The notes beneath the pieces were generated by a model, which saw nothing but the letters and a program-made list of their open reading frames with translations, had not been told where the DNA came from and made no database searches. A DNA stretch of 64,000 nucleotides, taken from the NCBI GenBank assembly GCA_041667185.1, contig JBAYFM010000008.1, forward strand, positions 1,714 to 65,713, read 5' to 3'. The position numbers and the translations under genes were made by a program. This DNA is from Patescibacteria group bacterium. Lineage in GTDB: Bacteria; Patescibacteriota; Patescibacteriia; SG8-24. Shown piece after piece: positions 1 to 64,000 of this stretch (within the stretch, counting starts at the first letter, position 1; the number at the start of each line of letters is the position of its first letter).

Positions 1-3
1 TTC

Positions 4-543
4 ATGGCCGAGGATCCGGAGAAGCTGGCCGAGGTCGTGGAGCGGCGCGAACAGTCGATCTCCGAGCTGCGCCGCCAGCTGGCCGAGGGTCTGCCGGAAC
101 TCCGATCCATGTACGTGCATGGCGGCATGAAACCGGTGGCCAAGTATTACGAGGGGGCCAAGGGCGTGAACATCATCCTGCGTGACGTGCTGCAGACCAT
201 GTCCGAACAGTCGGACAAGCTGTATCGGGTCTACTCGTCGCTCTCGCTCCGCGAATTCCTTTACAAGGATTTTCCCCAGTTCACCAAGGAGCGCATCGCG
301 CGGCAGCTGCGCGTCCGCGTCATCGCCATCGGTCCAGGCGGCGAAGAGCAGCCGTTGGCCGAGCGGCGCTGGTTGTCCGTGAAAGAGGGCGCGCCGACGT
401 ATTCCATCATCTTCGGCGATAAGGTGGCTTTCTTTTCCCGCGGCCAGAACGACCTGCCGCACGGCGTGATCATCGAGGATGCGAACCTCGCGGTCACGGA
501 ACGTCTGATTTTCGATCATCTTTGGGATTCTCTTCCCGCCTGA
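4..543 (+). CDS. TrmB-like transcriptional regulator, C-terminal portion (5' end outside window)
   Basis: ORF runs off the window start. Its C-terminal region (KPVAKYYEGAKGVNIILRDVL ... IIFGDKVAFFS) parallels the C-terminal sugar-binding-like half of the complete TrmB-family ORF at 4747-5487. Protein-like composition. Confidence 0.45.
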   Translation: MAEDPEKLAEVVERREQSISELRRQLAEGLPELRSMYVHGGMKPVAKYYEGAKGVNIILRDVLQTMSEQSDKLYRVYSSLSLREFLYKDFPQFTKERIARQLRVRVIAIGPGGEEQPLAERRWLSVKEGAPTYSIIFGDKVAFFSRGQNDLPHGVIIEDANLAVTERLIFDHLWDSLPA

Positions 544-548
544 CCTAT

Positions 549-1532
549 ATGAAATCCATCGTGACCATCGGCGGCGGCACCGGACAATTCACCCTGCTCA
601 CCGGCCTCAAAAAATATCCCGTTCATCTCACGGCCATTGTTTCCATGGCGGACGACGGCGGGTCCACCGGCGCCTTGCGCGACGAACTCGGCGTTCTGCC
701 GCCCGGCGACATCCGGCAGTGCCTCGTGGCGCTCTCCGAATCCGGCGTCATCATGCGCGACTTGTTCAATTACCGTTTCGACCAGGGCGCGATCAAGGGG
801 CATAATTTCGGCAATCTGTTCCTGTCGGCGCTCGAAAAGATCACCGGCAGCTTCGAGGAGGCGGTCCGGGTGGCGGGCCTCGTGCTCGCGGTCCGCGGCG
901 AGGTCATCCCGGTGACGACTAGGAACGTCAACCTGGTCTGCGGCGGCGGGCCGAGCCGGGTCTGCGGCGAGGACGCGATCAATTCCATCGCCGTCGAAGA
1001 CAAACAGACGCTGCGTCTCGAACCCGAGGCTTATGCCAATCCCAAAGCCGCGAGCGCCATCGAATCGGCCGATTGTATCGTCATCGGTCCGGGCAATCTC
1101 TACTGCAGCATCGTGCCGAATCTGCTCGTCAAAGGCATCCCCGAGGCGATCCGCCGGTCGCCGGCGGTCGTGGTCTATAACTGTAATCTGATGAACAAGG
1201 CTGGACATACCGACGGCTACACGGTCGGCGATCACGTCGCCGAAGTGGAGCGGTTCATCGGCAAGGGGCGGGTCAACTTCGTGACTTTCAATAATCGGAT
1301 GCCGGAACCGCATCTCCTGGATCGTTATGGCGAGGAGGGCAAGTCGCTCGTGGCCGTCGCCAGTGATGATGAGGATTTTTCCGAGGTGGCCTTCCGACCC
1401 CTGCCGGCCGATCTCATCAGTTCGCGCATCTATGCCCAGAAACCCGGCGATCCGCTCCAGCGGACGCTCATCCGGCATGACCCGGATGTTCTGGCCGCGG
1501 TCATCATCCAGAATTGTCTGGGCGGGATCTAG
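549..1532 (+). CDS. YvcK/CofD-like gluconeogenesis factor family protein (UPF0052)
   Basis: N-terminus MKSIVTIGGGTGQF...LTAIVSMADDGGSTG matches the YvcK/2-phospho-L-lactate-transferase-like family signature. Start taken at the internal ATG at 549, in frame with ORF 522-1532. Confidence 0.8.
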   Translation: MKSIVTIGGGTGQFTLLTGLKKYPVHLTAIVSMADDGGSTGALRDELGVLPPGDIRQCLVALSESGVIMRDLFNYRFDQGAIKGHNFGNLFLSALEKITGSFEEAVRVAGLVLAVRGEVIPVTTRNVNLVCGGGPSRVCGEDAINSIAVEDKQTLRLEPEAYANPKAASAIESADCIVIGPGNLYCSIVPNLLVKGIPEAIRRSPAVVVYNCNLMNKAGHTDGYTVGDHVAEVERFIGKGRVNFVTFNNRMPEPHLLDRYGEEGKSLVAVASDDEDFSEVAFRPLPADLISSRIYAQKPGDPLQRTLIRHDPDVLAAVIIQNCLGGI

Positions 1533-1595
1533 CATTTAGCCGATAGCCGTTAGCTATTGGCCATTAGCTGTCGGCCGTTGTACACTTTTTGCGTT

Positions 1596-2339
1596 ATGAA
1601 AATAGTGTTTGATCTCGACTATACCCTGCTCGATACCGCGAAATTCAAGGAGGCCTTGGCCGAGGCTTATACCTCCCAGGGCGTGAGCCGCGAGCGGTAC
1701 GAGGAAACTTATCGAGCCGTCGTCAAACGCGAGGGCAAGGTTTACGATTACGATCCCGAGGTGCAATTAAAGATGCTCGGCGCTGATCTTGGCGGACCGG
1801 AGGCTGTCGCCGAGGTCCGACGCCGGATCGGCGACGTGCTGGCTTCGACGGAAAAATATCTGTATCCCGGATCGCGGGAACTGCTGGCCGAACTCCGGCG
1901 GCATGGCGGCAAGCTGGCGCTCATGACGCTCGGCAACGAGAAGTGGCAGCGCGCCAAGATCGAGCACTCCGGCCTCGCCGACCTGTTTGACGAGGTGGTG
2001 GCGACGGAAGACAAGAAAGTCGGCGTCGTGCGGTCGCTCGCCGAGGGCGGCGAACCGGTCATCGTCGTGAACGACAATGGCGCGGAGATGCGGGAGATGA
2101 TGGCGGTCGCTCCGGAATTCAAGTACGTCCTCAAATGCGGGCCGAAGTCCGTGCCGGAGGATCTGAAATTGCCGGAGGGCAAGGATATCGCCGGAGTAGC
2201 TTCCGCACTTGCCGCCGAGACCGGCTGGGAGATCGATCTGGAGCGCCGGGCCGAGAATACGCCGGAGAGCGCCGAAGAGTTCGGTGTCCCGGGCGACGGC
2301 GAGGTTTCGGCCGAGCGGCGGAGCGTGATCAAATTTTAG
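1596..2339 (+). CDS. HAD superfamily hydrolase
   Basis: Motif I FDLDYTLLDT (DxDxT) sits directly after the internal Met (MKIVFDLDYT). Acidic C-terminal tail. Confidence 0.7.
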   Translation: MKIVFDLDYTLLDTAKFKEALAEAYTSQGVSRERYEETYRAVVKREGKVYDYDPEVQLKMLGADLGGPEAVAEVRRRIGDVLASTEKYLYPGSRELLAELRRHGGKLALMTLGNEKWQRAKIEHSGLADLFDEVVATEDKKVGVVRSLAEGGEPVIVVNDNGAEMREMMAVAPEFKYVLKCGPKSVPEDLKLPEGKDIAGVASALAAETGWEIDLERRAENTPESAEEFGVPGDGEVSAERRSVIKF

Positions 2340-2349
2340 AATGCAGCAG

Positions 2350-2502
2350 GCGTTACATAGCTGATCTCCACCCCGCAAAGCGGCTGCGCCGCTCGCGGGA
2401 TGTCGATGTTTTATGAGATATATTGCGGATCTCCACCCCGCAAAGCGGCTGCGCCGCTCACGGGGTTCCGGTATCTTATGCGTTACATAGCGGATCTCCA
2501 CA
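2350..2502 (+). repeat. tandem triplicated ~65-bp unit covering the 5' end of the EndoQ-like gene
   Basis: 37-nt core GATCTCCACCCCGCAAAGCGGCTGCGCCGCTCGCGGG at 2363-2399 and 2428-2464 (36/37 identical; palindromic GCGGCTGCGCCGC). A third degenerate copy at 2493 is part of the CDS (codons for DLHIHS). GCGTTACATAGC[T/G]GATCTCCAC occurs at 2350 and 2480. Period 65 bp; the 28-nt intervening segments are about 64% identical to each other. Confidence 0.7.
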
Positions 2503-3785
2503 TTCATTCGAAATATTCCCGCGCTTGCTCGCGGAATTTGACGTTCTCGAATTTGGCTGCCTGGGGTTCGGCCAAAGGCATCGATATCCTGGCCACCGCC
2601 GATTTCACGCATCCGAAATGGCTCGCGGAGATCGAGGAAAAATTGGAACCGGCCGAGGAAGGCTTGTTCAGGATTAAGGCTAAATATGCGGCGGAAGACG
2701 GCGATTCGGCGTATGAGGCCGCTCCGCGCGCCTTGGCCGGCCGGCCGGTCAGGTTTTTCCTGTCGACCGAGGTCGCCTGCATCTATAAACAGGGCGGCCG
2801 GACGCGACGGCTGCACCTGGTTCTGTGTTGTCCGGATCTGGCCGCGGTCAAAAAACTGAACGCCAAGCTGGAAGCGCTGGAATGCAATCTCAGGTCCGAC
2901 GGCCGTCCGATCCTGGGACTCTCGGCCAAGGAACTTCTGAAAATTTTATTGGAAGCCGACCCGCGGAGCCTGATGATCCCGGCGCATGCCTGGACGCCAT
3001 GGTTCTCGGTCTTCGGTTCGCAGTCCGGGTTCGATTCGCTCGAGGAATGTTTCGAAGAACTGACGCCGGAGATCCACGCCGTCGAGACCGGCCTGTCGTC
3101 CGATCCGCCGATGAATTGGCGGCTCTCGAAATTGGATGGCGTCATGCTGGTCTCCAATTCCGACGCCCACGGTTTCAAGAATCTGGGTCGCGAGGCCAAT
3201 GTCTTTGACTTGTCCGCGCCGAGCTATCGGGCGATCGCCGATATTTTTCGCCAGCGCGACCGCAAGAAATTCCTCCACACCATCGAGTTCTTTCCAGAAG
3301 AGGGGAAATATCATGTCGACGGCCATCGGGCCTGCGATTTTTTCTGCGAGCCGGCGGAAACGCGGAAGCGCAAGGGTCTGTGTCCGAAGTGCGGTAAGGA
3401 ATTGACGCGCGGCGTTCTGGGCCGGGTCGAAGTCCTGGCCGACCGTCCGGACGGCGTCAGGCCGGCATCCGCCGTTGATTTTCGGCGCATCGTGCCGCTC
3501 GAAGAAGTCGTCGCCAGCGTGCTGGACAAAGGCAAGGGGACCAAAGCCGTGATCGCGCTGTGGCGCAAACTCGTCTCCGAGATCGGACCGGAATTCGACG
3601 TGTTGCTTGATGCTGATCTTAAGACCATCGAACGGGTCGGCGGCGCCAGAGTGGCCGAGGCCATGCAGCGAATGCGCCGGGGCGAGCTGGTCATCCGTCC
3701 GGGTTACGACGGCGTCTTCGGCGAGGTCAGAATCTTCGAGGATCAGAAGACCGGGTCGAACCAGCAGAGCAGGTTGTTGATCTGA
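2478..3785 (+). CDS. PHP-domain nuclease, endonuclease Q (EndoQ)-like, with C-terminal zinc ribbon
   Basis: N-terminal MRYIADLHIHSKYSRACS is a PHP-domain metal-binding motif, as in EndoQ. CPKCGKELTRG zinc ribbon near the C-terminus. Start chosen at M27 of ORF 2400-3785 (ATG 2478). Confidence 0.6.
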   Translation: MRYIADLHIHSKYSRACSRNLTFSNLAAWGSAKGIDILATADFTHPKWLAEIEEKLEPAEEGLFRIKAKYAAEDGDSAYEAAPRALAGRPVRFFLSTEVACIYKQGGRTRRLHLVLCCPDLAAVKKLNAKLEALECNLRSDGRPILGLSAKELLKILLEADPRSLMIPAHAWTPWFSVFGSQSGFDSLEECFEELTPEIHAVETGLSSDPPMNWRLSKLDGVMLVSNSDAHGFKNLGREANVFDLSAPSYRAIADIFRQRDRKKFLHTIEFFPEEGKYHVDGHRACDFFCEPAETRKRKGLCPKCGKELTRGVLGRVEVLADRPDGVRPASAVDFRRIVPLEEVVASVLDKGKGTKAVIALWRKLVSEIGPEFDVLLDADLKTIERVGGARVAEAMQRMRRGELVIRPGYDGVFGEVRIFEDQKTGSNQQSRLLI

Positions 3786-3804
3786 CGATCCGGACAAACG
3801 AAAA

Positions 3805-3842
3805 CGTCCGCATCTTTTTGTGCGGACGCCTTCGTATTTTTG
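3805..3842 (+). terminator. rho-independent terminator after EndoQ-like gene
   Basis: CGTCCGCATCTTTTTGTGCGGACG hairpin followed by CCTTCGTATTTTT. Confidence 0.6.
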
Positions 3843-4096
3843 AGAAAAGAGCAGCGTATTTTTGCTCTTGGCCGTCCTCCTCATTTAACCGCCCGATTTT
3901 GGCGGCTTCATGGCGGCCCGTCTATTCTCAATGATTTTGGAGCCCGAGGGGTCCTCCTCTCCGCCTTCGGGTTTATTCCAGCCTTGCGGCCAGGGCTCTA
4001 CTTTCAAGATAGCACGGGTTCTCATACCCGGCGCAAGTACCCTGTCAAGCCCCAGTTAAAATTTGTCGACCGGGTGTCGTAAAATCGGATGTCAAC

Positions 4097-4127
4097 AAAA
4101 AAAACCGCGCTCTCGGGCGCGGCGGTA
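4097..4127 (-). terminator. rho-independent terminator for minus-strand small gene
   Basis: On the minus strand: CCGCGCCCGAGAGCGCGG hairpin followed by TTTTTTTT (complement of A-run 4097-4106). Confidence 0.65.
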
Positions 4128-4161
4128 TCGTTGCTGCTGACGGATTTTTTTTGGGCGGTGA

Positions 4162-4347
4162 TCAAGGTCGGTATCCCTTGATGAATTTGACCGCTCTTTT
4201 TCCGAGCTCATCGCTGGCGTCGCCATAGAGGATCTCGATAACCTCGACATCGCCGCCGGTCTGCGGACCCTTGTTCGAGATGCGGATATGATAGGCGCCC
4301 TTCTTGTCGCGGACGATGGTCGCTGAGTATTGTTTGTTGTTGGCCAT
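4162..4347 (-). CDS. small hypothetical protein (61 aa)
   Basis: MANNKQYSATIVRDKKGAYHIRISNKGPQTGGDVEVIEILYGD... Start at internal Met, with GGGAG SD-like motif 7 nt upstream (CCCGGGAGTTGTTCC ATG). Flanked by a terminator. Confidence 0.5.
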   Translation of the reverse strand: MANNKQYSATIVRDKKGAYHIRISNKGPQTGGDVEVIEILYGDASDELGKRAVKFIKGYRP

Positions 4348-4746
4348 GGAACAACTCCCGGGTTGAAGGAACAATAGATTCATCTTCGGCTTCCTGACGG
4401 CAAAAGTCAAAATTTGCCAAGTTAAGGCGGATACGCCATGGACAGCACTGTAAAATAAACTGGCGGGTGGTGAAAAAACGTCCAGTGCCGGGTTGACAAA
4501 TCGGCCTCGTTGTGTTATATTTCTTCGTTACATCGCGCGTCATTCCAGCAGAGGAACTCAGACCAGATACGGACGGGAGGTGTTCTATGGGTGGAGGTTG
4601 AGAAATAAAAACGACAAGTTCTTTTCCCAGGCATCTTGTTTCCACTCACAGCGGGTGGCCGAAAACGAAAAGGGCGCGTCCTTTCCGTAAGGCCGCCTCT
4701 TTTTTTACCAAAAAACCGGCCAGTGGCCGGTCTTTTGATATCGAAG

Positions 4747-5487
4747 TCAGTGTTTGCCGCCGAGTCCCTGGAAAGCGTATTCGAACAGGATCCAGAGCGC
4801 CCGGGCGAGAGGTTTGCTGTCCACGATGACCGAGTACATCTTGCCTTCGAACGTCACGAGCACGATTCGGTTGCCGTAGATGCCGATGTTGGCTTTGAAG
4901 CCGCCTTTTTCCAAAGGTAGGTATTTCCGGTCGGACTGCACGATATTGCCCGTGGCTTTGCCGGCGTAAATGCCGCGCACCCGGCGGCCGCGGTGTTTGA
5001 GGTTCAGCCGCATCTCTTTCAGGTCTTCGGCGGTCAGGACTTTGTATAAAGCCTCCAGGTCGGAGATTTCGTAGGATTCTTTGGCCGCCGAACCCTGGAT
5101 ATCTTCGATGATCGACTTCAGCCCTTCTTTGCCCTCAAACACTTTCACGATCGGTTTTTCACCGCCGGCCTGGAGTTCGAGATCCGGCAGCAGGCGTTCC
5201 AGGTCCGCGATCTTGTCTTTGATTTCGGCTTCGTGTCGCTTGGCGTAAGACAGGAGTTTGCCCGGCTCTTCGGAAGCGTAGAACCGTTTTTTACCGCGCA
5301 GAAAACTGGACATCAGACCGCGCTCGGTGAGCGAGTCGATGGCCAGATAGATGGCCTGGCGGGAGAGTTTGGCGTGTTTGGCCAGGTCGAGAGCCGGACT
5401 TGGGCCGCGTTCCAGCGCCGCCAAGTAGGTCTTGATCTCGGAATCGAGAAGGCCGAGGGAGCGCAGAATTGGTGAGGCGTCTTTCAT
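4747..5487 (-). CDS. TrmB family transcriptional regulator
   Basis: N-terminal winged-helix region (LGLLDSEIKTYLAALERGPSPALDLAKHAKLSRQAIYLAIDSLTERGLM) and coiled linker typical of TrmB-type regulators. Complete ORF. Confidence 0.75.
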   Translation of the reverse strand: MKDASPILRSLGLLDSEIKTYLAALERGPSPALDLAKHAKLSRQAIYLAIDSLTERGLMSSFLRGKKRFYASEEPGKLLSYAKRHEAEIKDKIADLERLLPDLELQAGGEKPIVKVFEGKEGLKSIIEDIQGSAAKESYEISDLEALYKVLTAEDLKEMRLNLKHRGRRVRGIYAGKATGNIVQSDRKYLPLEKGGFKANIGIYGNRIVLVTFEGKMYSVIVDSKPLARALWILFEYAFQGLGGKH

Positions 5488-5501
5488 AGTCAGCGCGGCT
5501 G

Positions 5502-6887
5502 TTAGAGGCTCTTGGTGAAGTCGAGGAGCAGATTGCGCTCGGGCGGCGGCAAGGAGGAAGCTTTTTTCTCGATGAAATCTTTGATGTCCTGGGCGGTGAT
5601 GAGCTCCTTGTTTATGAGTTCGATGGCGACGGCCGCGAAGTTCTCGGCGCGGTTGCTCGTCAGGTTCGGGGTTGCGGCGTAAACCCGGTCAAGATCAACC
5701 GCGGATCCGGGTTGGAAGCGGTTGGTGAATTCCAGCCATTTAGCATTTTTGCTTTTTATGAGGCGGCCGTGGAATTCGCGGATATCTTTATTGACCTTGG
5801 CGTGTCGGGTCTCGAAAGCGTTCATTTTTTCGAGCGTACGGACGACCGCGTGGTCATCGGGGTAGCGCTTCGTTCCCTCGACCAGCAGGTCGTCGGAATA
5901 TTCCTGGTCGAATTCCACGGCGTTGCCGTAGTCGATGATGAAGACTTTGGGTCGTTCGGACGCGGAGCCGGCCGGCGGCTGTTCGATCCCGCCCCGGATT
6001 AGGAAATTGCGGTGGTGGGCGTCGCGGTAGGCGAGACCGTTCTGATGGAACAGGTCCATGGTGTTCTTGATCTGCGTGATGATCGCCGAGTCGACTCGGA
6101 AGCCGGATTCGCCCAGGAAACGGAAGATCTTCTCCGAGTTCTCGCTGAAGACCTTGGTCTCTTCGAAGTCGCGCGCGGCCGGATCTTTGGCCTTACCGCC
6201 GGGTGCGTTGAATTGTAGGATCTCGCTCACGGTCTGCATCAGGTCTTCGAAGCGCATGGAGTCGACATCGGCTGCGAGGTGGATGGTCTTCGGATGGCGC
6301 CTGATGATCTCTTTATACAGTCCGATCGCGAGATCGTCGCCTTTGATCAGGTCCATCATGAACAGTTCGACGCGATCCGTCGGCAGATCCTCCTTGGTCA
6401 GGTTGCGCAGGCGGTCCCGGACCGATTTTTTGGTGATCGGCAGGTCGCGGTATAAGTAAGCGCGCGGCACGCTGGCATAGTCTGGATCGTCAGCCTTCAG
6501 TTCGGCGATCTCACGGGCGCGGCACTGAAGGTCGTACTCGCGCTTGCCGACGCCGCCATGGTAGATCTTGATGATCTTGGTGGCCTGGTCCGGTCCCAGG
6601 ATGATGTCGCAAGCCTTGAGTTCTTCGAAGATCTCCGTAGGCAGCTCGTTTTCGTCGAATTTCAGGATGACGCCATTATTGCCCTCGCCAAGTTTGACCA
6701 GGTGCAGTTCGAGCAGGTCTTCGAGCGCCGCGTCGATCCGTCTTTCTTTTTCCGGCGTAGCTTCGGTCTCCAGACCGGTTTTATCGGCGGTTTCGGAGGC
6801 AGCTTCCGGCATGGCCGGACACTCGTTCTCGTGTCTGCCGACGCCGCCGCAATAACGGCATTTTTCCATATATTTTTTATTCAGCAC
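5502..6887 (-). CDS. protein-kinase-like fold protein with N-terminal zinc finger (hypothetical)
   Basis: CRYCGGVGRHENEC zinc knuckle at the N-terminus. C-terminal half has a catalytic-loop-like AYRDAHHRNFLIRG and a DFG-like VFIIDYGNA, consistent with a eukaryotic-like/RIO/Kdo-type kinase fold. Confidence 0.55.
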   Translation of the reverse strand: MLNKKYMEKCRYCGGVGRHENECPAMPEAASETADKTGLETEATPEKERRIDAALEDLLELHLVKLGEGNNGVILKFDENELPTEIFEELKACDIILGPDQATKIIKIYHGGVGKREYDLQCRAREIAELKADDPDYASVPRAYLYRDLPITKKSVRDRLRNLTKEDLPTDRVELFMMDLIKGDDLAIGLYKEIIRRHPKTIHLAADVDSMRFEDLMQTVSEILQFNAPGGKAKDPAARDFEETKVFSENSEKIFRFLGESGFRVDSAIITQIKNTMDLFHQNGLAYRDAHHRNFLIRGGIEQPPAGSASERPKVFIIDYGNAVEFDQEYSDDLLVEGTKRYPDDHAVVRTLEKMNAFETRHAKVNKDIREFHGRLIKSKNAKWLEFTNRFQPGSAVDLDRVYAATPNLTSNRAENFAAVAIELINKELITAQDIKDFIEKKASSLPPPERNLLLDFTKSL

Positions 6888-6988
6888 GGGTAATTCATGT
6901 TTGATACTTAAAATTTTACCATATTTTAGGTCAAAAATCCATATTGACCGGCCTTGGAGCTAAAGGTATCCTAAGCGTTGGATGATTC

Positions 6989-7416
6989 GGTTTGACGGGT
7001 ACATTCAGTACAAATAAAATGGACGAAATACTTGATCATTTTGGCGGACCCTTGGGCTCTTAGCTTAATGGGAAGCCGCGGTTGTGCGGCTTGCGCCGAG
7101 AGGTGGCGGCCTTAGCCGCGCATCTGTAGTGTTCAGTCGCTAGCGCGACTAAACTGCGTCATAGAGCACCCGGTTTGACGAGAACATTCAGAATAAATAA
7201 AACGAACGAGATCCTCGATAATTCTGGTGGACCTGGGCCTGTAGCTTAACGGGAAGCCGTGGTTGTGCGGCTTGCGCCGAGAGGTGGCGGCCTTAGCCGC
7301 GCATTCGTAGTGTTCAGTCGCTGGCGCGACTGAACCGCGTCGTAGAGCAGCCGTTTTGACGAGCACTTTCAGAAACTATAAAAGGACGAGATACTTGATC
7401 ATTTTGGCGGACCCTT
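6989..7416 (+). repeat. two tandem ~182-bp units, each carrying a 5' leader plus a tRNA-Ala 5' fragment interrupted by a 91-nt GC-rich hairpin insert (family-1 element)
   Basis: Units start at GGTTTGACG at 6989, 7172 and 7353. tRNA-Ala 5' fragment GGGCTCTTAGCTTAATGG at 7054-7071 (diverged copy 7235-7252). Inserts at 7072-7162 and 7253-7343 (GGAAGCCGCGGTTGTGCGGCTTGCGCCGAGAGGTGGCGGCCTTAGCCGCG...AGTCGCTAGCGCGACT...). The tRNA sequence then resumes with AGAGCACCCGGTTTG (7163-7177) and breaks in the anticodon loop. Confidence 0.85.
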
Positions 7417-7490
7417 GGGCTCTTAGCTTAATGGCAGAGCACCCGGTTTGCATCCGGGAGACGTGGGTTCGATTCCCACAGGGTCCACCA
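7417..7490 (+). tRNA. tRNA-Ala (anticodon UGC)
   Basis: Acceptor GGGCUCU/AGGGUCC with G3:U70. Anticodon loop UUUGCAU, T-loop UUCGAUU, encoded CCA. Cloverleaf folded by hand. Confidence 0.9.
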
Positions 7491-7492
7491 AA

Positions 7493-7987
7493 ATGATGAA
7501 GTGCATTATCAAGATCATGAATCCAAAGTCCAAAAAACTGACCTTCGATCTCCGCTCGACCTATCTCGCGGTCATCAGGAACAGCGTCGGAACCAAAATG
7601 TTCCGCAATTCCTGTGGACGCGCAGCCGGCCGAGCTGTTGATCTGACCCGGGGCGGGCGCTTGTCCTGCGCATTTTTCGTCACTTCGGTCCTGCGTATTT
7701 TCGGATTGATCAAAGAACAGCACACGACCGTTGGTGGCGCGGTCCGGGACCTGGAACAGAGCGGCTGGCGGCCAGTGAAGACGGCGCGGCCGGGCGACAT
7801 CCTGGTCTGGGAAGCGGTCGTCGGCCAGGACGGCAATCATGAACATATCGGATTTTTGATCGCGCCCGGCGTCGCGGTCAGCAACAGCACTCGCGCGCGC
7901 CTGCCGGCCGAACATCATTGGACCTACGGCGTCCGCGCCGGCAAGCCGGTCCGGCGCGTCATGACGATCTACCGCTGGAACTTCTAG
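7493..7987 (+). CDS. hypothetical protein (possible NlpC/P60- or CHAP-like Cys/His fold)
   Basis: Start MMKCIIKIMNPKSKK directly after the tRNA. Contains a ...NSCGRAAGRA... Cys and a later NHEHIGFL His arrangement. The antisense ORF 7376-8005 overlaps the tRNA and is rejected. Confidence 0.4.
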   Translation: MMKCIIKIMNPKSKKLTFDLRSTYLAVIRNSVGTKMFRNSCGRAAGRAVDLTRGGRLSCAFFVTSVLRIFGLIKEQHTTVGGAVRDLEQSGWRPVKTARPGDILVWEAVVGQDGNHEHIGFLIAPGVAVSNSTRARLPAEHHWTYGVRAGKPVRRVMTIYRWNF

Positions 7988-8002
7988 ACCGAGATCAAAA
8001 AA

Positions 8003-8036
8003 CACGCCCGATCAGGCGTGTTTTTGGGGACTGTCC
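8003..8036. terminator. bidirectional rho-independent terminator
   Basis: AAAAAACACGCCCGATCAGGCGTGTTTTT: hairpin flanked by an A-run and a T-run. Serves both the + gene ending at 7987 and the - gene ending at 8094. Confidence 0.65.
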
Positions 8037-8093
8037 CGGGGTGGAAATGGCGGCGCTAAAATAAGCCATTTTTTTGTTGATGTGCGTCCCCGC

Positions 8094-8846
8094 CTAGCCG
8101 AATTCCGTGCGGCGCGGCGACTGTTCGATGATTTTCAGAGCCTCTTCGGCCGTGTCCACCAGCCGATAGAGTTTTTTGTCGCTCGCCGATACGGCCTGAT
8201 AGCGCTCCTGCACCATCTCGTCGACCCACTTTAGGAACGGCGACCAGAATTCTTTGCCCACCAGGATGATCGGGATCTTGGCCGAGATCTTTTTGGTCTG
8301 GATCAGGGTGATAATCTCGGTCAGTTCGTCGAACGTGCCCCAGCCGCCGGGCATGTAGACGTAGGCCTGGGCGGAGTAGGCGAGCATGACTTTGCGGACG
8401 AAGAAATAGTGGAAGCTGACGCCTTTTTCGACGAACGGGTTGGCCCGCTGCTCGAACGGCAGCTTGATGTTGAGTCCGAAAGAGTCGCCCGGACCGCCGC
8501 CTTCGCTCGCGCCCATGTTGGCCGCTTCCATGATGCCCGGACCGCCGCCCGTGATGACGCTGTAGCCTTTGTCAGCCAGGAGCCGCCCGAGTTTGCGAGC
8601 CTCCTGATACCAGCGGTTCTTCTTCGGGAAGCGCGCTGAACCGAAAATCGTCACGCTTTTTTTGACGTCGGCGAGGAAATTCCAGCCGTCGACGAATTCG
8701 GCCATGATGCGCAACACGCGCCAGTGGAAGGAATTGCGGAAGTCAGCCTCGTGTTCGAAGACCGGCAGCTCGGAAGCCGGGACGTTGAGATCCTGGGCCC
8801 GAGTCAGCGTCTTGGGCAGTTTCTTTTTGGAGGCCTTTTTTTTCAT
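8094..8846 (-). CDS. LOG family protein (cytokinin riboside 5'-monophosphate phosphoribohydrolase-like, TIGR00730)
   Basis: GGGPGIMEAANMGA and PGGWGTFDELTE motifs. Confidence 0.85.
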   Translation of the reverse strand: MKKKASKKKLPKTLTRAQDLNVPASELPVFEHEADFRNSFHWRVLRIMAEFVDGWNFLADVKKSVTIFGSARFPKKNRWYQEARKLGRLLADKGYSVITGGGPGIMEAANMGASEGGGPGDSFGLNIKLPFEQRANPFVEKGVSFHYFFVRKVMLAYSAQAYVYMPGGWGTFDELTEIITLIQTKKISAKIPIILVGKEFWSPFLKWVDEMVQERYQAVSASDKKLYRLVDTAEEALKIIEQSPRRTEFG

Positions 8847-8855
8847 AGGTCGTAT

Positions 8856-9236
8856 TTAATCGTTATCAGATCCGGCCGTCGAGCTGCTTTTGAAGCCGAA
8901 GATCCGGCAGAGTCCGGCCGCGCCGTAACTTCGCGCGATCTTCGGGCCGCATGTTCCGGAGATGAGCAGGCTGAGGAAATATTCGTCCTGATCGCGGAAG
9001 GCGGCGTCGAGCCGCTTCAGTTCGCCGCGGTTATAGACCACGCCCCAGATGCCGCTGAATTCGCCGGATTCGCAAAGTTCGAAGATGATGGCGTCGCCCG
9101 GAGCCCGGTTGACGCAGTCCGGACAGTAGATCTTGGTGACCGTGTCGCCTTTGAATTCCGAAGTGAAGACGAGTTCGCGTTGGCCGCAGAGGCAGCGCTC
9201 GGTGTGTTCCATAATCCTGGGGCTAAGGTTGGTCAT
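8856..9236 (-). CDS. hypothetical Cys-rich protein (alternative start at 9212)
   Basis: CLCGQ...CPDC pairs suggest a zinc-ribbon. No family recognised. Confidence 0.4.
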   Translation of the reverse strand: MTNLSPRIMEHTERCLCGQRELVFTSEFKGDTVTKIYCPDCVNRAPGDAIIFELCESGEFSGIWGVVYNRGELKRLDAAFRDQDEYFLSLLISGTCGPKIARSYGAAGLCRIFGFKSSSTAGSDND

Positions 9237-9281
9237 TGTTCAGTGTCGACCGGCTTGTGTTGTTCTCGTGCTGGAGCGTGG

Positions 9282-10262
9282 TCACTTCCACAGATCGATA
9301 CTGATCCGTTTCAGTACGCCGGCCGAAGGATAATTGTTGATGATGCCGCGCTTGGCGCCCATCTGTTGGATGACGCTGGAAGCGTTCCAGATACCGACGG
9401 CCAGGCCGTAGCGCAGGTCGTCTTTTTTCATCAGTCCGGCGACGAAACCCGAACCGAAAGCATCGCCAGCTCCTGTGACATTGAGGTGTTTGACGTTCAT
9501 GGCCGCGACGTGCCAGCTGTCTTTGTGGTTAGCTACGTAAGCGCCATTCTTGCCATCGGTGATCATGAGCGCCTGGCGCGGTAGGCCGCGGAGCGCGTCC
9601 CGGAGCGCGGCGATATCGCGATCGCGTCGTCCGGTGAGCAGCATCGCCTCCTCGACGTTCAGGTTGAAAACGTCGGTTTTGCGGATGAGCGGGGTCAGCC
9701 GGTCGAGGCCGTGCCGGAGTTCTTTGGTGCCGGGATTCCAGGCGACCTTGATGCCGTTCTTTTTGGCGAAGTTCAGTGTTTTTTCCATGAGCGCCAATTT
9801 GCCGCCGAGGGAGGTTATATAGAACCATTTGGCGCCGATGTACTGCCAAGGGATGAGTTTGGCCGAGATCATTTCCGAAGCGCCGCGATAGACAAGTACG
9901 GTCCGTTCGCCGGTGCCGGTCAGAATGATCGCTGAAAAAGCCGTCTGGTCGTCGCGATCGGTCTGCATGAAGCCGGTCGAGATCCGTTCCGAACGGAGCG
10001 TCTCGAGCACCGCCCGGCCGCCATCATCGTTGCCGACGGAACTCACGATCGCGGTGCTGTAGCCGAGGCGGCTGAAGGTCGTGGCCGCGTTAGTCGCGCC
10101 GCCGCCGGTCTCGAGCACCAGGTTGTTGATCTCGATCTTGGCGCCGAGCGGAAAGCAGCCCTCCATGGTGTGGGTCGCGTCGTCGCTCTCGATGATCTCG
10201 AGGGCGGAGCTTCTGATGAAGACATCGCGAGTGGCAGAGCCGAAAGTGATGACATCGTACAT
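9282..10262 (-). CDS. PfkB family carbohydrate/ribokinase-like kinase
   Basis: GGGATNAA N-terminal motif and C-terminal VTGAGDAFGSGFVAG (DTxGAGD). Start at MYDVITFGSATRD; the longer ORF N-terminus runs through a GGGAG-rich repeat and is rejected. Confidence 0.8.
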   Translation of the reverse strand: MYDVITFGSATRDVFIRSSALEIIESDDATHTMEGCFPLGAKIEINNLVLETGGGATNAATTFSRLGYSTAIVSSVGNDDGGRAVLETLRSERISTGFMQTDRDDQTAFSAIILTGTGERTVLVYRGASEMISAKLIPWQYIGAKWFYITSLGGKLALMEKTLNFAKKNGIKVAWNPGTKELRHGLDRLTPLIRKTDVFNLNVEEAMLLTGRRDRDIAALRDALRGLPRQALMITDGKNGAYVANHKDSWHVAAMNVKHLNVTGAGDAFGSGFVAGLMKKDDLRYGLAVGIWNASSVIQQMGAKRGIINNYPSAGVLKRISIDLWK

Positions 10263-10263
10263 A

Positions 10264-10340
10264 TGGTTGGAGTGGGGGAGTTGGGGAGTGGGGGAGTTGG
10301 GGAGACCGACTCTCCCGCACTTCTCCACTTCCGCACTCTC
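10264..10340. repeat. GGGAG-rich intergenic element (family instance a)
   Basis: GAGTGGGGGAGTTGGGGAG x2, then GACCGACTCTCCCGCACTTCTCCACTTCCGCACTCTC. On the mRNA strand it gives a pyrimidine-rich CTCCCCAACTCCC leader immediately 5' of the kinase start. Confidence 0.6.
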
Positions 10341-11289
10341 ATTTTTTCATCTTGCCAGCCCGGCCTTGGGAGCCGAACAGTTCCATTTTATGGCGCGCGA
10401 CTTCTTTCATCAGTTTTTTCGACGGCGCCAGGAGCGCGCGCGGGTCGATGGTCTTGTGGTTCAGCAGAACAGCCTCGCGCAGACCGGCGGTGAAAGCGAT
10501 GCGCAGGTCGGAATCGATGTTGATCTTCCTGATGCCGTTCGCTACCGCCCGGCTGATCTCGGAGTCCGGGATGCCGACAGCTCCGTCAAGCCGGTCGCAA
10601 TCTCCGAGTTCCGCGCAATGTTCTTTGGTCTTGGCGACCAGTTCCGGCGAGACGCCCGAGGCGCCGTGCAGGACGAGCGGAATTTTGACCAGTGCGTCGA
10701 TCTTTTTCAGCCGTTCGATGTCGAGTTCGGGCGCGATCTTGGATTTGAAAGCGCCGTGGGCCGTGCCGATGGAGATGGCCAGCGAATCACAGCCGGTCGC
10801 TCGGGCGAAGTCCGCGGCCTGTTGCGGGTCGGTGAAAAAAGCCTGTTTTTCCTCGACGCTGACCAGGTCTTCCACGCCTTTAATGGCGCCGATCTCCGCC
10901 TCGACCGAAACTTTTTTCTTTTTCGCCCAGGCGACGACCTGTTTCGTCTTGGCGACGTTCTCTTTATACGGCAGCAGCGAGCCATCGAACATCACGGAGG
11001 TATAACCGGCGGCGATCGCTTTTTTGATGAGCTTCAGGTCCTTGCCGTGGTCGAGGTGAATGGCGACCGGAACCGGCGTGGCGGCGGCGACCCGCATCAG
11101 AGCCAGAAGATAATCCAGGCCGGCGTATTCGATCGCGCCCTCGCTCGTCTGGATGATGACCGGAGATTTTTCCTCGACAGCCGCTTCGATGACCGCCTGC
11201 AGGATCTCCAGATTGTTGACGTTGAAAGCGCCGACGGCGTAGCAACCTTTATCGGCGGCGACCAGGATCTTTTTCGCGCTGCAGAGCAT
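10339..11289 (-). CDS. fba: class II fructose-1,6-bisphosphate aldolase
   Basis: Ketose-bisphosphate aldolase class II features: ...VIIQTSEGAIEY..., PVAIHLDHG, VMFDGS. Confidence 0.9.
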   Translation of the reverse strand: MLCSAKKILVAADKGCYAVGAFNVNNLEILQAVIEAAVEEKSPVIIQTSEGAIEYAGLDYLLALMRVAAATPVPVAIHLDHGKDLKLIKKAIAAGYTSVMFDGSLLPYKENVAKTKQVVAWAKKKKVSVEAEIGAIKGVEDLVSVEEKQAFFTDPQQAADFARATGCDSLAISIGTAHGAFKSKIAPELDIERLKKIDALVKIPLVLHGASGVSPELVAKTKEHCAELGDCDRLDGAVGIPDSEISRAVANGIRKINIDSDLRIAFTAGLREAVLLNHKTIDPRALLAPSKKLMKEVARHKMELFGSQGRAGKMKK

Positions 11290-11292
11290 AGG

Positions 11293-12252
11293 TCACTTTC
11301 TCTTGAGGGCTTTTAAGACGGCTTTTTTGATGCCCGCGGCATCGAGTCCGAATTTGGACCAGAGTTCTTGACCCGATCCGGATTCGCCGTAGCGGTCCTG
11401 TACGCCGACGAATTCGATCGGCGTCGGGAGTTCGCGTGCCAGGGTTTCGGCGACGGCCGAGCCCAGGCCGCCGATGATCTGGTGATCCTCGACCGTGACG
11501 ACGGCGCCGCATTTGGCGGCCGCGGCCACGACGGCTTTTTCGTCGAGCGGTTTGATGGTGTGGCTGTTCAGGACCAGGCAGCCGATGCCTTTTCGGGCGA
11601 GCGCGTCAGCCGCTTCGAGGGCGGCGGCGACCTGCGGGCCGCAGGCGATGATGGCACAGTCGCGGCCGTCGCGGAGCTGCCGGGCTTGGCCGATCCGGAA
11701 TTTCGAAGCCGCGGACGTGAAGACCGGCGATTTTTCCCGGCTGAGCCGGAGGTAGACCGGTCCGACATGTGTGGCCGCCGCGAGCGTCGCTTGCCGGGCT
11801 TCAACGGCGTCGGCGGGGACGATGACGGTCATGTTGGCGAGTACGCGCATCGTGGCGATGTCTTCGAGAGACTGGTGCGTGGCGCCGTCCGGTCCGGTCG
11901 CGAGCCCGGCGTGCGAGCCGACGATCTTCACGTTGGCGTTGTTGATGCAGATGTTGGTGCGGATCTGTTCCCAGGCGCGGCCGGGGGAGAAGGCGGCGTA
12001 GGCGGCGACGAACGGGATTTTGCCGCCGAGCGCCAAGCCGGCTCCGAGCGCGGCGAGCAGTTGTTCGTGGACGCCGAGCTGGACGAAACGCTCGGGGAAT
12101 TCTTTCTTGAAAGCCGCCATGCGCACCGAATCAGTGACGTCGGCGCAGAGGCCTATGATCTTCCGATCCTGGCGCGCGGCCAGAACCAGACCTTCGCCGA
12201 ATCCGTCGCGCGTGGCTTTCAGGACTTGTTCTTTTTTGGCTTGGGGTCTCAC
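11293..12252 (-). CDS. transketolase, C-terminal (pyrimidine-binding) subunit
   Basis: Split transketolase B subunit: ...AAYAAFS..., SHAGLATGPDGATHQ, VGVQDRYGESG. Confidence 0.85.
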   Translation of the reverse strand: MRPQAKKEQVLKATRDGFGEGLVLAARQDRKIIGLCADVTDSVRMAAFKKEFPERFVQLGVHEQLLAALGAGLALGGKIPFVAAYAAFSPGRAWEQIRTNICINNANVKIVGSHAGLATGPDGATHQSLEDIATMRVLANMTVIVPADAVEARQATLAAATHVGPVYLRLSREKSPVFTSAASKFRIGQARQLRDGRDCAIIACGPQVAAALEAADALARKGIGCLVLNSHTIKPLDEKAVVAAAAKCGAVVTVEDHQIIGGLGSAVAETLARELPTPIEFVGVQDRYGESGSGQELWSKFGLDAAGIKKAVLKALKRK

Positions 12253-12270
12253 AAAATGACCGGGTCAGCG

Positions 12271-13152
12271 TTAAATGAGGTCGGAACCAGGCTTGGGTTT
12301 GGCCTGGTAAGGCTTGGCGGCGTCTTTTCGGAGTTCCGCGAGCGCCTGGTCAGCCTGCTCGCACGTCGGCGTTTCGCCATGCCAGTGGAAATCATCCTCC
12401 ATGAAACTGACGCCCTTGCCGAGAGTCGTTCGGGCGATGATCGCCGTCGGACGCTGGCGCGAAGTTTTCGCTGTTTCCAGCGCTTGGATGATCGAAGGCA
12501 GATCATGTCCGTCAACGTCGATCACGTTCCAATTGAAAGCGAGGTATTTCTCACGGAGCGGTTCGAGGCGCATGATCGTTTCAGTTTCGCCATCAAGTTG
12601 GATGCGGTTGCGGTCGACCACGCAGATCAGGTTATTCAGATTGTTGGCGCCGGCGAAAAGCACGGCTTCCCAGTGCAGGCCGGCGTCGTGTTCGCCATCC
12701 GAGGTTAGGCACCAAGTCGTCCAGGTTTTGCGGTCCATTTTGGCAGCCAGCGCCAGGCCGGCGGCTTGCGCCAGGCCGGCTCCGAGAGGACCGGAGGTGC
12801 TTTCGAGCCCTGGCAAGCGTTCGCGTTCCGGATGCCCCTGCAGCCGCGAACCCAGGCGCCGCAGGGTCAGGAGCTCGCGTTCGGGAAAATAACCGGCCAG
12901 CGCCATGGCCGCGTAGCGCGCCGGGCAGATGTGGCCGTTCGAAAGTATCAGGCGGTCGCGGTCCGGCCAGTCCGGTTTTTTCGGATCGTGTTTCAGGATG
13001 TGAAAATACAGGGCCGCGAAAATATCGGCCATGCCCAGGGATCCGCCGGGGTGGCCAGAGCCAGCCTCAGCCAGCATAGAGATCACCAACTGGCGGATGC
13101 GGCTGGCTTTTTGGCTTAATTCGACGATTTTTTTTTGGTTGGGAGAAGCCAT
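12271..13152 (-). CDS. transketolase, N-terminal (TPP-binding) subunit
   Basis: GSGHPGGSLGMADI, LSNGH and GPLGAGL motifs of the transketolase TPP-binding domain. Confidence 0.85.
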   Translation of the reverse strand: MASPNQKKIVELSQKASRIRQLVISMLAEAGSGHPGGSLGMADIFAALYFHILKHDPKKPDWPDRDRLILSNGHICPARYAAMALAGYFPERELLTLRRLGSRLQGHPERERLPGLESTSGPLGAGLAQAAGLALAAKMDRKTWTTWCLTSDGEHDAGLHWEAVLFAGANNLNNLICVVDRNRIQLDGETETIMRLEPLREKYLAFNWNVIDVDGHDLPSIIQALETAKTSRQRPTAIIARTTLGKGVSFMEDDFHWHGETPTCEQADQALAELRKDAAKPYQAKPKPGSDLI

Positions 13153-13258
13153 AACGGCCTTAATGCCGCTTAAATTATATCATTTTTCAGCGTTGCGGTA
13201 TAGCCGCCGCGCGGGTACAAAAAATCCCGCCGAGGCGGGCGTCGCGATATTTTCCGGA

Positions 13259-13471
13259 TCAGTCGAACTTTTTCTTATGGATATGTTTGGCGAGTTCGGC
13301 CCGCAGGAGTTCGGCCTGCTTCTCGTCTTCGCCGAGGATCTTTTCGAACAAGGCGATGCAATCCGGACAGTCCATCTCTTTGGCGTCCGCGCAGTAATGT
13401 TTTTCGATGCGCCAAGTGTCGTCGAGTTTCTGCAGCAGCATCTTCACCAGGTTGTAGTTGGCGTTTTTCAT
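13259..13471 (-). CDS. small hypothetical protein with C..C pair (70 aa)
   Basis: MKNANYNLVKMLLQKLDDTWRIEKHYCADAKEMDCPDC... Sits between tkt and rpe in the same orientation. Confidence 0.4.
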   Translation of the reverse strand: MKNANYNLVKMLLQKLDDTWRIEKHYCADAKEMDCPDCIALFEKILGEDEKQAELLRAELAKHIHKKKFD

Positions 13472-14118
13472 AGCTTTTGATTTTCCTGGACGATCCGTTT
13501 CAGTTCGGCGAGAGCGGCCGCGGGATCCGGGCTGTTGGTGAGCGCATTGGCCGCGACCAGGCAGTCGGCTCCGGCTCGGATGAGTTTGGGGGCTGTTTCG
13601 AGATTGACGCCGCCGTCAATGGAAATATTCAGGGCCGGACGGATGACTTTCAGAGCTTCGATCTTGTCGAGCGTGATCGGCAACATGGTTTGGCCGCTGG
13701 CTCCGGGGTTTACGCCCATGATCAGGACGTTCTTGATCTTGTCGAGCATCGGCGTGATCCGCGAGAGCGGCGTGTCGGGGTTGATGGCGATGCCGACCTT
13801 GCCGGATTCCTTGTCAGCTGAGCGCAGGATCAGCTCCTCGCGTTCGGTCGCTTCGATATGGAAAAAGACCCGCGCGGCGCCGGCTGCGAGCCAGACAATG
13901 GCCATGTGTTCCGGGTTGTCGACCATGAGGTGTGCTTCGAACGGGATTCCTTTGAGCAATCCAGGGATCTTTTCCGGGTCGGCCCAGGTGGTGTTCGGCA
14001 CGAAGCGGCCGTCCATGACGTCGATTTGGACCATGACTCCGAGCGGGCGGATCTTTTCGATCTTGGCGATGAATTCTTCCTCGGTCCGGGCGAGGATGGC
14101 GGGAATCACTTGCGGCAT
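13468..14118 (-). CDS. rpe: ribulose-phosphate 3-epimerase
   Basis: MPQVIPAILART...QIDVMDGRFVPN... Start at M50 of ORF 13468-14265; overlaps the rpiB stop by 13 nt. Confidence 0.85.
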   Translation of the reverse strand: MPQVIPAILARTEEEFIAKIEKIRPLGVMVQIDVMDGRFVPNTTWADPEKIPGLLKGIPFEAHLMVDNPEHMAIVWLAAGAARVFFHIEATEREELILRSADKESGKVGIAINPDTPLSRITPMLDKIKNVLIMGVNPGASGQTMLPITLDKIEALKVIRPALNISIDGGVNLETAPKLIRAGADCLVAANALTNSPDPAAALAELKRIVQENQKL

Positions 14119-14594
14119 AAGCAACGGCCGCGTTGTTCGTAGTCGTGGATCTGTTTCAGACGCCGGCGATGGCGCGCGGAATCGGAGAAAGACGTCGCCA
14201 GCCAGAGTCTGATCAGGCGCAGCGCTGTCGAGACGCGACCGCTCGGCGTGCGGGCGCCGAGGCACATCACGTTGGCGTCGTTGTGTTCGCGGGAGAATTT
14301 GGCCGAGTAGGCGTCATAGACCAGGGCGCCGCGGATGCCGGCCACCTTGCTCGCGGCCAGGCATTCGCCGATGCCGCTGCCGCCGAAGAAGATGCCGACG
14401 CTCTTGCCGCGGGACTTCGCCACGGCTTCGGCCGCTGGGATGATGAAGTCGGGATAATCGCTCGGTTCAGCGGAAAAAGCGCCTAAGTCGCGCACTTCGT
14501 GGCCCTGGCCGCGCAAAAAAACCACGACCGCTTCCTTGAGCTTGAAGCCGGCATGATCGCTGGCGAGATAGATCGTTCGTTTTTTGGCGGCCAT
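14106..14594 (-). CDS. rpiB: ribose-5-phosphate isomerase B
   Basis: RpiB/LacAB family: IYLASDHAGFKLKE..., CLGARTP. Confidence 0.85.
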   Translation of the reverse strand: MAAKKRTIYLASDHAGFKLKEAVVVFLRGQGHEVRDLGAFSAEPSDYPDFIIPAAEAVAKSRGKSVGIFFGGSGIGECLAASKVAGIRGALVYDAYSAKFSREHNDANVMCLGARTPSGRVSTALRLIRLWLATSFSDSARHRRRLKQIHDYEQRGRCLCRK

Positions 14595-14737
14595 GTCGAT
14601 GAGTCTTTAGCTGCTTCTATATTATAATTCTATCATAATCAGCCCGGGCGCGTCATTAAGCCGGTCTGACGGTAAAATTAGGCGCGCCCCGTCCGATGGT
14701 TTACTTTTATCCGATATCTGCTTATAATTGGCTTCAT

Positions 14738-17700
14738 ATGGCGAAATTTCATCTACCATCGATCGAAGAGGAGCAACTGAAAAAATGGGACGAAAAAGAC
14801 GTTTTCCGCCAGGTCCTGAACAAGCCGGACCAGGGAAAGTCGTTCGTTTTTTTCGAGGGGCCGCCAACGGCCAACGGCAAGCCGGGCATTCATCATGTGC
14901 TCGCGCGGTCGTTCAAGGACGTCATCCTGCGTTTCCGCACCATGCAGGGACACAAGATCGACCGCAAGGCCGGCTGGGACACGCATGGCCTGCCGGTCGA
15001 ACTCGAGGTCGAGAAACAGCTCGGATTCACGCAGAAGAAACAGATCGAGGAGTTCGGCATCGCCAACTTCAACGCCAAGTGCAAGGAGTCGGTCTGGAAG
15101 TATCTCGACATCTGGCAGCAGATGACGAAGCGCATCGCGTTCTGGGTCGATCTCGAACATCCCTACATCACTTACACCAACGATTACATCGAGTCGCTCT
15201 GGTCGATCATCAAGGAGATCGATCGCAAGGGTTTGTTGTACCAAGGTTATCGCGTGACGCCGCACTGCCCGCGCTGCGTGACTTCGCTGTCATCGCACGA
15301 GTTGGCGCAGGGCTACAAGGATGTCGACGATCAGTCGGTCTACGTGAAGTTTCCGATCGATGCTGCGGCCAAGCGCTACTTCCTCGTCTGGACCACGACG
15401 CCGTGGACGCTGCCGGGCAATGACGCTCTCGCTGTCGGCGCGGCCGTGACCTATGCCGAGGTGAAGATGAAAGCGACGGGCGAGACCTATATTTTGGCTA
15501 AAGACAGGCTTGTCAGTCTCGACGGCGAGTACGATATCTTGTCGGAAAAGACCGGGGAGCAGCTGGTCGGCATCGCGTACCAGCCGCTTTATGACACCGC
15601 CAAGGCGTTCACCGCGGCCGCTGAATCTTCACGTCTCGCGAACGCCTACAAAGTTTATGCGGCTGGTTTCGTTTCGACGACCGACGGCACCGGCATCGTC
15701 CACATCGCGCCGGCGTTCGGCGAGGATGACGCGCGTCTGGGCGAAGCGGCCAAGCTGCCGACTCTGCTCACGGTCGATTCGACCGGCATGATGCTGGCCG
15801 AGGCTCCGGGCAAAGGCAGGTTCATCAAGAAGGCCGACGAGGACGTCAAAGCTGATCTCACCGCGCGCGGCCTGCTTTACAAATCCGAGACCTATCGCCA
15901 CGCCTACCCGTTCTGCTGGCGCTGCGGCACGCCGCTCCTGTATTACGCCAAGAATTCCTGGTACATCCGGATGTCCGAGTTGCGCGAGAAACTGCAACAG
16001 CACAACCAGGCGATCAACTGGGTCCCGGATCACATCCGCGACGGCCGTTTCGGCGAGTGGCTGCGCGAGGTCAAGGATTGGGCGCTGTCCCGTGAGCGTT
16101 ATTGGGGGACGCCGCTGCCGATCTGGCGCTGCGAGTCGTGTCAGGAACGCCTGACCATCGGCGGCATGGAAGAGATGAAGAAGCTCGCGCGTCCGGGCAA
16201 TACTTATTATCTGCAGCGCCACGGCGAGGCCGAGAATAACGTTGCGAACGTGGTGAGCTCGTATCCGGAGCTTAAAGAATGGCATCTGACGGCTCAGGGA
16301 CGCGAACAGGTCCAGGTTGCCGCCAAGGAATTGAAGCAGCATGGCATCGATCTGATTTTCGCCTCCGACCTGCTGCGCACCAAAGAGACCGCCGAGATCA
16401 TCGCCGCGGAGCTTGGCTTGCCGGTCGTTTATGATCCGCGCCTGCGCGAGCTTGGCGTCGGCGAGGCCAACGGCAAAACCATCGCGGAATTCCACGCGCA
16501 ATTCGCGAGCAAACTGGAACGTTTCGACAAGCCGGCCGTCGGCGGCGAGAATCTGCGCGACTGCCGCCGTCGCTTGGTCGCGTTCGTCAAAGAACTGGAA
16601 GCGAAATATTCCGGCCAGCGAATCCTGATCGTGAGCCACGGCGATCCGATCTGGATGCTGGATTCCGGATTCGGCGGCGCGAGCGACGAAGAGACATTGA
16701 CGTGGCGGTATAACGCCGTCGGCGCGTTCAGCGAGTTCCGGCCGGATGGCCTGCCGCGCGACGATCAGGGCCGCATCGATCTGCACCGCCCCTATGTCGA
16801 TGAGGCGGCGCTCGCGTGTCCCAAATGTTCTGGCGCCATGAAACGGTCGACCGAGGTTCTCGATTGCTGGTTCGACTCGGGCGCCATGCCGTTCGCGCAA
16901 TGGCACTACCCCTTCGAGAACGCCGAACGCATCGACCAGGGCCGGAATTTCCCAGCCGACTACATCTCCGAAGCCATCGATCAGACCCGCGGCTGGTTCT
17001 ACACCCTCCTCGCGGTCTCGACCCTGCTCGACAAGCCGACGCCGCCCTACAAGAACGTCATCTGCCTCGGCCACGTGCTCGATGCCAAAGGCCAGAAGAT
17101 GTCCAAGTCCAAGGGCAATGTCGTCGATCCCTGGCTGATGATCTCCAAGTACGGCGCCGACGCCATCCGTTATCATTTCTTCACCGTGAACCAGCCGGGC
17201 GAACCGAAATGTTTCGACGAGAAGTCGCTCGACGAGGTGACGAAGAAAGTTTTCCTGATCCTCTGGAACGTCCTGACTTTCTGGCAGATGTATGCCGGGG
17301 AGAAAGCGCGTGCGACCGACGCATCGCCGGCTTCGCAGAACGAACTCGACCGCTGGATCCTGGCGGAACTGGCCGAACTCGGCTCGCAGCTCACCGGACG
17401 ACTGGAGAGTTACCAGGTCGTCGACGCCTGCCGCAGCCTGGGCGACTTCATCAACAGCCTGTCCACCTGGTACCTGCGCCGCAGCCGCGACCGTTTCAAG
17501 GGCGAGCCGACGGAGCGCCAGGCAGCCGTAGAAACGCTGGGTTACGTGCTTTTGACGCTGTCTCGGCTCATGGCGCCGTTCACGCCGTTCTTGGCCGAGG
17601 CACTGTACGCCGAGGTTGGCGGGCCGCTGGCTTCGGTCCACTTGGACGCGTGGCCGACGCTGAAGTCGCTTGAAGACGCGACCTTGCGCACCAAGATGGA

Positions 17701-18187
17701 GTTCGTGCGCCAGGCCGCTTCGCTCGGACTCGAGAAGCGCGCTGTCGCCGGCATTCCGGTGCGCCAGGCACTCGCCAAAGCGACGGTCCGTTCGGTCCAG
17801 GTTTTCGACCAGTGGATGAAAGAGATCGTGGCCGTGGAACTCAACGTCGAAGCGGTCGAGTCCGAGGTGATCAAGGAGGCGAAAGATGCCGCGGTCGAAC
17901 TCGACACCAACATCACGCCGGAACTCCGCCGCAAAGGCGCGGTCCGCGAACTCGTCCGCAACATCAACGACCTGCGCAAGACCGCTGGACTCACGGTGCA
18001 TGATCGCATCGTCTTGAATTGGAATGCCACCGGCGAATTCTGGCCGCAGGTCTTTGCCGAACATCGCGAGAGCTTGCTCAAAGACGTGCTGGCCGCGGAT
18101 ATCGCGGTCGGTTCCTCTGGCGAACTCGGCAACCGCGAGCTCGAGGTCGCCGGCGAGAAGGTCTGGCTCGGCATCAATAAAGTCTGA
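14738..18187 (+). CDS. ileS: isoleucyl-tRNA synthetase (type 2) with an inserted histidine-phosphatase (PGAM-like) domain
   Basis: EGPPTANGKPGIHH (HIGH class I), KMSKSKGN, editing/CP1 region, Zn knuckles CESC...CPKC. About 190 aa between the knuckles (nt ~16195-16775) carry RHGEAE, SDLLRTKETA and IVSHGD motifs of the histidine phosphatase superfamily. Start at MAKFHLPS (14738), with TATAAT 8 nt upstream. Confidence 0.9.
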   Translation: MAKFHLPSIEEEQLKKWDEKDVFRQVLNKPDQGKSFVFFEGPPTANGKPGIHHVLARSFKDVILRFRTMQGHKIDRKAGWDTHGLPVELEVEKQLGFTQKKQIEEFGIANFNAKCKESVWKYLDIWQQMTKRIAFWVDLEHPYITYTNDYIESLWSIIKEIDRKGLLYQGYRVTPHCPRCVTSLSSHELAQGYKDVDDQSVYVKFPIDAAAKRYFLVWTTTPWTLPGNDALAVGAAVTYAEVKMKATGETYILAKDRLVSLDGEYDILSEKTGEQLVGIAYQPLYDTAKAFTAAAESSRLANAYKVYAAGFVSTTDGTGIVHIAPAFGEDDARLGEAAKLPTLLTVDSTGMMLAEAPGKGRFIKKADEDVKADLTARGLLYKSETYRHAYPFCWRCGTPLLYYAKNSWYIRMSELREKLQQHNQAINWVPDHIRDGRFGEWLREVKDWALSRERYWGTPLPIWRCESCQERLTIGGMEEMKKLARPGNTYYLQRHGEAENNVANVVSSYPELKEWHLTAQGREQVQVAAKELKQHGIDLIFASDLLRTKETAEIIAAELGLPVVYDPRLRELGVGEANGKTIAEFHAQFASKLERFDKPAVGGENLRDCRRRLVAFVKELEAKYSGQRILIVSHGDPIWMLDSGFGGASDEETLTWRYNAVGAFSEFRPDGLPRDDQGRIDLHRPYVDEAALACPKCSGAMKRSTEVLDCWFDSGAMPFAQWHYPFENAERIDQGRNFPADYISEAIDQTRGWFYTLLAVSTLLDKPTPPYKNVICLGHVLDAKGQKMSKSKGNVVDPWLMISKYGADAIRYHFFTVNQPGEPKCFDEKSLDEVTKKVFLILWNVLTFWQMYAGEKARATDASPASQNELDRWILAELAELGSQLTGRLESYQVVDACRSLGDFINSLSTWYLRRSRDRFKGEPTERQAAVETLGYVLLTLSRLMAPFTPFLAEALYAEVGGPLASVHLDAWPTLKSLEDATLRTKMEFVRQAASLGLEKRAVAGIPVRQALAKATVRSVQVFDQWMKEIVAVELNVEAVESEVIKEAKDAAVELDTNITPELRRKGAVRELVRNINDLRKTAGLTVHDRIVLNWNATGEFWPQVFAEHRESLLKDVLAADIAVGSSGELGNRELEVAGEKVWLGINKV

Positions 18188-18300
18188 TAGGCTGAAGGAG
18201 TAGCGGAGTCAGGGAGAGACGGAGTCATGGAAGAACATCGATTCTCCCGCACTCTCACAAACTCCCTGACTCCGTCTCTCCCCAACTCCCATACTTCCGT
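18188..18300. repeat. GGGAG-rich inverted-repeat intergenic element (instance b)
   Basis: GGAGTCAGGGAGAGACGGAGTCA ... CTCCCTGACTCCGTCTCTCCCCAACTCCCA immediately 5' of the ruvA ATG. Confidence 0.65.
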
Positions 18301-18858
18301 ATGCTCATCACCATCACCGGCAAGATCACTCATAAGGGCGGCGATTTCGTCGTGGTCGAGGCTGGCGGTTTGGGTTATCAGGTCTATCTGGCCGCCGCCG
18401 CTTTGGAGAAAGCTAAAGTCGGAGCGAAAGCGGATTACTGGACGTACGAACATCTCCGCGAGGATGCCCACGACCTTTATGGTTTTCAGGATCGGCAGGA
18501 GTTGGCCATGTTCCATAAATTAGTCGCCGTTTCCGGCGTCGGTCCGAGAATGGCTTTGAATATCCTGGCGCTCGGCGCGATCACGGAAATCGAGCGGCTG
18601 ATCGAACGCGGCGACATCGACATGTTGTCGCGCGTGCCGCGCGTCGGCCGCAAGACCGCGCAGAAGATCGTGCTGGAACTCAAGGGCAAGCTCGTGGAAG
18701 CCGGCCGCGGCGACGTGGAAGACGAGGTGTTGACAGCGCTCGTGAATCTCGGTTATAGCCGGGAGCAAGCTCGCGAAGCGGTCAATCGCGTGTCCGCCGA
18801 TGAAGCGACGGTCGAGGGGCGGCTGCGCGCGGCGCTCCGCGGACTCGGCAAGAAGTGA
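18301..18858 (+). CDS. ruvA: Holliday junction DNA helicase RuvA
   Basis: MLITITGKI...VVVEAGGLGYQV... N-terminal OB domain, HhH motifs (GVGPRMALNIL), C-terminal domain. Confidence 0.9.
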   Translation: MLITITGKITHKGGDFVVVEAGGLGYQVYLAAAALEKAKVGAKADYWTYEHLREDAHDLYGFQDRQELAMFHKLVAVSGVGPRMALNILALGAITEIERLIERGDIDMLSRVPRVGRKTAQKIVLELKGKLVEAGRGDVEDEVLTALVNLGYSREQAREAVNRVSADEATVEGRLRAALRGLGKK

Positions 18859-18861
18859 GCG

Positions 18862-19938
18862 TTGATTGTGCCGATGCTCGCTGCGCGCAATGAGGGATCC
18901 TGGGACGCTTTCGTTCAGGCGAACGGCGGATGTTTTCTGCAATCCTGGGGCTGGTCCAGGTTCCAGGAAGCCGCCGGCCGGACCGCTTTCCGCTATCAGA
19001 TCGCCGAGCCTTCGGCGACCGGTTCTCCCGACGATGGCGAAACCTCGGTCCAGTTCTTGGTGCTCCGCCACGCGCTGCCGCTGGGCGCGGCTTATGCTTA
19101 TGTTCCGCGCGGCCCAGTGCTAGCGCGTGAAGGCGTTTTCGATCTCGGTCGTTTCGGTTCGTTCGTCGGCGCCTTGCGCGAAGCGGCTCAGCGCGAAGGT
19201 TGCATCTTCGCCCGCGTCGAGCTGCCGTATCCGCAGACCGGCGGTCCGGTCAGTATTCCCGAACTGGAGAGTCTGGGTTTCCGTTACGCCAAGTCGCTCC
19301 AGCCAGCGGATACTTCTATCGTCGATCTTGATCTGAGCGAGGAGGAATTGCTCGCGGCCATGCATCCGAAGACGCGTTATAATATCCGTCTCGCCGCGAA
19401 ACACGGGGTCGAGGTGCGCGAGGCTGTTCATGAGAACGCTCATGTCTTTCGCCAGGAGGTCGGAACATTCTGGCGTCTGCTCGCCGAAACTTCGGAGCGC
19501 GACAAGTTCCACACCCACTCGCAGGCTTATTACGAGACCATGCTCGACGTCCTGTCGCCGAAAAAAGACGGCGGCCTCAAGGTGCGGCTGGTCTTCGCAT
19601 TATATAAAGGAGAGCCGGCCGCCGCGGCGATCGTCGCTGAATACGGCGATACCGTGACTTATCTGCACGGCGCCTCTTCCAGCCGGCTGCGCCAGTACAT
19701 GGCGCCGTACCTGCTGCACTGGAAGCTGATCCAGGAAGCCAAGGCCCGCGGATTCGCCAAATACGACTTTTGGGGCGTGGCGCCGACGGACGATCCGGAG
19801 CATCCCTGGGCCGGCATCACCCGGTTCAAGCGCGGCTTCGGCGGCCGTCGTGAGTCGTATCTGGGAGCCTGGGAGTTGCCGATAAGCGGACTTTGGTATA
19901 ATCTCTATCGGTTCGCGAAGAGATTCAAGAACGTTTGA
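18862..19938 (+). CDS. FemAB-family peptidoglycan interpeptide-bridge aminoacyltransferase (FemX-like)
   Basis: Methicillin-resistance FemAB family features: FLQSWGW, YLHGASS..., KRGFGG at C-terminus. Confidence 0.75.
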   Translation: MIVPMLAARNEGSWDAFVQANGGCFLQSWGWSRFQEAAGRTAFRYQIAEPSATGSPDDGETSVQFLVLRHALPLGAAYAYVPRGPVLAREGVFDLGRFGSFVGALREAAQREGCIFARVELPYPQTGGPVSIPELESLGFRYAKSLQPADTSIVDLDLSEEELLAAMHPKTRYNIRLAAKHGVEVREAVHENAHVFRQEVGTFWRLLAETSERDKFHTHSQAYYETMLDVLSPKKDGGLKVRLVFALYKGEPAAAAIVAEYGDTVTYLHGASSSRLRQYMAPYLLHWKLIQEAKARGFAKYDFWGVAPTDDPEHPWAGITRFKRGFGGRRESYLGAWELPISGLWYNLYRFAKRFKNV

Positions 19939-19973
19939 CAAATAAGTGGCGGGGCATCCGTCATTTCAGATCC

Positions 19974-20260
19974 GTGCGCCCGTAGTACAACGGATAAGCC
20001 CGCTTGATATAATAAGGAAAAGATATGCGGGCTTGCGGCCAGAGGTGGCGGCCTTAGCCGCGTGTCTATAATGTCCGATTGCTGCGCAACCGGACTGAGC
20101 CTAAGCCCGCTTGATATAATAAGGAAAAGATATGCGGGCTTGCGGCCAGAGGTGGCGGCCTTAGCCGCGTGTCTATAATGTCCGATTGCTGCGCAACCGG
20201 ACTGAGCCGTAGAATGCGATCTTTAAAACCCCATCAGTAGACGGAAGTCGTCGATTTTTT
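19974..20260 (+). repeat. tRNA-Arg 5' fragment (acceptor to D-loop), two tandem family-1 hairpin elements (R1, R2), then a short tRNA fragment
   Basis: GTGCGCCCGTAGTACAACGGATA (19974-19996) matches the tRNA-Arg 5' end. R1 19997-20103 and R2 20104-20210 are near-identical (AGCCCGC-ATrich loop-GCGGGCT, TGCGGCCAGAGGTGGCGGCCTTAGCCGCG, GTCCGATTGCTGCGCAACCGGAC). AGAATGCGA (20211-20219) is the tRNA D-stem 3' / anticodon-stem 5' side. Confidence 0.85.
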
Positions 20261-20262
20261 GT

Positions 20263-20337
20263 GCGCCCGTAGTTCAACGGATAGAATGCGAGCCTCCGAA
20301 GCTTGAGATCTAAGTTCGATTCTTAGCGGGCGCACCA
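20263..20337 (+). tRNA. tRNA-Arg (anticodon CCG)
   Basis: Acceptor GCGCCCG/CGGGCGC, anticodon loop CUCCGAA, T-loop UUCGAUU, discriminator A, CCA encoded. Confidence 0.9.
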
Positions 20338-20344
20338 CTAAAGG

Positions 20345-20368
20345 ACAGCATCACGAATGCTGTTTTTT
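20345..20368 (+). terminator. rho-independent terminator after tRNA-Arg
   Basis: ACAGCATCACGAATGCTGT hairpin followed by TTTTTT. Confidence 0.7.
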
Positions 20369-20423
20369 AGTTTCCCGCCTTTGGCGGGACCCCGCCTTCC
20401 TCGAAGTAAATATAAGTGGCGGG

Positions 20424-20733
20424 GCAACGGATAAGCCCGCCCCGCACTTCGTGCGGGGACCAGGGCGGGCTTGCGGCCAGAGGTGGCGGCCTCCGCCGCG
20501 TGTTCTTTGTGTCCGGTCGCTGCGCAACCGGACTGGGCCTAAGCCCGCTTGATATAATAAGGAAAAGATATGCGGGCTTGCGGCCAAAAGTAGCGGCCTT
20601 AGCCGCGTGTCCATAATATCCGGTCGTTTAGCGACCGGACTGGGCCATAGAATGCGAGCCTCCGAAGCTTGAGATCCAAGTTCGATTCTTTGCCACCCGC
20701 AGCTTTGGCGGAGGGTGGTTAGCGGGCGCACCA
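20424..20733 (+). pseudogene. disrupted tRNA-Arg copy: D-loop fragment, two family-1 elements (R3, R4), tRNA 3' part with a 28-nt hairpin in the T-stem; no 5' acceptor strand
   Basis: CAACGGATA (20424-20432); R3 20433-20540 (variant with inner hairpin CCCCGCACTTCGTGCGGGG); R4 20541-20646; AGAATGCGAGCCTCCGAAGCTTGAGATCCAAGTTCGATTCTT (20647-20690); 28-nt hairpin TGCCACCCGCAGCTTTGGCGGAGGGTGG (20691-20718); TAGCGGGCGCACCA (20719-20733). Confidence 0.75.
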
Positions 20734-20861
20734 CCCCACGTCGCTCAAACTGCGGTTTGAGCTATGTGGGGTTGTAAGTATTGTTCTGACAGTCACGGAG
20801 ACTATAAAAGAAAAAACAGCGGCCACAAGGCTGCTGTTTTAGTTTGATTTGATCTCGTCGG

Positions 20862-21506
20862 TTACTTGATGAGTTTCAGGTTATTGTTCTTAGTGAGTTC
20901 TGATCTGATCAGATCACAGCCAGCAATATTTTGGGAGCGACGATCGTGCGCAGGACAATCTTCCATGTACATCAGCCAGTTCTCGGTCACTTCGTAGGGA
21001 TAACGTCCACCGGAGACGCAGACGTTGAAGTCTTTCTTGAAAGCCGTCAGGTTTCGGTATTGCGGCCGGTTCGGAATGACCACAATCGGCAAGAGACCGT
21101 TATCGCTGACGTCGCCGAGATAACGAAAAGCATAGACTTGGCCGTCTTCCTGGGCGAAGGTTTGGATCAATTTCCGGAAGTATTCTTCGGTCTGGGCCTT
21201 GCGGCACAGGCGGGAATTTTCGACCAAGTTTGCTATTGGGAATAGGGTTCGTATCGGCACGCGGTAGACGTCGACGGCTATAAGCGGATCGGTGATGGAA
21301 TACTCGATCAGTTTCGGCGGCCCCGAGATATTTTTTTTGATCGATTTTACGGTCGATGATCCTGAGGAGATGGCTAAGATATAGATCCACCAGCTGAAGA
21401 TCGCCGCCGCGGTTAGCCAGAACAGCCAGCTTGTCGACCTGGCGAACAAGATCGGAAAGGGATAGTTTTTGGATTTTTTCAGTCGTCCGAGCGAACTTGT
21501 GGGCAT
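20862..21506 (-). CDS. hypothetical membrane-anchored protein
   Basis: N-terminal TM (WLFWLTAAAIFSWWIYILAI). Last gene of the minus-strand envelope operon, 10 nt downstream of the preceding ORF. Confidence 0.5.
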   Translation of the reverse strand: MPTSSLGRLKKSKNYPFPILFARSTSWLFWLTAAAIFSWWIYILAISSGSSTVKSIKKNISGPPKLIEYSITDPLIAVDVYRVPIRTLFPIANLVENSRLCRKAQTEEYFRKLIQTFAQEDGQVYAFRYLGDVSDNGLLPIVVIPNRPQYRNLTAFKKDFNVCVSGGRYPYEVTENWLMYMEDCPAHDRRSQNIAGCDLIRSELTKNNNLKLIK

Positions 21507-21515
21507 ACCTTGCTC

Positions 21516-23459
21516 TTACTGGACTTTGCTCTTTCCTGCGGCCAACGGGTCTTGATCGAGCATCGTAGTGAGGGGCATCTGGGAAAGGATGATCGGTTGG
21601 CCCGTGGTCTTGTCCCGGGCCTCGAGGATGAGCGCGTCGATCAGGGTCGGAGTCCGTCCGGTCTGATCTTCGGTGGGCGTCAGCGCCACATCGAAAGACA
21701 GCCGCAGATTCTTGATGGTGGTCGGCAGCCAGTTGAGGGTCCAGATGATCTTCTCGGCGGCGGCGTCGAATTTCAGGTCGCCGGCGTCGATGTTCGAGCT
21801 GCCGGTCCAAACGACGTTCGCTGGCAGTCTGGCTGACAGCTTCAGGTCCACGAGATCGTGAAGGGTGTTGGCGATGGTCCAGTTGATCCGGTAGGTCGTC
21901 GCCTGGCCGACGGTCGGCGGCAGCGGACCCGTACCGATCGGCAGCCCGTCGGTGTTGAAGTAGCGTGCTTCGGCGGCCAATTTGACGTCGCTATTCAGCG
22001 TGGCGGCGAGAGGCGGAGTCTGGATCGTGCGGTCGGCTTCTTCCCCGTCAATGGTCTTGATATCGGCTTCGACCCGGGCCGTGACGCGATAATCCTTGTC
22101 CGGAGCAGTCTCAAGCGGGGCGGCGAGAAGCGGCAGGTCGAAGTTGATAGTGCCTTCGTCCTCGGGCGCGATCTTGCCCAGAGCGGTGATCTGTTTTTTG
22201 GTCCAGGTGATGCGATTCTTGTCCCGCAGGCCTTGCTGCTTGTCGCGCAGGTTGTTCCAGAGAACGACAGCCGGCAGGTCGGGAACGGTCTCCAGGATCG
22301 CAGTCAGGGTCACATCTTCCAGGATCACCCGGCCGGTGTTCTTGTAGGTGATGGAATAATGGAGTTGATCGCCGAAAGCCGCCGCCTGGTCGCCGGTCTT
22401 GCCGTTCAGGATCAGGGCCACCATCAGTTGTCCCTCGAGCACCTGAGTCGTGAAAGCGGCTTTTTTCTGCGGCTGGAAAGCGTCATTTGCGTCCAGATAG
22501 CCGATCTCGGCCGGGATCTCGATATCGCCTTTCGCTTCCGCGGCGAACGAGCCGGTTATCTTGACGTGTTGTTCGACAAGCGGCGCCAGCGTCTCGATCG
22601 GCCACTCGGTCAGCTTCTCGTCGAGCGCCGCCGGTTCGGCGGTCTCGGGGATGAAATTTTGCGGATAGCTGACTCGCAGCCGGAGTTTGTTCAGGTCCGC
22701 GTCCGCGGTGTTGACGAAGCCGAAATCGATGACGATCTTGTCGCCGGGCATGATCTTGGCCGGACCCGTGGCGCCGAGTTCGATCATCGAGTCGGTGACG
22801 ATCAGTGCGCGCGTGGCGACCTTCTGGAACTCGGAGTTGAAGTCGGCCGGCCGGTAGGTGAGGATCGCCTGGAGATCGAGCTGTTTCGCGAGCGGCGCGG
22901 TGATCACGCCTTCGACCGTTATCGAGCCGCCTTTGCCGGGGGCGATGGAACCGATCTTCCAGGTCGGTTCGGTCGAGGCCGGATCGAATCTGGTGGCGCT
23001 GAATTCTTTGGGCAGGCGCAGTTCGAGCGAGGCGGTGCCGAGAGCGATGTGCTCCTGGTTGCGGTAAGCGATGCGGAAAGAGATCGGCTGACCGCTCTTG
23101 ATTTCGCCCGGACCCTCGATCTCGACCGTCACGCCTTCGCCGCTGAATTTCTTGTCGCCAGGCGAGAAAAAGAAGAAGCCGGCCCAGGAGACCGCGGCCA
23201 GGAAAGCGAAAAAGATGACCAGGCCGAGCAGCAGTTTTTTAGCCATCGAAGGGTTGGCTTGTTCGAGTTTTGTCATGTCCCGCTGCTCTTGGTCGGTGGA
23301 GTCGTAGATCGAGTGCAATTCTTTCTCGAGTTCCGCCGGTGAGACCTGCGGCTGGTCTTTGCTCGGAACGGCGGCCGGCGTCTGGGCCGGCTCGGGCGGA
23401 AGTTTTTTCGGGGGTTGTCCGCCGGCGGATGAGGGCAAGGTTTTTTTGTGGAAAGGCAT
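21516..23459 (-). CDS. large membrane-anchored surface protein with repeated beta-sandwich-like segments (hypothetical)
   Basis: Cytoplasmic Pro-rich N-terminus, single TM (LLLGLVIFFAFLAAVSWAGFFFF), long T/V/D-rich extracellular region. Protein-like composition; the antisense + ORF is rejected. Confidence 0.6.
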   Translation of the reverse strand: MPFHKKTLPSSAGGQPPKKLPPEPAQTPAAVPSKDQPQVSPAELEKELHSIYDSTDQEQRDMTKLEQANPSMAKKLLLGLVIFFAFLAAVSWAGFFFFSPGDKKFSGEGVTVEIEGPGEIKSGQPISFRIAYRNQEHIALGTASLELRLPKEFSATRFDPASTEPTWKIGSIAPGKGGSITVEGVITAPLAKQLDLQAILTYRPADFNSEFQKVATRALIVTDSMIELGATGPAKIMPGDKIVIDFGFVNTADADLNKLRLRVSYPQNFIPETAEPAALDEKLTEWPIETLAPLVEQHVKITGSFAAEAKGDIEIPAEIGYLDANDAFQPQKKAAFTTQVLEGQLMVALILNGKTGDQAAAFGDQLHYSITYKNTGRVILEDVTLTAILETVPDLPAVVLWNNLRDKQQGLRDKNRITWTKKQITALGKIAPEDEGTINFDLPLLAAPLETAPDKDYRVTARVEADIKTIDGEEADRTIQTPPLAATLNSDVKLAAEARYFNTDGLPIGTGPLPPTVGQATTYRINWTIANTLHDLVDLKLSARLPANVVWTGSSNIDAGDLKFDAAAEKIIWTLNWLPTTIKNLRLSFDVALTPTEDQTGRTPTLIDALILEARDKTTGQPIILSQMPLTTMLDQDPLAAGKSKVQ

Positions 23460-23465
23460 AAAGGT

Positions 23466-26048
23466 TCAGTTGGACCGCGCTTCGGCTCCGAAGCTCAGGT
23501 CGCGATCAAGCGTGGCGGCGGCGTTCCAGCGCCCGCGGTCGTCTTCCCGGCGTTCCGGAACCTGCCAGGACAGATGGTAGCCGCGGGGCAGATCGATGCT
23601 GGTCGCGATCTCGGCCGGGTTGGCGCCGGGTTGTTTCTGGATCAGGAGCGAGTAGCGCAGCGACTGTCCGGGACGTTCGCCGGTCAGGAGATTGTAGAGG
23701 CCCGCGAGTCTGCCGGAGTTGACCTTGGCGGCGGTGATCGTTCCCGGCGGTAGTTTGTAGACCAGAGTGACGACACTGGTCTCGCCGGGATCGGTCATCA
23801 CCCAGTTGCCGAAGACAGTCTTGCCGGACTCGGTCATGATCTTGGTGCCGGTTTCCCGGTCGAGTTCGGCGTTCTTCTCGGTTTCAGCCACGGCCGGATC
23901 GGTCTTGCGGTCGGCTTCGGCAATCTTGAAAAGTTTCGGGTCCGGGGCGCTGAAACCGCCGGCTTCGACCAGCGTGCTGCCGAGCGGCGCGTAAACGCGC
24001 AGGTAGTCGACGTTCCGGACGCCGCTGAACAGCGCGCCCTTTTCTCCGTTATGCGTCCGTCTGATCGTGAGCGTCACGAGACCGGTGCCATCGTCGAGAA
24101 TCTTGACCGCGTGGTCGACAGTTTCCCGCATCACGAGATCGGTCTTCTGGCCGGCGATATTGGTGTGGACGATCTGCAGGTAATCGCCGCCGACGCTGCG
24201 GATCTCGCCGCCCCAACCGAGCGCCAAAGCGCGGGATTCGAGATCCTCGTCGCGGAACCAGAACAACGCCTGTTTTTCGGCCAGCGAGGAATAGAGCGTT
24301 TCGGTCAGTTTGAGCAGCATCGCCTGGTCGGCGCCGGCCAGCCGCTCCAGAATCTTCGGAGCCAGGTCGGCGATGAATTTCTTCGGCTGGTTGAGGTCCT
24401 TGTCGAAATCGAGTTCGACTTCTTTCTGGGTCTCGAAATAGAAATTATCGCTGTCGATGGTCTTGCCGTATTCGGCCATCTCCACCGGTCCGATGATCTT
24501 GAGCAGGTCCTCCATGAACGACATGGTGACCGCGATGACCCCGTCGGTGGTCGGGCCGCCGCTTTTCTCGTAGAACCAGGAGATCTTGCGGGCCGAGGAC
24601 GGGAAGTCGGCGTACCAGTTGGCGTCCTGGAACTCCCAGTTCGGGTTGATGAGGTGCAACGGCTGCGGCGAAGAGATCCTGGAGCGCAGGCTGCCCTGGA
24701 GATCATAGGAACCGCCGCCCGGAATCTCGACTTTCTTGATGTTGCCGCGGTTCATGTCCACGAGCGCGAAGCTGCCGATGAAGCCGCCGGTCGGCCGGAG
24801 TTCGGCGTTGTTCTGGAAGACGATGAGATAGCGTTTGGTGCCGTTCGGTCCGAGCACATCATGCAGCAGGCTGGCGGCCAGTTCGGCTTTGGCCAGCAGG
24901 GAGTTGAGTTTGGGGAGCTGGGCCTGGGCCGCGGCGAGCTGGCCGGCGTATTCTGGCGGCAGGTTCGCGGGCGAGATCTTGGTGAGCGATCTTTCCGCGG
25001 CCTGAAGATGCGGCAAAGCTTCGCCGAGCCGGCCGCGCAGTTCCGCGATCTTGGCCGTCGGTTCTTTTTGGGTGTCGAAAGCGGCGAAAGCGGCAGCGAG
25101 AGCGGCACCGCCGGCAGCGATCTCTTTTCCGGCGTTCAGGAGCGGCGCGGCAGCGGAGATCCGCGACCGGGCCGGGACGACTGCGGCGGCCGACATCATC
25201 AGATTGCCGAGAGTGCCGGTATTTTCTTTGGCGGAAGCGAAACTGCGCTCGGCTTCGGTGAACGCGGCGGCGGCCTCGTCGAATTTGCGGCTCGTCGCGG
25301 CCTGGCCGGCGCCTTGGAGCAGGGAAACTCCTTTGAGGCCGTCAGTCATGGCCAGTTGTTTGGTTTCGCGCAGCTGGGCGTAAGCGCTCCAGGCTCCGAA
25401 AGGCATGATGAGCAGCAGACAGATGCCGGCGAAACCGAGCAGACGCCGCGGCCAGCCCGATTCGCGCTGCAGCGAGAGTTGGAGATTCTGGGGTTGGAGT
25501 GATCGGGTCTGGATCTGGACCGCGGCGAGCGGCAGCAACGGGTTCAGCATCCGAGTTTCGCGGGGCGCTGGCGTCGGCGCGAACAGGCGTGTCGCGGCCG
25601 TCCAGGGCAGGGTCGCGATCTTCCAGACGAGGACCGCGAGCAGATGGACGACGGTCAGAATGGTCAGGTCGGCGAGCGGATGTTGGCTGAAGAAATTTTT
25701 CACGGTCAGCCAGACGGCGTGGCTGACGCTCGTGGCTTCGGGCGGCGGGAAGTCTTTCCAGCCGCGGGCCCGCGGCGCCAGGGACAGAGCGCGGACATCC
25801 TGCAGGTCTGAACCGGAACCGAATTTCGTCGCGATCCGCGACTCTGACGACTTGCTGCTCTCAACTGGTCGAGAGGCATTATTTGGCCTAAAATAGTCAT
25901 TTTTAAGGTCCAGCAGATGCGGTGAAACATGCTGGCGCGGCGCTGCGGTTTTGGTTGCGACAACCAGCCTGCTCGGGTGGATTTCCGGAGCGGTTTCGCG
26001 GCCAGTGAGAGATTGTGGGGCGCGGTCGGGCATCATCGTGGCAGTCAC
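23466..26048 (-). CDS. DUF4012 domain-containing membrane protein
   Basis: YLIVFQNNAELRPTGGFIGSFA hallmark of DUF4012. ATGA start/stop overlap with the upstream glycosyltransferase (26045-26048) indicates translational coupling. An internal start further downstream is possible. Confidence 0.7.
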   Translation of the reverse strand: MTATMMPDRAPQSLTGRETAPEIHPSRLVVATKTAAPRQHVSPHLLDLKNDYFRPNNASRPVESSKSSESRIATKFGSGSDLQDVRALSLAPRARGWKDFPPPEATSVSHAVWLTVKNFFSQHPLADLTILTVVHLLAVLVWKIATLPWTAATRLFAPTPAPRETRMLNPLLPLAAVQIQTRSLQPQNLQLSLQRESGWPRRLLGFAGICLLLIMPFGAWSAYAQLRETKQLAMTDGLKGVSLLQGAGQAATSRKFDEAAAAFTEAERSFASAKENTGTLGNLMMSAAAVVPARSRISAAAPLLNAGKEIAAGGAALAAAFAAFDTQKEPTAKIAELRGRLGEALPHLQAAERSLTKISPANLPPEYAGQLAAAQAQLPKLNSLLAKAELAASLLHDVLGPNGTKRYLIVFQNNAELRPTGGFIGSFALVDMNRGNIKKVEIPGGGSYDLQGSLRSRISSPQPLHLINPNWEFQDANWYADFPSSARKISWFYEKSGGPTTDGVIAVTMSFMEDLLKIIGPVEMAEYGKTIDSDNFYFETQKEVELDFDKDLNQPKKFIADLAPKILERLAGADQAMLLKLTETLYSSLAEKQALFWFRDEDLESRALALGWGGEIRSVGGDYLQIVHTNIAGQKTDLVMRETVDHAVKILDDGTGLVTLTIRRTHNGEKGALFSGVRNVDYLRVYAPLGSTLVEAGGFSAPDPKLFKIAEADRKTDPAVAETEKNAELDRETGTKIMTESGKTVFGNWVMTDPGETSVVTLVYKLPPGTITAAKVNSGRLAGLYNLLTGERPGQSLRYSLLIQKQPGANPAEIATSIDLPRGYHLSWQVPERREDDRGRWNAAATLDRDLSFGAEARSN

Positions 26049-27190
26049 TGTTTCTTTGCCAGAGCCTGCTGGTAATGGCGCAGCGTGGCGGCGGCGCAGG
26101 AATTCCAGTCGTACTTTTTGGTCTGAGTCCGGCCTTTGGCCGCGAGTTCGGTCCGGAGTCCGGGATCGTCGGCCAGACTGATCAGTTTCTGAGCCATATC
26201 CGTTTCGGATTCAGGGTCGAAGTATAACGCAGCGTCGCCCAGGATCTCGGGCAGGCAGGTCGCCTTCGATGAGGCCACAGCCAGGCCGCGGCACATCGCT
26301 TCGAGCGGTGGCAGTCCGAAGCCTTCGCAGAGCGACGGAAAGACGTAGAACTCGGCGGTGTCGTACAGGTCGGCCAGCTCGGCGTCCGAGGCCTTGCCGA
26401 AGAAGACGATGTTCTCCGCGATCTTCTGTTTGCGCGCCTCCAGCTGCAGGCGGTCGTAAAAATAATCTTGCGCTCCGACCAGGATCAGATGATGTGATCC
26501 GTGGCCGCGGCGGCGGAAGTCGGCGAACGCGCGCAGTAGACGTTCCAGGTTCTTGTGCGGATAGGCGTTGCCGACGTAGAGCAGGAACGGTCGCGTCAGC
26601 CCTGGCGGCGGTGCGGCGGGACGGGCCTCGGTCCTCACCGCGGCGCTGAAGGCACTGCCGCAGGCTTCGTAAGTGACGGCGATGGTCTTGTATTTGGCGA
26701 AAGGGAAGACCTGTTCGATCTGATCCTGGGTATAGCGCGAGACGGTGATGATGGTCACAGCGCGGGCGATAGCGCTCCGGATGATCAGCCGATAAAAGAA
26801 ATATTTTGCGCGGAAAAGCAGGGGGCCGAGCGTCGTGGCCCGGGGCGTCGGGTGGCTGAGCAATATCAGATCATGGATCGTGACCACGAACGGCCGGCGA
26901 TAGAGCCACGGGACGTTGAAGTGGGTGAAATGCATCAGGTCCAGCCGAAAACGCCGCAGCCAGAACGGATAGATCAGCTGCTCGGCCAGTCCGTACCAAG
27001 CGAATTCCGCCAGGACCTTGTGGAAGTTCGGATTGCGCGGCGTGTATTCGCCCCAGTTGGTCTCGCGCAGGAACACGAAATACTCGTTCTCGCGGTCGAC
27101 GAGTTCGAGCTGTCGGATGAGCTCGCTCACGTACCGACCGAGACCCTTGCCCACGGTCCCGTAAAAGCGTGCGTCGATGCCGATGCGCAT
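26045..27190 (-). CDS. glycosyltransferase family 4 (GT-B)
   Basis: C-terminal EGFGLPPLEAMCRGLAV motif (E-x7-E). Confidence 0.85.
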   Translation of the reverse strand: MRIGIDARFYGTVGKGLGRYVSELIRQLELVDRENEYFVFLRETNWGEYTPRNPNFHKVLAEFAWYGLAEQLIYPFWLRRFRLDLMHFTHFNVPWLYRRPFVVTIHDLILLSHPTPRATTLGPLLFRAKYFFYRLIIRSAIARAVTIITVSRYTQDQIEQVFPFAKYKTIAVTYEACGSAFSAAVRTEARPAAPPPGLTRPFLLYVGNAYPHKNLERLLRAFADFRRRGHGSHHLILVGAQDYFYDRLQLEARKQKIAENIVFFGKASDAELADLYDTAEFYVFPSLCEGFGLPPLEAMCRGLAVASSKATCLPEILGDAALYFDPESETDMAQKLISLADDPGLRTELAAKGRTQTKKYDWNSCAAATLRHYQQALAKKQ

Positions 27191-27445
27191 GGCAGTACAG
27201 CGCGGCCTGATCGCCGAAAACAGGCCGGTTCAGTAGATATATTAATGTAAAGCCATTATAGCAGGGGTATTTAGCCTTGACCACCGGGGCTGTCCCCAGG
27301 TTGCCAGTGGTCATTCAGCAAAGGCTTTCTTGCTTAAATTTAGCTTAATTTAGCCAAAATAAGCTCGAAGTTTACCTTCCGCCCCGGCTGTGTTCTAATG
27401 AAAGCGAAGTTTCCTCGGTAAATTGTCACTGTTCAATCCTCCTTT

Positions 27446-29284
27446 ATGTGCGGCATCGTCGGTTATATCGGCCAGCGCCGGGCGGAAAATGTCTTGCTTG
27501 ATGGTCTGAAACGTTTGGAATATCGCGGTTATGATTCGGCCGGAGCCGCGACCATCCACGATGGCGACTTATGTGCCGTGAAAACCGCCGGTAAGGTCGC
27601 TTTGCTTGAGGATAAATTGTCTCGCGAGCCGCTCGAGGGTTCGGTCGGCATCGCGCATACGCGTTGGGCGACCCATGGCCAGCCGACGGACGCCAACGCG
27701 CATCCGCACCTCGATTGCCAGGGCCGCATCGCCGTGGCCCACAACGGCATCATCGAAAATTATGCGGAATTGAAGAAGGAACTGGAGTCGCGCGGGCATC
27801 AGTTCCGGTCCGAGACCGACACCGAGGTGCTGGCGCATCTGATCGAGGATTATGCCGCCAAGCTGCCGTTCGGCGAAGCGGTCGCGGCGGCTTTGAAGCA
27901 CGTGGTCGGCACGTTCGGGTTGGCGGTGATCTCGGCTTCGGAGCCGCGCCGGGTCTACGGCGCGCGCCGCGGGAGTCCGCTGGTCATCGGCATCGGCCGC
28001 AACAGCGAGGAATTTTTTCTGGCCTCGGATCCGGCCGCGGTCCTGGCCTACACCCGCGACGTCATTTATCTGGATGACGACGAGGTCGTGGAACTCGCCG
28101 ACGGCGGCGTGGAGACGTTCTCGCTCGACCAGGTCCGTAAACAGAAGAAGGTCGAATCCATCGAGTGGAGCATCGACGAGATCGAGCGCGGTCGTTTTCC
28201 GCATTTCATGATGAAAGAGATCTTCGAGCAGCCGGCGGTCGTGACGAACGCTTTGCGCGGCCGGCTCGATGCGAGGAACGGGCTTGCGATACTCGGCGGC
28301 CTCAAGGATGTCGAGGAGCGGCTGCGCGACGCGGAGCGGCTGACGATTACGGCTTGCGGCTCGGCGTATCTCGCCGGCGCGGTCGGCGCTTACATGATCG
28401 AGGAGATTGCGGAGCTGCCGGCGCGCGCCGAACTTGCGTCCGAGCTGCGTTATCGCAAACCGATCTTCGACCGTTCGAAGGAGGCGGTCATCGCGGTCTC
28501 TCAGAGCGGCGAGACCGCCGATACTTTGGGTGCGCTGCGCGAGGCGAAGAACAAGGGCGTGCTCACGCTCGGTGTCGTGAACGCCGTCGGTTCGACCATC
28601 GCGCGCGAGACCGACGCCGGGATTTTCGTTCACGCCGGACCGGAGATCGCTGTCGCTTCGACCAAGGCTTTTGTGGCTCAGTTGACGGTATTTGCCGTTC
28701 TGGCGTTGTATCTTGGTCGCCAGCGCCGGATGTCGCAAGCGGCTGGCGAGAGGATCGTGGAAGAACTTTTGGCGCTGCCGGCGAAGATCGAGCGGATCCT
28801 CGCGCAGAACGAACATATCAAATTGCTCGCCAAGAAATACGCGCGCTACCCGAGTCTGCTTTACATGGGCCGCAAGTATAATGCGCCGCTCGCCAGCGAA
28901 GGCGCTTTGAAACTGAAAGAGATCGCTTACATCCACGCCGAGGGTTACGCGGCCGGCGAGATGAAGCATGGTCCGATTGCGCTCTTGGACCTGGAGTTCC
29001 CGACTTTCGCCATCGCCACGAAAGACAGCGTCTACGAAAAGATGCGTTCGAATATCGAGGAAGCCCGCGCGCGCCGCGCGCCGGTCGTGGCGATCGCTTC
29101 CGAAGGCGACGAGGGGCTCATGCATCTCACTGACGACATCATTTACGTGCCACGGACCATAGAAATGCTTTCGCCGATCCTGAATGTCATTCCGCTGCAA
29201 CTGTTCGCCTACCACGCGGCCATCGCCCGCGGCCTCGATCCGGACAAGCCACGGAACTTGGCGAAGTCTGTTACCGTTGAATGA
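27446..29284 (+). CDS. glmS: glutamine--fructose-6-phosphate aminotransferase
   Basis: MCGIVGYIG N-terminal nucleophile, two SIS domains, C-terminal ...SVTVE. Full length 612 aa. Confidence 0.95.
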   Translation: MCGIVGYIGQRRAENVLLDGLKRLEYRGYDSAGAATIHDGDLCAVKTAGKVALLEDKLSREPLEGSVGIAHTRWATHGQPTDANAHPHLDCQGRIAVAHNGIIENYAELKKELESRGHQFRSETDTEVLAHLIEDYAAKLPFGEAVAAALKHVVGTFGLAVISASEPRRVYGARRGSPLVIGIGRNSEEFFLASDPAAVLAYTRDVIYLDDDEVVELADGGVETFSLDQVRKQKKVESIEWSIDEIERGRFPHFMMKEIFEQPAVVTNALRGRLDARNGLAILGGLKDVEERLRDAERLTITACGSAYLAGAVGAYMIEEIAELPARAELASELRYRKPIFDRSKEAVIAVSQSGETADTLGALREAKNKGVLTLGVVNAVGSTIARETDAGIFVHAGPEIAVASTKAFVAQLTVFAVLALYLGRQRRMSQAAGERIVEELLALPAKIERILAQNEHIKLLAKKYARYPSLLYMGRKYNAPLASEGALKLKEIAYIHAEGYAAGEMKHGPIALLDLEFPTFAIATKDSVYEKMRSNIEEARARRAPVVAIASEGDEGLMHLTDDIIYVPRTIEMLSPILNVIPLQLFAYHAAIARGLDPDKPRNLAKSVTVE

Positions 29285-29329
29285 TTTCAGCACTCCAGCA
29301 CTTCCTCACTCTCCCAAACTTCCACCCTT
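29281..29329. repeat. pyrimidine-rich CTCCC/CACTCC leader element (GGGAG family, instance c)
   Basis: GCACTCCAGCACTTCCTCACTCTCCCAAACTTCCACCCTT immediately 5' of the rnhB ATG. Shares CACTCCA/TCCAGCAC/CTCTCCC motifs with instances at 45240 and 63135. Confidence 0.5.
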
Positions 29330-29956
29330 ATGAGCAAAGCCGTGATCCCGACGTTCGAGGAAGAACAAGCGCTCGCAGCGCAGGGTTTTTCGTGCGTCGC
29401 GGGGACTGATGAAGTCGGCTGCGGGTGCTGGGCCGGACCGGTCATGGCGGCGGCGGTGATCTTGCCTGTCGGCGTCGAGTTGATGCTGGTGCGCGATTCC
29501 AAAGCCCTGTCGCCGGCGCAGCGGGAGCGTTCGGCCGAGGAAATCAAGGCCAAAGCCGCGGCCTGGGCGGTCGGTTCGGCTTCGGTCGAGGAAGTCGATC
29601 AGTTGAATATCCGCCGCGCGGCCGCACTCGCCATGACGCGGGCGATCGCGTCCTTGCCGATCCGGCCTGACTACGTCCTGAGCGACGCTTTCCGCATCCC
29701 GGGCCTCGACATTCCGCTCAAGAACATCATCCGCGGCGACGCCAAGGTGGTATCGATCGCGGCCGCTTCGATCATCGCCAAGGTCGCGCGCGACCGGCTC
29801 ATGGACGAGCTGGCCGCGGAACACCCCGGTTACGGTTTCGAGCGGCACAAAGGTTACGGCACCAAAGAGCATCAACAGGCACTGGAGCGCCAGGGTATCT
29901 GCCCAATCCATCGGCGGACCTACGCGCCGATCAAGAAATTTTTGGCCAAAACCTGA
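29330..29956 (+). CDS. rnhB: ribonuclease HII
   Basis: DEVGCGCWAGPV catalytic motif. Confidence 0.9.
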   Translation: MSKAVIPTFEEEQALAAQGFSCVAGTDEVGCGCWAGPVMAAAVILPVGVELMLVRDSKALSPAQRERSAEEIKAKAAAWAVGSASVEEVDQLNIRRAAALAMTRAIASLPIRPDYVLSDAFRIPGLDIPLKNIIRGDAKVVSIAAASIIAKVARDRLMDELAAEHPGYGFERHKGYGTKEHQQALERQGICPIHRRTYAPIKKFLAKT

Positions 29957-29960
29957 TCTT

Positions 29961-30335
29961 ATGAAGAAACAAGACGATTTGACGACCGTCGCGGAACTTA
30001 AGAAATGGGTGCGGCGTTTCCGCGATGACCGCGACTGGCTCCAGTTCCACGATCCGAAGAATCTGGCCGAAGCGATCTCGATCGAAGCGGCGGAACTTCT
30101 GGAACTTTTTCTCTGGAAAGAGAAAGCCGAGATCGGACAGTTGATGGACAAGGACGCCGCTTACCGGCTGGCCGTGGAGGAGGAATTGTCGGATATCGTC
30201 ATGACTTGTCTGAGTTTCGCCAACGCCTCCGGGATCGACGTGGCCGGCGCGCTCGCGGCCAAACTGAAGAAGGCGGAGCAGAAATATCCGGTCGCCAAAG
30301 CGCGCGGCAAAGCGACGAAATACGACCGGCTTTGA
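29961..30335 (+). CDS. MazG-like nucleotide pyrophosphohydrolase
   Basis: EAAELLELFLWK...EEELSDIV: EExxE motifs of the all-alpha NTP-PPase fold. Confidence 0.7.
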   Translation: MKKQDDLTTVAELKKWVRRFRDDRDWLQFHDPKNLAEAISIEAAELLELFLWKEKAEIGQLMDKDAAYRLAVEEELSDIVMTCLSFANASGIDVAGALAAKLKKAEQKYPVAKARGKATKYDRL

Positions 30336-30474
30336 GCGCTAGCGATCGATCCGACACGAACGGCAGAGCCGGGGTCAGACCCCCGGTTTTTTGTCGCAAC
30401 CAAGCCCTTGCCCGTACGTCGGCGATGTGTTAAGAAAATCGTGTTCTTTCACAAAACTTCCAAGGAGTGCCGTG

Positions 30475-31992
30475 ATGGCCAAACAGAATATCGGCTCGCT
30501 CTACCGTAAATTCGTGGCCCAGCTTCGGGAGATCGCCCTGCTCGCCTCCGCGAACAATATCGCGGAATACGACATGGAGGTCTTCATGCCTCCGGCCGGT
30601 GCAGATCACCGGTCCGACGTCATGGCGCTGATCGCCGGGATCGTCCATACGAAGCGGACCTCGGCGGCGTTGTGGCGACGGGGCGAAAAATTGCTCGCGG
30701 CCGTCGAGAACGGCCTGCTCAGCGAGACGGAAGCGATCATCGTCCGCCGCACCATGAAGGATCTTGAGCGCGAACGCAAACTTCCGAAGCGCCTGGTCGA
30801 GGAGCTGGTCAAGACCACCGGAGCCGCGCACCATGTCTGGATCGAGGCGCGCGAGAAGTCGGATTTCTCGCTGTTCCTGCCGTCGCTTCAGAGGATCGTC
30901 GAACTGAAGATCGAGGAAGCCGAAGCGGTCGGCTGCGGCGGATCGCCTTACGACGCCCTGCTCGGCCAGTACGAGCCGGGTATGACCGCCGAAATGGTCG
31001 AGGCCGTCCTCAGTCCGCTCTGCGACTTCCTCAAAGTGTTCGTGCGGCGGCTCGGAACCGGCAACGCCCCCAAGGAGCTGAAGATCCGTCTGACGGCCAA
31101 ACATCAGGCTCGGATCTCCAAGGATCTGGCGAAGCTCATCGGCTTCGATTTTCGCGCCGGCCGCTTGGACGCGAGCGCTCACCCGTTCACTTCCAAAATG
31201 CATCCGGGCGATGTCCGCATCACCACGCGCTACGATGAAAGCGACCTGCTTTCGTCGATTTACAGCACGATCCACGAGACCGGCCATGCGCTTTATGATC
31301 ACGCTTTGCCGTCCGATCAGTTCGGCAATTGCGCCGGCGAAGCGGCCTCGTACGGCATCCACGAGTCGCAATCGCGGCTGTGGGAGAATCTGATCGGTCG
31401 CAGCCGCGAGTTCTCGAGATTGCTGGCGGCGTTCATGACCGGGTCCGGCGAGGATTACGAGCTCTGTCTTCCGGATGAGGACAGTTTCTATCGCGCGCTC
31501 AACGTCGTGAAGCCGTCGCTCATCCGCACCGAGTCCGACGAGGTCACTTACAACCTCCATGTCGCCCTGCGGTTCGAGATCGAACGCGGTCTCATCGAAG
31601 GCCGGATCGCGGCCAAGGATCTGCCGGAGATCTGGAACGCCAAGATTCGCGAGTATCTCGGCGTCGAAGTGCCGAGCGACAGCGTCGGCGTCCTGCAGGA
31701 CGTTCATTGGTCGGCGGGACTCTTCGGTTATTTCCCGAGTTACGCGCTCGGCAATCTCTACTCCGCTCAGCTGCTCGAGGCTGCGGTGCGCGAGTTGCCG
31801 GATCTGTGGTTGCGCGCCAACGGCGAACAATTCACCTGGTTGCGCCTCTGGTTGTACGACAAAGTTTGGCGTCATGGCGGACTGCTGATGCCGGTCGAGA
31901 TCGTGACCCAAGCCACGGGCGCTCCGCCATCGGCTGACGCTTTCCAGCGCTATCTGGAGCGCAAATTCATTGAGATCTATCAGCTGAAGTAA
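30475..31992 (+). CDS. carboxypeptidase Taq-like (M32) metallocarboxypeptidase
   Basis: HETGHALY (HExxH), ...DVRITTRY..., IRTESDEVTY motifs of the M32 family. AAGGAG SD 7 nt upstream of ATG 30475. Confidence 0.85.
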   Translation: MAKQNIGSLYRKFVAQLREIALLASANNIAEYDMEVFMPPAGADHRSDVMALIAGIVHTKRTSAALWRRGEKLLAAVENGLLSETEAIIVRRTMKDLERERKLPKRLVEELVKTTGAAHHVWIEAREKSDFSLFLPSLQRIVELKIEEAEAVGCGGSPYDALLGQYEPGMTAEMVEAVLSPLCDFLKVFVRRLGTGNAPKELKIRLTAKHQARISKDLAKLIGFDFRAGRLDASAHPFTSKMHPGDVRITTRYDESDLLSSIYSTIHETGHALYDHALPSDQFGNCAGEAASYGIHESQSRLWENLIGRSREFSRLLAAFMTGSGEDYELCLPDEDSFYRALNVVKPSLIRTESDEVTYNLHVALRFEIERGLIEGRIAAKDLPEIWNAKIREYLGVEVPSDSVGVLQDVHWSAGLFGYFPSYALGNLYSAQLLEAAVRELPDLWLRANGEQFTWLRLWLYDKVWRHGGLLMPVEIVTQATGAPPSADAFQRYLERKFIEIYQLK

Positions 31993-32000
31993 AACTTGAC

Positions 32001-32030
32001 CCCCTCTTTCGGGAGGGGGTTTTTCTTTGC
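32001..32030 (+). terminator. rho-independent terminator
   Basis: CCCCCTCTTTCGGGAGGGGG followed by TTTTTCTTT. Confidence 0.75.
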
Positions 32031-32099
32031 GCCGCCGCGGCATTTCAGAAATCGCGGACCACAAAGTTATTCGTTTCAATGAACGGCGGGGTCCCGCCC

Positions 32100-32230
32100 G
32101 GAGGCGGGAGAACCGGAGTATATTCCGCGGCCTATGATGCAGTCTGACCGCGAAGCGGGCGGACAGTTACAAATTCGCGGCTAAGGCCGCCACTTCTCGG
32201 CGCAACCCGCATGACCGCGGGTTACAAAAA
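32100..32230 (-). repeat. orphan copy of the family-1 GC-rich hairpin element (minus-strand orientation)
   Basis: Reverse complement reads TAACCCGCGGTCATGCGGGTTGCGCCGAGAAGTGGCGGCCTTAGCCGCGAATTTGTAACTGTCCGCCCGCTTCGCGGTCAGACTGCATCAT. This is collinear with the tRNA-Ala inserts (core TGCGCCGAGA[G/A]GTGGCGGCCTTAGCCGCG identical). The neighbouring TCTCCCGCCTCCGGGCGGGACCCCGCC is also shared with 20371-20400. Confidence 0.8.
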
Positions 32231-32260
32231 AGCCGCCCGTGTTCGGGCGGCAAGCGATCG

Positions 32261-32701
32261 TCAGTTGGGACTGCGGATGCTGGCGGCGATGATGTTCGCT
32301 TCATCATCCAGCGGGTCCTGGTCCGAAGGCCAGATCGCATTGATCAGGAGGATCATGGATGGAGCGTTCGGATCTAAATGAATGAACGTCTTGCCGGAAT
32401 TGAGTCCGTCGCCAGAGGTCCAAACGAACTCGAACTCATCTTTGCCGGTCGTGTCGATCAGACCAAGCAATAGACCTTTTTTAGCCCTCATGCTGGCCGC
32501 GATTCTTTCAGCCAGATAGTGCAGTTGGGCGTTGCCGATCCAGGGAGCGGTCATGACCGAAATCATGGCCATAGCGGTAGGTTTCACGAGCATGAGCGAC
32601 CCCTCGGGCGGCCGCTGATAGTCGTCGCCGAAGTCGTCGTCGTCCAGATCGTTGATTTCGAACCAGCCGGGCAGCCGCAGCCAGTGCCAATTCTTGTTCA
32701 T
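32261..32701 (-). CDS. hypothetical protein
   Basis: 146-aa ORF with protein-like composition (acidic DDDDFGDD segment). Followed by a hairpin terminator GCCGCCCGAACACGGGCGGCTTTTTT on the minus strand. Confidence 0.45.
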   Translation of the reverse strand: MNKNWHWLRLPGWFEINDLDDDDFGDDYQRPPEGSLMLVKPTAMAMISVMTAPWIGNAQLHYLAERIAASMRAKKGLLLGLIDTTGKDEFEFVWTSGDGLNSGKTFIHLDPNAPSMILLINAIWPSDQDPLDDEANIIAASIRSPN

Positions 32702-32776
32702 TTGTCACCTCCGATTTTCCTTAAAGAGCGCCTTGGATCTTCATCCCAGGTGCGGGCACGTTAACATCTTTAACGA

Positions 32777-33913
32777 TCATTTGCCAAGCGCGGCTGTCCG
32801 GAGCAGTTGTTCCAGCGCGGCGGCGCTTTTTTCCCAGGAATAGTTTTTTGCGCGGGCGAGGCCGGCGGCTGACAGGGAACGGCGCAGCGCTTCTTCGCGG
32901 CGGATGCAATCCATGGCTTCGGCCAGTTCGCTGGCGTTGTAGGGATCGACGAGCAGTCCGGCTGCGCCCACGACTTCGCCGAGCGACGAAGCGAAACTCG
33001 CGATGACCGGCGTGCCGCAGGTCATGGCTTCCAGGGGCGGCATGCCGAAACCTTCGTAGAACGACGGATAGACGAGCGCCAGCGCGGCGGCGTAAAGCGC
33101 CGGCCGGTCGCGGTCCGGAACGTAGCCGAGGAAGCGGATCCGGTCTTTGGCCGGCGAGGCGGCCGCGCGCCGCAGGATGCCGTCGTAGAGCCAGCCTTTG
33201 CCGCCGGCGATGACGAGCTCAGTGTCGCCGCCGAGTTTTTCGAACGCGGCGATGGCGCCGGTGATATTTTTGCGCGGTTCGAGCGTGCTGAAGACTAGAA
33301 AGAATTCCCGGTCCAGACCGTAGGTCCGTCTGACCGACTTCACGGCTTCTGCGCCGGCCGGGCGGAATTCCTCGCCGGCCGCGGGACTCACGACGGCGAT
33401 GCGGTCAGCTGACAGCCCTAGCCAGTCGATGATGTCGGTCTTGGTGTGTTCGGAGACGGCCGCGATGGCCGCGGAGCGGCGGAGCAGTTCGGCCGGTCGG
33501 ACCAGGTCGTGCCACAGCCGTTGTTTGGCGGAGAAGAATTCCGGATAGCGCACGAACGAGAGATCATGGACCGTGGCCACGAGCGGCAGACGCGTCGCGA
33601 CGAAATTCAGATTCGGCAGATAAACGATGTCGGCTGGTCCGGCCAGTTCTTCGATGAGCGGTCGGCCGGCGGCGGCGACGCTCAGGTTCAGCAGGCGGTT
33701 CGGCCAGGCGTGGAACGAGTGGCGGATGGTCGGTCCGGCAGCCGGGACGTCGGCGGGATAGCGCCGCCCGGACGCGTTGCAGAAGAGGGTGTAGGCCGCG
33801 GTCGCGGGGTCGGCGGCGCGATCGAGCAACGCCGAAACCAGCCTGGCCGCGTAGTTGGCCACGCCGCTGCGCTGACCCTCGAGCATGGGGCGGGTATCGA
33901 TGATCGTTCGCAT
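32777..33913 (-). CDS. glycosyltransferase family 4 / GT-B
   Basis: EGFGMPPLEAMTCGTPVIAS motif. Confidence 0.8.
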   Translation of the reverse strand: MRTIIDTRPMLEGQRSGVANYAARLVSALLDRAADPATAAYTLFCNASGRRYPADVPAAGPTIRHSFHAWPNRLLNLSVAAAGRPLIEELAGPADIVYLPNLNFVATRLPLVATVHDLSFVRYPEFFSAKQRLWHDLVRPAELLRRSAAIAAVSEHTKTDIIDWLGLSADRIAVVSPAAGEEFRPAGAEAVKSVRRTYGLDREFFLVFSTLEPRKNITGAIAAFEKLGGDTELVIAGGKGWLYDGILRRAAASPAKDRIRFLGYVPDRDRPALYAAALALVYPSFYEGFGMPPLEAMTCGTPVIASFASSLGEVVGAAGLLVDPYNASELAEAMDCIRREEALRRSLSAAGLARAKNYSWEKSAAALEQLLRTAALGK

Positions 33914-33988
33914 GGGGTCAGTTTAACACGGACGGCCGCTATCTAGAATAAAAAAAACGGCCCGAAGGGGCCGTTTCTCTGCCATTGG

Positions 33989-35098
33989 TTAACGGCCATC
34001 AGCTGAATGCCACTTGTCGATCTCGGCCTGGATGTAGGCGGAGAGTTTCGATTTGAACAGCTCGGTGTCGAATTTTTGCGCGTGCGCCCGCACCTGGAGC
34101 GGGTCGAATTTCTCCGGCGCGAAGCGGATGATCTCGTTGGCCAGTTCTTCCCAGTTCTGTTCTTCGATGAAGCTGCCGCTCACGCCTTCGACGACCGTCT
34201 CTTCCGCGCCGCCTTTGCGGTAGGCGATCACCGGGCGTCCCGAGGCCATGGCTTCGACCGCGGTGATGCCGAAATCCTCCTCCTGCGGGTGGAGATAGGC
34301 GATGGCCTTGCGGTAGAGGTCGGCTTTCTCTTCTTCGGAAACCTTGCCGACGAATTCGATATTCTTATGCGCCAGGGAGCGCAGCTTGCCGAGTTCCGGT
34401 CCGGAACCGAAGATCTTGAGTCTGATACCGAGCTTGTTGAACGCCTGGACGACGATGTCGAAACGCTTGTAGGCGACGAGGCGGCCGCCGGCGACGTAAT
34501 AATCCTCGGTCCGCGGCGCGATGGAGAATCGCGAAGTCTCGACCGGCGGATGGATGACCACGCTGTCGCGCTGGTAGTACTTGCGGATGCGGCGGCGCAC
34601 GGTCTCGGAGTTGGCGATGAACCGGTCGACGCGTTCGGCGGCGTGGCGGTCCCAGATGCGCAGCTGCGACAGCAGGTAAGGGACGAAGGCTTTGATGGGT
34701 CCCGGCAGGCCGAGTTCTTTGACGTAGGAATGGGTGTCCGACCAGAGATAGCGCGTCGGCGTGTGGCAGTAGCAGAAATGCAGCGCGTCCGGCCGCGTGA
34801 TCACGCCCTTGGCGAAAGCCGAGGTACTTGAGAGCACGACGTCGTAGCCATTCAGGTCGTAATGTTCGGTCGCGGCCGGCATGAGCGGCATGGACCATTT
34901 GTAGTGGCGGAGCGCGAATGGCAGCTTCTGCAGGAAGGAGGTGCGGATGTCCTTGTTGTCGAAAGCGCTGCCGACGCGTTTGGGATCATGGAACAGGGCG
35001 TAGGTCGGAGCCTCCGGCCACATCTGCTGGAAAATCTGAAGCACGCGCTCAGCGCCTCCATCTTGGATCAGGTAGTCGTGAACCAGGGCGAACTTCAT
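33989..35098 (-). CDS. glycosyltransferase family 4
   Basis: EDFGITAVEAMASGRPVIAY motif. N-terminal MKFALVHDYL. Confidence 0.85.
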   Translation of the reverse strand: MKFALVHDYLIQDGGAERVLQIFQQMWPEAPTYALFHDPKRVGSAFDNKDIRTSFLQKLPFALRHYKWSMPLMPAATEHYDLNGYDVVLSSTSAFAKGVITRPDALHFCYCHTPTRYLWSDTHSYVKELGLPGPIKAFVPYLLSQLRIWDRHAAERVDRFIANSETVRRRIRKYYQRDSVVIHPPVETSRFSIAPRTEDYYVAGGRLVAYKRFDIVVQAFNKLGIRLKIFGSGPELGKLRSLAHKNIEFVGKVSEEEKADLYRKAIAYLHPQEEDFGITAVEAMASGRPVIAYRKGGAEETVVEGVSGSFIEEQNWEELANEIIRFAPEKFDPLQVRAHAQKFDTELFKSKLSAYIQAEIDKWHSADGR

Positions 35099-35105
35099 GG
35101 TTGTT

Positions 35106-36521
35106 TTAATAAGCTCCTTTTCGGCTCAGTACCGCGAGCGGCGTCTTGATCAGGATCGCCAGATCGAGCCAGGGCGACCAGTTCTCGATGTAGTAGGTGT
35201 CGAGCCGGACCTCCTCGTCGAAATTCAGGTCCGCGCGGCCCGAGATCTGCGCGAGGCCGGTGATGCCGGGCTTCACGGTGAAGACGCGGCGATGATGATC
35301 CTTGTATTTCGCGACCTCTTCGGGCAGGTGCGGGCGCGGGCCGACGAGGCTCATCTTGCCGGTGAAGACGAGGAAGAGTTCCGGCAGTTCGTCGATGGAA
35401 TATTTCCTGATGAACGTGCCGACGCGGGTGACGCGCGGATCGTCTTTGATCTTCACGAGCGGCCCTTCCTTGCGCGTGTCGCGATCGGCCAGTTCGGTGT
35501 AGCGCAGGTTATGGGTGTTGGGCCGCATGGAGCGGAATTTGAAATAGCGGAACGGCCGGCCGTGTTCGCCGACGCGCGTCACGGGCGATCCGTCGTCGAG
35601 CCGGCTGAAGAAGACCGGGCCGCGCGAATCGATCGCTACGGCGAGTGCGGCGAGCAGCATGATCGGCGAGGTCAGGATGATGAGGAGGAGCGAACCGATG
35701 ACGTCGAAGATCCGTTTCAGGACGCGGCCCCAGCCGTCGAGGCGCGTGCCTTTGATCTCGACGATCGGCAGGCCGGCCACGGTCGAGAGTTCCATATTGT
35801 GGCTGTGGGTCGCGAGCAGGTCGGCCGAATACTTGAAGGCCAGTTGGCGCGATTCGCAGAAGCCGAGGATGCGGGACAGGTCCTCGCGGCTGAGATCGGG
35901 GTTCGTGACGATGACCTCGTCGAGCGCTCCGGTCGCGGCCAGGCCGGCGAGTTCTTTTTCGGCCTCGTCATCGAAGCCGGCGATGGTCTTGATCATCTGG
36001 AAACCGAAGGCGGGATTTTTGGCGAAAGCCGCGGTCAGGGTCTTGGTGACGCGCTCGTCGCCGCCGATGACGATCACGCGGCGCACGCCGACGCCGAAGC
36101 GGACGAGCAGGCGTTGGAGCAGCCGGATCAGGACGCGGCCCAGGCTCAGGTAGATGAAAGCGACGATCCAGGCCGCGAGGATGATGAAGCGGGAGGAGAA
36201 GAGTTCGCGGCGGAAGAAGACGATCACGATGAAGGTCAGGATCGATGCCGAGCTGGCGAAAAAGATGCGCGAAATCTCCATTGTGAGGCGGCGCGGGCCG
36301 CGGACGGCGTAGAGTCCGGAGAGTGCCATGAACATCACGAACAGGAGGCCGGCGCCGGCGGCGAGGAGCAGGAAACGGTTCCAGGGCAGGTCGAAAGCGA
36401 CCGGACGAAGAGCGGCCAGCCAGCCGAAGCGGACGGAGTAGGCGGTGATGGCCGCGAGGAAGACCAATAGGAAATCCAGGGGGACGAGGACGACCGTGAA
36501 AGCGAGTTCGCTCTTTTTCAT
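35106..36521 (-). CDS. polyprenyl-phosphate sugar phosphotransferase (bacterial sugar transferase, WbaP/CpsE-like)
   Basis: Multi-TM N-terminus. C-terminal PF02397-type motifs: [54 protein letters not shown]. Confidence 0.85.
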
Positions 36522-36678
36522 AGGCGTGGGAGTGTTTACCTATATTAGAGCGAATGGCGATTTGAGGCAATATGGCGGAAATAAGCCCGAAACGGCTGCC
36601 CAAAAAGACGCAAACGCCGCGTCCTCGTCTGGGGACTTCGCGGTCCGGCAGCCCCGTATTTTTAGGCGTTAAAGATCA

Positions 36679-36707
36679 TTGACAAAATAGCGTTTTTGCG
36701 CTAGGTT
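36679..36707 (+). promoter_or_regulatory. putative sigma70-type promoter of paralog A (duplicated at 37931-37959)
   Basis: TTGACA (36679-36684), 17-nt spacer, TAGGTT (36702-36707). The same TTGACAAAAT context is duplicated upstream of paralog B. Confidence 0.4.
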
Positions 36708-36795
36708 TTCAGCACAAGTGTTCTTTTTATGGCAGGCCTCAAGTATGCCTAATGACAGGCGTACAGGGGGTAAGCCAAAAACAAGGAGTCAGGTC

Positions 36796-37809
36796 ATGGT
36801 CCAGAAGAAGAGTGAGTTCGTCAGTGCCGCCGGCACCACCTTTGAGATCATCCAGAAGCTCTCCGGAGCCGTCCGCGACCTCGGCGGGTCGGATGATCAC
36901 CTCCGTCGGATCCTCTCCGACGAGGAGCTTCGTCGCGAGATCGCCAAGCTGCTCGTTGCGGGTACTTGTCGCAAAACCCTTGGTGACATGCTCAAGGCCT
37001 GCGGCAATGACTGGGCGAACTCCGCCATTACCGAGGAACATTTCCCGGTGAAGCCCGAACTCTTCACTGTGGCCGGCACCAAGGTCTTTCACTTCAACCG
37101 AATCATGACCACGAAGGAGGTCGAGGCGGCCATCAGGGCCAAGGGGTACGAGCCAGCCTCGATCGAGACTCTCCTCGCCTACGGCGTGGAGAATCCCAGA
37201 GAGCAGCGGAAGCACCCCATCGTCGCCCTCGGCTCCTCCTGGGTGCATCCCGGCGGCAGCCGTGAGGTCCCTTGTCTGTGCGAGTACGACCGCAAGCGGC
37301 AACTTCGCCTGTGGTATGCCAACCCCAAGAACTATTGGTGCGAGGACTACTGTTTCCTCGCCTCCCGCAAGTCCAGCATGTTGTTCGTCGCGGACCCCCA
37401 GCTCAATGTCTTCGATCAGATGATCGAAGACTGCAAGTTTGTTGATGTCGACCACGACATCAACGAGCAGAACTTTCCACTCGCCGGCCCGGTCGTAGAC
37501 GTGTCAGACATGCTGCTGGTCAGCCAGAAAGATTTTGGCAGCCAGGGCAAAACCTTCGCTCAGATTAAGACCTTTATCGACAGCGAGGGTTATCGTTGCG
37601 CGACTCTAGCCGAGCTGATTGACTACGCTAAGGCGAAGTGGGACGACAAGGATGCAGTCATCGCTCTCGGCTCCTTCTGGGTGGATCAGCATGGTCATCG
37701 TGTCGTACCGCGGCTGTATAGGGGTGTTCATGGTCCCGGGCTAGATCTGCTGGATCGTCTTGATGACTTGTCGGGTATTTCATACTCGTTCCTCGTCGTC
37801 CGCAAGTAA
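36796..37809 (+). CDS. hypothetical protein, paralog A (337 aa; two copies of an unknown ~90-aa domain)
   Basis: MVQKKSEFVSAAGTTFEIIQKLSGAVRDLGGSDDHLRRILSDEELRREIA N-terminus, about 85% identical to paralog B. Internal repeats (...GYEPASIETLLAYG...VALGSSWVHPGGSREVP / ...GYRCATLAELIDYAKAKW...IALGSFWVDQHGHRVVP). Ends FLVVRK. SD AAGGAG 8 nt upstream. Confidence 0.6.
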   Translation: MVQKKSEFVSAAGTTFEIIQKLSGAVRDLGGSDDHLRRILSDEELRREIAKLLVAGTCRKTLGDMLKACGNDWANSAITEEHFPVKPELFTVAGTKVFHFNRIMTTKEVEAAIRAKGYEPASIETLLAYGVENPREQRKHPIVALGSSWVHPGGSREVPCLCEYDRKRQLRLWYANPKNYWCEDYCFLASRKSSMLFVADPQLNVFDQMIEDCKFVDVDHDINEQNFPLAGPVVDVSDMLLVSQKDFGSQGKTFAQIKTFIDSEGYRCATLAELIDYAKAKWDDKDAVIALGSFWVDQHGHRVVPRLYRGVHGPGLDLLDRLDDLSGISYSFLVVRK

Positions 37810-38047
37810 CTCTCGAATCCTTTCGGCCCATACCACGTCGTGGTGCGGGCCGATTTTTTTATACTGATGTTTGCGGCTAAGACGACAACCGGCGGCTACG
37901 GCTGCGGACAGTAGAGTCTGGAAAAGATCATTGACAAAATCGCCTATTTATGCGATTGTTTCGGCACAAGTGTTCTTTTCATGACAGTCCCTAGGTTCGT
38001 CTGATGTCAGACGTATAAGGGGTAAACCATAAACAAGGAGTCAGGTC

Positions 38048-38611
38048 ATGGTCCAGAAGAAGAGCGAGTCCGTCTTTGCCGTCGGCACCACCTTTGAGAT
38101 CATCGTGAAGCTCTCCGGAGCCGTCCGCGACCTCGGCGGGTCGGATGATCACCTCCGCCGGATCCTCTCCGATGAGAAGCTCCGTCGCGAGATCGCTGGG
38201 CTGCTGGTCGGTAAGTCCCTCGCCGAGATGATCGCCAAGTGCAAGTTCAGCTACGTTAACCCCGTCATCGACGAGCAGAACCTTCTGCTCGCCGGACCGG
38301 TCGCGGATATATCGGACATGCTGGTTGTCAGCCAGAAGGATCTTGGCGGTCAGGATATGACCACTGCCGCAGTCGAGGCTGCCATTGACTGTATGGGTTA
38401 CCGTCCTGCGTCCCTCGTCGAACAGCTCGTCTATGCCAAGGCGAAGTGGAACGGTAAGGACCACGTGAACGCTTGGGTGGAATCGCATAACCAACGCTAC
38501 ATCTCGAGTCTGTCCGGGGATGGCGCCGGCGACCGCGAGTTGACCTTGTTCCGAATCGTATCTGGGTTCTGCTGGTTCGGTGACATTCGTTTTCTCGTCG
38601 TTCGCAAGTAA
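38048..38611 (+). CDS. hypothetical protein, paralog B (187 aa; one copy of the unknown domain)
   Basis: Same N-terminal 55 aa and C-terminal FLVVRK as paralog A. Conserved leader AAACAAGGAGTCAGGTCATG. Hairpin terminator follows. Confidence 0.6.
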   Translation: MVQKKSESVFAVGTTFEIIVKLSGAVRDLGGSDDHLRRILSDEKLRREIAGLLVGKSLAEMIAKCKFSYVNPVIDEQNLLLAGPVADISDMLVVSQKDLGGQDMTTAAVEAAIDCMGYRPASLVEQLVYAKAKWNGKDHVNAWVESHNQRYISSLSGDGAGDRELTLFRIVSGFCWFGDIRFLVVRK

Positions 38612-38783
38612 TCCAGAGCCTCTCGGCCCGCGTCATGTCATGGCGCGGGCTTTTTTGTTGCGATGTTGTTATGGCCGCATCTTTAGTTGGTCGGACTAGG
38701 ATGCGATCGGTATTTCAGAACAGGATTCGTCGCCAGCATATTTTTAAAGCCGAGAAATTGATTAAGCTTACGGGCCTGGGAGG

Positions 38784-38812
38784 TTGACAAAAAGGCTAAT
38801 TTGAGCTATTAT
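38784..38812 (+). promoter_or_regulatory. sigma70-type promoter of rnpB
   Basis: TTGACA (38784-38789), 17-nt spacer, TATTAT (38807-38812). TSS predicted about 7 nt downstream. Confidence 0.6.
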
Positions 38813-38818
38813 CCAGCG

Positions 38819-39371
38819 GTCAGGTCGACCGGATGATCGCCCCGCAGTACTGCGGGGAGGAAAGTCTGAACACCTCCCGCATTCATGCGGGAAAAGGGAC
38901 AATCGCTAACGGCGACCGGGAGCAAGCGTCGGAATTTCTTTTCAATAGCCAATTGGCGAAAGAAGTTTCGCGTCCAAGCCCAGGGAGAGTGCAACAGAAA
39001 ATACACCGCCTGCGCCCCGTGATGACGAGCGAAAGCGAGTCATTTTACGGGGCTAGAAGCGTCACCGGCGCAAGCTAGTGCCGACAAGGCAAGGTTGAAA
39101 TCGTGAGGTAAGAGCTCACGCGGGACTGCGGGGCGTGAGCCGTGAAAGCGGCTTTTACGCCCCCACGGACAAGAACCTTCGGGTTCCAATATCTGGCCGC
39201 GCGAGCGGCGCCGTGGAAAACCCTGTCCGGTGCAAGAGCAAGTTTGGTAGCTCGCAGGCCGCAGTCGCAAGGTTGCGGCCAAGGCCGCTGGCAACAGCGG
39301 TCGCAGAGAGATGATCATCGCCTCGCGGTCAAACGCGGGGTACAAAATTCGGCTTACAGGCCGGCCTGACA
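38819..39371 (+). ncRNA. rnpB: RNase P RNA (bacterial type A)
   Basis: GGAGGAAAGTC (P4 5' strand), GTTGAAATCGTGAGGTAAGAGCTCACGC (GGUAAGAGCGCACC-like P10-12 region), and ACAAAATTCGGCTTACAGG (P4 3' strand ACAGAAnnCGGCUUA). 5'/3' ends can pair as P1 (GTCAGG...CCTGAC). Confidence 0.8.
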
Positions 39372-39377
39372 AGAAAA

Positions 39378-39412
39378 ACCCTCAAGCAGAGATGCTTGAG
39401 GGTTTTTTATCA
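39378..39412 (+). terminator. rho-independent terminator after rnpB
   Basis: CCCTCAAGCAGAGATGCTTGAGGG followed by TTTTTT. Confidence 0.8.
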
Positions 39413-39432
39413 GATCAGAGATGAACAGCGGT

Positions 39433-41055
39433 TCAGCCGCGGAGTCCGGCAAAGCGCCGAAGGAGCGGATCGGGATCCCAGGCCTGACGGTTCAGGGCGG
39501 TCTCGATCATCTCCTCGCACTCCCAGCTTTCGCCTTTGGACCACAGGTCGCGCAGGAACCGGCTGGCGTCCGAAGACCTGAACCAGGTCTGGCCGTAGCG
39601 CAGTTCGAGATGCTCCCGGAGCTGGGCGGCCGCGAGTCGGGCCCGGAGGCGGTCAGCCGAGCCGAAGCCGCGGTCCAGATCCAGGAGATAGAGCTCTCCG
39701 TCATGGTTGAGGCCGGTCTGGGAGGACAACAGGTGATGATAGTTGAACTGATTGCGCCAGTTGTCGAGCGGACTCTTCTGCAGCTCCATCGCATAGGCGA
39801 ATTGGCCGATGTGACGGCGCAGCTGATAGAGGTCCGCCAGTTTCCGACGGCCCGCCACTTCGGCCGCCGCGGCCGCGTCCAGTCCCAGCACCGCCGCGAG
39901 CCACTCTTCATTCTGGAGCAGAGACTCCAGCAGGAAGGCGCAGGTCTCGGCGAGAGCGCGGGAGCGTCCGAGGTTGCGGAATTCGAAGGGCAGCCGCGGA
40001 TCCATGGAAGCGCTGAACCAGGCCTGTCCCGCCTCGTGGAGGAGGGCGGCATAGTCTGCCGCTCCGCCGCGAGGTTTCAGGAACAGGCGGATCTCGGCTG
40101 GCGCGTTGCACGCCACGCAGAGGATGCCGTCATCGCTGGCCGGACCAGTCTCGAGTTCCAGCTTGATGTCGGATCCGTCGAGATCCAGGCCGAGGCCGCG
40201 GAAGGTCTCCCGCGCGGCCGCGAGCAGCCGTCGCGCCGGGAAGATCCTGTCGAACTCCCGGTTCGCGAGCAGATAGGACTCGTGAGCCCGCGACAGTCCC
40301 GGGAATTTCCGTCCCGAGCGCTGCCGCCGGACGAGCCGGCTCATGCCTTCGTCGTAGACGTCCTGGGTCTTTTCGGACACGGTTTTCGCGATCGCGAGCA
40401 GATCGTCGTAGCTGACGCGCTTGCGTCCGCTATAGAACTGCAGCTCGGTCGCGAAACCATGGCGGGCGAGCGTCCGGTGGAAACGGTTGTTCCGGTCGAC
40501 GAGCAGCGGGTTAAGCTTTTCTTCGACGCAACGGACGTAAGCCGACCAGAGCTGTTCGCGCTTGTCGGCGCTGCGTTCCTGGCTCAGCCGGCGCTGGAGA
40601 TCGGGGAGCGGCGTTTTCGCGCCGTTCACGTTGATCATCGCGCCGCGGATGGCCGTGGCGGCCGCGTCGTCGCAGGGAGCCAGATGTCGGCCGATGAGTC
40701 CCTCGAGCAGGAACCAGGCCAGCCGGTCGAAGCGCTCCGGAAATTTCTTGGCCGGCATGCGGCTGAACGACTCGGAAGCTTCCCGCGTCTGTCTGATGTT
40801 GCGCGGGGCGAACAGGTTCGCGTACGCCTGAAAGATGGCAACGGTCTGCTGTTCAGTTTTCCGTCCGGAGCCGATGGCCAGGTTCTCGAGACCGAGGTCA
40901 TAGAGATAGTTGGCGCAGTCTTCCAGGGTCTTCTCGTGTTGCGACGGTTCGTGCGGCTGGAAAGCCAGGCTGCCGCGTTTGGCGGGTTTGCTCTTGGAAT
41001 TGCGTCCGGCGGCGTTTTGCCGGCGGCTCGCGTAGTACTTGCCGAAACTGATCAT
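39433..41055 (-). CDS. M3 (oligoendopeptidase F)-like protein with degenerate zinc motif (hypothetical)
   Basis: Overall length and composition resemble PepF-type M3B peptidases, but the expected HExxH reads LHEAGQAWF (second His replaced by Gln). The antisense + ORF 39421-41079 is rejected on composition. Confidence 0.4.
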   Translation of the reverse strand: MISFGKYYASRRQNAAGRNSKSKPAKRGSLAFQPHEPSQHEKTLEDCANYLYDLGLENLAIGSGRKTEQQTVAIFQAYANLFAPRNIRQTREASESFSRMPAKKFPERFDRLAWFLLEGLIGRHLAPCDDAAATAIRGAMINVNGAKTPLPDLQRRLSQERSADKREQLWSAYVRCVEEKLNPLLVDRNNRFHRTLARHGFATELQFYSGRKRVSYDDLLAIAKTVSEKTQDVYDEGMSRLVRRQRSGRKFPGLSRAHESYLLANREFDRIFPARRLLAAARETFRGLGLDLDGSDIKLELETGPASDDGILCVACNAPAEIRLFLKPRGGAADYAALLHEAGQAWFSASMDPRLPFEFRNLGRSRALAETCAFLLESLLQNEEWLAAVLGLDAAAAAEVAGRRKLADLYQLRRHIGQFAYAMELQKSPLDNWRNQFNYHHLLSSQTGLNHDGELYLLDLDRGFGSADRLRARLAAAQLREHLELRYGQTWFRSSDASRFLRDLWSKGESWECEEMIETALNRQAWDPDPLLRRFAGLRG

Positions 41056-41179
41056 GAAACCCTCCCGGGTTGGTGGTGATCGCGCTGTTCATTGGATTGT
41101 AAAGATCAACCGGCCATTATAGACCGGTTGATCCCAAATGTCAATCCGCTGTCGGGCGCGATCGGCGCTGTCGCAACCC

Positions 41180-42253
41180 TTACCGGATCCCGATCCGCTC
41201 CCTCACTTCGGTCATGGTTTTTTTGGCCACGCTGCGCGCTTCTTTGGCTCCCGCCTCCAAGATCTCCCAGACCTTTTTGGGTTTGGTCACCAGCTTTTTG
41301 CGCCGTTCCCGGAAGTCGGCGAAATGTTCGGCGATGCGCGTCGCGACCAGGCGTTTCAGTTCCGCGTATTTGATCGGCTGGGCGGCCAGGATGCGGTCGG
41401 CTTCCTCGGCGGAACCGAAGGTCCGGAGCAAGGTGAGCAGGTTCCAGACGCCGGCCACGCCGCGGAGCGCCGGGTCGTCCTCGTGCGCTTCGGCGTGCAG
41501 CGTCATCTTGTGTTCGAGTTCCTCTTCGGAGAGCGAGAGGATGCCGGTGGATTCGGTCACCGCGGATTTGATCTTGTCGTAGATGACGTCCGGTTCGTCG
41601 GTGAGCGCGATGAGCGAGCGGTCGCCGAGGCTCTTCGACATCTTCTTGAGCGGGTTGGTGAGGCTCCGCAGTTTCGGCGTTTCGGTGTAGAGCGGCTTGG
41701 CCTCGGGGAAGACGTTGCCGAATTTGTTGTTGAAGAAATGGGCGATGTCGCGGGTCAGTTCGACATGCTGGGTCTGGTCGCGGCCGACCGGCACGAACCC
41801 GCCTTTGTAGATGAGGATGTCCGCGCTCATCAGCACCGGATAATCGAACAGTCCCATGTTGATGTTCTCCTGCTGGCGGCCGGACTTGTCCTTGAATTGG
41901 GTCATGCGCTCCAGGAACGAGACCGGCGTCACGGTGTTGAATATCCAGCCGAGCTCGGTGTGTTCCGGCACGTCGGATTGCACGAATAGGGTGCATTTTT
42001 CCGGGTCGAGTCCCAGGGCCAGCAGGTCGGCGGCCAGGTCGAAGACCTGCTGCCGTTTGGCGGCGGGATTATAGTCCTCGGTGATGGAGTGGTAATCGGC
42101 GATGAAGAAGAAGCAGCGGTAGGCCGGGTCGTCCTGCAGCTTGAGCCAGTTGCGGTAGGAGCCGGCGTAATTGCCGATGTGCGATCGGCCGCTCGGCTGG
42201 ACGCCGGAGACGACGATCTTGGGTTGTTTTTTGGGTTCAGCGGTCTTGGTCAT
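41180..42253 (-). CDS. trpS: tryptophanyl-tRNA synthetase
   Basis: GVQPSGRSHIGNYAG (HIGH-like) and KMSKSLGD (KMSKS), class Ic fold. Length 357 aa. Confidence 0.85.
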   Translation of the reverse strand: MTKTAEPKKQPKIVVSGVQPSGRSHIGNYAGSYRNWLKLQDDPAYRCFFFIADYHSITEDYNPAAKRQQVFDLAADLLALGLDPEKCTLFVQSDVPEHTELGWIFNTVTPVSFLERMTQFKDKSGRQQENINMGLFDYPVLMSADILIYKGGFVPVGRDQTQHVELTRDIAHFFNNKFGNVFPEAKPLYTETPKLRSLTNPLKKMSKSLGDRSLIALTDEPDVIYDKIKSAVTESTGILSLSEEELEHKMTLHAEAHEDDPALRGVAGVWNLLTLLRTFGSAEEADRILAAQPIKYAELKRLVATRIAEHFADFRERRKKLVTKPKKVWEILEAGAKEARSVAKKTMTEVRERIGIR

Positions 42254-42284
42254 ATGATATCCAGTATAGATTATGAGACGGTAA

Positions 42285-42430
42285 AAGTGTAGGAGAGTGC
42301 AGGAGTGGGGGAGTGAGGGAGAGACGGAGTCAGGAAGTGGTGGAGAGACGGAGTGGCGGAGTCAGAGAATTACGAAAAAGCGGGGATTGATGTCCCCGCT
42401 TTTTACTTCTTGATGACTCCGTCTCTTCGT
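42285..42430. repeat. GGGAG-rich inverted-repeat element flanking a bidirectional terminator (instance d)
   Basis: Left arm GGAGAGTGCAGGAGTGGGGGAGTGAGGGAGAGACGGAGTCAGGAAGTGGTGGAGAGACGGAGTGGCGGAGTCAG. Centre AAAAAGCGGGGATTGATGTCCCCGCTTTTT (terminator for rnj). Right arm TGACTCCGTCTCTTCGTCTCTCCCTGACTTC. Confidence 0.7.
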
Positions 42431-42443
42431 CTCTCCCTGACTT

Positions 42444-44306
42444 CTACACTTCGATGATGACCGGCAAAACCATCGGCCGGCGCTTGATGGCGTTGAAGAG
42501 GAATTGGCCGATGTCGTTGCGGATCTTGTTCTTGAGGTGTTCCTCGAAGGCCGGCGATTTCTTGTCGGTGTCGGTGAGGATCTTCTTGACGCGGCTGCGG
42601 GCCTTCTCGATCATCTCCTTGTTTTCGCGCATGTAGACGAAGCCGCGCGAGAGGATGTCGGGCGAACCGACGAGTGCGCCGGTCTTCTTATCGATGGTGG
42701 CGATGATGACGAAGATGCCGTCCTCGGCGAGCATGACGCGGTCGCGCAGCACCACCTGGGAGACGTCGCCGACGCCGAGGCCGTCGACCATGACGTAGTC
42801 GGTCATGACACGCTCCTCGGTCAGGCGTCCGCCGCGGGCGTCGAATTCCATGACCTGGCCGTTCTCGGCGACCATGATGCGGTCGCGCGTGATGCCGACC
42901 TCTTCGCCGACGCGGGCGTGTGCTTCGAGCATGAAGCGGTTGCCGTGGATCGGAACGAGATATTGCGGTTTGACCAGCCGCAGCATGAGCTTAAGATCTT
43001 CCTGTTTGGCGTGGCCGCCGGCGTGGACGTCGAGATTCTGGTAGTGGTAGACGGTCGCGCCGTGTTTGACGAGCGTATCCTTGAGCGTCTGGACGGTCCG
43101 CTCGTTGCCCGGCACGACCGAGGACGAGAAGACGAAGCCGTCGCCTGGTTTCACATAGAGGTAGCGGTGTTCGTTGTTGGCCATGCGCATGAGCACGGCG
43201 TTCTTTTCGCCCTGGGCGCCGGTGCAGAGGATGACGATCTTTTCGTCAGGGAGCTTGCCCGCCGCGCCCTCCTCGATGATGGTGCCGGGCTTGATCTGCA
43301 TGTAGCCGAGCTGGTGGGCGATCTCGATGTTGTTGTTCATGCTCCGCCCCTCGATCAGCAGCTTGCGGCCGTATTTTTCGGCGAGCGTGATGATCTGCTG
43401 GGCGCGCGTCAGGAGCGACGAGAAAGTGCCGATGATGATGCGGCCTTTGGCGCTCTGGAAGATGCGTTCGAGCTCGACTGAAACCTGGCGCTCGGAGATC
43501 TGGTGGCCGGGGCTGTCGGCGTTCGTGGAATCGGACATGATGGCAAGCACGCCCTTCGCGCCGAAGGAAGCGATGTGCGCCAGATCAGCCGGCTCATCGT
43601 TCACCGGGGTGAAATCGAATTTGAAATCGCCGGTGTAGAGGATGGTGCCGTACGGCGTGTGGATCGCCGCGCCGAAAGCGTCGGAGATGTTGTGATTGAC
43701 ATGGAACGGCTCGAAGACGAAGTGCCGGCCGAGCGCGATCTTCATATTGTCCTTCACGAGCTGGATCTTGAGCGACTTGGCGTTGCCGAATTCTTCCTGG
43801 CGCTTGCGGATGATGCCGGCCGTGAGCGGAGCGGTGTAGATGACCGGATTGCCGAGGCGGCTGATCGTGAGCGGGATGCCGCCGATGTGGTCCATGTGTC
43901 CGTGGGTCACGATGACGCCGCGGATATTCTGTTCGCGCCCCTTGAGCGAAGAGATGTTGGGGATGATGTAGTCGATGCCTGGCATGCCCTCTTCGGGGAA
44001 CATCATGCCGATATCAATGATGATGATGTCGGCGCCGCATTCGAGCACAGTGCAGTTGCGGCCGATCTCTTCGAGACCGCCCAAAGCGTAGACCTTGAGC
44101 TTGGGAGCCAGGATCTTGGGTTGCGGCTGTCCGGGTTTGCCGTTCATGACGGGCCGGAACTGGGCCTGGACCGGATTGAGCGGCAGCGGTGGAGCCGGAA
44201 GTTTGATCTGCGGCCGACGGATGGAACCCTGCGCGAGCGGGGACGGTCCGTGGCGATGCCCCGGGCGCTGATGTTGCGGCCGGCGCGGCCTGTTATCTGT
44301 TACCAT
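42444..44306 (-). CDS. rnj: ribonuclease J (metallo-beta-lactamase / beta-CASP RNase)
   Basis: VTHGHMDHIGG motif and beta-CASP region. About 70-aa Pro/Arg/Gln-rich N-terminal extension; an internal start (MNGKPGQ) is possible. Confidence 0.85.
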   Translation of the reverse strand: MVTDNRPRRPQHQRPGHRHGPSPLAQGSIRRPQIKLPAPPLPLNPVQAQFRPVMNGKPGQPQPKILAPKLKVYALGGLEEIGRNCTVLECGADIIIIDIGMMFPEEGMPGIDYIIPNISSLKGREQNIRGVIVTHGHMDHIGGIPLTISRLGNPVIYTAPLTAGIIRKRQEEFGNAKSLKIQLVKDNMKIALGRHFVFEPFHVNHNISDAFGAAIHTPYGTILYTGDFKFDFTPVNDEPADLAHIASFGAKGVLAIMSDSTNADSPGHQISERQVSVELERIFQSAKGRIIIGTFSSLLTRAQQIITLAEKYGRKLLIEGRSMNNNIEIAHQLGYMQIKPGTIIEEGAAGKLPDEKIVILCTGAQGEKNAVLMRMANNEHRYLYVKPGDGFVFSSSVVPGNERTVQTLKDTLVKHGATVYHYQNLDVHAGGHAKQEDLKLMLRLVKPQYLVPIHGNRFMLEAHARVGEEVGITRDRIMVAENGQVMEFDARGGRLTEERVMTDYVMVDGLGVGDVSQVVLRDRVMLAEDGIFVIIATIDKKTGALVGSPDILSRGFVYMRENKEMIEKARSRVKKILTDTDKKSPAFEEHLKNKIRNDIGQFLFNAIKRRPMVLPVIIEV

Positions 44307-44764
44307 AATTAAAATGTGTTCGCCGCGGAGAGCCGCAGCCGGAGCGAGAGCACTCCTGATCTATAAGAGTCCCGTTTGCACGGGTGAATATTGGGTTAAT
44401 GTGTTCCTCAACCATCTCTAACGGATACGACCGTTACCGCAGAGGAAAGTGGGAGATGCGGAGGGGATAGTTCGCTATCCGCTTTGCGCCGCTCATTTTC
44501 TTCTGTCCTTATCAGGCAACTGCCTCTATCATTATTATACCATAATGACAGATCCGGTTGTTTGCTGTCGTCCGATACCATCCCACCTAGCTCGAGCCGC
44601 GCTCGAGCGATGTGGGATGGTGCTGCGGGAGGGAGTCCCGCTCGCTTCGACTCGCGGTCCGGGGCGCTGCGCACTGGCGCTTCGCCGGCTCGCGCCTCTC
44701 GCGCCCTTCGACTCCTTATTTATACCAGATGACTGTCGCCGCCCTGTGGGCGGCACCAATCATC

Positions 44765-44850
44765 TGGTGCTGCGGGAGGGAGTCGAACCCTCATGACCTT
44801 GCGATCGCTAGCTCCTGAAGCTAGTGCGTCTGCCATTTCGCCACCGCAGC
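44765..44850 (-). tRNA. tRNA-Leu (anticodon CAG), type II with long variable arm
   Basis: Reverse complement GCUGCGG...CUAGC-UUCAGGA-GCUAG...GAGGG-UUCGACU-CCCUC-CCGCAGC-A-CCA. G37; 86 nt. Confidence 0.85.
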
Positions 44851-45117
44851 GTATATTTTTATTGCGGGAGGGAGTCGGCCTCCCTCGTAAAAGATCTGAA
44901 ATTACTCGGTCGGCCCGGGGCGCCCCTTGGCGCCCGTGCGCCGCTGCGTTGACTTGCGGCGCACCCCTCATGACCTTGCGATCGCTAGCTCCTGAAGCTA
45001 GTGCGTCTGCCATTTGTTTCGCTCGCGTAGAAATTGTAATCGCTCGCGAAACCCCGGGCACGTCTTCGCGCCCGTGCGGCGCTCGCCGGTTCGCGCCGCA
45101 CCCACCGCAGCGAGAAC
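44851..45117 (-). pseudogene. disrupted tRNA-Leu copy carrying two related ~80-nt GC-rich hairpin inserts (family-2) in the D-stem and T-stem
   Basis: In tRNA orientation: GCTGCGGTGG, insert A (plus-strand 45016-45100; GTGCGGCGC-loop-GCGCCGCAC GGGCGCGAAG...), AAATGGCAGACGCACTAGCTTCAGGAGCTAGCGATCGCAAGGTCATGAGGG, insert B (44885-44963; GTGCGCCGC-loop-GCGGCGCAC GGGCGCCAAGGGGCGCCC...), then a degenerate T-stem/acceptor GGGAGGCCGACTCCCTCCCGCA. Confidence 0.75.
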
Positions 45118-45159
45118 TTTTGTCCGTATAATATGCCTGATTTTGGCTGATTTGTCAAG

Positions 45160-45300
45160 TTGGTGGGGGAGGCGGAGAGACGGAGTTGGGGAGAGACGGA
45201 GTCAGGGAGAATATAATAGTTCTGACTCCGTATCTCCGTCACTCCATGACTCTATGACCTCGTATCTTCCTCACTTCCAAACTCTCCTCGTATTGATATA
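45160..45300. repeat. GGGAG-rich element (instance e)
   Basis: GGTGGGGGAGGCGGAGAGACGGAGTTGGGGAGAGACGGAGTCAGGGAGAATATAATAGTTCTGACTCCGTATCTCCGTCACTCCATGACTC... Hairpin GGAGTCAG...CTGACTCC. Confidence 0.65.
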
Positions 45301-47109
45301 CCAATTGATGACGTTCGAGAAGCGGTCGGCCGGGATGAAGATCGTGCCGTTATCGATGCCCTTGATCTTGCTGCTCACGGCGTAGGTATAGGTGGGGCTG
45401 TAGAGGAAGATCGCCGGCACCTCTTCGGCCAGGATGTCCTGGAATTCCTTATAATAGGTCGCGCGTTCCTCTTCCTTGGTGGTCAGGCGCGATTTTTCCA
45501 GCAGCTCGTCGGCGCGGCGGTTGCTGAAGACCGCCAGGTTCAAGCCTGGCGCGGCGTTCTGCGATGAATGCCAGAACGGGTACGGGTCCGGATCCGGCCC
45601 GATGATCTCGCCGTAAAGCAGAGCTTCGTATTCGCGCGTCTTGATCTTGTCGCGGGCGATCTTGGAGGCGGGAGTGATCTCGAGTTCGGCTTTGACACCG
45701 ACGCTTGCCCAGTTCTGCTGGATGATCTGGGCGACGGCGATGCTGTCCTTGGAGTCGACGGTCGTGAGCGTGATGGCGAGTTCGGTCTTGGTCACCGCCT
45801 TGGTTTTCGCGTCCTTGGATTCTTTCTGCCGCAGGCCGCCTTCGCCGATCTTCCAGCCCTCCTGGTCGAGCAGCGCCGCGGCTTTGGTCGCGTCGAGCGA
45901 GTAGCGTTTGACTTCGGGATGGAAGCCGACGAAGCCGGGCGGGATGGGTCCGTAGATGGGAGCCCCGGAATCGCCCAGGACCTCCTTCACGATCCGGTCG
46001 CGGTCGATGGCGAGCGCCAGCGCCTGGCGGACGGCTTTCGAACCGAGCTGCGCATTCTTGGCCTGGTTGAAGAAGACCGCCGTGTATTGCGGCAGGCGCA
46101 GATCGTAGATCCGGACCGGGCGGAATTTTTTGACCTCGGCAAGCGCGTCGTGCGGCAGGAAACTGATGCCGTCAACGTGTTTGCCAGTCAGGGCTTCGAC
46201 CGCGGAAGCGAAGTCCGGATAGTACTTGAAGATCAGCGTGTCGAGCAGCGCCTTTTCGCCGTAGTAGTCGTCGTTGCGCGACAGCGTGTAGGAGCGGATG
46301 GCACCTTTCTTGTCTTTGATGAAAATATTGAACTTGAACGGACCGGTGCCGACCGGTTTGATGTTCAGGTCCGCGCGCGAGGCATTGGCCGGCTTGATCT
46401 CCTGCCACAGGTGGTCGGGCAGGATGCCGAGCGTCAGGATCCCCAGGAACGGCGCGAACGGTTCGGACAGTTTGAAGACGACGGTCTGGTCGTCCGGAGC
46501 CTCGACGGCGACGTTCTTGAACTGGCCCTGGTAGGGGCTGTCCCAGCCCGGGTCTTTGACGTGCTCGTAAGTGGCGACGATGTCGCGGGCGGAGAAGTCG
46601 GCTCCGTCATGCCAGCGGATGCCGGCGCGCAATTTGAAAGTGTAGGTCTTGCCGTCCTCGGAGATGGCGTAGCTTTCGGCTAGATCCGGCACGAGCTCGC
46701 CCTTGGTGTTCGTCCGCATGAGCCCCGAGAAGATCAGCTTGATCAGGTCGCCGTCGGCGTCATTGGTGCCGGCCAGGATCGGATTCACGAAACGCGGTCC
46801 GCCGACAGCGGCTTCGGTATATTCGCCGCCCTGGGCCGGGGCGCGCGTCACGTGGTCGGAGTAGTATTTGGTTCCGGCAGCGACGAGCGCGATCACGATG
46901 GCCGCTCCGAAGATCTTGAGCAAGCGGCGTTCGACTGGATCAAGATAGCGCCCGAGGTGCTTGAGCTGTCCGAGCGACGGGATGCGCCGGTCCGACAGTC
47001 CTAAAACCAGCCGCTTGTCGAGGCTGGAGTCTTTGATGGCTTGGCGCCGCTGCTCGCGACGTCTCAGTGATTCCCAGGCGGAACGGACGGCGCTGAATAC
47101 GGACATCAC
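45271..47109 (-). CDS. ABC transporter substrate-binding protein, family 5 (oligopeptide/dipeptide-binding-like)
   Basis: N-terminal TM anchor, then SBP_bac_5-like sequence (YTFKLRAGIRWHDG, TYEHVKDPGW...). 612 aa. Confidence 0.8.
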   Translation of the reverse strand: MMSVFSAVRSAWESLRRREQRRQAIKDSSLDKRLVLGLSDRRIPSLGQLKHLGRYLDPVERRLLKIFGAAIVIALVAAGTKYYSDHVTRAPAQGGEYTEAAVGGPRFVNPILAGTNDADGDLIKLIFSGLMRTNTKGELVPDLAESYAISEDGKTYTFKLRAGIRWHDGADFSARDIVATYEHVKDPGWDSPYQGQFKNVAVEAPDDQTVVFKLSEPFAPFLGILTLGILPDHLWQEIKPANASRADLNIKPVGTGPFKFNIFIKDKKGAIRSYTLSRNDDYYGEKALLDTLIFKYYPDFASAVEALTGKHVDGISFLPHDALAEVKKFRPVRIYDLRLPQYTAVFFNQAKNAQLGSKAVRQALALAIDRDRIVKEVLGDSGAPIYGPIPPGFVGFHPEVKRYSLDATKAAALLDQEGWKIGEGGLRQKESKDAKTKAVTKTELAITLTTVDSKDSIAVAQIIQQNWASVGVKAELEITPASKIARDKIKTREYEALLYGEIIGPDPDPYPFWHSSQNAAPGLNLAVFSNRRADELLEKSRLTTKEEERATYYKEFQDILAEEVPAIFLYSPTYTYAVSSKIKGIDNGTIFIPADRFSNVINWYINTRRVWK

Positions 47110-47138
47110 AGGTGTGGTTAGTTGGCGGCCGGCAGCGA

Positions 47139-47363
47139 TCAGGCGGCCGGCAGGATGACGGCGGCGATAGAGAGCGCGAAGAAGACGACGGTAAAGACGA
47201 TAGTGCTGCGGAAAAGGGTCTTTTCCAGGCCGCGTTTGGTCCGGTAGATGTTGCCCTCGCCACCGAAAGTGGCTCCCAGGCCGGTGCCGCGCGATTGGAG
47301 CAGGATCGTGGCGATGAGCAGGACTGAAACGGCGATCTGGGCGATGATGAGATATTTCTGCAT
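47139..47363 (-). CDS. secG: preprotein translocase subunit SecG
   Basis: MQKYLIIAQIAVSVLLIATILLQSRGTGLGATFGG pattern (LLQxGKG...FGG) and second TM. 74 aa. Confidence 0.8.
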   Translation of the reverse strand: MQKYLIIAQIAVSVLLIATILLQSRGTGLGATFGGEGNIYRTKRGLEKTLFRSTIVFTVVFFALSIAAVILPAA

Positions 47364-47504
47364 AATTTTGGCTAAGGCCGCCTTAAGGCTGGCACGGTGT
47401 CGATATTCTCACATGGCGACCGGGCTTTGTCAACGCGAAGCTGGCGCGGGACCGCCAGAGTCGTCTTTTGTGTCGGCCCCAGTATTAGGTTATAATATTA
47501 AGGT

Positions 47505-48254
47505 ATGTACGAATCAGAATCAGCTGGAAAAAAGCGGAAGGGCCGCAGCGTCGGGGCAGTGATCGGTTGGACCGTTTTGTCGCTGATTTTCGTGTTTCTG
47601 GCGTATATCGGCTATCGCACCTGGTATTACTACGACAAGATCAGGCATGGCGAGCTCATCGACCTGTCGCAATTCGCCGGCGAGATGACCACGTCCGACT
47701 CAGTTTCGCCGTTTGCCGCCGTTTACGCCGATCGTTCGGTCGTGGAGGATCAGAATGCTCCGGCTTTCGGGGTGGCTGGGGAGGCGGCCAGGCTGACCGT
47801 CGTCGAGTTCGGTGATTATCACTGTCCGTTTTCGCAGCAGGTCGCGAGCGTGGTCCGGGAGATGATGACCATCTACGGCGACCGCGTCCGTTTCATCCAT
47901 CGCGATTTTCCCACCAAGACGGATCTCGCCGATCCGCTGGCCGCGGCCGTCGCGGCGCGCTGCGCCAACGAGCAGGGGAAATTCTGGCAGTATTACGACC
48001 GGCTTTACGTGAATCCGGAACGTCTGGAGGTCGCCGATCTGACCGCTTATGCCACGCAGGTGAATCTGGATCAGACGCGCTTCGAACAGTGTCTGTTGGA
48101 ACGACGCCACGAGGCGGCTGTAGCCTCGGATATGCGCGAAGGCCGCGCCCTCGGCATCCGCGGCACGCCGACCTTCTTTTTCAACGGGATCAAGGTTGAG
48201 GGGGCTCTGAACAGGCAAGCTTTCCAGATGATCATCGATAAGCTGCTGCAATAA
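47505..48254 (+). CDS. DsbA-like thioredoxin-fold oxidoreductase with CPFS (CxxS) active-site motif, membrane-anchored
   Basis: N-terminal TM. VVEFGDYHCPFSQQ active-site region (second Cys replaced by Ser). DsbA-family C-terminal helical region. Confidence 0.65.
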   Translation: MYESESAGKKRKGRSVGAVIGWTVLSLIFVFLAYIGYRTWYYYDKIRHGELIDLSQFAGEMTTSDSVSPFAAVYADRSVVEDQNAPAFGVAGEAARLTVVEFGDYHCPFSQQVASVVREMMTIYGDRVRFIHRDFPTKTDLADPLAAAVAARCANEQGKFWQYYDRLYVNPERLEVADLTAYATQVNLDQTRFEQCLLERRHEAAVASDMREGRALGIRGTPTFFFNGIKVEGALNRQAFQMIIDKLLQ

Positions 48255-48264
48255 TAGAGCGCGT

Positions 48265-50067
48265 ATGGGTTTTTTCTTCGGCCAAGGTATCAAGTTGCGT
48301 CCCCGCCAGGCGATCCTGGGATTGGCGTCCGGCGTTCAGCTGGGCGTCATGGCGGTCATTTTCCTGCTGCCGCTGCTCCTGCCGGTCGCCGCTCTCGGCC
48401 AGGGCGCCGCTCCCGATCCGGGGATTTTGGATCAGGCCATGAAAGAGAGCCGCTGCTTCCAGCTCATCGAGTGCAACAAGGACATGCTCGACCAGACGCT
48501 GTGCACGAACAGCCCGCAGAATTGCTGTCTCGGCGATCGCTGCTTCGAACGCAACACCGCGTGCGGCTCGGGTTCGGGCAAGACCGCATCCGGATTCTGC
48601 TTCGCCAAATCTCCGCCCTTCCAGCTCGCAGTGAGTTTCGGCGGCACCAACACCGTGGTCGACCTGAGCGACTACATCGTCAGGGTCTATAAGTTCGCCA
48701 TCGGCATCGCCGCCATCCTCGCCGCCGTGATGATGATGGTCGGCGGTTTCCTGTATCTGACCGCGGCCGATTCCGGACGCGTCTCCCGCGGCAAGGAATA
48801 CATCGTCGATGCTTTGACCGGTCTGGTCGTGGCTTTCAGCGCTTTCCTGCTCCTGAACACCGTCAATCCTGATACGGTTTCGCTGGCGCTGCCGAAGATC
48901 CCGGTCGTCAAAAAGCAGGCGTACGTCGGCTGCACTCTGACTGATTATTGCGCCGGCTGCGGCTTGGAATACGGCATTACCCAAGCGTTCATTGATGATC
49001 TGAGCGCTGGCCTGACCGGCCAGGGGGCTTTCAAAGGGGAAGGGTCCAATAAGGTCTTTTGTTCGCCGGACTACATCCTGACGAATATCTCGAGCGGCAG
49101 CGGTTACGTGGCCAAGTGCGTCGGCAAAGTTTGCGACCCTAGCTTGTATCGGTCGGGCAGCGCGCCGCCGGCGACCTGCAACATGAATCTGCACAGCTGC
49201 CAGAAACCCGCGGCGCCGACCGATGTACCGGCTTGCGGCACTGAAGTCGCTCAGGCCATCAAATTGGCTTCGTTGCCGGCCGGTTCGCCGCCGCCAGCCC
49301 CGGATCAGCAGTATCCGGCCTGGTTCTGCCGCTCATGCAATCCTCTCGGTTCGGCTTGTTCGCCGACAGGCCAGAATCCCCGGTGTTGCGGCGGTTATTG
49401 CGGCCAGGGCGGCTGCACCACCGGCCAACCCGGCGACGCGTGCAACGACAACAAGGATTGCGCCTCGAATATCTGCCAGACCAACTGGGGGAATTCCTGT
49501 TCCGAGGGATTGGTCGGCGCGCCCTGCACCAACGATAAGGAGTGTCGCGCGGGTTTCAAATGCAACACCGCGAATAAGAATGTCTGTACTCCGGGCAATA
49601 AATTTTCCAAGTGCTCCAGCGATAGCGAGTGTAATACGGGATTCTGTAACACCGGGCTTGGTATTTGTGTGAACAGTCCGAGCGAGGCGCTTGTTCGGCC
49701 CAGTTCGACATGTTCGAACGCCGAATGTTCGCGTCTGACTGGCGGGGTATTGAACTATTGCAGCAGTCAAATATCCAGGTGCACCGACGGCTCCGATGGA
49801 TCGCCTTGCGGTCGCGAGTCTGATTGCGCCTCGGGTCGGTGCGTGGCTTTAGCCGGCATCAGGATCTGCACTTCCGGCGAGTCTGGTTCGGCCTGTGATA
49901 ATGACTCGGATTGTATCAGCGGCCATTGTTTCACCGAGGGTGATTTCAACGTGTGTACGACCGGCGGTCCTGGCAGCCGCTGTAATAATGCCGAAGGATG
50001 CAACCAGGACAGCAGACTGCGGATGGATTGCCTTGGAAATCGCTGCGTTTTCCGGACCGGCACCTGA
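48265..50067 (+). CDS. cysteine-rich repeat membrane/secreted protein (about 60 Cys), hypothetical
   Basis: N-terminal TM or signal. Central hydrophobic hairpin (YKFAIGIAAILAAVMMMVGGFLYL...LVVAFSAFLLLN), reminiscent of TrbC/VirB2-like pilins. C-terminal ~20-aa repeats of the form C-x2-D-x-[DE]-C-x-SG-x-C (e.g. GSPCGRESDCASGRCV, GSACDNDSDCISGHCF). Confidence 0.6.
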   Translation: MGFFFGQGIKLRPRQAILGLASGVQLGVMAVIFLLPLLLPVAALGQGAAPDPGILDQAMKESRCFQLIECNKDMLDQTLCTNSPQNCCLGDRCFERNTACGSGSGKTASGFCFAKSPPFQLAVSFGGTNTVVDLSDYIVRVYKFAIGIAAILAAVMMMVGGFLYLTAADSGRVSRGKEYIVDALTGLVVAFSAFLLLNTVNPDTVSLALPKIPVVKKQAYVGCTLTDYCAGCGLEYGITQAFIDDLSAGLTGQGAFKGEGSNKVFCSPDYILTNISSGSGYVAKCVGKVCDPSLYRSGSAPPATCNMNLHSCQKPAAPTDVPACGTEVAQAIKLASLPAGSPPPAPDQQYPAWFCRSCNPLGSACSPTGQNPRCCGGYCGQGGCTTGQPGDACNDNKDCASNICQTNWGNSCSEGLVGAPCTNDKECRAGFKCNTANKNVCTPGNKFSKCSSDSECNTGFCNTGLGICVNSPSEALVRPSSTCSNAECSRLTGGVLNYCSSQISRCTDGSDGSPCGRESDCASGRCVALAGIRICTSGESGSACDNDSDCISGHCFTEGDFNVCTTGGPGSRCNNAEGCNQDSRLRMDCLGNRCVFRTGT

Positions 50068-50307
50068 TCGCGCTCCGGTTGCGGGCGCACCCCCGACATC
50101 TTTAATGAACGACTCGGCTCCGCGGCGCAAACCGCGGAGTTTTGAGCTTAAAAATGCCGGTTTGCCGCGCTCCGGAGATATTCTGGAACGCCGGTCTGAG
50201 CGCCACCCTTGCCAAGACCCGGACCAAGCGATATACTGGGAACTAACTTTTGTCTTTCCGGCCGCCGGACCGCAAGAAGGACCGGCTGACGGCTAACCGC
50301 GACCGCC

Positions 50308-53184
50308 ATGAGCCAGCAGGGTTCGAGTATCATCATCAAGGGCGCCCGCGTCCACAATCTCAAGAATATTGACGTGGAGATCCCGAAGAATAAATTCGTG
50401 GTCATCACGGGACTTTCAGGTTCGGGAAAATCGTCGTTGGCTTTCGACACCATCTATGCCGAGGGGCAGCGGCGGTACGTCGAGAGTCTGTCGTCGTACG
50501 CGCGGCAATTTTTGGAACTGCAGGACAAGCCGGACGCGGACGAGATCCGTGGCTTGTCGCCGACCATCGCCATCGAGCAGCGCACCATTTCCGCGAATCC
50601 GCGCTCGACCGTCGGCACCGTGACTGAGGTCTACGATTACCTGCGGTTGCTGTTCGCGCGCGCCGGCCGGCCGAATTGCCCGAAGTGCAAAAAGCCCGTG
50701 ACGCACGAGAGCCCGCACGAGATCGCCAAACGCGTTCGCTTGCTCATCGACGAGACGCCGCTCGCGATCCTGGCTCCGGTCGTCCGCGACGAGAAGGGTC
50801 TGCACAAGCATCTTTTGGATTGGGCCGCCAAGAACGGCTTCAAGGAGGTCCGCTACGACGGTGTCTTCGCGCCGATCGACGAGATGCGCACCATCCGCCG
50901 CGACCGCGAAAAACGCTCCACCATCGAGATCGTCATCGCTCGCTACGAGCAGCACGACGAATCGCCGCACCTCGAGGAGCAGATAGCCAAGGCCTTCGAT
51001 CTGGCCGACGGCTTCCTGCGCATCTGGCGCACTGATTCCGGCGAGGACATCGGTTTCAGCCAGCGGCTGACCTGTCCGACCTGCGGCCTCAACCTGCCCG
51101 AACTCGAGCCACGGCTCTTTTCTTTCAATAGTCCGCACGGCGCCTGCGCCGACTGCACCGGCCTCGGCACCAAGCTGAAGGTCGAGCCGGATCTCGTGAT
51201 CCCGAATCCGCGCCTGACGCTCGCTCAGGGCGCCATCAAACCGTGGACCCGCATCGCCGGCAACCAGAACTGGTACATGAAACTGCTGGCCGCGGTCGCC
51301 GAGACGCACGGGTTCTCGCTCGACCTGCCGGCCGACAAACTCGAACAGCGCGCGCTCGACCTCGTGATGTACGGGACGGGGGAGGAGACGTATCTGGTCG
51401 ACGGCCAGAAAGCCGCTTTCGAGGGCGTCATCCCGAACCTGGAGAAGCGCTACAAGGAGACTGACTCGGATTACGTGCGCCACGAGATCGAGTCCTACAT
51501 GAACGTGGTCATCTGTCCGACCTGCGTCGGCAAGCGTTTGCGCCCCGAAGCCCTGGCCGTGACTTTCGGCGGCCGGACCATCGCCGAGGTCGTCGGCCTG
51601 CCGATCGACGAGGCCGCGGTTTTCTTCGAGGGCCTGGCGAATGCCGCCAAAGCCATCATCGGTAAGCCGGAAAAACGCGTCAAGGAAGCCAAAAAAGAGA
51701 GTGTCCTGAACGACCGTGAGGCCAGGATCTCCGCTCAGGCTTTGCGCGAAGCGGTCGTCCGCCTCAAGAATCTCGTTGATGTCGGCCTCGGCTACCTCAC
51801 TCTCGACCGCTCGGCCGTGTCGCTCTCCGGCGGCGAGCTGCAGCGCGTGCGTCTGGCCACTCAGCTCGGCACCGGCCTCTCCGGCGTCATTTATATTTTG
51901 GACGAGCCATCGATCGGCCTGCATTCGCGCGACAACGACCGGCTCATCACCGCGCTCAAGAAACTCCGCGATCTCGGCAACACGGTCATCGTCGTCGAAC
52001 ATGACGCCGCGACCATGGAGGCGGCCGACTACCTGATCGACATGGGTCCGGGTGCCGGCGTGTTCGGCGGCGAGATCATCGCCGAGGGCACTCCGGCCGA
52101 GGTCCGGCGCAACAAGGATTCGCTGACCGGGCGCTACCTCACCGGCAAGGATGAGATCCCGATCCCTAAGAAATACCGCCGCGGCTCCGGCAAGGCGCTC
52201 TTCATCAAAGGCGCGACGGAATTCAACCTGAAGAACGTTGACGCGCGCATCCCGCTCGGCCAGCTCGTCTGTGTCACGGGTGTTTCCGGCTCCGGCAAAT
52301 CCACGCTCATCGTCGACATCCTGAGCCGCTCCCTGATGCGCAAACTTTATCGCGCCAAGGAACCGCCGGGCGCGCACAAGGACATCAAGGGCTTGAACGA
52401 ACTCGACAAGGTCATCAGCATCGACCAGTCGCCGATCGGCCGCACGCCGCGCTCGAATCCGGCCACCTACACCGGCGTTTTCACGGTCATCCGCGATCTC
52501 TTCACCGAGATGCCGGAAGCGAAGATGAAGGGTTATGACGCCGGCAAGTTCAGCTTCAACGTCAAAGGCGGCGGCCGCTGCGAAGCCTGCGGCGGCGAAG
52601 GCATGGTGCGGATCGAGATGCAGTTCCTGCCCGACGTCTACATCGATTGCGCCGAGTGCCACGGCCAGCGCTACAATGCCGAGGCGCTGGAGGTCCATTA
52701 TAAGGATAAGACCATCGCCGACGTGCTCGCCATGTCGGTCGAACAGGCGGCCAAGTTCTTCGCCGACCAGCCGCTCATCAGCGAGAAGCTGTCCGTGCTG
52801 CAGGAGGTCGGCCTCGGTTATCTCAAACTCGGCCAGTCGGCCACGACGCTTTCGGGCGGCGAGGCCCAGCGCGTGAAACTCGCGACCGAACTCTCGCGCC
52901 GCGCCACCGGCCGCACGCTCTACATCCTGGACGAGCCGACCACCGGCCTGCATTTCGATGACATCAAGCGCCTGCTCGGCGTCCTGAATCAGCTCGTGGA
53001 CAAGGGTAATTCGGTGCTCATCATCGAACACAATCTCGACGTCATCAAATCCGCGGATTGGGTCCTGGACCTCGGTCCAGAGGGCGGTATCGGTGGCGGC
53101 CGGATCGTGGCCGAAGGCACGCCGAAGGACATCGCCAAGGTCAAAGGCTCCTGGACCGGCCAATATCTGAAGAAGGTGCTTTAA
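50308..53184 (+). CDS. uvrA: excinuclease ABC subunit A
   Basis: [48 protein letters not shown], two ABC ATPase modules, zinc fingers. 958 aa. Confidence 0.95.
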
Positions 53185-53207
53185 ACGCCGGGAACCTGAT
53201 TATTCTT

Positions 53208-54266
53208 ATGCCAAACTCGCCAATCGATCGGCCTCCGGGTAGCGGCGCGACGGGTGAATTCGAACACATTGACCGCCTGGTCGGAGCTTCCGATCGGGAG
53301 ATCGAGGTTGAAGCGCAATGTTTGGCGGCGAGCGGGAGCGAGGCGCCGGAAGTGAAAATAGGCGACCGGCGGCTTGAATTCCGCGAGACCGAAAAGACCG
53401 AACGCGACCGGCAGATCATCGGACTGGCCTCGGCCGCGGTCGATGCGCTCATGCGCGAATACGGCCGCGAGCGTACCGTCGAGATCCCGGACGAAAATCT
53501 GCATTTGGTCGAAGCTCAAGCCGATATCTCCGGTTTTTACGACCCGCGCCGGCGGCAGTTGGCGGTCGCCAGGAAACCTGGGCACGACGCCAAACTGGCC
53601 GCGGATCTGTTTCATGAACTGGTACACGCCAAATCTTATAACGCGCTTCGGGTCAAGGACGTTGACGACCGCGAGGTCGAGTACTATCGGACCGGTTTGT
53701 TGACCGTGAGCCGCGAGGGGCGCACGCATTTCCGCGATCTGAACGAGGCTGTGGTCCAGACCCTGACCCTGGATTTTTTCGATCAGGTCGTCGAGAAGAA
53801 CGAATTGTTTCGTGATGAAATGTTCATGCCCGGTCGTAGCGGCGGGGCCCGGGGGCACGAGGAAGGGATTTATTGGGCCGAGCGATACCATTTTCAGGCC
53901 CTGACCCGGGCCTTATGGGAGCGTGATCGTGAGCAGGCGGCCGCGGGCGGCGAGCCGCGTTTCGGCAACGAGGAAGAGGTCAAACAGATGTTCTTCCGGG
54001 CTTCAGTGACCGGCAATCTGCTCGAGGTCGGCCGGGTGGTCGAGGCGGCCTGGGGCCCCGGCAGTTTGCGCAAATTAGGACTTTCTTTGGAGGAATTCTG
54101 CCGGGAGAATATCTATACCAAGCGCGGCCCCGGCCTGATCGACAGCCTGATCCAGCGGCTTAAGAAACCGGTCAAGGAGGTCGGCCGCAAGTGTTCTGAG
54201 CTTATCAGCGATAATGCCGACCTGGCCAAGAGCTTATTCGATAAGTTGCGGCCGCCGCAGGATTGA
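53208..54266 (+). CDS. hypothetical protein with HExxH motif (putative metallopeptidase-like)
   Basis: LFHELVHAKSY is the only recognisable motif. Start at MPNSP (53208), just downstream of the uvrA stop. Confidence 0.45.
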   Translation: MPNSPIDRPPGSGATGEFEHIDRLVGASDREIEVEAQCLAASGSEAPEVKIGDRRLEFRETEKTERDRQIIGLASAAVDALMREYGRERTVEIPDENLHLVEAQADISGFYDPRRRQLAVARKPGHDAKLAADLFHELVHAKSYNALRVKDVDDREVEYYRTGLLTVSREGRTHFRDLNEAVVQTLTLDFFDQVVEKNELFRDEMFMPGRSGGARGHEEGIYWAERYHFQALTRALWERDREQAAAGGEPRFGNEEEVKQMFFRASVTGNLLEVGRVVEAAWGPGSLRKLGLSLEEFCRENIYTKRGPGLIDSLIQRLKKPVKEVGRKCSELISDNADLAKSLFDKLRPPQD

Positions 54267-54324
54267 CAAAATCTTCAGTTTGTGCTATAAATAATGGTTC
54301 TAATGACCATTTTTTATTGTAATT

Positions 54325-56058
54325 ATGCGTAATTTCAAGCAGATCTACGCCCTTATTTCGACCGCTGGCCTGCTTCTCGGCTCGCTGCTCCTGCCGCTTC
54401 AGGCGCAGGCTGCTGAAGCCGTGCCTGTTTCGGGCGGTGTCGGCCCCTGGGTCGTCACCAATCTCGCGGCTGATAACGGCGACTGGAGCGTCGAATTTTT
54501 CAAGATCGACCGCAACCTGATCGCCTGGACCGAACTCAACCAGCGCGAGAGTCTGCGCCGGCTTTACGCTTTCGACGGCGTGAAGACGAAGCTTCTGGCT
54601 TCGCTCACGGTCGCCGAGTGGGAGAATCCGACTGACGCGGGTTTCTATGATCCCCAGTCCGGCAATTTCGACGTGGCCGACGGCCTGGTCGTCTGGGTCC
54701 AGAACGACGGCATGGATCGCGAGATCATGAGCTACAACGGCTATCAGATCGCCGCGGTCTCGAACAACACTTACGACGACAAACACCCGATCACGTCCCG
54801 CAGCCGCGTGGCCTGGACGAGCGTTCCCGGCGCTTCCTACAACCTGATGGTCAAGGACGCCGCCGGCACCCGCCGGGTCGACAGCTACCAGGTGATGAAC
54901 TACGCCTTCTCGGGCCAGAACCTGTTCTGGCTCAACAAGCGCGGCAACGAGAACTGGTTCCGCGTCTTCCGCGATGACGGCAAGACCGTCCTGCCGGTCG
55001 GCGAAGGCGATGATCGTCCGCTTTGGAAATATTTCTTCACTGACGGCAAAGGCACCGCCGCCTGGGAGTACTCGACCAAGAACTGGAGCTACGACAAACG
55101 CGTCGTCTATCTCTCGTATCTGGGCACGGCCGCCCGTCGCATCATCCAGCGCGACGTGCCGCCGAACGTCACCCGCATCGAGGACGTCGACGGCGACAAG
55201 GTGCTCCTGAATTCGCACGACCTCCTGACCTCGCTCCTGGCCGACACCATGCTCATCGAATCGAACGGCTTCCAGGACAAGTACCTGTTGCGCAAGGTCT
55301 CTTTCATCAAGGCGCGCTTCCTCGACGGCGGCATCGTTCATCATCTCGTGCCAGAGACCGCGAGCGCCATGGTCTTCATGAAGAACGGCGCGGGCGAAGA
55401 TTACGTCAGTTTCGATCATGTGATTCTGGATAGGTTCGAGGCCGACGGCAATGTCGCGGCCGGCGCCCTGCTCAAGGGCGGCGTCGTGACCTACGTGAAC
55501 GGCGAACGTGTCGATATTCCGACTAGCTCGCAGGTGCGCGAGATCAGCGTCCGGAACGGCGACATCGGCTTCATTGAGGGCCAGTCTGGCCAGAGCATCC
55601 TGAAATTCGCTTCGCAGTCAGTGCTGGTCAAGGCCGCGTCCGGAGCCAAGCAGCTCTCTGGCCACCTGGTCCGGATCTCGGGTTCGGCCAACGTCTATCT
55701 GGCCGCCTCGGACGGCAAGCGTTATCTCTTCCCGTCGCAGGGCCAGTTCTTCGGCTGGTACGCGGATTTCGCCTCGGTGCGGGTCGTGTCGTCCCAGTCG
55801 CTCTCCGGGATCCAGATCGGCGGCAAGGCGCTCTATCGGCCGGGTTACCGGCTGGTGCGCGCCGTCAATTCGCCGCGGGTCTACGCGGTCGGCGACAACG
55901 GCGTGCTGCATTGGGTGCAGAGCGAGGACGTCCTGATCGCGCTGTTCGGCCGGGAGTGGTATCACCAGATGGATCTCATGTCCGACGTCGACCTGGCTGA
56001 TTACATCCAGGGTTCGGCGATCAGCGACCTCAGCAAATATTATCTGGCTCTCAATTGA
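54325..56058 (+). CDS. secreted hypothetical protein (signal peptide, 577 aa)
   Basis: N-terminal signal LLLGSLLLPLQAQAAEA. W/Y/N/G-rich, beta-rich composition. No family recognised. Confidence 0.55.
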   Translation: MRNFKQIYALISTAGLLLGSLLLPLQAQAAEAVPVSGGVGPWVVTNLAADNGDWSVEFFKIDRNLIAWTELNQRESLRRLYAFDGVKTKLLASLTVAEWENPTDAGFYDPQSGNFDVADGLVVWVQNDGMDREIMSYNGYQIAAVSNNTYDDKHPITSRSRVAWTSVPGASYNLMVKDAAGTRRVDSYQVMNYAFSGQNLFWLNKRGNENWFRVFRDDGKTVLPVGEGDDRPLWKYFFTDGKGTAAWEYSTKNWSYDKRVVYLSYLGTAARRIIQRDVPPNVTRIEDVDGDKVLLNSHDLLTSLLADTMLIESNGFQDKYLLRKVSFIKARFLDGGIVHHLVPETASAMVFMKNGAGEDYVSFDHVILDRFEADGNVAAGALLKGGVVTYVNGERVDIPTSSQVREISVRNGDIGFIEGQSGQSILKFASQSVLVKAASGAKQLSGHLVRISGSANVYLAASDGKRYLFPSQGQFFGWYADFASVRVVSSQSLSGIQIGGKALYRPGYRLVRAVNSPRVYAVGDNGVLHWVQSEDVLIALFGREWYHQMDLMSDVDLADYIQGSAISDLSKYYLALN

Positions 56059-56127
56059 CCGACAGACCGTGAAAAACAAAACGCCCGTCATCATCGCGAT
56101 GGCGGGCGTTTGATTTTCAGTGCGGCC

Positions 56128-56529
56128 TTACTTCACCTCTTTCAAAGCTCTCTTGGACGTGCGGGTGTAGTAGAGTTTGGCTTTGCGGACGCGGAGGCTT
56201 TTCACTTCCTCGAATTTGGCGATGACCGGCGAGCGCAGCGGGAAGATCCTTTCCACGCCGACGCCGCTCGCGATCTTGCGGACGGTGATGGTCGCGCTCT
56301 GGGCGTCCTTGCCTTTCTTGGCGATGACCGTGCCTTCAAAGACCTGGATGCGCTCGCGCTCCTCGCCTTTGGTGTTCAATTCTTTGACCTTCAGATGTAC
56401 GCGGACGACGGCGCCGGGTTTGATCTTGGAAGGATCCTTGATCTCCTGGCCTTTGACGGCCGAAACTTCCGGAGTGGCTTCCGGCTGGGCGTCGTTAGTG
56501 ACTTTCAGATCGTTCTTTTCGTCGGCCAT
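56128..56529 (-). CDS. rplS: 50S ribosomal protein L19
   Basis: ...[13 protein letters not shown]..., [33 protein letters not shown] motifs of bL19. Start at MADEKN. Confidence 0.85.
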
Positions 56530-56726
56530 ATAGGTCCAATTTACGTGTCTATAATGCAGAAACAACCTAGATTCGAGGTTGTCAGTAGAGCGACGATATC
56601 ATAGACGGGTTGATTATTCAAGTCAATGGGGTGCCAGGGTAATGGTGGTCTGGCGACGGGGCGCATCTTTGCTTCGCTCAGCTCCACTGGGCACGTAAAA
56701 ACACCAGCTCGTCTGGTGTTTTTACG

Positions 56727-56801
56727 TGGTCGGCCCGGATGGATTCGAACCATCGACCAACGCCTTATAAGAGCGCTGCTCTACCGCTGAGCTACGGGCC
56801 G
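56727..56801 (-). tRNA. tRNA-Ile (anticodon UAU)
   Basis: Reverse complement CGGCCCG-UA-GCUC-AGCGGUA-GAGC-A-GCGCU-CUUAUAA-GGCGU-UGGUC-GAUGG-UUCGAAU-CCAUC-CGGGCCG-A-CCA. Anticodon loop C-U-UAU-A-A. 75 nt. Confidence 0.75.
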
Positions 56802-57075
56802 AGATGAGTTGTGATCGAAGCGAGACTGTGCTGGTCTGACCGCCAAACGATCAGCCGAGCCTTGTCCCCCGCAGCTTCACCCTTCTTCGCTAAAGCTACG
56901 AAGGGTCTGAGGACTGCCCAGTTTTTTGTCGACGTGCCGAAACAGTTTTTGGGCAGGCCCATCGCAGCTTCAGCGAAGGTGGGGCGGATGGGGAAGCTAC
57001 GGGCCGGTAGGCCGCCAAAATATATCAATCAAGCGGCCTGTTGGCAACGGAGCGCAACGCCAGTATACTGACCCC

Positions 57076-58023
57076 ATGAATATTTCCCATACGGTCCAAC
57101 CCGAAGAGAACGGCTCCCGCTTCGATGTCCTGCTGGCGAAGCTTTTTACCGAACGCTCGCGCTCGCAGCTGCAGAAACTCATCAAGCAGGGCGTCATCAG
57201 ATTGAACGGCAAAAAGGTCACGCCGCATTTCGCCGTCGAGACCGGCGACGTGATCGAGAGCTCCGTTGATCTGGAGAGCGTCATCGAACGCCCGACCAGT
57301 CTCAAGCCGCGTCCGGATATCGCCATCAACGTCATCCACGACGAGGAATCTTTCGCGGTCGTCGAAAAACCGGCCGGCCTGCTCATGCACCCGACCGTGC
57401 GCGCCGAGACCGAGACTTTGGCTGCGGCCGTCCTCGCCCGCTGGCCGGAGATCGCCGCGGTCGGCGAATCTTTCGAGCGCCCCGGCATCATGCAGCGCCT
57501 CGACAAGGAGGCATCGGGCCTCGTCGTCATCGCCAAGACTCCCGCAGCCTACGACTCGCTGAAGAAACAATTCCAGGAACACACGATCGAAAAAGAATAT
57601 TCCGTGCTGGCCCACGGCCATACGCCCAAGGATTCGGGAACGATCGATCTGGCCATTGGCCGCGCGGCGAGTGGCGACAAGATGGCGGCGCGGTCCGAAC
57701 CCATGGAAGGCGACCGGCCGGCCGTGACCCATTACCGCGTCGAGCAATATTATACGAATTCGGCGCTGCTCGCGGTCCGGACCGAGACCGGGCGCACGCA
57801 TCAGATCCGCGCCCATCTCAAGGCGCTGGGTAATCCGATCGTCGGCGACACGTTGTATCACCCCAAGCTGGGGATGGGCTTCAAGACCGCTTCACCGCGC
57901 CTGTTCCTGCACGCCCGCCTGCTCGCATTCACGAATCCGGCCACGGGCGTTCGCGTCGAATTCCACTCGCCTTTGCCGGCGGACCTACAGGAAGTGCTTC
58001 AACCACTCAAGAAATCCAAATAG
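57076..58023 (+). CDS. rluD: RluA-family 23S rRNA pseudouridine synthase (RluD-like, S4 domain + catalytic domain)
   Basis: S4-like N-terminus (RFDVLLAKLF...SRSQLQKLIKQGVIRLNGK) and catalytic HRLDKEASGLVV... TGRTHQIRAHL. Confidence 0.85.
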   Translation: MNISHTVQPEENGSRFDVLLAKLFTERSRSQLQKLIKQGVIRLNGKKVTPHFAVETGDVIESSVDLESVIERPTSLKPRPDIAINVIHDEESFAVVEKPAGLLMHPTVRAETETLAAAVLARWPEIAAVGESFERPGIMQRLDKEASGLVVIAKTPAAYDSLKKQFQEHTIEKEYSVLAHGHTPKDSGTIDLAIGRAASGDKMAARSEPMEGDRPAVTHYRVEQYYTNSALLAVRTETGRTHQIRAHLKALGNPIVGDTLYHPKLGMGFKTASPRLFLHARLLAFTNPATGVRVEFHSPLPADLQEVLQPLKKSK

Positions 58024-58183
58024 CAGCGTAAATCTAGCTGAAAATACGGAAAAACAGCCGCGTTCCAGCGGTTGTTTTTTGATCTCTAATACGGCGAAAT
58101 ACGATGTGGGCGTTCTTATTGACATTAGCCGGCAAACGGGCTAAGTTTCTCTGTCGTACCTTCAAAATGAAAGGGGTTAGGAC

Positions 58184-58444
58184 ATGGCCAGATTTTGCCG
58201 TTGGCTCGACCGTTTGAGCCAGACCAAAAGGTTCCTGATCTTTCTGTCCGTCGTGTCGGTTTTCATCCTGATCGCCAATGACGGGATTTCTGTTTCCCGG
58301 TCCCGCATCAGCATTGATCTGGAGGTTGTCGGTCTGAGCGCGATGCTGTTCGTACTCGCGGCCGTGATCCACCATCTCTATTTCCACAAACCGCCACCCA
58401 GTTTGCGCGTGATCAAAGGAGGCAAGCATGAGAAACGAACGTAA
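58184..58444 (+). CDS. small two-TM membrane protein (hypothetical)
   Basis: Two hydrophobic helices. Overlaps the downstream HAD gene start by 17 nt. Low confidence. Confidence 0.3.
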   Translation: MARFCRWLDRLSQTKRFLIFLSVVSVFILIANDGISVSRSRISIDLEVVGLSAMLFVLAAVIHHLYFHKPPPSLRVIKGGKHEKRT

Positions 58445-59084
58445 GTTCGAGATCGGACTCATTGATTGGAACGGAACGTTGCAGAATGATCTAGGCCACA
58501 TCTACGAATGCGGCGTGCAGCGGATCTTCCGCCATTTCAAACTGCCATGTCCCAGTCTCGATGATTACCGCAACGAGGTGACCGCGGATTTCATGACCAG
58601 TTTCTACTGGCCGCGCGGCATCCCGGCCGAGATCTCGGCCGCCGATCTCAACGCCATCATGAGCGAGGGATTCAAGGCCAAGGGCGTGCCGGCCGGCGTC
58701 TTCGCCGACGCGCTTGGGACGATGCGCAAGCTCCGGCGTCGCGGCTATCCACTGGTCCTTGTGAGCGGTTATGACAGCCGCAAGCTGGCCGAAGCGGTCG
58801 CTCGCCACGGCTTTACGGACCTGTTTGAGGAAGTGATCGGCGATGCGCGCGACAAGCCGGCGGTTTTTGCCGATCTTCTCAGGAAACGCGGTTTGTCCGG
58901 CAGCGCCGCCGCCGTCGTCGGCGATACGATCGAGGATGCCGCCGCCGCCGCTGCGATTGGCGCCGTGCCGTTCATCTGTCCGCGCGGTTTTCATGCCATC
59001 GAGCGGATCCTGCCGCTTCTCATCGTCGTACCGAATCTGGTCATCGTTGATGATCTGCGCCATCTCCTGCCGTTCTTTCCGTGA
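58428..59084 (+). CDS. HAD-like hydrolase
   Basis: IGLIDWNGTL motif I-like (DxNGT). ...VVGDTIEDAAAA (motif IV-like GDxxxD). Confidence 0.55.
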   Translation: MRNERKFEIGLIDWNGTLQNDLGHIYECGVQRIFRHFKLPCPSLDDYRNEVTADFMTSFYWPRGIPAEISAADLNAIMSEGFKAKGVPAGVFADALGTMRKLRRRGYPLVLVSGYDSRKLAEAVARHGFTDLFEEVIGDARDKPAVFADLLRKRGLSGSAAAVVGDTIEDAAAAAAIGAVPFICPRGFHAIERILPLLIVVPNLVIVDDLRHLLPFFP

Positions 59085-59153
59085 TCGTCTTCAAGCGGCC
59101 TTTCGAGGCCGCTTTTTTGTTTGTAAAATATCTCAATTTTCGCTACAATAATC

Positions 59154-60593
59154 ATGTATATGAGTCATCATAAAAATCATGTTAGGGCGGTCGTTGCGGC
59201 GATCGTCTTTTTGGCGTCCGGTTTTTTCGGTTGGTCGGTATCTGCGGCTGAAGTTTCGACCCATGCTCGTCTTGAGACCAGTTCTTGGCGGTTCGCTAAC
59301 AGCACCGAACCGGTTCGTTCGACCGGTTATTTGGAGGGTCTGGACGGAGCGCCAGCTTCGGCTGTTTTGTATGACCTTGGACAGGACGGCGTCGCTGAAA
59401 TCTTGGTTGGCAGCGGCTTTGGCCAGGCGCCGGTGGTCAGTCTGTATCAAGCCGATGGCACGCTCATCTCCAGGTTCGCCGTCTATGATCCGGGCATGAA
59501 ACAAGGAGTCAATGTCGCCGCCGGCGACGTCGACGGCGACGGCCGCGCGGAGATCGTCACTGGCACTGGGCCGGGAGCCGCGGCTCATGTTTTGGTTTTC
59601 GATGGTTACGGAAAAATGAAAGCTCCGGCTGGCGGATTTTTTCCGTTCGGCCGTGAGTCGCGCGGCGGCGTCGCGGTTGCCGTCAGCGACGTTAACGGCG
59701 ATGGAGTTAACGAGATCATTGCCGCGTCCGGTCCGGGTGAAAGTCCGCGGGTCGCGGTTTGGAAGCGCCCGTTCTTTGCCGCCGCCGCGGAGTTCGCTCC
59801 TTTTGCCGAGACCATGGTCGCGGGCGTGAACGTCGCCGCCGGCGACGTTGATGGCGACGGCGTCGCTGAGATTCTGGCGGTTCCCGCGGGCAAGAGCGAT
59901 CCGGTCGCGCGGATCATCAAGGTTGGCGAGCCCGCGTCAGCGCCTGGAGGCTTCTCCGTCAGCGCCGACATGTCGAATGGTCTGACCGTGGCCGCGGCGG
60001 ATATTGATGACGACGGACGCGCGGAGATCATCGTTGCTCCGAACAGCAGTGGTTCGGCGCGGGTCGCGATCTTTGATCATGATGGCCGGTTGCAGAAAGA
60101 ATTATCGGCCAGCGATTCCGGTTCCATTGACGGCCTGATCATTGCTGCCGGACACATGGGTTCCGGCCAGACCGTACTGGCGATTTCGGCTGGCAGGACG
60201 GCATCCGGGCGGATATTCGAGTCGAAGTATATCGTCGTAAGCGTCGCTGAACAGCGTTTGCACGCCTACGAATATGGCCGTGAGGTCCGTTCTTTCCTGG
60301 TTTCGACCGGCACGAAAAAATACGCCACACCTACGGGCGATTTTTCCGTATTAGCCAAGATTCCCACAGTGCTTTATCGCTGGTCCTATGGTCCGAACGA
60401 CCCGAACAATTACGATCTCGGACGCGTGCCTTGGAATCTGCGCATCATGCCGCATATTTATATTCATTACGCGCCATGGCATAATAATTTCGGCCGTCGC
60501 ATGAGCCATGGCTGCGTCAACGTCAATAAGGCCAACGCCGAATGGATCTATGATTGGGCCGAGGTCGGCGTGCCGGTCAGCATCAATGAATAA
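59154..60593 (+). CDS. L,D-transpeptidase (YkuD domain) with N-terminal FG-GAP/VCBS-like repeats
   Basis: Repeated GDVDGDGRAEIV / DVNGDGVNEII / DIDDDGRAEIIV integrin-alpha-like repeats. C-terminal L,D-TPase catalytic motif HGCVNV with preceding conserved His/Tyr region. Confidence 0.8.
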   Translation: MYMSHHKNHVRAVVAAIVFLASGFFGWSVSAAEVSTHARLETSSWRFANSTEPVRSTGYLEGLDGAPASAVLYDLGQDGVAEILVGSGFGQAPVVSLYQADGTLISRFAVYDPGMKQGVNVAAGDVDGDGRAEIVTGTGPGAAAHVLVFDGYGKMKAPAGGFFPFGRESRGGVAVAVSDVNGDGVNEIIAASGPGESPRVAVWKRPFFAAAAEFAPFAETMVAGVNVAAGDVDGDGVAEILAVPAGKSDPVARIIKVGEPASAPGGFSVSADMSNGLTVAAADIDDDGRAEIIVAPNSSGSARVAIFDHDGRLQKELSASDSGSIDGLIIAAGHMGSGQTVLAISAGRTASGRIFESKYIVVSVAEQRLHAYEYGREVRSFLVSTGTKKYATPTGDFSVLAKIPTVLYRWSYGPNDPNNYDLGRVPWNLRIMPHIYIHYAPWHNNFGRRMSHGCVNVNKANAEWIYDWAEVGVPVSINE

Positions 60594-60594
60594 T

Positions 60595-60948
60595 ATGCGC
60601 GAAGGAGAAGGACAACTGGATCCGGAGCAGAGAAATCCGGAGATTGGAAAAATTCCAGAACAAGATCGGGCTCGGGCAGGGGTCGGAAAGATTCCTGAGT
60701 TTTGGGGGAAAGACGGCGAGGCTCCGGCCGAGATCGGCCGCGAGTTGATCGCGACAAATGAAGCCGTGGCGGAAATCTTTTGGGGCCGAGCGGCGGATTT
60801 TGCCGAGTCCGCGGCGGCACAGGGACTGAGCCGGGAACTCGGACCGTTCTTGAAAAAGTTTTCTGAATTGAACGATCGGACGTTTGCTTCCGGACGCTTG
60901 CGCGCGGCGCGGATACGCGTGGCGGAAAAATTGCCGCCAGCGTCTTAA
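60595..60948 (+). CDS. hypothetical protein
   Basis: 117-aa ORF starting directly after the Ldt stop. E/G/R-rich. No family recognised. Confidence 0.35.
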   Translation: MREGEGQLDPEQRNPEIGKIPEQDRARAGVGKIPEFWGKDGEAPAEIGRELIATNEAVAEIFWGRAADFAESAAAQGLSRELGPFLKKFSELNDRTFASGRLRAARIRVAEKLPPAS

Positions 60949-60951
60949 AGT

Positions 60952-61377
60952 ATGTCCAGTCCGTTTGAGATCAAAAATTTCATCGAGTCCGTCGAACGAT
61001 CTTTTTTATCGGCTGCTGACAAACAGATGCTCGCGTCCGAAGCTCGGCACGGCGTTGACCAGGCACTGTGGAGCCGTTTCAATGATCTACTCGTTGCCTG
61101 GCTGGTGGAGAATCAGGCCAAACAGGATCGAACCAGTGTGCGGCTGGACGTGGAGATCGACCGTTACACCAGAGAATACGAACATGAGAAGACCAAAATC
61201 GACCAGGAATATCGGCCGGCGCTAGAGGATGCGATCCGGCGCGGAGAATCGGCTGACAGCGGCACCTGGGCCGAATATCGTGAGAAGATCAGGCTCCTCC
61301 AGACCCAGCTGATCGCTGAAGTAAAAGCGACTTCTGCGACCGTGCTGCGCGAAGTGGTGCTGGCGACCGTCGGGTAG
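60952..61377 (+). CDS. hypothetical protein
   Basis: 141-aa ORF with coiled-coil-like charged composition. Followed by terminator AAAAACACCCCAGGGCAAGCCTGGGGTATTTTT (61402-61436). Confidence 0.45.
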   Translation: MSSPFEIKNFIESVERSFLSAADKQMLASEARHGVDQALWSRFNDLLVAWLVENQAKQDRTSVRLDVEIDRYTREYEHEKTKIDQEYRPALEDAIRRGESADSGTWAEYREKIRLLQTQLIAEVKATSATVLREVVLATVG

Positions 61378-61436
61378 GGGGAGTATAAACTGCGAGAATC
61401 AAAAACACCCCAGGGCAAGCCTGGGGTATTTTTGAT

Positions 61437-61610
61437 GGTGGGCGGCAGAGGAGTCGAACCTCTGACCTTCACAATGTCAATGTGACGCTCTAACGCCCAG
61501 TCCGGTCGTCTTGCGACCGGACACAAGAAATGCGCGGCGGCGGCCGCCACATCTGGCGTCAAGCCCGCCCTGGTCCCCGCGTTCGCGCGGGGCGGGCTTA
61601 ACCAACTGAG
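61437..61610 (-). pseudogene. partial tRNA-Val copy (D-loop to CCA) carrying a 105-nt family-1 element in the D-loop; no 5' acceptor strand
   Basis: In tRNA orientation: CTCAGTTGGTTA, family-1 element (plus-strand 61494-61598; AGCCCGCCCCGCGCGAACGCGGGGACCAGGGCGGGCT TGACGCCAGATGTGGCGGCCGCCGCCGCG...GTCCGGTCGCAAGACGACCGGAC), then TTAGAGCGTCACATTGACATTGTGAAGGTCAGAGGTTCGACTCCTCTGCCGCCCACCA, identical to the intact gene. Confidence 0.8.
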
Positions 61611-61646
61611 TAAAACAAAAAAGCCAGGTTTGACCTGACTTTCTTG

Positions 61647-61723
61647 TGGTGGGCGGCAGAGGAGTCGAACCTCTGACCTTCACAATGTCAATGTGACGCT
61701 CTAACCAACTGAGCTAGCCGCCC
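61647..61723 (-). tRNA. tRNA-Val (anticodon GAC)
   Basis: Reverse complement GGGCGGC-UA-GCUC-AGUUGGUUA-GAGC-G-UCACA-UUGACAU-UGUGA-AGGUC-AGAGG-UUCGACU-CCUCU-GCCGCCC-A-CCA. Confidence 0.9.
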
Positions 61724-61789
61724 TCTAATGACTTTGGGGTGTTCCTATAATAAGACCTCGCGGAAAATAAATCAAGATTCTGGGCTTGG

Positions 61790-63028
61790 TCAGGCGACTG
61801 ATGGTCCGATTGCCTGGGCTTGTTGGGTCGCAGGCTGTCCCGCCGGAACCGTAATCGCATCAGCCGGCAGGCTCTTCCCCAGCGATTTATAGATCGATCC
61901 CAGGACGGCTTTTTCAGCGTCGATCAGGTTCGCGGCCGGGAAACACAACCGGGCCAGGCGGCGCGTGCCTTCGGGTTTGAGACTCGAAACCAGGCCGAGA
62001 GCATTCGAATATTTTTCTGAAGAGACCAGGGCGCAGATGCCGGCCGGGCGCGACTTGTCAGCCGGCGCGTCCTGTTCGTAGAGCACGCCGAAGATCTCGG
62101 CTTCGGGCGAGTTCATCATCAGTTCTTCGATGACGTCCGGCAGGAATTCCTCGCCTGCTCCGGCGTGGACGAAATCCGGACGCACGAGCAGGGTCCAGGC
62201 GAATCTGGCCGCGCCGTCGTATTTGAGACGAGCGAGCGCTCGACCCCAGAGCTTCAGTGTCGCGAGCGATCGTGTGCGGTAGAGGTTCTGGACGATCTCG
62301 TCGCGGCGCGCGCCGGCGGCGACGAGTTCCGCGGCGATCTCGAGCGTGCGCGGCGTGACGGTCGGCGTCTTGAAACTGCGCGTCTTCGAAATCATCCCGG
62401 CGAGGAGGCAGGTGGCGGTGTCCGGGTCGAGGAAATGTTCGCCGGCGCTCTTGAGGAGCGAGTAGATGACCTCCGAGGTCGAAGTCGCCGCAATATCCAC
62501 GGCGTTCAGGTTGCCGTAGTGTTCGTTGGCCGGATCGTGGTCAATGTTGACGGTCGGCCGATGGTAGAAGAAATCAGTATTCAGGTCGAACAGCGCGCCG
62601 AGCGAGTGATAGTCCGGCGTGTCGACCGCGATGATCAGGTCGTATTTGAAATCCGAGGTCGCGGTCGTGAGATCGGCCGCGGCGAACTGGCCGGCTTTCG
62701 GATTGATATAGATCCGCAGCTTGTCATCCTTGAGATCGTAAGACAGTTCTTCGATCTTGGTCTTGGAGACGTCCAGGTTGATGATGAATTTCTGCAGGCG
62801 TTCGAAAGACGGTTTGACCTCGTTTGCGCCGGGCAAAAATTTGGCCGACTTCGCCGGCGTGAAATCGTCGGCGACGATCTCGGCGCGTTTGCCTTTGCTC
62901 GCGAGATAACGCTGGATGGCCAACGCCGAAGCCAGCGCATCAACGCTCCAATCACGGCGGAAGGTGATGAGAGCGTGCTCGGCGCGCTTCAGGGTCTCGA
63001 CGAATTGTTTTTCCATTGCCAGGGCCAT
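61790..63028 (-). CDS. DHH/DHHA1-family phosphoesterase-like protein (NrnA-like; motifs partly degenerate)
   Basis: Overall NrnA/MgpA-like architecture and length (412 aa). IDHDPANEHYG region. The N-terminal DHH motif I is not canonical. Confidence 0.5.
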   Translation of the reverse strand: MALAMEKQFVETLKRAEHALITFRRDWSVDALASALAIQRYLASKGKRAEIVADDFTPAKSAKFLPGANEVKPSFERLQKFIINLDVSKTKIEELSYDLKDDKLRIYINPKAGQFAAADLTTATSDFKYDLIIAVDTPDYHSLGALFDLNTDFFYHRPTVNIDHDPANEHYGNLNAVDIAATSTSEVIYSLLKSAGEHFLDPDTATCLLAGMISKTRSFKTPTVTPRTLEIAAELVAAGARRDEIVQNLYRTRSLATLKLWGRALARLKYDGAARFAWTLLVRPDFVHAGAGEEFLPDVIEELMMNSPEAEIFGVLYEQDAPADKSRPAGICALVSSEKYSNALGLVSSLKPEGTRRLARLCFPAANLIDAEKAVLGSIYKSLGKSLPADAITVPAGQPATQQAQAIGPSVA

Positions 63029-63099
63029 GTGCGGCTGTGCTTATTCAAGTAATGGCCTACCTTATCCGGGGCGCGAAATGGTGTCAAGCCACGTCGCTT

Positions 63100-63175
63100 G
63101 CGAGCGACGTGGTGGAGTGCTGGAGACCAACTAGCTCCCTGACTCCGTCTCTCCATGACTCCAGCACTTCACAAA
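63100..63175. repeat. GGGAG/CTCCC element (instance f)
   Basis: GTGGAGTGCTGGAGACCAACTAGCTCCCTGACTCCGTCTCTCCATGACTCCAGCACTTCAC with IR GTGCTGGAG/CTCCAGCAC. Followed by a minus-strand terminator AACACCCTCCCGCTTGGGGGTGTT+T-run (63170-63200). Confidence 0.6.
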
Positions 63176-63200
63176 AAAACACCCCCAAGCGGGAGGGTGT

Positions 63201-63662
63201 TCAGCCGAAGAATAGGAGTGCTAGATGCGGGATCAGTTGCAACTGGATCCGTTCGATCAGGAATCCGAAGATGAACCACAACGGCACATAGAACGGATTG
63301 ATGTAACGGAAGATCCGCAGGCTGGATCTGAAGTATTCCCAGGGACATTGGCCGGTCAGGTTCTCGATGAACAGGCCCCAGCTGAGCTCCCAGGCATAGA
63401 TGACGATCACATAGATCGATCCGCGGATCGGCCAGGCCAGATCGAAAAATCCCGGCGTGAATTCGTTGATGATCCAGAAGCCCACGACTGTTGAGAGACC
63501 ATAGACCGGCAGGCCCCAGATCGAGGTCTTGCTGGGCAGATTCCAGTCGATTTTTTGTCGCCGGCAGGCGGCCAGGACCTGGAAGCCGATGCTTGTGAAA
63601 GCCGCTTCAATAGCCAGGGCGATCGTCGTGTAGACCAAGAGGCTCAGAAAGAAATACCTCAT
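63201..63662 (-). CDS. hypothetical multi-pass membrane protein
   Basis: Four or five hydrophobic helices. W/F/Y-rich. GGGGG SD-like motif 8 nt upstream of the start. Confidence 0.5.
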   Translation of the reverse strand: MRYFFLSLLVYTTIALAIEAAFTSIGFQVLAACRRQKIDWNLPSKTSIWGLPVYGLSTVVGFWIINEFTPGFFDLAWPIRGSIYVIVIYAWELSWGLFIENLTGQCPWEYFRSSLRIFRYINPFYVPLWFIFGFLIERIQLQLIPHLALLFFG

Positions 63663-63699
63663 CGTCTTACCCCCTATTTTGAAGATGATGTTGGCCGGT

Positions 63700-63950
63700 G
63701 AAAAGAACCCCAGCTGAATTTAGCGCAGGGGCGGGGGAGAGTCAACTCGGGGAGTTTGGGAGAGACGGAGTCGGGGAGTGCTGGAGTTCTGAAGTGCGGG
63801 AGACAGAAGGTGCTGGATTCCCGCTTTCGCGGGAATGACAATTAAAGAGAGTGCGGGAGTTAAGTCCGCTTCTTCGCTCCTTCACTTCCCCGCTCCCATA
63901 CTCCTGCGCCTGTGCCCGTTGATTTTCCGCTCAACAAGCCTTATCATGGC
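63700..63950. repeat. GGGAG-rich element cluster (instance g)
   Basis: GGGGCGGGGGAGAGTCAACTCGGGGAGTTTGGGAGAGACGGAGTCGGGGAGTGCTGGAG...GTGCGGGAGACAG...GAGAGTGCGGGAG..., then the pyrimidine complement CTCCTTCACTTCCCCGCTCCCATACTCC. Confidence 0.6.
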
Positions 63951-64000
63951 TGGGTCCAATAATCTGATGATCTATGGCTAAAAAAGCGGGAATCAAGGAT

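Follow-up and report, generated by a model that had tools for sequence, protein, structure and literature searches.

A candidate family of small structured repeats at the D-loop of truncated tRNA gene copies in Patescibacteria

The bacterial MITE-like repeats (Correia/NEMIS, RUP, ERIC, RPE, YPAL and CIR) are multicopy, non-coding, A+T-rich sequences of <200 bp with terminal inverted repeats (TIRs) and TA termini (PMC2229807). Bacterial tRNA introns are group I introns located in anticodon loops and are frequent in Patescibacteria (PMC13011429). Other systems to be compared are the IS200/IS605-derived palindromes and REP/REPIN-RAYT repeats (HUH, single-stranded DNA), the integrative elements targeting tRNA genes (phage, ICE and genomic-island att sites) and the split or multi-intron tRNAs of Nanoarchaeota and Thermoproteales. 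Here we describe a repeat, element E, present in a 64,000-nt stretch of DNA of a Patescibacteria group bacterium (the window), which is like each of these systems in some traits and unlike it in others.

At the tRNA-Ala locus an earlier note had described two tandem partial copies of the gene, with 91-nt inserts in the D-loop, followed by an intact third copy. Direct reading of the coordinates, TRF, ARAGORN and Rfam all agree with this description; TRF reports a period of 181 bp, 2.4 copies and 84% matches at 6988-7431. The first unit (the whole locus is on the + strand) opens with a promoter-like site (6992..7020; TTGACG-17-TAAAAT, a 10/12 match), followed by the tRNA-Ala 5′ fragment GGGCTCTTAGCTTAATGG (7054..7071; positions 1-18, in the allele of the intact gene), the 91-nt E copy Ala1 (7072..7162/7163; 99.1 bits with covariance model R1 and 86.9 bits with R2) and the resumed tRNA sequence AGAGCACCCGGTTTG (7163..7177; positions 20-34), which ends at the duplication junction between CCGGTTTG and ACGAG. 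In the second unit the 5′ fragment GGGCCTGTAGCTTAACGG (7235..7252) is a different allele, with acceptor strand GGGCCTG, identical to the functional tRNA-Ala allele of the relative L005; the 91-nt E copy Ala2 (7253..7343/7344; R1 100.4 bits) and the resumed tRNA (7344..7358; positions 20-34) follow. The break in the anticodon loop, also claimed previously, can be read directly in both units and falls exactly at the start of the TTGACG −35 box of the next unit. The single intact tRNA-Ala(UGC) gene found by ARAGORN and Rfam (7417..7490) has the D-loop GGCAGAGC, with no TA at the E site. The unit 1 promoter contains GGTTTGAC, which has a 6-8 nt microhomology with the tRNA-Ala anticodon arm CCGGTTTGCAT; the same GGTTTGAC promoter is present in the E-less relative L006, where the GGTTTG microhomology pre-exists.

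The pattern had been treated, implicitly, as a peculiarity of the tRNA-Ala gene. It proves to belong to a family of dispersed repeats, present in some relatives and absent from others: rather than being a one-off, the insert occurs also at tRNA-Arg, at tRNA-Val, at a non-tRNA site and in other CPR genomes. A search of the 64-kb window with the core sequence gave five matches at ≤3 mismatches versus none in 100 shuffles, and covariance models R1 and R2, which we built, find eight copies of 88-110 nt (0 expected). Seven of the eight lie in truncated tRNA gene copies, always at tRNA position 20/21: they belong to tRNA-Ala, to two clusters of tRNA-Arg and to tRNA-Val.

In the first tRNA-Arg cluster (both are on the + strand) a 5′ fragment (19976..19996; positions 1-21) occupies the native gene position, and its upstream region is orthologous to the native upstream in L017. 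It leads into copy ArgA1 (19995..20103; R2 81.4 bits) and the 100% identical ArgA2 (20102..20211), the two having a TA in common; tRNA positions 20-29 come next, and then the intact tRNA-Arg(CCG) gene (20263..20337), which has a novel 42-nt upstream segment. The second cluster starts with the tRNA-Arg D-loop fragment AACGGATA (20426..20433), with another copy of the upstream motif of ArgA, ATAAGTGGCGGGGCA, before it, and continues with ArgB1 (20432..20541), ArgB2 (20540..20649) and a tRNA-Arg 3′ fragment (20648..20733; positions 19-75) whose T stem is interrupted by a 29-nt hairpin (about 20690-20718). ArgB1, of a subtype with a GC-rich P1 extension, is close to the Val copy (88% identity) yet unlike its neighbour ArgB2; E therefore appears to have moved between loci. 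At the Val locus (− strand) the D-loop fragment CTCAGTTGGTTA (61599..61610), the E copy (61491..61600) and a 3′ fragment (61436..61494; positions 19-77) are found beside the intact tRNA-Val(GAC) gene called by ARAGORN (61647..61723). The 3′ fragment is 100% identical to the intact gene and is miscalled by ARAGORN as a second tRNA-Val; it has the native terminator, as seen by comparison with the E-less relative L022, while the terminator of the intact gene is unrelated. The eighth copy (32133..32224, − strand) is solo: it has no tRNA flank, sits at a TA just past an intrinsic terminator and has the orientation of the gene upstream. At about 57000 a partial copy of tRNA-Ile, 12 nt in length and within an RluA-like ORF, was put down to chance.

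The tRNA-located copies always follow the tRNA's own orientation, are bounded by TA and lie immediately 5′ of the 3′ strand of the D-stem. TA is present on both sides of the Arg, Val and solo copies and of those in the relatives L002, L004, L012 and L014; of the copies at the Ala locus, three have a mutated left T. Tandem copies are arranged head-to-tail and separated by exactly TA (TA-E-TA-E-TA), the TA being either a duplicated target or part of E. The GC content of E is 0.55-0.78 (0.60 for the window), and E is non-coding, with only a spurious 77-aa antisense ORF overlapping it. Essentially all of the window has a positive GC skew, and E is found on the + strand (six copies) and on the − strand (two copies), tracking the tRNA strand, in what is a small sample. 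A second insert family is located in the tRNA T-loop, another exposed loop.

For the structure of the insert three hairpins had been proposed. The insert is indeed structured, and its fold is better described as a 5′ hairpin (P1) and a three-way junction, which a fourth helix closes. In the E alignment 88.6% of cells are paired under this fold versus 27-42% when the fold is slid, and 11 pairs have double changes versus 1-4 when slid (0/500 shuffles). P3 shows the swaps CG/UA, GC/AU and UA/CG, and P4 shows GC/CG/UA/UG; the P2 extension, read on the tRNA-sense strand, has 27 G.U versus 9 A.C, with one invariant G.U and a 7:7 UA/UG column. The junction sequences AGAGGTGG, the invariant P2 and ACTG are conserved. 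One hairpin is at the 5′ end of E and another is 8-10 nt from the 3′ end; P1 (AAGCCSGC...) and P3 (CCGGTCGC...) are both hairpins with unrelated sequences. In the Ala subfamily the closing helix is weakened. Selection on a folded single strand, argued before from the differences between Ala1 and Ala2, is supported by covariation across the whole family. The differences between these two copies are themselves not compensatory (a loop change TAGC>TGGC, a one-sided A>G mending a C.A mismatch, a one-sided C>T yielding G.U in P1 and further changes in unpaired segments), and proper covariation is seen only on comparing all family members. Because of the G.U asymmetry and the conserved junction bases, we infer that a folded single strand of tRNA-sense polarity, RNA or ssDNA, may be recognised by some trans-acting enzyme. 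Covariation across copies is expected for a mobile element and for a host-functional RNA alike and does not discriminate between them.

Permissive scans of the Ala and Arg clusters with Rfam 15 (E≤10 and E≤5) match only tRNAs, the best non-tRNA scores (15-18 bits) being far below gathering thresholds; in these scans E shows no known RNA family or ribozyme and no group I or group II signature. We also found no precedent for E in the literature searched, in line with the earlier statement that no described bacterial element produces this pattern. Several specific candidates were rejected. A hammerhead-like core (CUGANGA/GAAA) is not conserved in the E junctions. An outward promoter inside E is suggested by TATAAT in the Arg subtype, but this motif is not conserved and has no −35 box. 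For a programmable guide (bridge-RNA/omega-RNA-like), core variants of E do not, by inspection, co-vary with the identity of the flanking tRNA. The possibility that the 3′ end of E replaces the missing acceptor strand, suggested by the false ARAGORN calls, comes down to a chance GC-rich resemblance. For a phage or plasmid origin, there was no exact-pattern match in viral contigs and no blastn match in phage or plasmid collections.

The same architecture of E and tRNA fragments is present in independent assemblies (NCBI MAG, JGI and ENA; L004, L005, L010, L012 and L013), with E copies in four to five other organisms. In L002, another CPR genome, a tandem array of three copies is found at tRNA-Lys, at the same D-loop position and in the tRNA orientation; the Arg relatives likewise have E at the same D-loop position and orientation. 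Copy number varies: at the Ala locus there are two copies in the window and one in each of L004, L005 and L010, at ArgA two in the window and one in L012, and in L012 a P1 stump is all that is left of the ArgB cluster. Presence and absence were compared at syntenic loci. Filled sites occur in the window and in L004, L005, L010, L012, L014 and L015, and orthologous empty sites with conserved synteny in L006 (Ala) and in L017, L018, L019 and L020 (Arg); in relatives that are syntenic but more distant, the tRNA genes are plain, and both E and the tRNA fragments are missing. This variable presence indicates that E is mobile or accessory and not a component of tRNA-Ala expression. Extra tRNA fragments were found at every E-bearing locus and at 0/5 loci with neither E nor another insert. 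About seven independent insertion events are seen among the loci examined. Exact-pattern scans of genome and metagenome collections gave at least one and at least two true loci, respectively, with a pattern too strict for the divergent L014/L015 copies. In L014 the intact gene and the 3′ tRNA fragment show 100% identity, yet the two terminators have diverged, which calls for gene conversion or some selection on the fragment. A further relative, L021, has an 89% identical DHH homologue, and its contig ends before the tRNA-Val locus.

Like the MITE-like repeats (PMC2229807), E is <200 bp, non-coding and multicopy, encodes no enzyme, has 5′-TA-3′ at both borders, consistent with TA target duplication, and shows filled versus empty sites among relatives; the stable RNA structures into which transcribed copies of those repeats fold are a further likeness. 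In contrast to them, E is GC-rich rather than A+T-rich, its fold combines a hairpin and a three-way junction, with conserved bases at the junction, in place of a single long stem-loop, it is strict in tRNA target position and orientation, and truncated copies of its target gene always accompany it. It also has no terminal inverted repeats: ungapped end identity is 6-11/20, not above shuffles in six of seven subtypes, and E is not a classical MITE. The lack of inverted terminal repeats is a trait in common with the IS200/IS605-derived palindromes and REP/REPIN-RAYT repeats, as are end hairpins, strand-specific structure, insertion beside a short specific sequence, and clusters and tandem copies. 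Unlike in those systems, the end hairpins P1 and P3 of E have unrelated sequences, E has a conserved junction in its interior, its orientation is set by the tRNA and not by replication (both strands at constant GC skew, in a small sample), and no TnpA or RAYT protein is found among the about 30 ORFs of the window.

The explanation that we favour, at about even confidence, is that E represents a new family of mobile repeats, small (88-110 nt), structured, non-coding and non-autonomous, that home to the tRNA D-loop in a Patescibacteria lineage (Uhrbacteria/Parcubacteria-like). E would insert one way round at the TA of tRNA position 20/21, and occasionally at other TA sites; its ends would be TA-bounded and copies could stack head-to-tail. 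That E moves is probable because filled and empty sites are found, subtypes are common to several loci and tandem arrays occur. The target tRNA genes are apparently single-copy and essential, and an insertion would survive only beside an intact copy of the same tRNA; the disrupted copy would then erode to a fragment. Essentiality of the tRNA genes would thus explain the fragments. The intact copy could come from a partial tandem duplication, at the Ala locus by recombination of GGTTTG in the −35 region with GGTTTG in the anticodon arm; origin of the tandem Ala units through this microhomology is the best explanation for them and, as part of the whole reading, is put at the same even level. Alternatively, as at Val and ArgA, the intact copy may be a replacement gene segment with foreign flanks. 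Against a mobile repeat stand the lack of TIRs and the absence of a mobilising enzyme: none of the about 30 ORFs of the window was found to encode a transposase, an integrase, an RT or a HUH protein. The small number of independent insertion events and the intact-like 3′ fragment of L014 weigh in the same direction.

At Val and Arg the sequences flanking the intact copies did not arise by local duplication, and for this reason a cassette or recombination model fits at least as well there as simple insertion into a pre-existing duplicate. E could then be the passenger or arm of a miniature integrative cassette composed of E, a replacement tRNA part and a foreign flank. Such a cassette would enter the resident tRNA gene by Campbell-type homologous recombination via conserved tRNA sequence after DNA uptake, or by a putative site-specific recombinase acting at the D-loop TA, and would restore an intact gene while displacing the native part, a larger-scale parallel being the attP sites of phages and ICEs. 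We consider this reading, with its routes of entry and restoration, unlikely on balance. It accounts for the terminators at Val, for the native upstream kept by the ArgA 5′ fragment beside the novel upstream segment of the intact gene, and for the perfect coupling of tRNA fragments and E; the functional tRNA-Ala allele differs between relatives, and the orphan halves would be once-functional alleles whose T stems differ by compensatory changes. Tandem TA-E-TA-E arrays, the solo copy without a tRNA flank and the presence of one element at the same position in four different tRNAs are left unexplained, and both L014 terminators resemble the native one, as expected of plain duplication. E loci are like those of tRNA-targeting integrative elements in the tRNA target, the intact gene kept, the partial copy beside it and the foreign flanks. 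They differ in a unit of about 100-200 bp with partial repeats only about 100-200 bp apart, in having both 5′ and 3′ fragments and tandem arrays, in the lack of an integrase among the window ORFs and in the D-loop crossover. To our knowledge, tRNA-targeting integrases cross over in the anticodon loop, the T-loop or the 3′ end, not in the D-loop.

A second alternative, distinctly improbable, is that E is a structured RNA with a function for the host (for example a module for processing or stability, an RNA that binds protein, or a new self-cleaving ribozyme) and is expressed from tRNA promoters, the fragments being kept for its expression or maturation. Conserved junction sequences together with covarying helices would suit such an RNA, as would the G.U asymmetry in favour of the transcribed, tRNA-sense strand; all copies are co-oriented with upstream transcription, those at Ala, ArgA and Lys being directly downstream of tRNA promoters, and the head-to-tail arrays recall tandem ribozyme-bearing repeats. 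However, E is missing at syntenic loci of fairly close relatives, its copy number varies, with one copy decayed to a stump in L012, and its closing helix is weakened in the Ala subfamily. Moreover, the ArgB, Val and solo copies are located after terminators, and the tRNA flanks are unlike in kind (5′ parts, 3′ parts or, at 32 kb, none).

Still less probable in our judgement is that E acts at the level of RNA, as a new small RNA, either ribozyme-like or guided by an enzyme, which would integrate into the exposed loops of tRNAs, or be released from them by processing, and be copied back to DNA. E would then use the D-loop and its sister family the T-loop, and the fragments and arrays would be fossils of RNA-mediated or rolling-circle mobility of a kind undescribed in bacteria. 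A retro-copy origin of the 3′ fragments, as 5′-truncated cDNA, was rejected: promoters, which are not transcribed, form part of the 5′ fragments, and the terminators are not alike, which makes DNA-level events more parsimonious.

It is very improbable that E is an intron-like intervening sequence of tRNA genes, removed by itself or by a host enzyme, with the fragments as decayed intron-bearing genes. As with the bacterial tRNA introns, E is a structured insertion of RNA sense with a precise position in a loop of the cloverleaf, always in sense orientation, in the same phylum, which is unusually rich in tRNA introns (PMC13011429); the second insert family also occupies an exposed loop. E is, however, far too small, has no group I core, lies in the D-loop, occurs in tandem and is found outside tRNAs. 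A complete tRNA gene with E is present at 0/9 E-bearing loci or clusters (Ala, ArgA, ArgB and Val of the window, L002, L004, L005/L010, L012 and L014/L015), and an intact intron-less gene always adjoins. Split and multi-intron tRNAs resemble the E loci in having 5′ and 3′ pieces and non-canonical insertions, including in the D-arm. The E setting is, in contrast, bacterial (sigma-70-like promoters and intrinsic terminators), intact Ala, Arg and Val genes are present, and E reads in the same sense whether it adjoins a 5′ or a 3′ piece, so that its copies are not complementary joining sequences. An assembly artefact or a chance local duplication peculiar to this MAG has an almost negligible probability: repeats can mis-assemble in metagenomic bins, and the related contigs L004, L005, L010, L011 and L021 break at these loci, but the same junctions come from independent samples and assemblers (NCBI, JGI and ENA), and differences between assemblies are coherent, including compensatory changes.

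For annotation, the tRNA fragments linked to E lead to false calls by tRNA finders, with ARAGORN reporting an additional tRNA-Val in the window and a second tRNA-Arg in L014/L015, and to broken metagenomic contigs. The covariance models R1 and R2 make a genome-wide census of E directly possible. The fold of a hairpin plus a three-way junction covaries strongly, has conserved bases at the junction and matches nothing in Rfam, which makes it a concrete candidate for a new nucleic-acid structure that is catalytic or recognised by a protein. The coupling of E to partial duplication or replacement of an essential target offers a tractable natural case of a selfish insert coexisting with an essential gene. 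If the mobile-repeat reading is true, E would be the first known case of a small repeat in bacteria that homes to one particular position within tRNA genes; its hosts would be CPR organisms with tiny, repeat-poor genomes, and E would account for the tRNA loci of these genomes being littered with gene fragments.

The tRNA-Ala locus has the organization that the earlier note read from the sequence alone: two tandem partial tRNA-Ala copies, each with a 91-nt insert (E) in the D-loop, followed by an intact third copy. TRF detects a period of 181 bp at 6988-7431 (2.4 copies, 84% matches), and a single intact tRNA-Ala(UGC) was located at 7417-7490 by ARAGORN and Rfam. On reading the sequence, each unit starts with a promoter-like TTGACG box and a leader of ∼33 nt; then come the 5′ 18 nt of tRNA-Ala (7054-7071 and 7235-7252), the GC-rich insert (7072-7162 and 7253-7343) and 15 nt of resumed tRNA, positions 20-34 (7163-7177 and 7344-7358). 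Unit homology ends in the anticodon loop, precisely at the start of the next TTGACG. A strong sigma-70-type match (TTGACG-17-TAAAAT, 10/12) is present in unit 1 only.

The insert is not a local one-off, a possibility raised when the array was first described; it belongs to a dispersed family with eight copies in the window and further copies in other genomes. Its core is matched five times in the window and never in shuffles, and all eight copies are recovered by self-BLAST and by two covariance models (R1 and R2) built from E copies. Besides the tRNA-Ala pair, a tRNA-Arg 5′ fragment upstream of the intact tRNA-Arg contains two copies in tandem, identical to each other (ArgA, 19995-20211), and two more lie downstream of the intact gene, between a D-loop scrap and a tRNA-Arg 3′ fragment (ArgB, 20432-20649). 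One copy on the minus strand is placed between a D-loop scrap and the complete 3′ part of tRNA-Val (61491-61600), and a solo copy, also on the minus strand, comes after an intrinsic terminator, without tRNA sequence on either side (32133-32224). In 7/7 tRNA-linked copies the insertion point is the TA between the D-loop GG(N) and the D-stem 3′ strand (positions 20/21), and the orientation is that of the tRNA. TA borders E, and the spacer between tandem copies is exactly TA. The first ArgB copy is of a subtype 88% identical to the Val copy, unlike the adjacent second ArgB copy, which suggests that E has moved between tRNA loci. Both strands of the window carry E, though GC skew keeps a positive sign over almost its entire length; the orientation of E therefore follows the tRNA and not replication. 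The ∼30 ORFs of the 64-kb window contain housekeeping Pfam families only, with no transposase, integrase, RT or HUH enzyme among them.

Exact patterns were used to scan genome and metagenome collections, syntenic Ala, Arg and Val loci of relatives were retrieved via neighbouring genes, and ∼210 kb of related sequence was examined. Among the matches listed for species-representative genomes, the true one is in Patescibacteria bacterium STA_55 (locus L002), where a tRNA-Lys 5′ part is followed by three tandem E copies, resumed tRNA, a leader and the intact tRNA-Lys; the other two genome matches are chance occurrences in GC-rich coding sequence. Among the matches listed for metagenomes are two orthologous tRNA-Ala loci, L004 and L005, with one E unit each; L010 is from the same organism as L005. 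At the Arg locus, L012 and L013 (FemAB 90% identical) carry a single E within the 5′ fragment, against two in the window, and their downstream cluster is reduced to a stump of the 5′ hairpin P1. In L014 and L015 (68%) the intact tRNA-Arg and a terminator are followed by tRNA positions 6-21, E, and tRNA positions 20-75 with their own terminator; these E copies are divergent (GC 0.77). Presence thus varies among relatives: sites are filled at L004, L005, L010 and L012-L015, and plain tRNA genes free of E and of tRNA fragments are found at L006 (Ala) and at L017, L018, L019 and L020 (Arg; 62-65%). In a systematic same-strand search within ±1.2 kb of the loci, extra tRNA fragments were found at every E-bearing locus and at 0/5 insert-free loci.

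An alignment of fifteen distinct copies defines the fold of E. The 5′ hairpin P1 (AAGCCSGC...GCSGGCTT), whose loop or extension varies in length, is followed by the closing helix P4, the junction AGAGGTGG and the invariant hairpin P2 (GCGGC-N4-GCCGC), extendable by AGAGGUG:CRUYU pairing; then come a T-rich spacer, hairpin P3, ACTG, the P4 3′ strand and (N)TA. Paired cells make up 88.6% of the junction alignment versus 27-42% with partners slid by 1-3 columns, and eleven pairs show two-sided changes versus 1-4 when slid; the observed covariation was reached by 0/500 shuffles. It is carried by P3 and P4 (CG/UA, GC/AU, UA/CG; GC/CG/UA/UG). The differences between the two Ala inserts that had been taken for compensatory do not hold up as such: they comprise a change within a loop, a C·A mismatch repaired on one side only, and a C>U change giving G·U. 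The P2 extension has 27 G·U versus 9 A·C, including one invariant G·U and one column with 7 UA : 7 UG. Since these G·U pairs would be mismatches on the opposite strand, we infer that folding occurs in the tRNA-sense strand, be it RNA or single-stranded DNA.

At about even chances, we read E as a small, structured, non-autonomous mobile repeat that homes to the TA at tRNA position 20/21. This reading is suggested by the single exact position and orientation in four different tRNAs, the TA borders and TA-spaced tandem arrays, the subtypes common to several loci, differences in copy number, the decay of some copies and the syntenic sites without E. If the target tRNA genes are essential, only insertions with an intact copy alongside would survive, which would explain the perfect coupling of E with tRNA fragments. 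Not every intact copy has flanks that are duplicated locally. Compared with L022, the E-bearing Val fragment retains the native terminator, and compared with L017 the ArgA fragment retains the native upstream region, while the flanks of both intact genes are unrelated. Incoming DNA may thus, in some cases at least, have been a miniature integrative or recombination cassette of replacement tRNA part, foreign flank and E; as the explanation of E itself, we consider such a cassette unlikely. We also doubt a host function for E as an RNA or ribozyme: this would agree with the G·U bias and with the conservation of the junctions, but presence is patchy, copies are decaying and flanks are heterogeneous. 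An intron-like element is highly improbable, as no complete tRNA gene with E was seen at the loci examined, and an artefact is excluded for practical purposes by the agreement of independent assemblies.

The Ala repeats probably arose by unequal recombination. Their inter-unit junction is CCGGTTTG joined to ACGAG, and a microhomology of 6-8 nt links the promoter, which already reads GGTTTGAC in the E-less L006, with the anticodon arm (CCGGTTTGCAT), so that recombination between the two would yield exactly the observed repeats of promoter, leader and 5′ part. The 3′-half array in L005 and L010 has an analogous junction, where TGCAT is common to the anticodon loop and to codons 4-5 of the downstream ORF. 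This array (L005 1262-1382 and L010 1-100, both minus strand) consists of three tandem orphan tRNA-Ala 3′ halves, each running from the anticodon (GCATCC...) to CCA and a 12-nt trailer. Compensatory changes distinguish the halves in the T stem and acceptor strand, as though they derived from several functional alleles. The window, L004 and L005 do not share one functional allele, and the second E-bearing Ala 5′ fragment of the window is the allele functional in L005. The intact tRNA-Ala of the window reads GGCAGAGC in its D-loop (7434-7441), without TA at position 20/21; the TA used by E is kept in the intact Arg and Val genes and in the Ala alleles of L004 and L005. The Ala leader (7021-7053, 7384-7416) is complementary over ∼25 nt to the acceptor 3′ strand, CCA and 12-nt trailer (7474-7512), the latter including the ATG (7493) of the downstream ORF. 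The duplex has −35 to −36 kcal/mol versus −12 ± 3 with shuffled leaders, and in L005 distinct leader variants match distinct trailer variants.

At tRNA-Leu(CAG) (44860-45150 and 44617-44712, minus strand), tRNA loops carry inserts of a second family, whose sequence is unrelated to that of E. The gene is preceded by a near full-length pseudo-copy with its own TTGACA promoter, the last 6 nt missing and two different GC-rich inserts, in the D-arm and T-loop, sharing the motif GCSGCGCACGGGCGC; 3′ of the gene lies a third fragment, made up of the T-arm and the 3′ end of the acceptor, whose T-loop has a ∼75-nt insert. Partial 3′ copies of tRNA-Lys (L002 6200-6350) and tRNA-Val (L022 4519-4665) have T-loop inserts after GGRKTCGAA, with the terminator duplicated in each. 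L022, L007 and L017 come from one sample (ERZ27247960), apparently one organism, in which E was not seen at the Ala or Arg loci or in L022; as it still has a fragment with an insert, the phenomenon is broader than E. The orphan tRNA-Arg 3′ fragment has its T stem interrupted by a 29-nt hairpin, CCACCCGCAGCTTTGGCGGAGGGTGG (20690-20718), single-copy in the window. A near-identical nested hairpin, CCCACRTCGCTC...GAGCTAKGTGGG, begins right after the CCA of the orphan Arg and Leu 3′ fragments, not of the intact genes (20734-20772, plus; 44580-44618, minus). The short repeat CCCGCC-N3-5-GGCGGGACCCCGCC occurs upstream of ArgB (20374-20396, plus) and downstream of the solo E (32085-32108, minus).

Directly upstream of the intact tRNA-Arg is a terminator-like hairpin with a T-run (GACGGAAGTCGTC GATTTTTT, 20240-20262), and no sigma-70-like promoter was detected around this gene at 19850-20850. 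The window also encodes a tRNA-Ile with anticodon UAU (56727-56801, minus strand); AUA is usually decoded in bacteria by a lysidine-modified CAU tRNA. Two direct repeats are unrelated to E: one of 178 bp with 93% identity, close to the 5′ ends of a pair of adjacent ORFs (36767-36944 and 38019-38196), and one of 37 bp (2363-2399 and 2428-2464).

The earlier note knew of no described element with this pattern, and E indeed matches no Rfam family, has no similarity to phage and plasmid records, and no precedent turned up in full-text literature searches; a recent survey of tRNA introns in Patescibacteria covers group I introns located in anticodon loops, with nothing that resembles E (PMC13011429). 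Size, non-coding character, TA termini and empty/filled sites are common to E and bacterial MITE-like repeats (PMC2229807), but two defining features of the latter are missing, as E is GC-rich, not A+T-rich, and no terminal inverted repeats were found when tested; in addition, the fold of E is complex and its targeting is strictly specific to an intragenic site. HUH-mobilised hairpin elements likewise lack such repeats and have hairpins near their ends; unlike theirs, the two hairpins of E are unrelated and its orientation is not replication-linked. Integrative elements targeting tRNA genes also preserve an intact gene and leave a partial copy, while E is of one-hundredth the scale, uses another sublocation and has no integrase within the window. 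We rate E as belonging with small non-autonomous repeats, as a variant so far undescribed; the probability that it represents an altogether new category at the RNA level is smaller, though real. ARAGORN makes false tRNA calls that start inside E and span the orphan 3′ fragment, namely a second tRNA-Val in the window (61436-61511, minus strand) and a second tRNA-Arg in L014 (11321-11393) and L015 (3777-3849). Such calls across E are an annotation pitfall in the genomes concerned.

Follow-up and report, generated by a model that had tools for sequence, protein, structure and literature searches.

Why do the tRNA genes in this part of a Patescibacteria (CPR) genome stand beside broken copies of themselves, and what are the GC-rich hairpins that interrupt these copies? 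The window, i.e., the whole 64-kb stretch of MAG sequence that was analysed, was originally predicted to hold eight copies of a first insert family, here called E (two at tRNA-Ala, four at tRNA-Arg, one at tRNA-Val and one orphan). Exactly these eight came back from blastn and from a covariance model trained on 15 copies, and a search of the window for the core motif gave 7 matches versus 0 in shuffles. The copies are GC-rich, 90-108 nt long (85-108 nt for E overall), contain no ORF and lack coding capacity; no terminal inverted repeats were found in them. Their fold consists of three hairpins that surround the conserved core AGAGGTG-GCGGCC-NNN-GCCGC, with the 5' and 3' ends at helix bases. 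No Rfam family matched E, even at E-values up to 10, and the family is previously undescribed.

The tRNA-Ala and tRNA-Arg loci lie on the + strand. Unit 1 of the Ala array starts at a promoter-like sequence, TTGACG-17-TAAAAT (6992..7020), followed by a c-type 5' fragment of tRNA-Ala (nt 1-18, 7054..7071), the 90-nt copy Ala-1 (7072..7161; left TA degenerate, GA; right TA at 7162-7163) and a fragment of nt 21-35 (7162..7177), whose end shares the microhomology GGTTTG with the -35 box of the next unit. Units 2 and 3 begin at the equivalent TTGAC (7173 and 7354). Unit 2 consists of a b-type 5' fragment matching the intact gene of the relative L004 (7235..7252), Ala-2 (7253..7342) and a b-type nt 21-35 fragment (7343..7358), and the array closes with the intact tRNA-Ala(UGC) (7417..7490), whose D-loop, GGCAGAGC, has no TA. 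The host copies are two 5' units, each ending in the anticodon loop. At tRNA-Arg, the first pseudo-copy (Arg-1) opens with a 5' fragment of nt 1-19 (19976..19994) that retains the ancestral leader as in L001. It is followed by Arg-A (19995..20101; detected by blastn and the covariance model), the head-to-tail and 100% identical Arg-B (20102..20209), a fragment of nt 21-30 (20210..20219), a 43-nt spacer unlike the ancestral leader and the intact tRNA-Arg(CCG) (20263..20337). The second, Arg-2 (nt 14-76), begins with a GC hairpin block (cccgcc..ggcggg, accccgcc..ggcgggg) and nt 14-19 (20372..20431), with copy 2 of L008 as the orthologue, continues with Arg-C, whose hairpin 1 is of Val type (20432..20539), and Arg-D (20540..20647), and ends with nt 21-76 (20648..20733), where a separate hairpin insert of ~29 nt occupies the T arm (about 20691-20719). 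In each tandem pair, only one copy touches each tRNA half. The remaining two copies lie on the - strand. A tRNA-Val pseudo-copy of nt 12-76 (61436..61609), retaining the ancestral terminator as in L028, carries E at 61493-61600 (blastn, covariance model) beside the intact tRNA-Val(GAC) (61647..61723). The orphan (32135..32224) lies behind a terminator with flanks TGTA..TAGG, and L005 has this subtype as well, among unrelated genes but followed by the same 25 nt on its right.

All seven tRNA-linked copies share the orientation of the tRNA; in the Ala, Arg and Val fragments they follow the D-loop GG(N) and precede TAGAG/TAGAA. A TA stands on either side of each insert, while empty alleles have a single TA. 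For example, the filled tRNA-Lys site of L018 reads ggTA[E]TA[E]TA[E]TAgagc versus the native ggTAgagc, and the tRNA-Thr site of L020 reads ttcgTA[E]TAaag versus ttcgTAaagca; the window has ggaTA[E]TA[E]gTAgaatg at Arg, ggtTA[E]tTAgagc at Val and tgTA[E]TAgg at the orphan. Furthermore, the intact b-type tRNA-Ala of L004 is an empty site reading cttaacggTAgagcagcc, and E lies exactly there in unit 2 of the window, in L003 and in unit 1 of L004. Three Ala copies have GA, GA and AA in place of the left TA, a degeneracy that we counted against a mobile element. The window holds 1337 TA dinucleotides, yet at each of the independent sites, Ala, Arg and Val, the insert occupies the TA that belongs to the D-loop motif. 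The targets were TA-GAGC, TA-GAAT, TA-AAGC, TA-GGCC or the element's own TA-AGCC end, where the tandem copies are placed. Judged from these motifs, the target of E is a sequence, a TA in TAGAGC-like motifs, and not the D-loop as a structure. The predicted D-loop specificity thus stood as to position in Ala, Arg and Val, but not as to structure, since the tRNA-Thr relative sits in the anticodon loop at TAAAGC.

Does E move as a unit? Arg-C and the Val copy were 81% identical over 115 nt in blastn and the homology ceased at the element ends, indicating that it does. Other CPR genomes have E as well, at tRNA-Lys (three tandem copies, L018) and tRNA-Thr (L020). An origin of all copies from one locally amplified segment, raised in the original prediction, fails because the copies are spread over 54 kb and E is found in other genomes too. 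By contrast, its view of discrete, structured inserts resembling non-autonomous mobile DNA was borne out by the filled and empty alleles, the absence of coding capacity and the Arg/Val comparison. No E was found in the closer relatives L001, L002, L006-L009, L023, L025 and L028, which include genomes with 72% IleRS or 82-91% RNase J identity. E was absent from phage and plasmid records, and a scan of viral contigs gave chance matches only.

Hairpin blocks could also be copied between tRNA loci with no dedicated enzyme, by gene conversion or template switching through short D-arm (and T-arm) homology, either in repair or once foreign DNA has been taken up; the same illegitimate events would then have given rise to the partial duplications. 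The D-arm sequences flanking E are alike across tRNAs, the alleles that make up the mosaic Ala array occur as intact genes in other strains, the GGTTTG at Ala gives microhomology at a duplication junction, the flanks of intact copies are unrelated to ancestral flanks, and unequal crossover is demonstrable. However, the Arg/Val homology ends exactly at the element, the ends of E are the same to the nucleotide across four tRNA types and three genomes, and the Thr copy and the orphan, the latter at a non-tRNA site, match the others in the TA-R-R-S-C motif and in being flanked by TA, without D-arm homology. We regard enzyme-free copying as quite unlikely. As for the arrays, E2 of L018 consists of the 5' half of E3 and the 3' half of E1, and growth by unequal crossover can be demonstrated at the level of sequence.

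The hairpins of E are constrained. In the alignment, 92.8% of hairpin cells were paired, compared with 26-39% when the partner was slid, and five pairs of hairpin 3 had changed on both sides, as expected from the compensatory substitutions that had been predicted; P0, a long-range pairing claimed at the same time for the 3' end, is weakly supported. L016 and L020 have orthologous copies, which likewise differ by a compensatory pair. Constraint is also visible in the Ala-type copies, which are 88-93% identical to each other, versus 64-79% for their host promoter/leader regions. The sense strand folded slightly better (summed -696 versus -667 kcal/mol for the antisense strand) and has more G-U pairs, and E of L016 and L020 is 97% identical, versus 75% for the neighbouring pseudo-T-arm. 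Such sense-strand folding and in-place conservation are also expected of a functional structured RNA. This RNA would come from tRNA operon transcripts with the tRNA fragments as RNase P/RNase Z handles, and its many copies would be kept by the host or spread through an RNA-mediated route. The common orientation of the tRNA-linked copies agrees with this, as does the location of E between promoter and intact tRNA at Ala, Arg-1, Leu and Lys of L018, and ends at helix bases would let E protrude from its host RNA. However, a functional RNA is hard to reconcile with the lack of an Rfam family, with the complete absence of E from the relatives named above, with the orphan and Val copies behind terminators, and with tandem duplication and recombination of copies as in selfish DNA; moreover, the conservation between L016 and L020 equals that of neighbouring coding DNA (96%). 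On balance we think it unlikely. An intron-like sequence removed from tRNA precursors, also suggested originally, would fit the location within tRNA sequence and the compact fold with adjacent ends, and Patescibacteria do have tRNA group I introns (PMC13011429). It was contradicted by the interrupted copies, which are all truncated or multiply disrupted with an intact neighbour each. In addition, 85-108 nt is far below ribozyme-intron size, no intron model matched, and two or three copies stand in tandem at one site, so that an intron is scarcely credible.

The host copies themselves need explaining. As predicted, the elements are systematically tied to tRNA genes, and all seven embedded copies (7/7) lie in partial, non-functional duplicates, each adjoining an intact gene. 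A second family marks a disrupted tRNA-Leu on the - strand, again as predicted: a near-full-length copy at the ancestral promoter, truncated at its 3' end (44863..45111), carries inserts in the D-loop (45016-45101) and T arm (44887-44964). The intact tRNA-Leu(CAG) (44765..44850) lies 12 nt downstream, followed by a 3' partial copy with T arm and acceptor end (44618..44715) that is also present in L023, the 91% relative. The T-loop of this partial copy holds a third GC-rich insert (44637-44706), for which blastn found no link to the two family-2 inserts. The only part of the window covered by a second assembly of this strain (L024) is the Leu region, and the two are identical there; insertion polymorphism between strains was not observed for Arg, Val or the orphan. 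We counted this, too, against a mobile element. The - strand additionally has a 5' fragment of tRNA-Ile (nt 1-12, 56995..57006), missed earlier, upstream of the intact gene (56727-56801); it is followed by unrelated GCAGCTT-type hairpins, and L028 has a comparable upstream copy. With this fragment, pseudo-copies occur at all five tRNA loci (5/5). The partial duplications are not a by-product peculiar to E, since related genomes without E also have tRNA pseudo-copies carrying other hairpin inserts, and one host is older than its insert. In L008, Arg-2 has the same upstream hairpin block without the element (ggcggggc directly followed by aatggaTAgagc), showing that this partial copy predates the insertion.

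Partial tRNA copies and foreign flanks beside an intact gene are the classic footprint of integration, and E could therefore be the remnant of an attachment-site arm left by a phage, island or tycheposon-like element, with the partial copies as displaced att halves. The tandem 3' halves in L004 begin in the anticodon loop, and the region downstream of tRNA-Arg is variable among relatives. Against such scars, no integrase was found in the window, the repeats enclose no cargo, the duplication junctions differ at every locus, and E has complete ends everywhere and forms head-to-tail arrays, indicating a whole unit and not a random remnant. To our knowledge, the D-loop is not a crossover site of any integrase. 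Integrative scars are in our view very improbable.

The closest known systems each share some features with E. In yeast mitochondria, mobile GC-rich hairpin clusters (GC42, M-class) have a putative 2-nt target duplication and merger of units, and their mobilising mechanism is unknown (PMC4478555, citing Weiller et al., 1989). Like E, they are short, protein-less hairpins, single or in tandem arrays with shuffling, and their hairpins are constrained, with substitutions concentrated in loops. However, they are organellar, measure 30-60 nt with a single hairpin, target AG/TAG in AT-rich spacers and have no association with tRNA pseudo-copies, whereas E is bacterial, has three hairpins and targets tRNA-gene motifs. 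TA-duplicating bacterial MITEs of the IS630/Tc1-mariner type, such as Correia elements and RUP, are non-coding, multicopy, ~100 nt long, have TA on both sides and are mobilised in trans; their termini are clear inverted repeats, and beyond the TA itself they show little target preference, most insertions lying between genes. E has no such termini, and its specificity for the motif and for tRNA is strong. PATE of the IS200/IS605 family, mobilised by Y1 transposases, resemble E in lacking inverted termini and in the subterminal hairpins at both ends; on the opposite strand E, too, is inserted 3' of a short motif (YCTA), which its own end CTTA resembles. Nevertheless, PATE do not characteristically have TA on both sides, the central hairpin and core of E have no PATE counterpart, and E has neither replication strand bias nor a linked transposase. 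tRNA-targeting integrative elements likewise use tRNA genes as conserved landing sites and leave an intact gene flanked by partial copies and foreign flanks, but E is an insert of about 100 nt without integrase or cargo, and enters at the D-loop TA instead of the anticodon loop, T-loop or 3' end. Finally, GC-rich PstI palindromes reportedly flank tRNA genes in Neurospora mitochondria, as Yin, Heckman and RajBhandary are said to have described in 1981; they share with E the systematic association of GC-rich palindromic repeats with tRNA genes, but are much shorter and flank functional genes, while E interrupts pseudo-copies.

Our comparisons demonstrated that E is discrete with filled and empty sites, is flanked by TAs, has a target motif and constrained hairpins, and recurs in other genomes. 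With modest confidence, we interpret E as a selfish non-autonomous mobile DNA element that depends on an enzyme in trans and is tolerated only in redundant tRNA copies; its selfishness is our inference. E would enter at the TA of a short motif, leaving TA on both sides, and the best motif copies in a compact genome would be the D-loop/D-stem junctions of tRNA genes. Adjacent copies would then expand into arrays and swap modules through unequal crossover within the conserved core. The enzyme would be encoded outside the window: Pfam and NCBIfam scans of 48 of its largest ORFs recognised no transposase or integrase, the former as originally predicted, though several hypothetical proteins stayed without annotation. 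Candidates may be a TA-duplicating DDE transposase, a TA-crossover recombinase or a single-stranded-DNA Y1 transposase. The IS200/IS605 (PATE) assignment suggested originally gained no support, since a duplication of 2 bp, or a crossover dinucleotide that is shared, would account for TA on both flanks no less well. Enzymes of the IS630/Tc1-mariner type, the most common among TA-duplicating transposases, do not fit an element that lacks terminal inverted repeats. The same kind of element probably accounts for family 2 and for the remaining GC-rich hairpin inserts. Because a hit in the sole functional tRNA gene would be lethal or costly, the visible copies would be those that landed in redundant tRNA copies, which later decayed to partial fragments. 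Such survivorship alone does not explain pseudo-copies at all five loci, nor the flanks at Arg-1, Leu and Val, where the interrupted copy has the ancestral flank and the intact copy a novel one; this pattern hints that insertion may be coupled to the gain of a replacement part.

Both blastn and a covariance model built on 15 copies gave exactly eight copies of the family-1 element in the window: two at tRNA-Ala, four at tRNA-Arg (two head-to-tail pairs), one at tRNA-Val and one orphan at a non-tRNA site, which is the tally of the original prediction. The family-1 core GCGGCCAGAGGTGGCGGCCTTAGCCGCG had 7 matches in the window and 0 in shuffles. All seven tRNA-linked copies shared the orientation of their tRNA and lay between the D-loop GG(N) and TAGAG/TAGAA. 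Each host was a partial tRNA copy with the intact gene adjoining, as had been predicted. The separate hairpin inserts of family 2 were likewise found in a disrupted tRNA-Leu, as had been proposed. They occupy the D-loop and T arm of a near-full-length copy, which is followed by the intact gene and then by a 3' partial copy with a T-loop insert. A 12-nt 5' fragment of tRNA-Ile, with other hairpins coming next, was found upstream of tRNA-Ile, and thus pseudo-copies occur at all five tRNA loci of the window. ARAGORN and Rfam identified intact tRNA-Ala, Arg(CCG), Leu(CAG), Ile(UAU) and Val(GAC), the interrupted second Val and an RNase P RNA. The window, part of a Patescibacteria (CPR) MAG that is probably Uhrbacteria-like, has a GC content of about 60% and a GC skew that is positive along its entire length. 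Its isoleucyl-tRNA synthetase (IleRS) has a 100% identical match in a protein of a Patescibacteria group bacterium, and the next IleRS relatives are about 72% identical. This IleRS (14696-18187, plus strand) has an inserted histidine-phosphatase domain (His_Phos_1, residues 505-671), an architecture found in 120 of 120 CPR homologues among the matches listed. The tRNA-Ile with UAU anticodon (56727-56801, minus strand), uncommon in bacteria, is also present in L028, one of the compared contigs.

Our comparisons with empty sites in related contigs revealed a discrete insert with TA on either side. The intact b-type tRNA-Ala of contig L004 (cttaacggTAgagcagcc) is empty, and the element lies exactly between gg and TAgagc in the b-type 5' units of the window and L003 and in unit 1 of L004. 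In another Patescibacteria genome (L018), the native tRNA-Lys(CUU) reads ggTAgagc and its upstream copy ggTA[E]TA[E]TA[E]TAgagc, where E is the element. In L016 and L020 a family member occupies the anticodon loop of a partial tRNA-Thr(CGU), the native ttcgTAaagca becoming ttcgTA[E]TAaag. TA is present on both flanks at the Arg, Val and orphan copies of the window and in L003, L018 and L020, with a single TA in empty sites; the Ala copies of the window and L004 have a degenerate left TA. The target is the TA inside TA-GAGC, TA-GAAT, TA-AAGC, TA-GGCC or the element's own TA-AGCC (target-type sequence GGTAGAGC), a motif used in tRNAs of four types, in an anticodon loop and at one site outside tRNA genes. 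The determinant is the sequence around TA rather than D-loop structure. The predicted D-loop specificity therefore stands for the position of the seven window copies and falls as a structural rule, because the tRNA-Thr anticodon loop and the element's own end are used as well. TA-AGCC at the element's own end accounts for the head-to-tail arrays. With 1337 TA dinucleotides available in the window, the repeated choice of one site is not chance. Viewed on the opposite strand, every insertion follows YCTA or CTTA, as would suit entry 3' of a fixed 4-5-nt target without duplication, and the same sequences read equally well as TA duplication.

After the leading TA the element has five parts in fixed order. 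Hairpin 1 (base AAGCC(C)..GG(G)CTT) has an interior that may be as simple as a 6-nt loop or as elaborate as a nested hairpin. It is followed by AGAGGTG, which is conserved and unpaired, and by hairpin 2 (GCGGC-NNNN-GCCGC), which is invariant. A T-rich linker then leads to hairpin 3, in which the sequence depends on the subfamily and pairing is always kept, and ACTG and 4-5 nt come after it. The first nucleotide of hairpin 1 is nt 2, and 8-9 nt separate hairpin 3 from the 3' end. The ends read AGCC(C)GC... (5') and ...ACTGNGCC (3') and the core AGAGGTGGCGGCC; the length of 85-108 nt includes no ORF and is far too short for one. In the 15-sequence family-1 alignment, pairing was kept in 92.8% of cells versus 26-39% with the partners slid, hairpin 3 had both-sided changes in five pairs, and the antisense strand folded slightly worse than the sense strand. 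When the 5' end was compared with the reverse complement of the 3' end, no consistent terminal inverted repeats were found, and AGCC(C)GC... and ...GNSC(N) formed no mutual inverted repeat in any subfamily. Searches of the element and its loci against Rfam 15 gave no match at the gathering threshold and none at E-values up to 10; only tRNA and RNase P reached threshold, and the best other hits were at chance level. In a permissive scan of the Arg and Leu loci, an RtT hit in the Leu 3' partial copy (E-value 0.48) was put down to the tRNA 3' end and the rest was noise. A candidate helix P0, joining the 3' end to the segment after hairpin 1, can form in every copy; it was left out of the covariance model and was rejected, cognate pairings (-6.7 kcal/mol) being only slightly better than non-cognate ones (-5.6 kcal/mol). 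An outward promoter (TATAAT in the Arg copies) was also discarded, as it is not conserved across other subfamilies. Hairpin 2 with the T-rich linker scores as terminator-like in some copies only (20483-20499; 61533-61551, minus strand; L018 5745-5775). If active, this site would block read-through from upstream promoters into the intact tRNA.

The element behaves as a unit in sequence comparisons. Blastn aligned Arg-C, a copy in the second tRNA-Arg pseudo-copy (Arg-2), with the Val copy at 81% identity over 115 nt, and the similarity ends at the element ends. The middle copy of L018 joins the 5' half of the third copy to the 3' half of the first, the product of an unequal crossover within the conserved core. 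Such crossover also explains the modular hairpin swaps, which were borne out in Arg-C, where a Val-type hairpin 1 is paired with an Arg-type hairpin 3.

Strict-core matches were confined to three JGI metagenome contigs, representing two tRNA-Ala loci from close relatives and one orphan-type copy, and were absent from all GTDB species genomes scanned. A relaxed core added L018, L016 and L020 (3 true and 5 chance hits in GTDB species genomes), and the covariance model found no copy in L001, L002, L006-L009 or L023-L028. A loose-core scan of viral contigs gave chance hits only, in GC-rich coding DNA, and BLAST against phage and plasmid records gave no match. The distribution is patchy: distant CPR lineages carry the element and nearer ones do not. 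The RNase P RNA of the window (bacterial type A; 38821-39372, plus strand) is 552 nt long against a 367-position model. Its three lineage-specific insertions, all of them large (about 55, 60-80 and 86 nt), are seemingly unrelated to families 1 and 2; they contained no family-1 motif by eye and no covariance-model copy.

Taken together, the precise ends, TA flanks, common target motif, patchy distribution, and tandem arrays and recombinant copies lead us, with moderate confidence, to regard the element as selfish mobile DNA that is non-autonomous and inserts in a sequence-specific manner. Its copies would survive solely where the tRNA sequence that was hit was dispensable, and the disrupted copy would then erode; such erosion would explain why all interrupted copies are partial and why several inserts gather in pseudo-copies. 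As in PATEs of the IS200/IS605 type, each end has a subterminal hairpin and terminal inverted repeats are absent; however, orientation bias relative to replication is lacking (6 copies on the plus and 2 on the minus strand, independent loci 2 versus 2), orientation following the tRNA while the skew stays positive throughout. ORF scans covering the window and neighbouring loci detected neither a Y1 transposase (TnpA) nor TnpB, in agreement with the original prediction of no transposase in the window. MITEs of the IS630/Tc1-mariner type share TA on both sides with one TA in empty sites, but the element lacks their terminal inverted repeats. Like IS110/IS1111 (bridge or seek RNA) or serine-recombinase elements, it has no inverted termini and a core dinucleotide TA on both flanks; it differs from them in that no recombinase gene, and no ORF, lies inside it. 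By inspection, its unpaired segments (AGAGGTG, hairpin 2 loop, linker) do not vary with the target tRNA, and no guide-like complementarity to target flanks was seen; a recombinase could still act in trans. Three kinds of enzyme could be considered: a TA-duplicating transposase, which would suit the TA flanks but not the missing inverted termini; a recombinase that crosses over at a TA dinucleotide, which would fit flanks and arrays, though no gene or guide was found; and an IS200/IS605 enzyme, which would fit the hairpins and the opposite-strand YCTA but not the absence of replication-strand bias.

Two alternatives raised at the outset, introns and integrative elements, are very unlikely. A tRNA intron (group I, group II or protein-spliced) is at odds with interrupted copies that are truncated or multiply disrupted beside an intact copy; at 85-108 nt the insert showed no ribozyme core or splice motif in Rfam at E-values up to 10. 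The tRNA introns treated in a paper on Patescibacteria are group I introns in anticodon loops (PMC13011429). An att scar has little in its favour as well: scans of ORFs in the window and its neighbours turned up no integrase, and between the repeats there is no cargo, only the element of about 100 nt and short spacers. The closest analogue in behaviour is the mobile GC-rich hairpin cluster of yeast mitochondria, which duplicates 2 nt, has hairpins under constraint, forms tandem arrays with shuffled units and moves by a mechanism that is unknown (PMC4478555). No account of prokaryotic MITEs that target tRNA genes turned up in our literature searches, and the prokaryotic MITE reviews searched omit tRNA targeting. 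We therefore rate the element as a small non-autonomous mobile element of a known kind, outside any named family.

The pseudo-copies themselves are not peculiar to the element. Contig L008 has a second tRNA-Arg copy (nt 14-76) without the element behind the GC hairpin block of Arg-2, and a third copy carrying other inserts; the shared block implies that the Arg-2 pseudo-copy is older than the insertion. In L028 a 3' tRNA-Val copy is interrupted in the T-loop and an upstream tRNA-Ile copy is also interrupted. L025 has an interrupted tRNA-Leu copy upstream with a family-2 insert in the T arm and compensatory changes in the insert's first hairpin, and L023, a 91% relative, has a plain tRNA-Leu after the leader that precedes the interrupted copy in the window. 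At Arg-1 (the first tRNA-Arg pseudo-copy), Leu and Val, the ancestral flank is on the interrupted copy and the intact copy has one unrelated flank. Simple local tandem duplication, considered for all pseudo-copies, is thereby out at these three loci, the spacer or terminator of the intact copy being unrelated to the relatives' ancestral flank.

The density of pseudo-copies and the novel flanks of intact copies are not accounted for by selfish insertion, so three other readings were kept alive. Foreign alleles may have been taken up by illegitimate recombination; in the Ala array, alleles that occur as intact genes in other strains are combined in a mosaic. Insertion may instead be coupled to patching. 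Each Ala element is invariably flanked by tRNA pieces of a single allele (c-c, then b-b), which argues against a mobile module that joins the element to a replacement tRNA part; for Ala, a module of element, tRNA 21-35 fragment, leader and tRNA 1-20 is rejected. Finally, the element may be a functional RNA: it is predicted from its position to be co-transcribed with the tRNAs, it is structurally constrained, and it is better conserved than its surroundings. We regard as improbable a more radical reading, in which the element is no ordinary transposon debris but a new kind of tRNA-gene parasite, active as a folded single strand (RNA or ssDNA), that inserts at U/A in tRNA-like sequences and becomes fixed along with a replacement tRNA part. 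In a variant of this reading, the element-bearing pseudo-tRNA units would be expressed as RNAs on a tRNA scaffold and would have their own role. Joint fixation would leave the disrupted ancestral half always beside a patched functional gene. If true, either form would be an undescribed mechanism of mobility or maintenance in CPR bacteria.

Other features of the tRNA loci were observed. L004 (1300-1395, minus strand) has, downstream of the intact gene, at least two tandem tRNA-Ala 3' halves of different alleles, about 53 nt each, that begin in the anticodon loop (g/catccgg, the slash marking the start) with no inserts in between. Over about 21 nt, the leader of tRNA-Ala can pair with the acceptor 3' strand, CCA and trailer (CTTGATCATTTTGGCGGACCC versus GGGTCCACCAAAATGATGAAG; window 7396-7416 and 7484-7510, L004 1455-1480 and 1370-1392). 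This pairing is kept in the b and c alleles through differing sequences, is absent in L001, and would be expected to compete with the acceptor stem. The 3' part of the interrupted tRNA-Val (61436-61511, minus strand) was called a tRNA by ARAGORN and Rfam (30.7 bits; threshold 29), and annotation pipelines would give a false second tRNA-Val there. The contig of an 89% relative (L027, 2694-2761) stops inside the tRNA-Val T arm, as would happen if the assembly had been broken by a partial copy downstream. Pseudo-copy arrays may fragment CPR assemblies in this way; arrays of the element probably break them, and they also produce false or missed tRNA calls.

Further repeats were present nearby. A separate family of 8-nt periodic runs (GGAGNNNN on one side, the complement on the other) forms long imperfect inverted repeats between genes (10261-10313, 18179-18297, 42268-42452, 45156-45285, 63130-63170 and 63743-63904). 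A 20-nt perfect palindrome, CCTGCCTGCCGGCAGGCAGG, lies in the D-loop of an interrupted tRNA-Leu (L025 9238-9257) and in an interrupted tRNA-Ile of another genome (L028, about 14381-14400, minus strand), and may be a further small mobile palindrome. The GC hairpin block cccgccNNNNggcggg-accccgcc..ggcgggg adjoins tRNA-Arg pseudo-copies and the orphan element, and also lies within a T-loop of L008 (window 20372-20424 and 32050-32112, minus strand; L008 15640-15696 and 15893-15945), and behaves like another insertion family. At the start of ORF 2400-3785 there are two tandem 65-nt units (2354-2483, plus strand), 82% identical and each with a GC hairpin (CCCCGCAAAGCGGCTGCGCCGCTCGCGGG). The neighbouring ORFs 36718-37809 and 38048-38611, of unassigned function, share two segments, 86% (36671-36956 and 37923-38208) and 76% (37418-37546 and 38226-38354) identical, and look like local paralogues.

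CPR/Patescibacteria genomes are about 1 Mb in size and densely packed, and their repeats are little known. In the window, several small structured insertion families are concentrated on tRNA genes, and family 1, with a precise TA target within the most conserved tRNA motif, recurs in distant CPR lineages. If it is mobile DNA, it would be site-specific and protein-less with no inverted termini, making the enzyme that moves it of interest, and it would offer a natural experiment in how tiny genomes, by means of spare copies, patching and decay, survive hits on RNA genes that are essential and single-copy. Should it prove to be a functional RNA, it would represent a new abundant RNA class linked to tRNA processing.

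Follow-up and report, generated by a model that had tools for sequence, protein, structure and literature searches.

Foldback arrays of GGAG octamers in the non-coding gaps of a Patescibacteria genome

The intergenic repeats in a 64,000-nt stretch of DNA from a Patescibacteria group bacterium (the window) are foldback elements, in which short tandem repeats stand head to head, and they occur in non-coding gaps only; this identity is established, as are their anatomy, dynamics and polarity. The explanation that we favour, at a probability of about one half, is that the elements are foldback short-tandem-repeat DNA grown by slippage, and that the copies inside operons are structured intercistronic spacers. 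An initial annotation of the window had placed a purine-rich repeat at seven or more sites; each of the seven that were listed is present where it had been put, and all are intergenic.

That annotation took a recurring 17-mer as the core of the family. The core, GAGACGGAGTCAGGGAG, does recur, with 10 matches in the window at up to three mismatches compared with 0.28 expected from dinucleotide shuffles, none of which reached 10. The shuffle controls thus confirm a non-random intergenic family with inverted arms, and the objection that the motif might show no enrichment over a shuffled background falls away. However, the 17-mer is not the basic unit, since the octamer GGAGNNNN underlies it and the core is simply two neighbouring units, GGAGAGAC and GGAGTCAG. 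In each element, 3–8 GGAGNNNN octamers in tandem lead into a centre that varies, beyond which the repeat is inverted, as (NNNNCTCC)n. Spacings from GGAG to GGAG peak at 8, 16, 24 and 32 nt (25, 18, 12 and 8 pairs; other spacings 0–6), GGAG is the sole core with period 8 in the window, and period-8 arrays found by Tandem Repeats Finder are confined to the element sites. Phased arrays of at least three units number 10, against 0.57 in shuffles (shuffle maximum 3). The core of 4–5 nt is invariant (GGAGT in the window, GAAGT in the related locus L152), the spacer within the unit is variable and the phasing is strict, with AGAC, TCAG, TCAT, TTGG, TGGG, TGCG and TGCT as the recurrent units. Elements measure from ∼35 to 170 nt, with 5 to about 60 nt between the two arrays of a pair, and unit order and centre are different at each site. 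Unit number varies in 8-nt steps, independently in the two arms of one element, and exact 17–20-mers are common to five of the window sites.

The elements denoted E1–E3 fill stop-to-start gaps of operons, from a few bases after the stop to 3–6 nt before the ATG. E1 (10266–10340) lies in the 76-nt gap from the fba stop (10339–10341, minus strand) to the ATG of a PfkB-family kinase gene (10262–10260, minus strand); its G arm (10269–10308) carries GGAGTGGG/GGAGTTGG four times and then GGAGACCG, and its C arm occupies 10309–10340. Part of this G arm, GGGGGAGTTGGGGAGTGGGGGAGTTGGGGAG (10272–10304, plus strand), matches the consensus for a G-quadruplex, on the antisense strand of the operon. E2 (18194–18298) lies in the 113-nt gap between the ileS stop (18185–18187) and the ruvA ATG (18301), with a G arm of five units (18197–18236), a centre at 18237–18243 and a C arm at 18244–18298. 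E3 (29291–29326, plus strand) is a half element, a degenerate C arm alone (CACTCCAG CACTTCCT CACTCTCC CAAACTTCC), which sits in the 45-nt gap between glmS and rnhB and adjoins the rnhB ATG at 29330.

The other four elements are found where a terminator is followed by a promoter or where two promoters diverge, and are outside mRNA leaders. E4 (42280–42443), between the RNase J stop (42444–42446, minus strand) and the trpS start (42253, minus strand), has a G arm at about 42280–42365, with eight clean units from 42302, and a C arm of three units at 42405–42443. One copy had been said to bracket a bidirectional terminator, and the centre of E4 (42375–42404) is indeed a terminator-like hairpin, AAAAAGCGGGGA...TCCCCGCTTTTT, arranged as A5–stem–T5; with an A-tract on one side and a T-tract on the other, it is plausibly bidirectional. 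E5 (45164–45290) has a G arm at 45164–45213 and a C arm at 45222–45245 that decays to about 45290 and overlaps the stop of an Opp-type binding-protein gene (45271–45273, minus strand); directly adjoining E5, on the minus strand, is the promoter-like site TTGACA-17-CATATT (45158 to 45130). E6 (63113–63171) is strongly asymmetric, with a short G arm (63113–63127) and a C arm at 63135–63171, and a minus-strand terminator-like hairpin lies next to it (63202 to 63177). On its other side E6 adjoins a REP-like palindrome, CCACGTCGCTTGCGAGCGACGTGG (63089–63112), a module distinct from the octamer arrays; a palindrome of this kind, CCACGTCG(C/T)T(T/C)GCGA(G/A)CGACGTGG, is also embedded in arrays of the Ga0172379 metagenome (contigs L128, L129, L135, L146 and L149). 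E7 (63735–63906) is flanked by two promoter-like sites that diverge, one on the minus strand (63745 to 63717) and one on the plus strand (63919 to 63947), and comprises a G arm (63735–63806), an inner hairpin (63816–63838) and a degenerate C arm (63857–63906). The arms have no U-tract and thus do not resemble intrinsic terminators, for which only the E4 centre and the hairpin beside E6 qualify.

Chance low-complexity sequence or an assembly artefact would account for the simple composition of the arms and for nothing else. Both are refuted by the shuffle controls, by the occurrence of the same unit vocabulary in other samples (the Ga0172379 contigs) and by E2, which reappears unchanged in a metagenome contig from an independent assembly (L001) and hence is not an artefact of assembly; we give this explanation next to no weight.

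All flanking genes have housekeeping functions (PfkB-family kinase, fba, ileS, ruvA, glmS, rnhB, trpS, RNase J and the Opp-type binding protein). The isoleucyl-tRNA synthetase (IleRS) of the host is 100% identical to a protein recorded under 'Patescibacteria group bacterium', and the relatives of the enzyme carry the names Uhrbacteria and Parcubacteria, which places the host among the CPR bacteria; its G+C content of about 60% is unusually high for this group. This synthetase (14696–18187, plus strand) contains an inserted histidine-phosphatase domain (His_Phos_1, at about residues 500–670), which is common to all but two of 120 Patescibacteria IleRS homologues among the matches listed. The window also holds tandem duplications of a different kind, at 2354–2501 (65 nt × 2.3), at 6988–7431 (181 nt × 2.4, overlapping tRNA-Ala at 7417–7490) and at 19995–20208 (107 nt × 2.0, 100% identity, just upstream of tRNA-Arg at 20263); the latter two have in common the motif GCGG(G)CTTGCG(G)CC(A/G)GAGGTGGCG.

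Translation signals are sparse in this lineage. An SD-like motif (GGAG, GAGG or AGGA at −18 to −4) precedes 6 of 41 genes in the window; in three relatives, about 8 of the 59 genes called have an SD. The genes for the PfkB-family kinase, ruvA and rnhB all lack an SD; with ∼85% of genes in the same state, the missing SD is the lineage norm and not peculiar to genes adjoining an element. Since the canonical GGAGG SD is nevertheless present at a minority of genes, the anti-SD is probably functional. A TATAAT-like (−10-like) box was seen 7–15 nt before the ATG of many genes, both in the window and in L152–L154. Taken from the sequence, these start regions suggest widespread leaderless or very short-leader mRNAs, with stop–start coupling inside operons.

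The elements had been thought to cover gene 5′ leaders, which holds for E1–E3, whereas E4–E7 lie upstream of promoters or downstream of terminators. At E1–E3 the pyrimidine (CTCC) arm reaches the start codon of the PfkB-family kinase, ruvA and rnhB genes, as had been noted. From this position it was proposed that the elements may be leader hairpins which occlude or mimic ribosome-binding sites, the CTCC arm pairing with SD-like GGAG and switching translation. The hairpins themselves were supported by RNA structure prediction, in which both strands form strong hairpins (z = −3.9 to −7.6 for E1, E2, E4 and E5; the predicted fold of E6 is weak). Together with the CTCC arm next to the ATG at E1–E3, a start region that is partly paired in the predicted folds and the minority of genes with a GGAGG SD, this would speak for occlusion. 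On the other hand, the downstream genes have no SD to occlude, as is the case for 85% of genes, and four of the seven elements are outside leaders.

Moreover, the folds do not bear the marks of selection for a hairpin. Sense-strand RNA folds worse than antisense RNA in 17 of 23 co-directional spacers (window and Ga0172379 contigs, the gene calls on metagenome contigs being crude), which is the opposite of what would be expected under selection for a regulatory leader hairpin. Nor do the arms co-vary: complementarity is 0.79 between arms of the same element and 0.78 between arms of different elements (P = 0.29), and in contig L147 an AGAC/TCAG arm is paired with a pure AGCACTCC arm. Selection for arm-to-arm pairing was not detected, as there is no excess of complementarity. 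When a ribosome was modelled as fixed at the upstream stop codon, predicted accessibility of the start region rose in four of seven junction elements (from 0.53 to 0.86 for E1 and from 0.27 to 0.82 for L157), and E2, E3 and one L152 element did not respond. A search of Rfam assigned the elements to no family at the gathering score, and at a permissive threshold gave chance-level matches to microRNA hairpins (E = 0.5–1.8). The only sequences of the window that pass are tRNAs and RNase P RNA; the latter (bacterial class A, 38821–39372, plus strand) is 552 nt long against a model of 367 positions, which implies one or more large insertions. On this balance the proposal is supported in part: the strong predicted hairpins stand, and a role for them as switches of ribosome-binding sites is unlikely.

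To follow the junctions through evolution, seven syntenic loci recovered via IleRS homologues were compared with the window. The ileS–ruvA spacer of 113 nt corresponds to 96 nt in L152, where a degenerate GAAGT...ACTTC foldback is found, and to 106 nt in L157, where a heptamer foldback (GTAGTTT...CTACAAA) adjoins the true ruvA ATG. The same spacer is 9 nt in L156 and L153, 8 nt in L158, 4 nt in L154 and −4 nt (a 4-nt overlap) in L155. Between fba and pfkB there are 76 nt in the window, 92 nt in L152 and 11 nt in L154, and in L153 the gene order is reversed with the genes 3 nt apart; the glmS–rnhB spacer is 45 nt in the window and 2 nt in a relative. Most relatives have −4 to 15 nt at the E1–E3 junctions. 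In the IleRS tree the element carriers are not sister lineages, and L158, with 83% identity to L152, has no element. Such short junctions in the relatives, together with carriers that are not sisters, argue for repeated gain of elements; repeated precise loss would be the alternative and is less parsimonious. With two window junctions to compare, re-use of the same junction may also be due to chance (by our estimate, P of about 0.09). L152 also has elements at places where the window has none. Change by whole units is seen between two related strains of another organism (L143 and L148), which differ by exactly one 8-nt unit, and there is no polymorphism at the window's own sites, the sole other assembly (L001, for E2) being identical. 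As far as the compared loci indicate, the elements are evolutionarily young and were repeatedly gained at the same tight operon junctions. Close relatives manage with spacers of 2–15 nt at these junctions, so that no conserved regulatory need is apparent, which counts further against the occlusion of ribosome-binding sites.

In L157 (66% IleRS identity), one genome holds foldback arrays of unrelated units (GTAGTTT, GGAGTGAA, GAGGGGTT and GAGGGATT) at 13454–13559, 3389–3457, 3971–4091, 15391–15488 and 23244–23309, and the ruvA start had been misplaced by the gene caller owing to a foldback array. In L152, the last codons of a transketolase-subunit gene (6495–6530, minus-strand coding end) follow the same 8-nt period (AAGTNNNA), and pairing between them and the C arm upstream of fba is predicted, so that an arm can reach into a coding 3′-end. 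The idea that units begin with the stop codon was discarded as a rule; it is true for L152, L157 and E2 and is not so in general, and is no more than a hint of local sequence having seeded the arrays.

Repeated gains at junctions, and the same 17–20-mers at five window sites and on at least nine Ga0172379 contigs, would also be expected if the elements were mobile but non-autonomous (MITE or REP/REPIN), with cut-and-paste transposition by an enzyme supplied in trans, for instance a RAYT of the Y1 family. Y1 transposase homologues do occur in the related contigs L153 and L141, and in Geobacter metallireducens insertion sequences keep a constant distance to paired octamer sites of a comparable kind (PMC2700814). 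However, copies in the window vary in length, unit order and centre, they have no conserved terminal sequence, and by eye no target-site duplication was seen, contrary to the fixed length and conserved ends of a MITE. A tblastn search of the window for Y1 homologues found none, and in L153 and L141 the sequences on either side of the Y1 genes are palindromes of an unrelated kind instead of octamer arrays. The several unrelated unit types at different sites of L157 are also easier to reconcile with local growth than with copies made from a master element. Mobility of this kind thus appears doubtful, and a link with RAYT was rejected on the evidence of the window, L153 and L141. The Y1 (IS200/RAYT-like) genes at 6676–7296 in L153 and 6512–7054 in L141 have their own inverted palindromes, GGTTCCTGGAACC or GGTGTCAGGTAC.

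The REP/BIME elements of enterobacteria are known to affect mRNA stability and translation. Like them and like REPINs, the window elements are extragenic, palindromic, multicopy mosaics of modules that are often found just after stops or between cistrons. REPs are, in contrast, single palindromes of 20–40 nt in which GTAG is conserved, accompanied by a cognate RAYT gene, whereas the window arms are phased octamer arrays; the elements have no conserved GTAG, and neither the window nor L153 nor L141 has a Y1 gene flanked by octamer arrays.

The arrangement of the arms follows a strict order. Where two arrays face each other within 200 nt, the G-rich one comes first, reading 5′ to 3′, and the C-rich one second, at about 70:2 overall. 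For the GGAG core the ratio of G-first to reverse order is 4:0 in the window, 13:0 in genomes, 16:1 in metagenomes and 16:0 in viral contigs; in viral contigs the ratio is 11:0 for GGTG, 15:0 for GAAG and 3:1 for GCAG. A detector that presumes no core gave 8:0 at CPR loci overlapping the GGAG genome, metagenome and window set. This order was measured within elements, because an inverted repeat reads purine-first on both strands, which leaves the order of arms in the element as the sole informative measure. For the same reason the apparent rule that the purine arm faces the upstream gene (7 of 7) is uninformative and was set aside. Hairpin thermodynamics is symmetric and cannot explain the G-first order, and selection on leaders alone cannot do so either, as E4–E7 are outside leaders and yet G-first. 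No description of the rule was found in a literature search.

The exact 20-mer GGAGAGACGGAGTCAGGGAG has no match in 185,579 species-representative genomes, and the literature search returned nothing on the literal repeat sequences. The unit vocabulary of the window is dense on at least nine Ga0172379 metagenome contigs, with about 40 elements in 90 kb, and no orthologous overlap was found between these contigs and the window. A generic pattern of five units, in which the GGAG core was forced by the search, occurs at 120 or more loci, in Cyanobacteria, Planctomycetota, Chloroflexota, Bacteroidales, Acidobacteriota and others, and in 106 viral contigs. In viral contigs the control cores GGTG, GCAG, GACC and GAAG occur at no fewer than 120, 64, 52 and 79 loci compared with 106 for GGAG, and specificity for GGAG across phyla was rejected on this ground. 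With control cores about equally frequent, octamer arrays are general and GGAG is merely the version of the host lineage. The elements are thus a lineage-specific variant of a widespread and poorly characterised class of repeat DNA.

The closest described system is the paired 'class 2 global regulator binding sites' of G. metallireducens, with three tandem repeats of ∼8 nt, TCTCCGTS(Y) (Aklujkar et al. 2009, PMC2700814, Additional file 8). In many intergenic regions two such sites form a pair, one on each strand and a variable distance apart; they were read as sites for IHF/HU or a regulator (PMC2700814). The window unit GGAGAGAC is the complement of TCTCCGTC, and in both systems tandem arrays are paired at variable distance; we take this as resemblance and not as homology. 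Geobacter belongs to another phylum and has three units per site, whereas the window elements have 3–8. If the arrays were likewise binding sites of a nucleic-acid-binding protein (a global regulator or IHF/HU), the invariant core of 4–5 nt, the variable spacer and the strict phasing would be explained, as would the change of core from genome to genome (GGAGT in the window, GAAGT in L152) and the match of the window unit to the class-2 complement GGAGASAC. Against such binding, sites that follow one another at 8 bp lie on different sides of the DNA duplex, a single genome can contain at least five unit types, arrays with many other cores are of about the same frequency, and no candidate protein gene was found. 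The presence of arrays across phyla and viruses further makes a single cognate protein unlikely, and we regard binding-site arrays as an improbable explanation.

Other tandem repeats with intergenic units of 7–8 nt, a patchy spread over phyla and presumed slippage are the LSSRs (5–11 nt), the STRR heptamers of cyanobacteria and the TAACTGA repeats of Beggiatoaceae. The last are often directly upstream of SD-less start codons (MacGregor 2015, PMC4679880). The window elements agree with such simple tandem repeats in their period-8 arrays and, in a related family, in the 8-nt indel between L143 and L148; those repeats are described as direct arrays, whereas the window elements are facing arrays with a fixed G-first order. 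In Haemophilus influenzae, a tandem heptamer repeat of hmw1A forms one arm of a 5′-UTR hairpin that is cut by RNase III, and the cutting controls expression and is required for change of repeat number (PMC12721329). This is a precedent for RNase III acting at a leader hairpin built from repeats, with the differences that only one hmw1A arm is repetitive, that its pyrimidine-rich repeat is 5′ and that it is a single phase-variable locus of a pathogen.

In the slippage explanation that we prefer, the arms would grow through slipped-strand replication or repair around a small central palindrome or terminator, the growing strand being the G-rich one with its 3′-end towards the centre. A shared vocabulary of units would spread between sites, and elements would persist where they are harmless. 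Slippage alone is insufficient for the exact 17–20-mers at five window sites, which need copying between sites. Each transcript across an element would read the purine arm and then the pyrimidine arm, and at E1–E3 the base of the predicted hairpin would set the upstream stop codon beside the downstream ATG. The last 30–50 nt before the ATGs of the PfkB-family kinase, ruvA and rnhB genes contain at most one G each, and being almost free of G they hold neither an SD-like sequence nor a start codon. The element could thereby be a structured intercistronic spacer that preserves coupling of termination and reinitiation in a mostly SD-less organism. The long stems, going by the predicted folds, are also plausible double-stranded RNA targets for RNase III, and a cut there would give the downstream gene a clean C-rich leader; no RNase III gene was located within the window. 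Translational coupling and RNase III processing at the elements are thus what we infer from modelled folds, and E4–E7 are probably inert passengers.

Eukaryotic Foldback elements have inverted arms of short tandem repeats with variable arm length and centre, and in head-to-head fusions of telomere repeats the G-rich strand points to the junction from both sides. The facing tandem-repeat arms of the window, with the G-rich strand inward, are like both by analogy only; no transposase or repeat-adding enzyme was found for the window elements, and their centres are often native terminators. A directional variant of array growth, for which we see only a slim chance, is that G-rich units were added to both 3′-ends at a break or stalled site and the ends then joined. 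The G-first order, the independent arms, the unit of 7–8 nt and the repeated gains would then mark a scar of repeat-adding or slippage-prone DNA synthesis. If true, this would be a prokaryotic and viral counterpart of the head-to-head fusion of telomere repeats, active in many phyla.

CPR genomes are about 1 Mb and tightly packed, so that hairpins of 45–170 nt repeatedly inserted in housekeeping operons are unexpected. For genome analysis, octamer arrays break assemblies and mislead gene callers, as for the ruvA start of L157. The G-first rule is a simple, testable regularity of a widespread repeat DNA and suggests that either mutation acts directionally or the sequence before start codons is under a general constraint. 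Moreover, the stop–start hairpins at ileS–ruvA, fba–pfkB and glmS–rnhB bear on how translation proceeds within operons in largely SD-less organisms.
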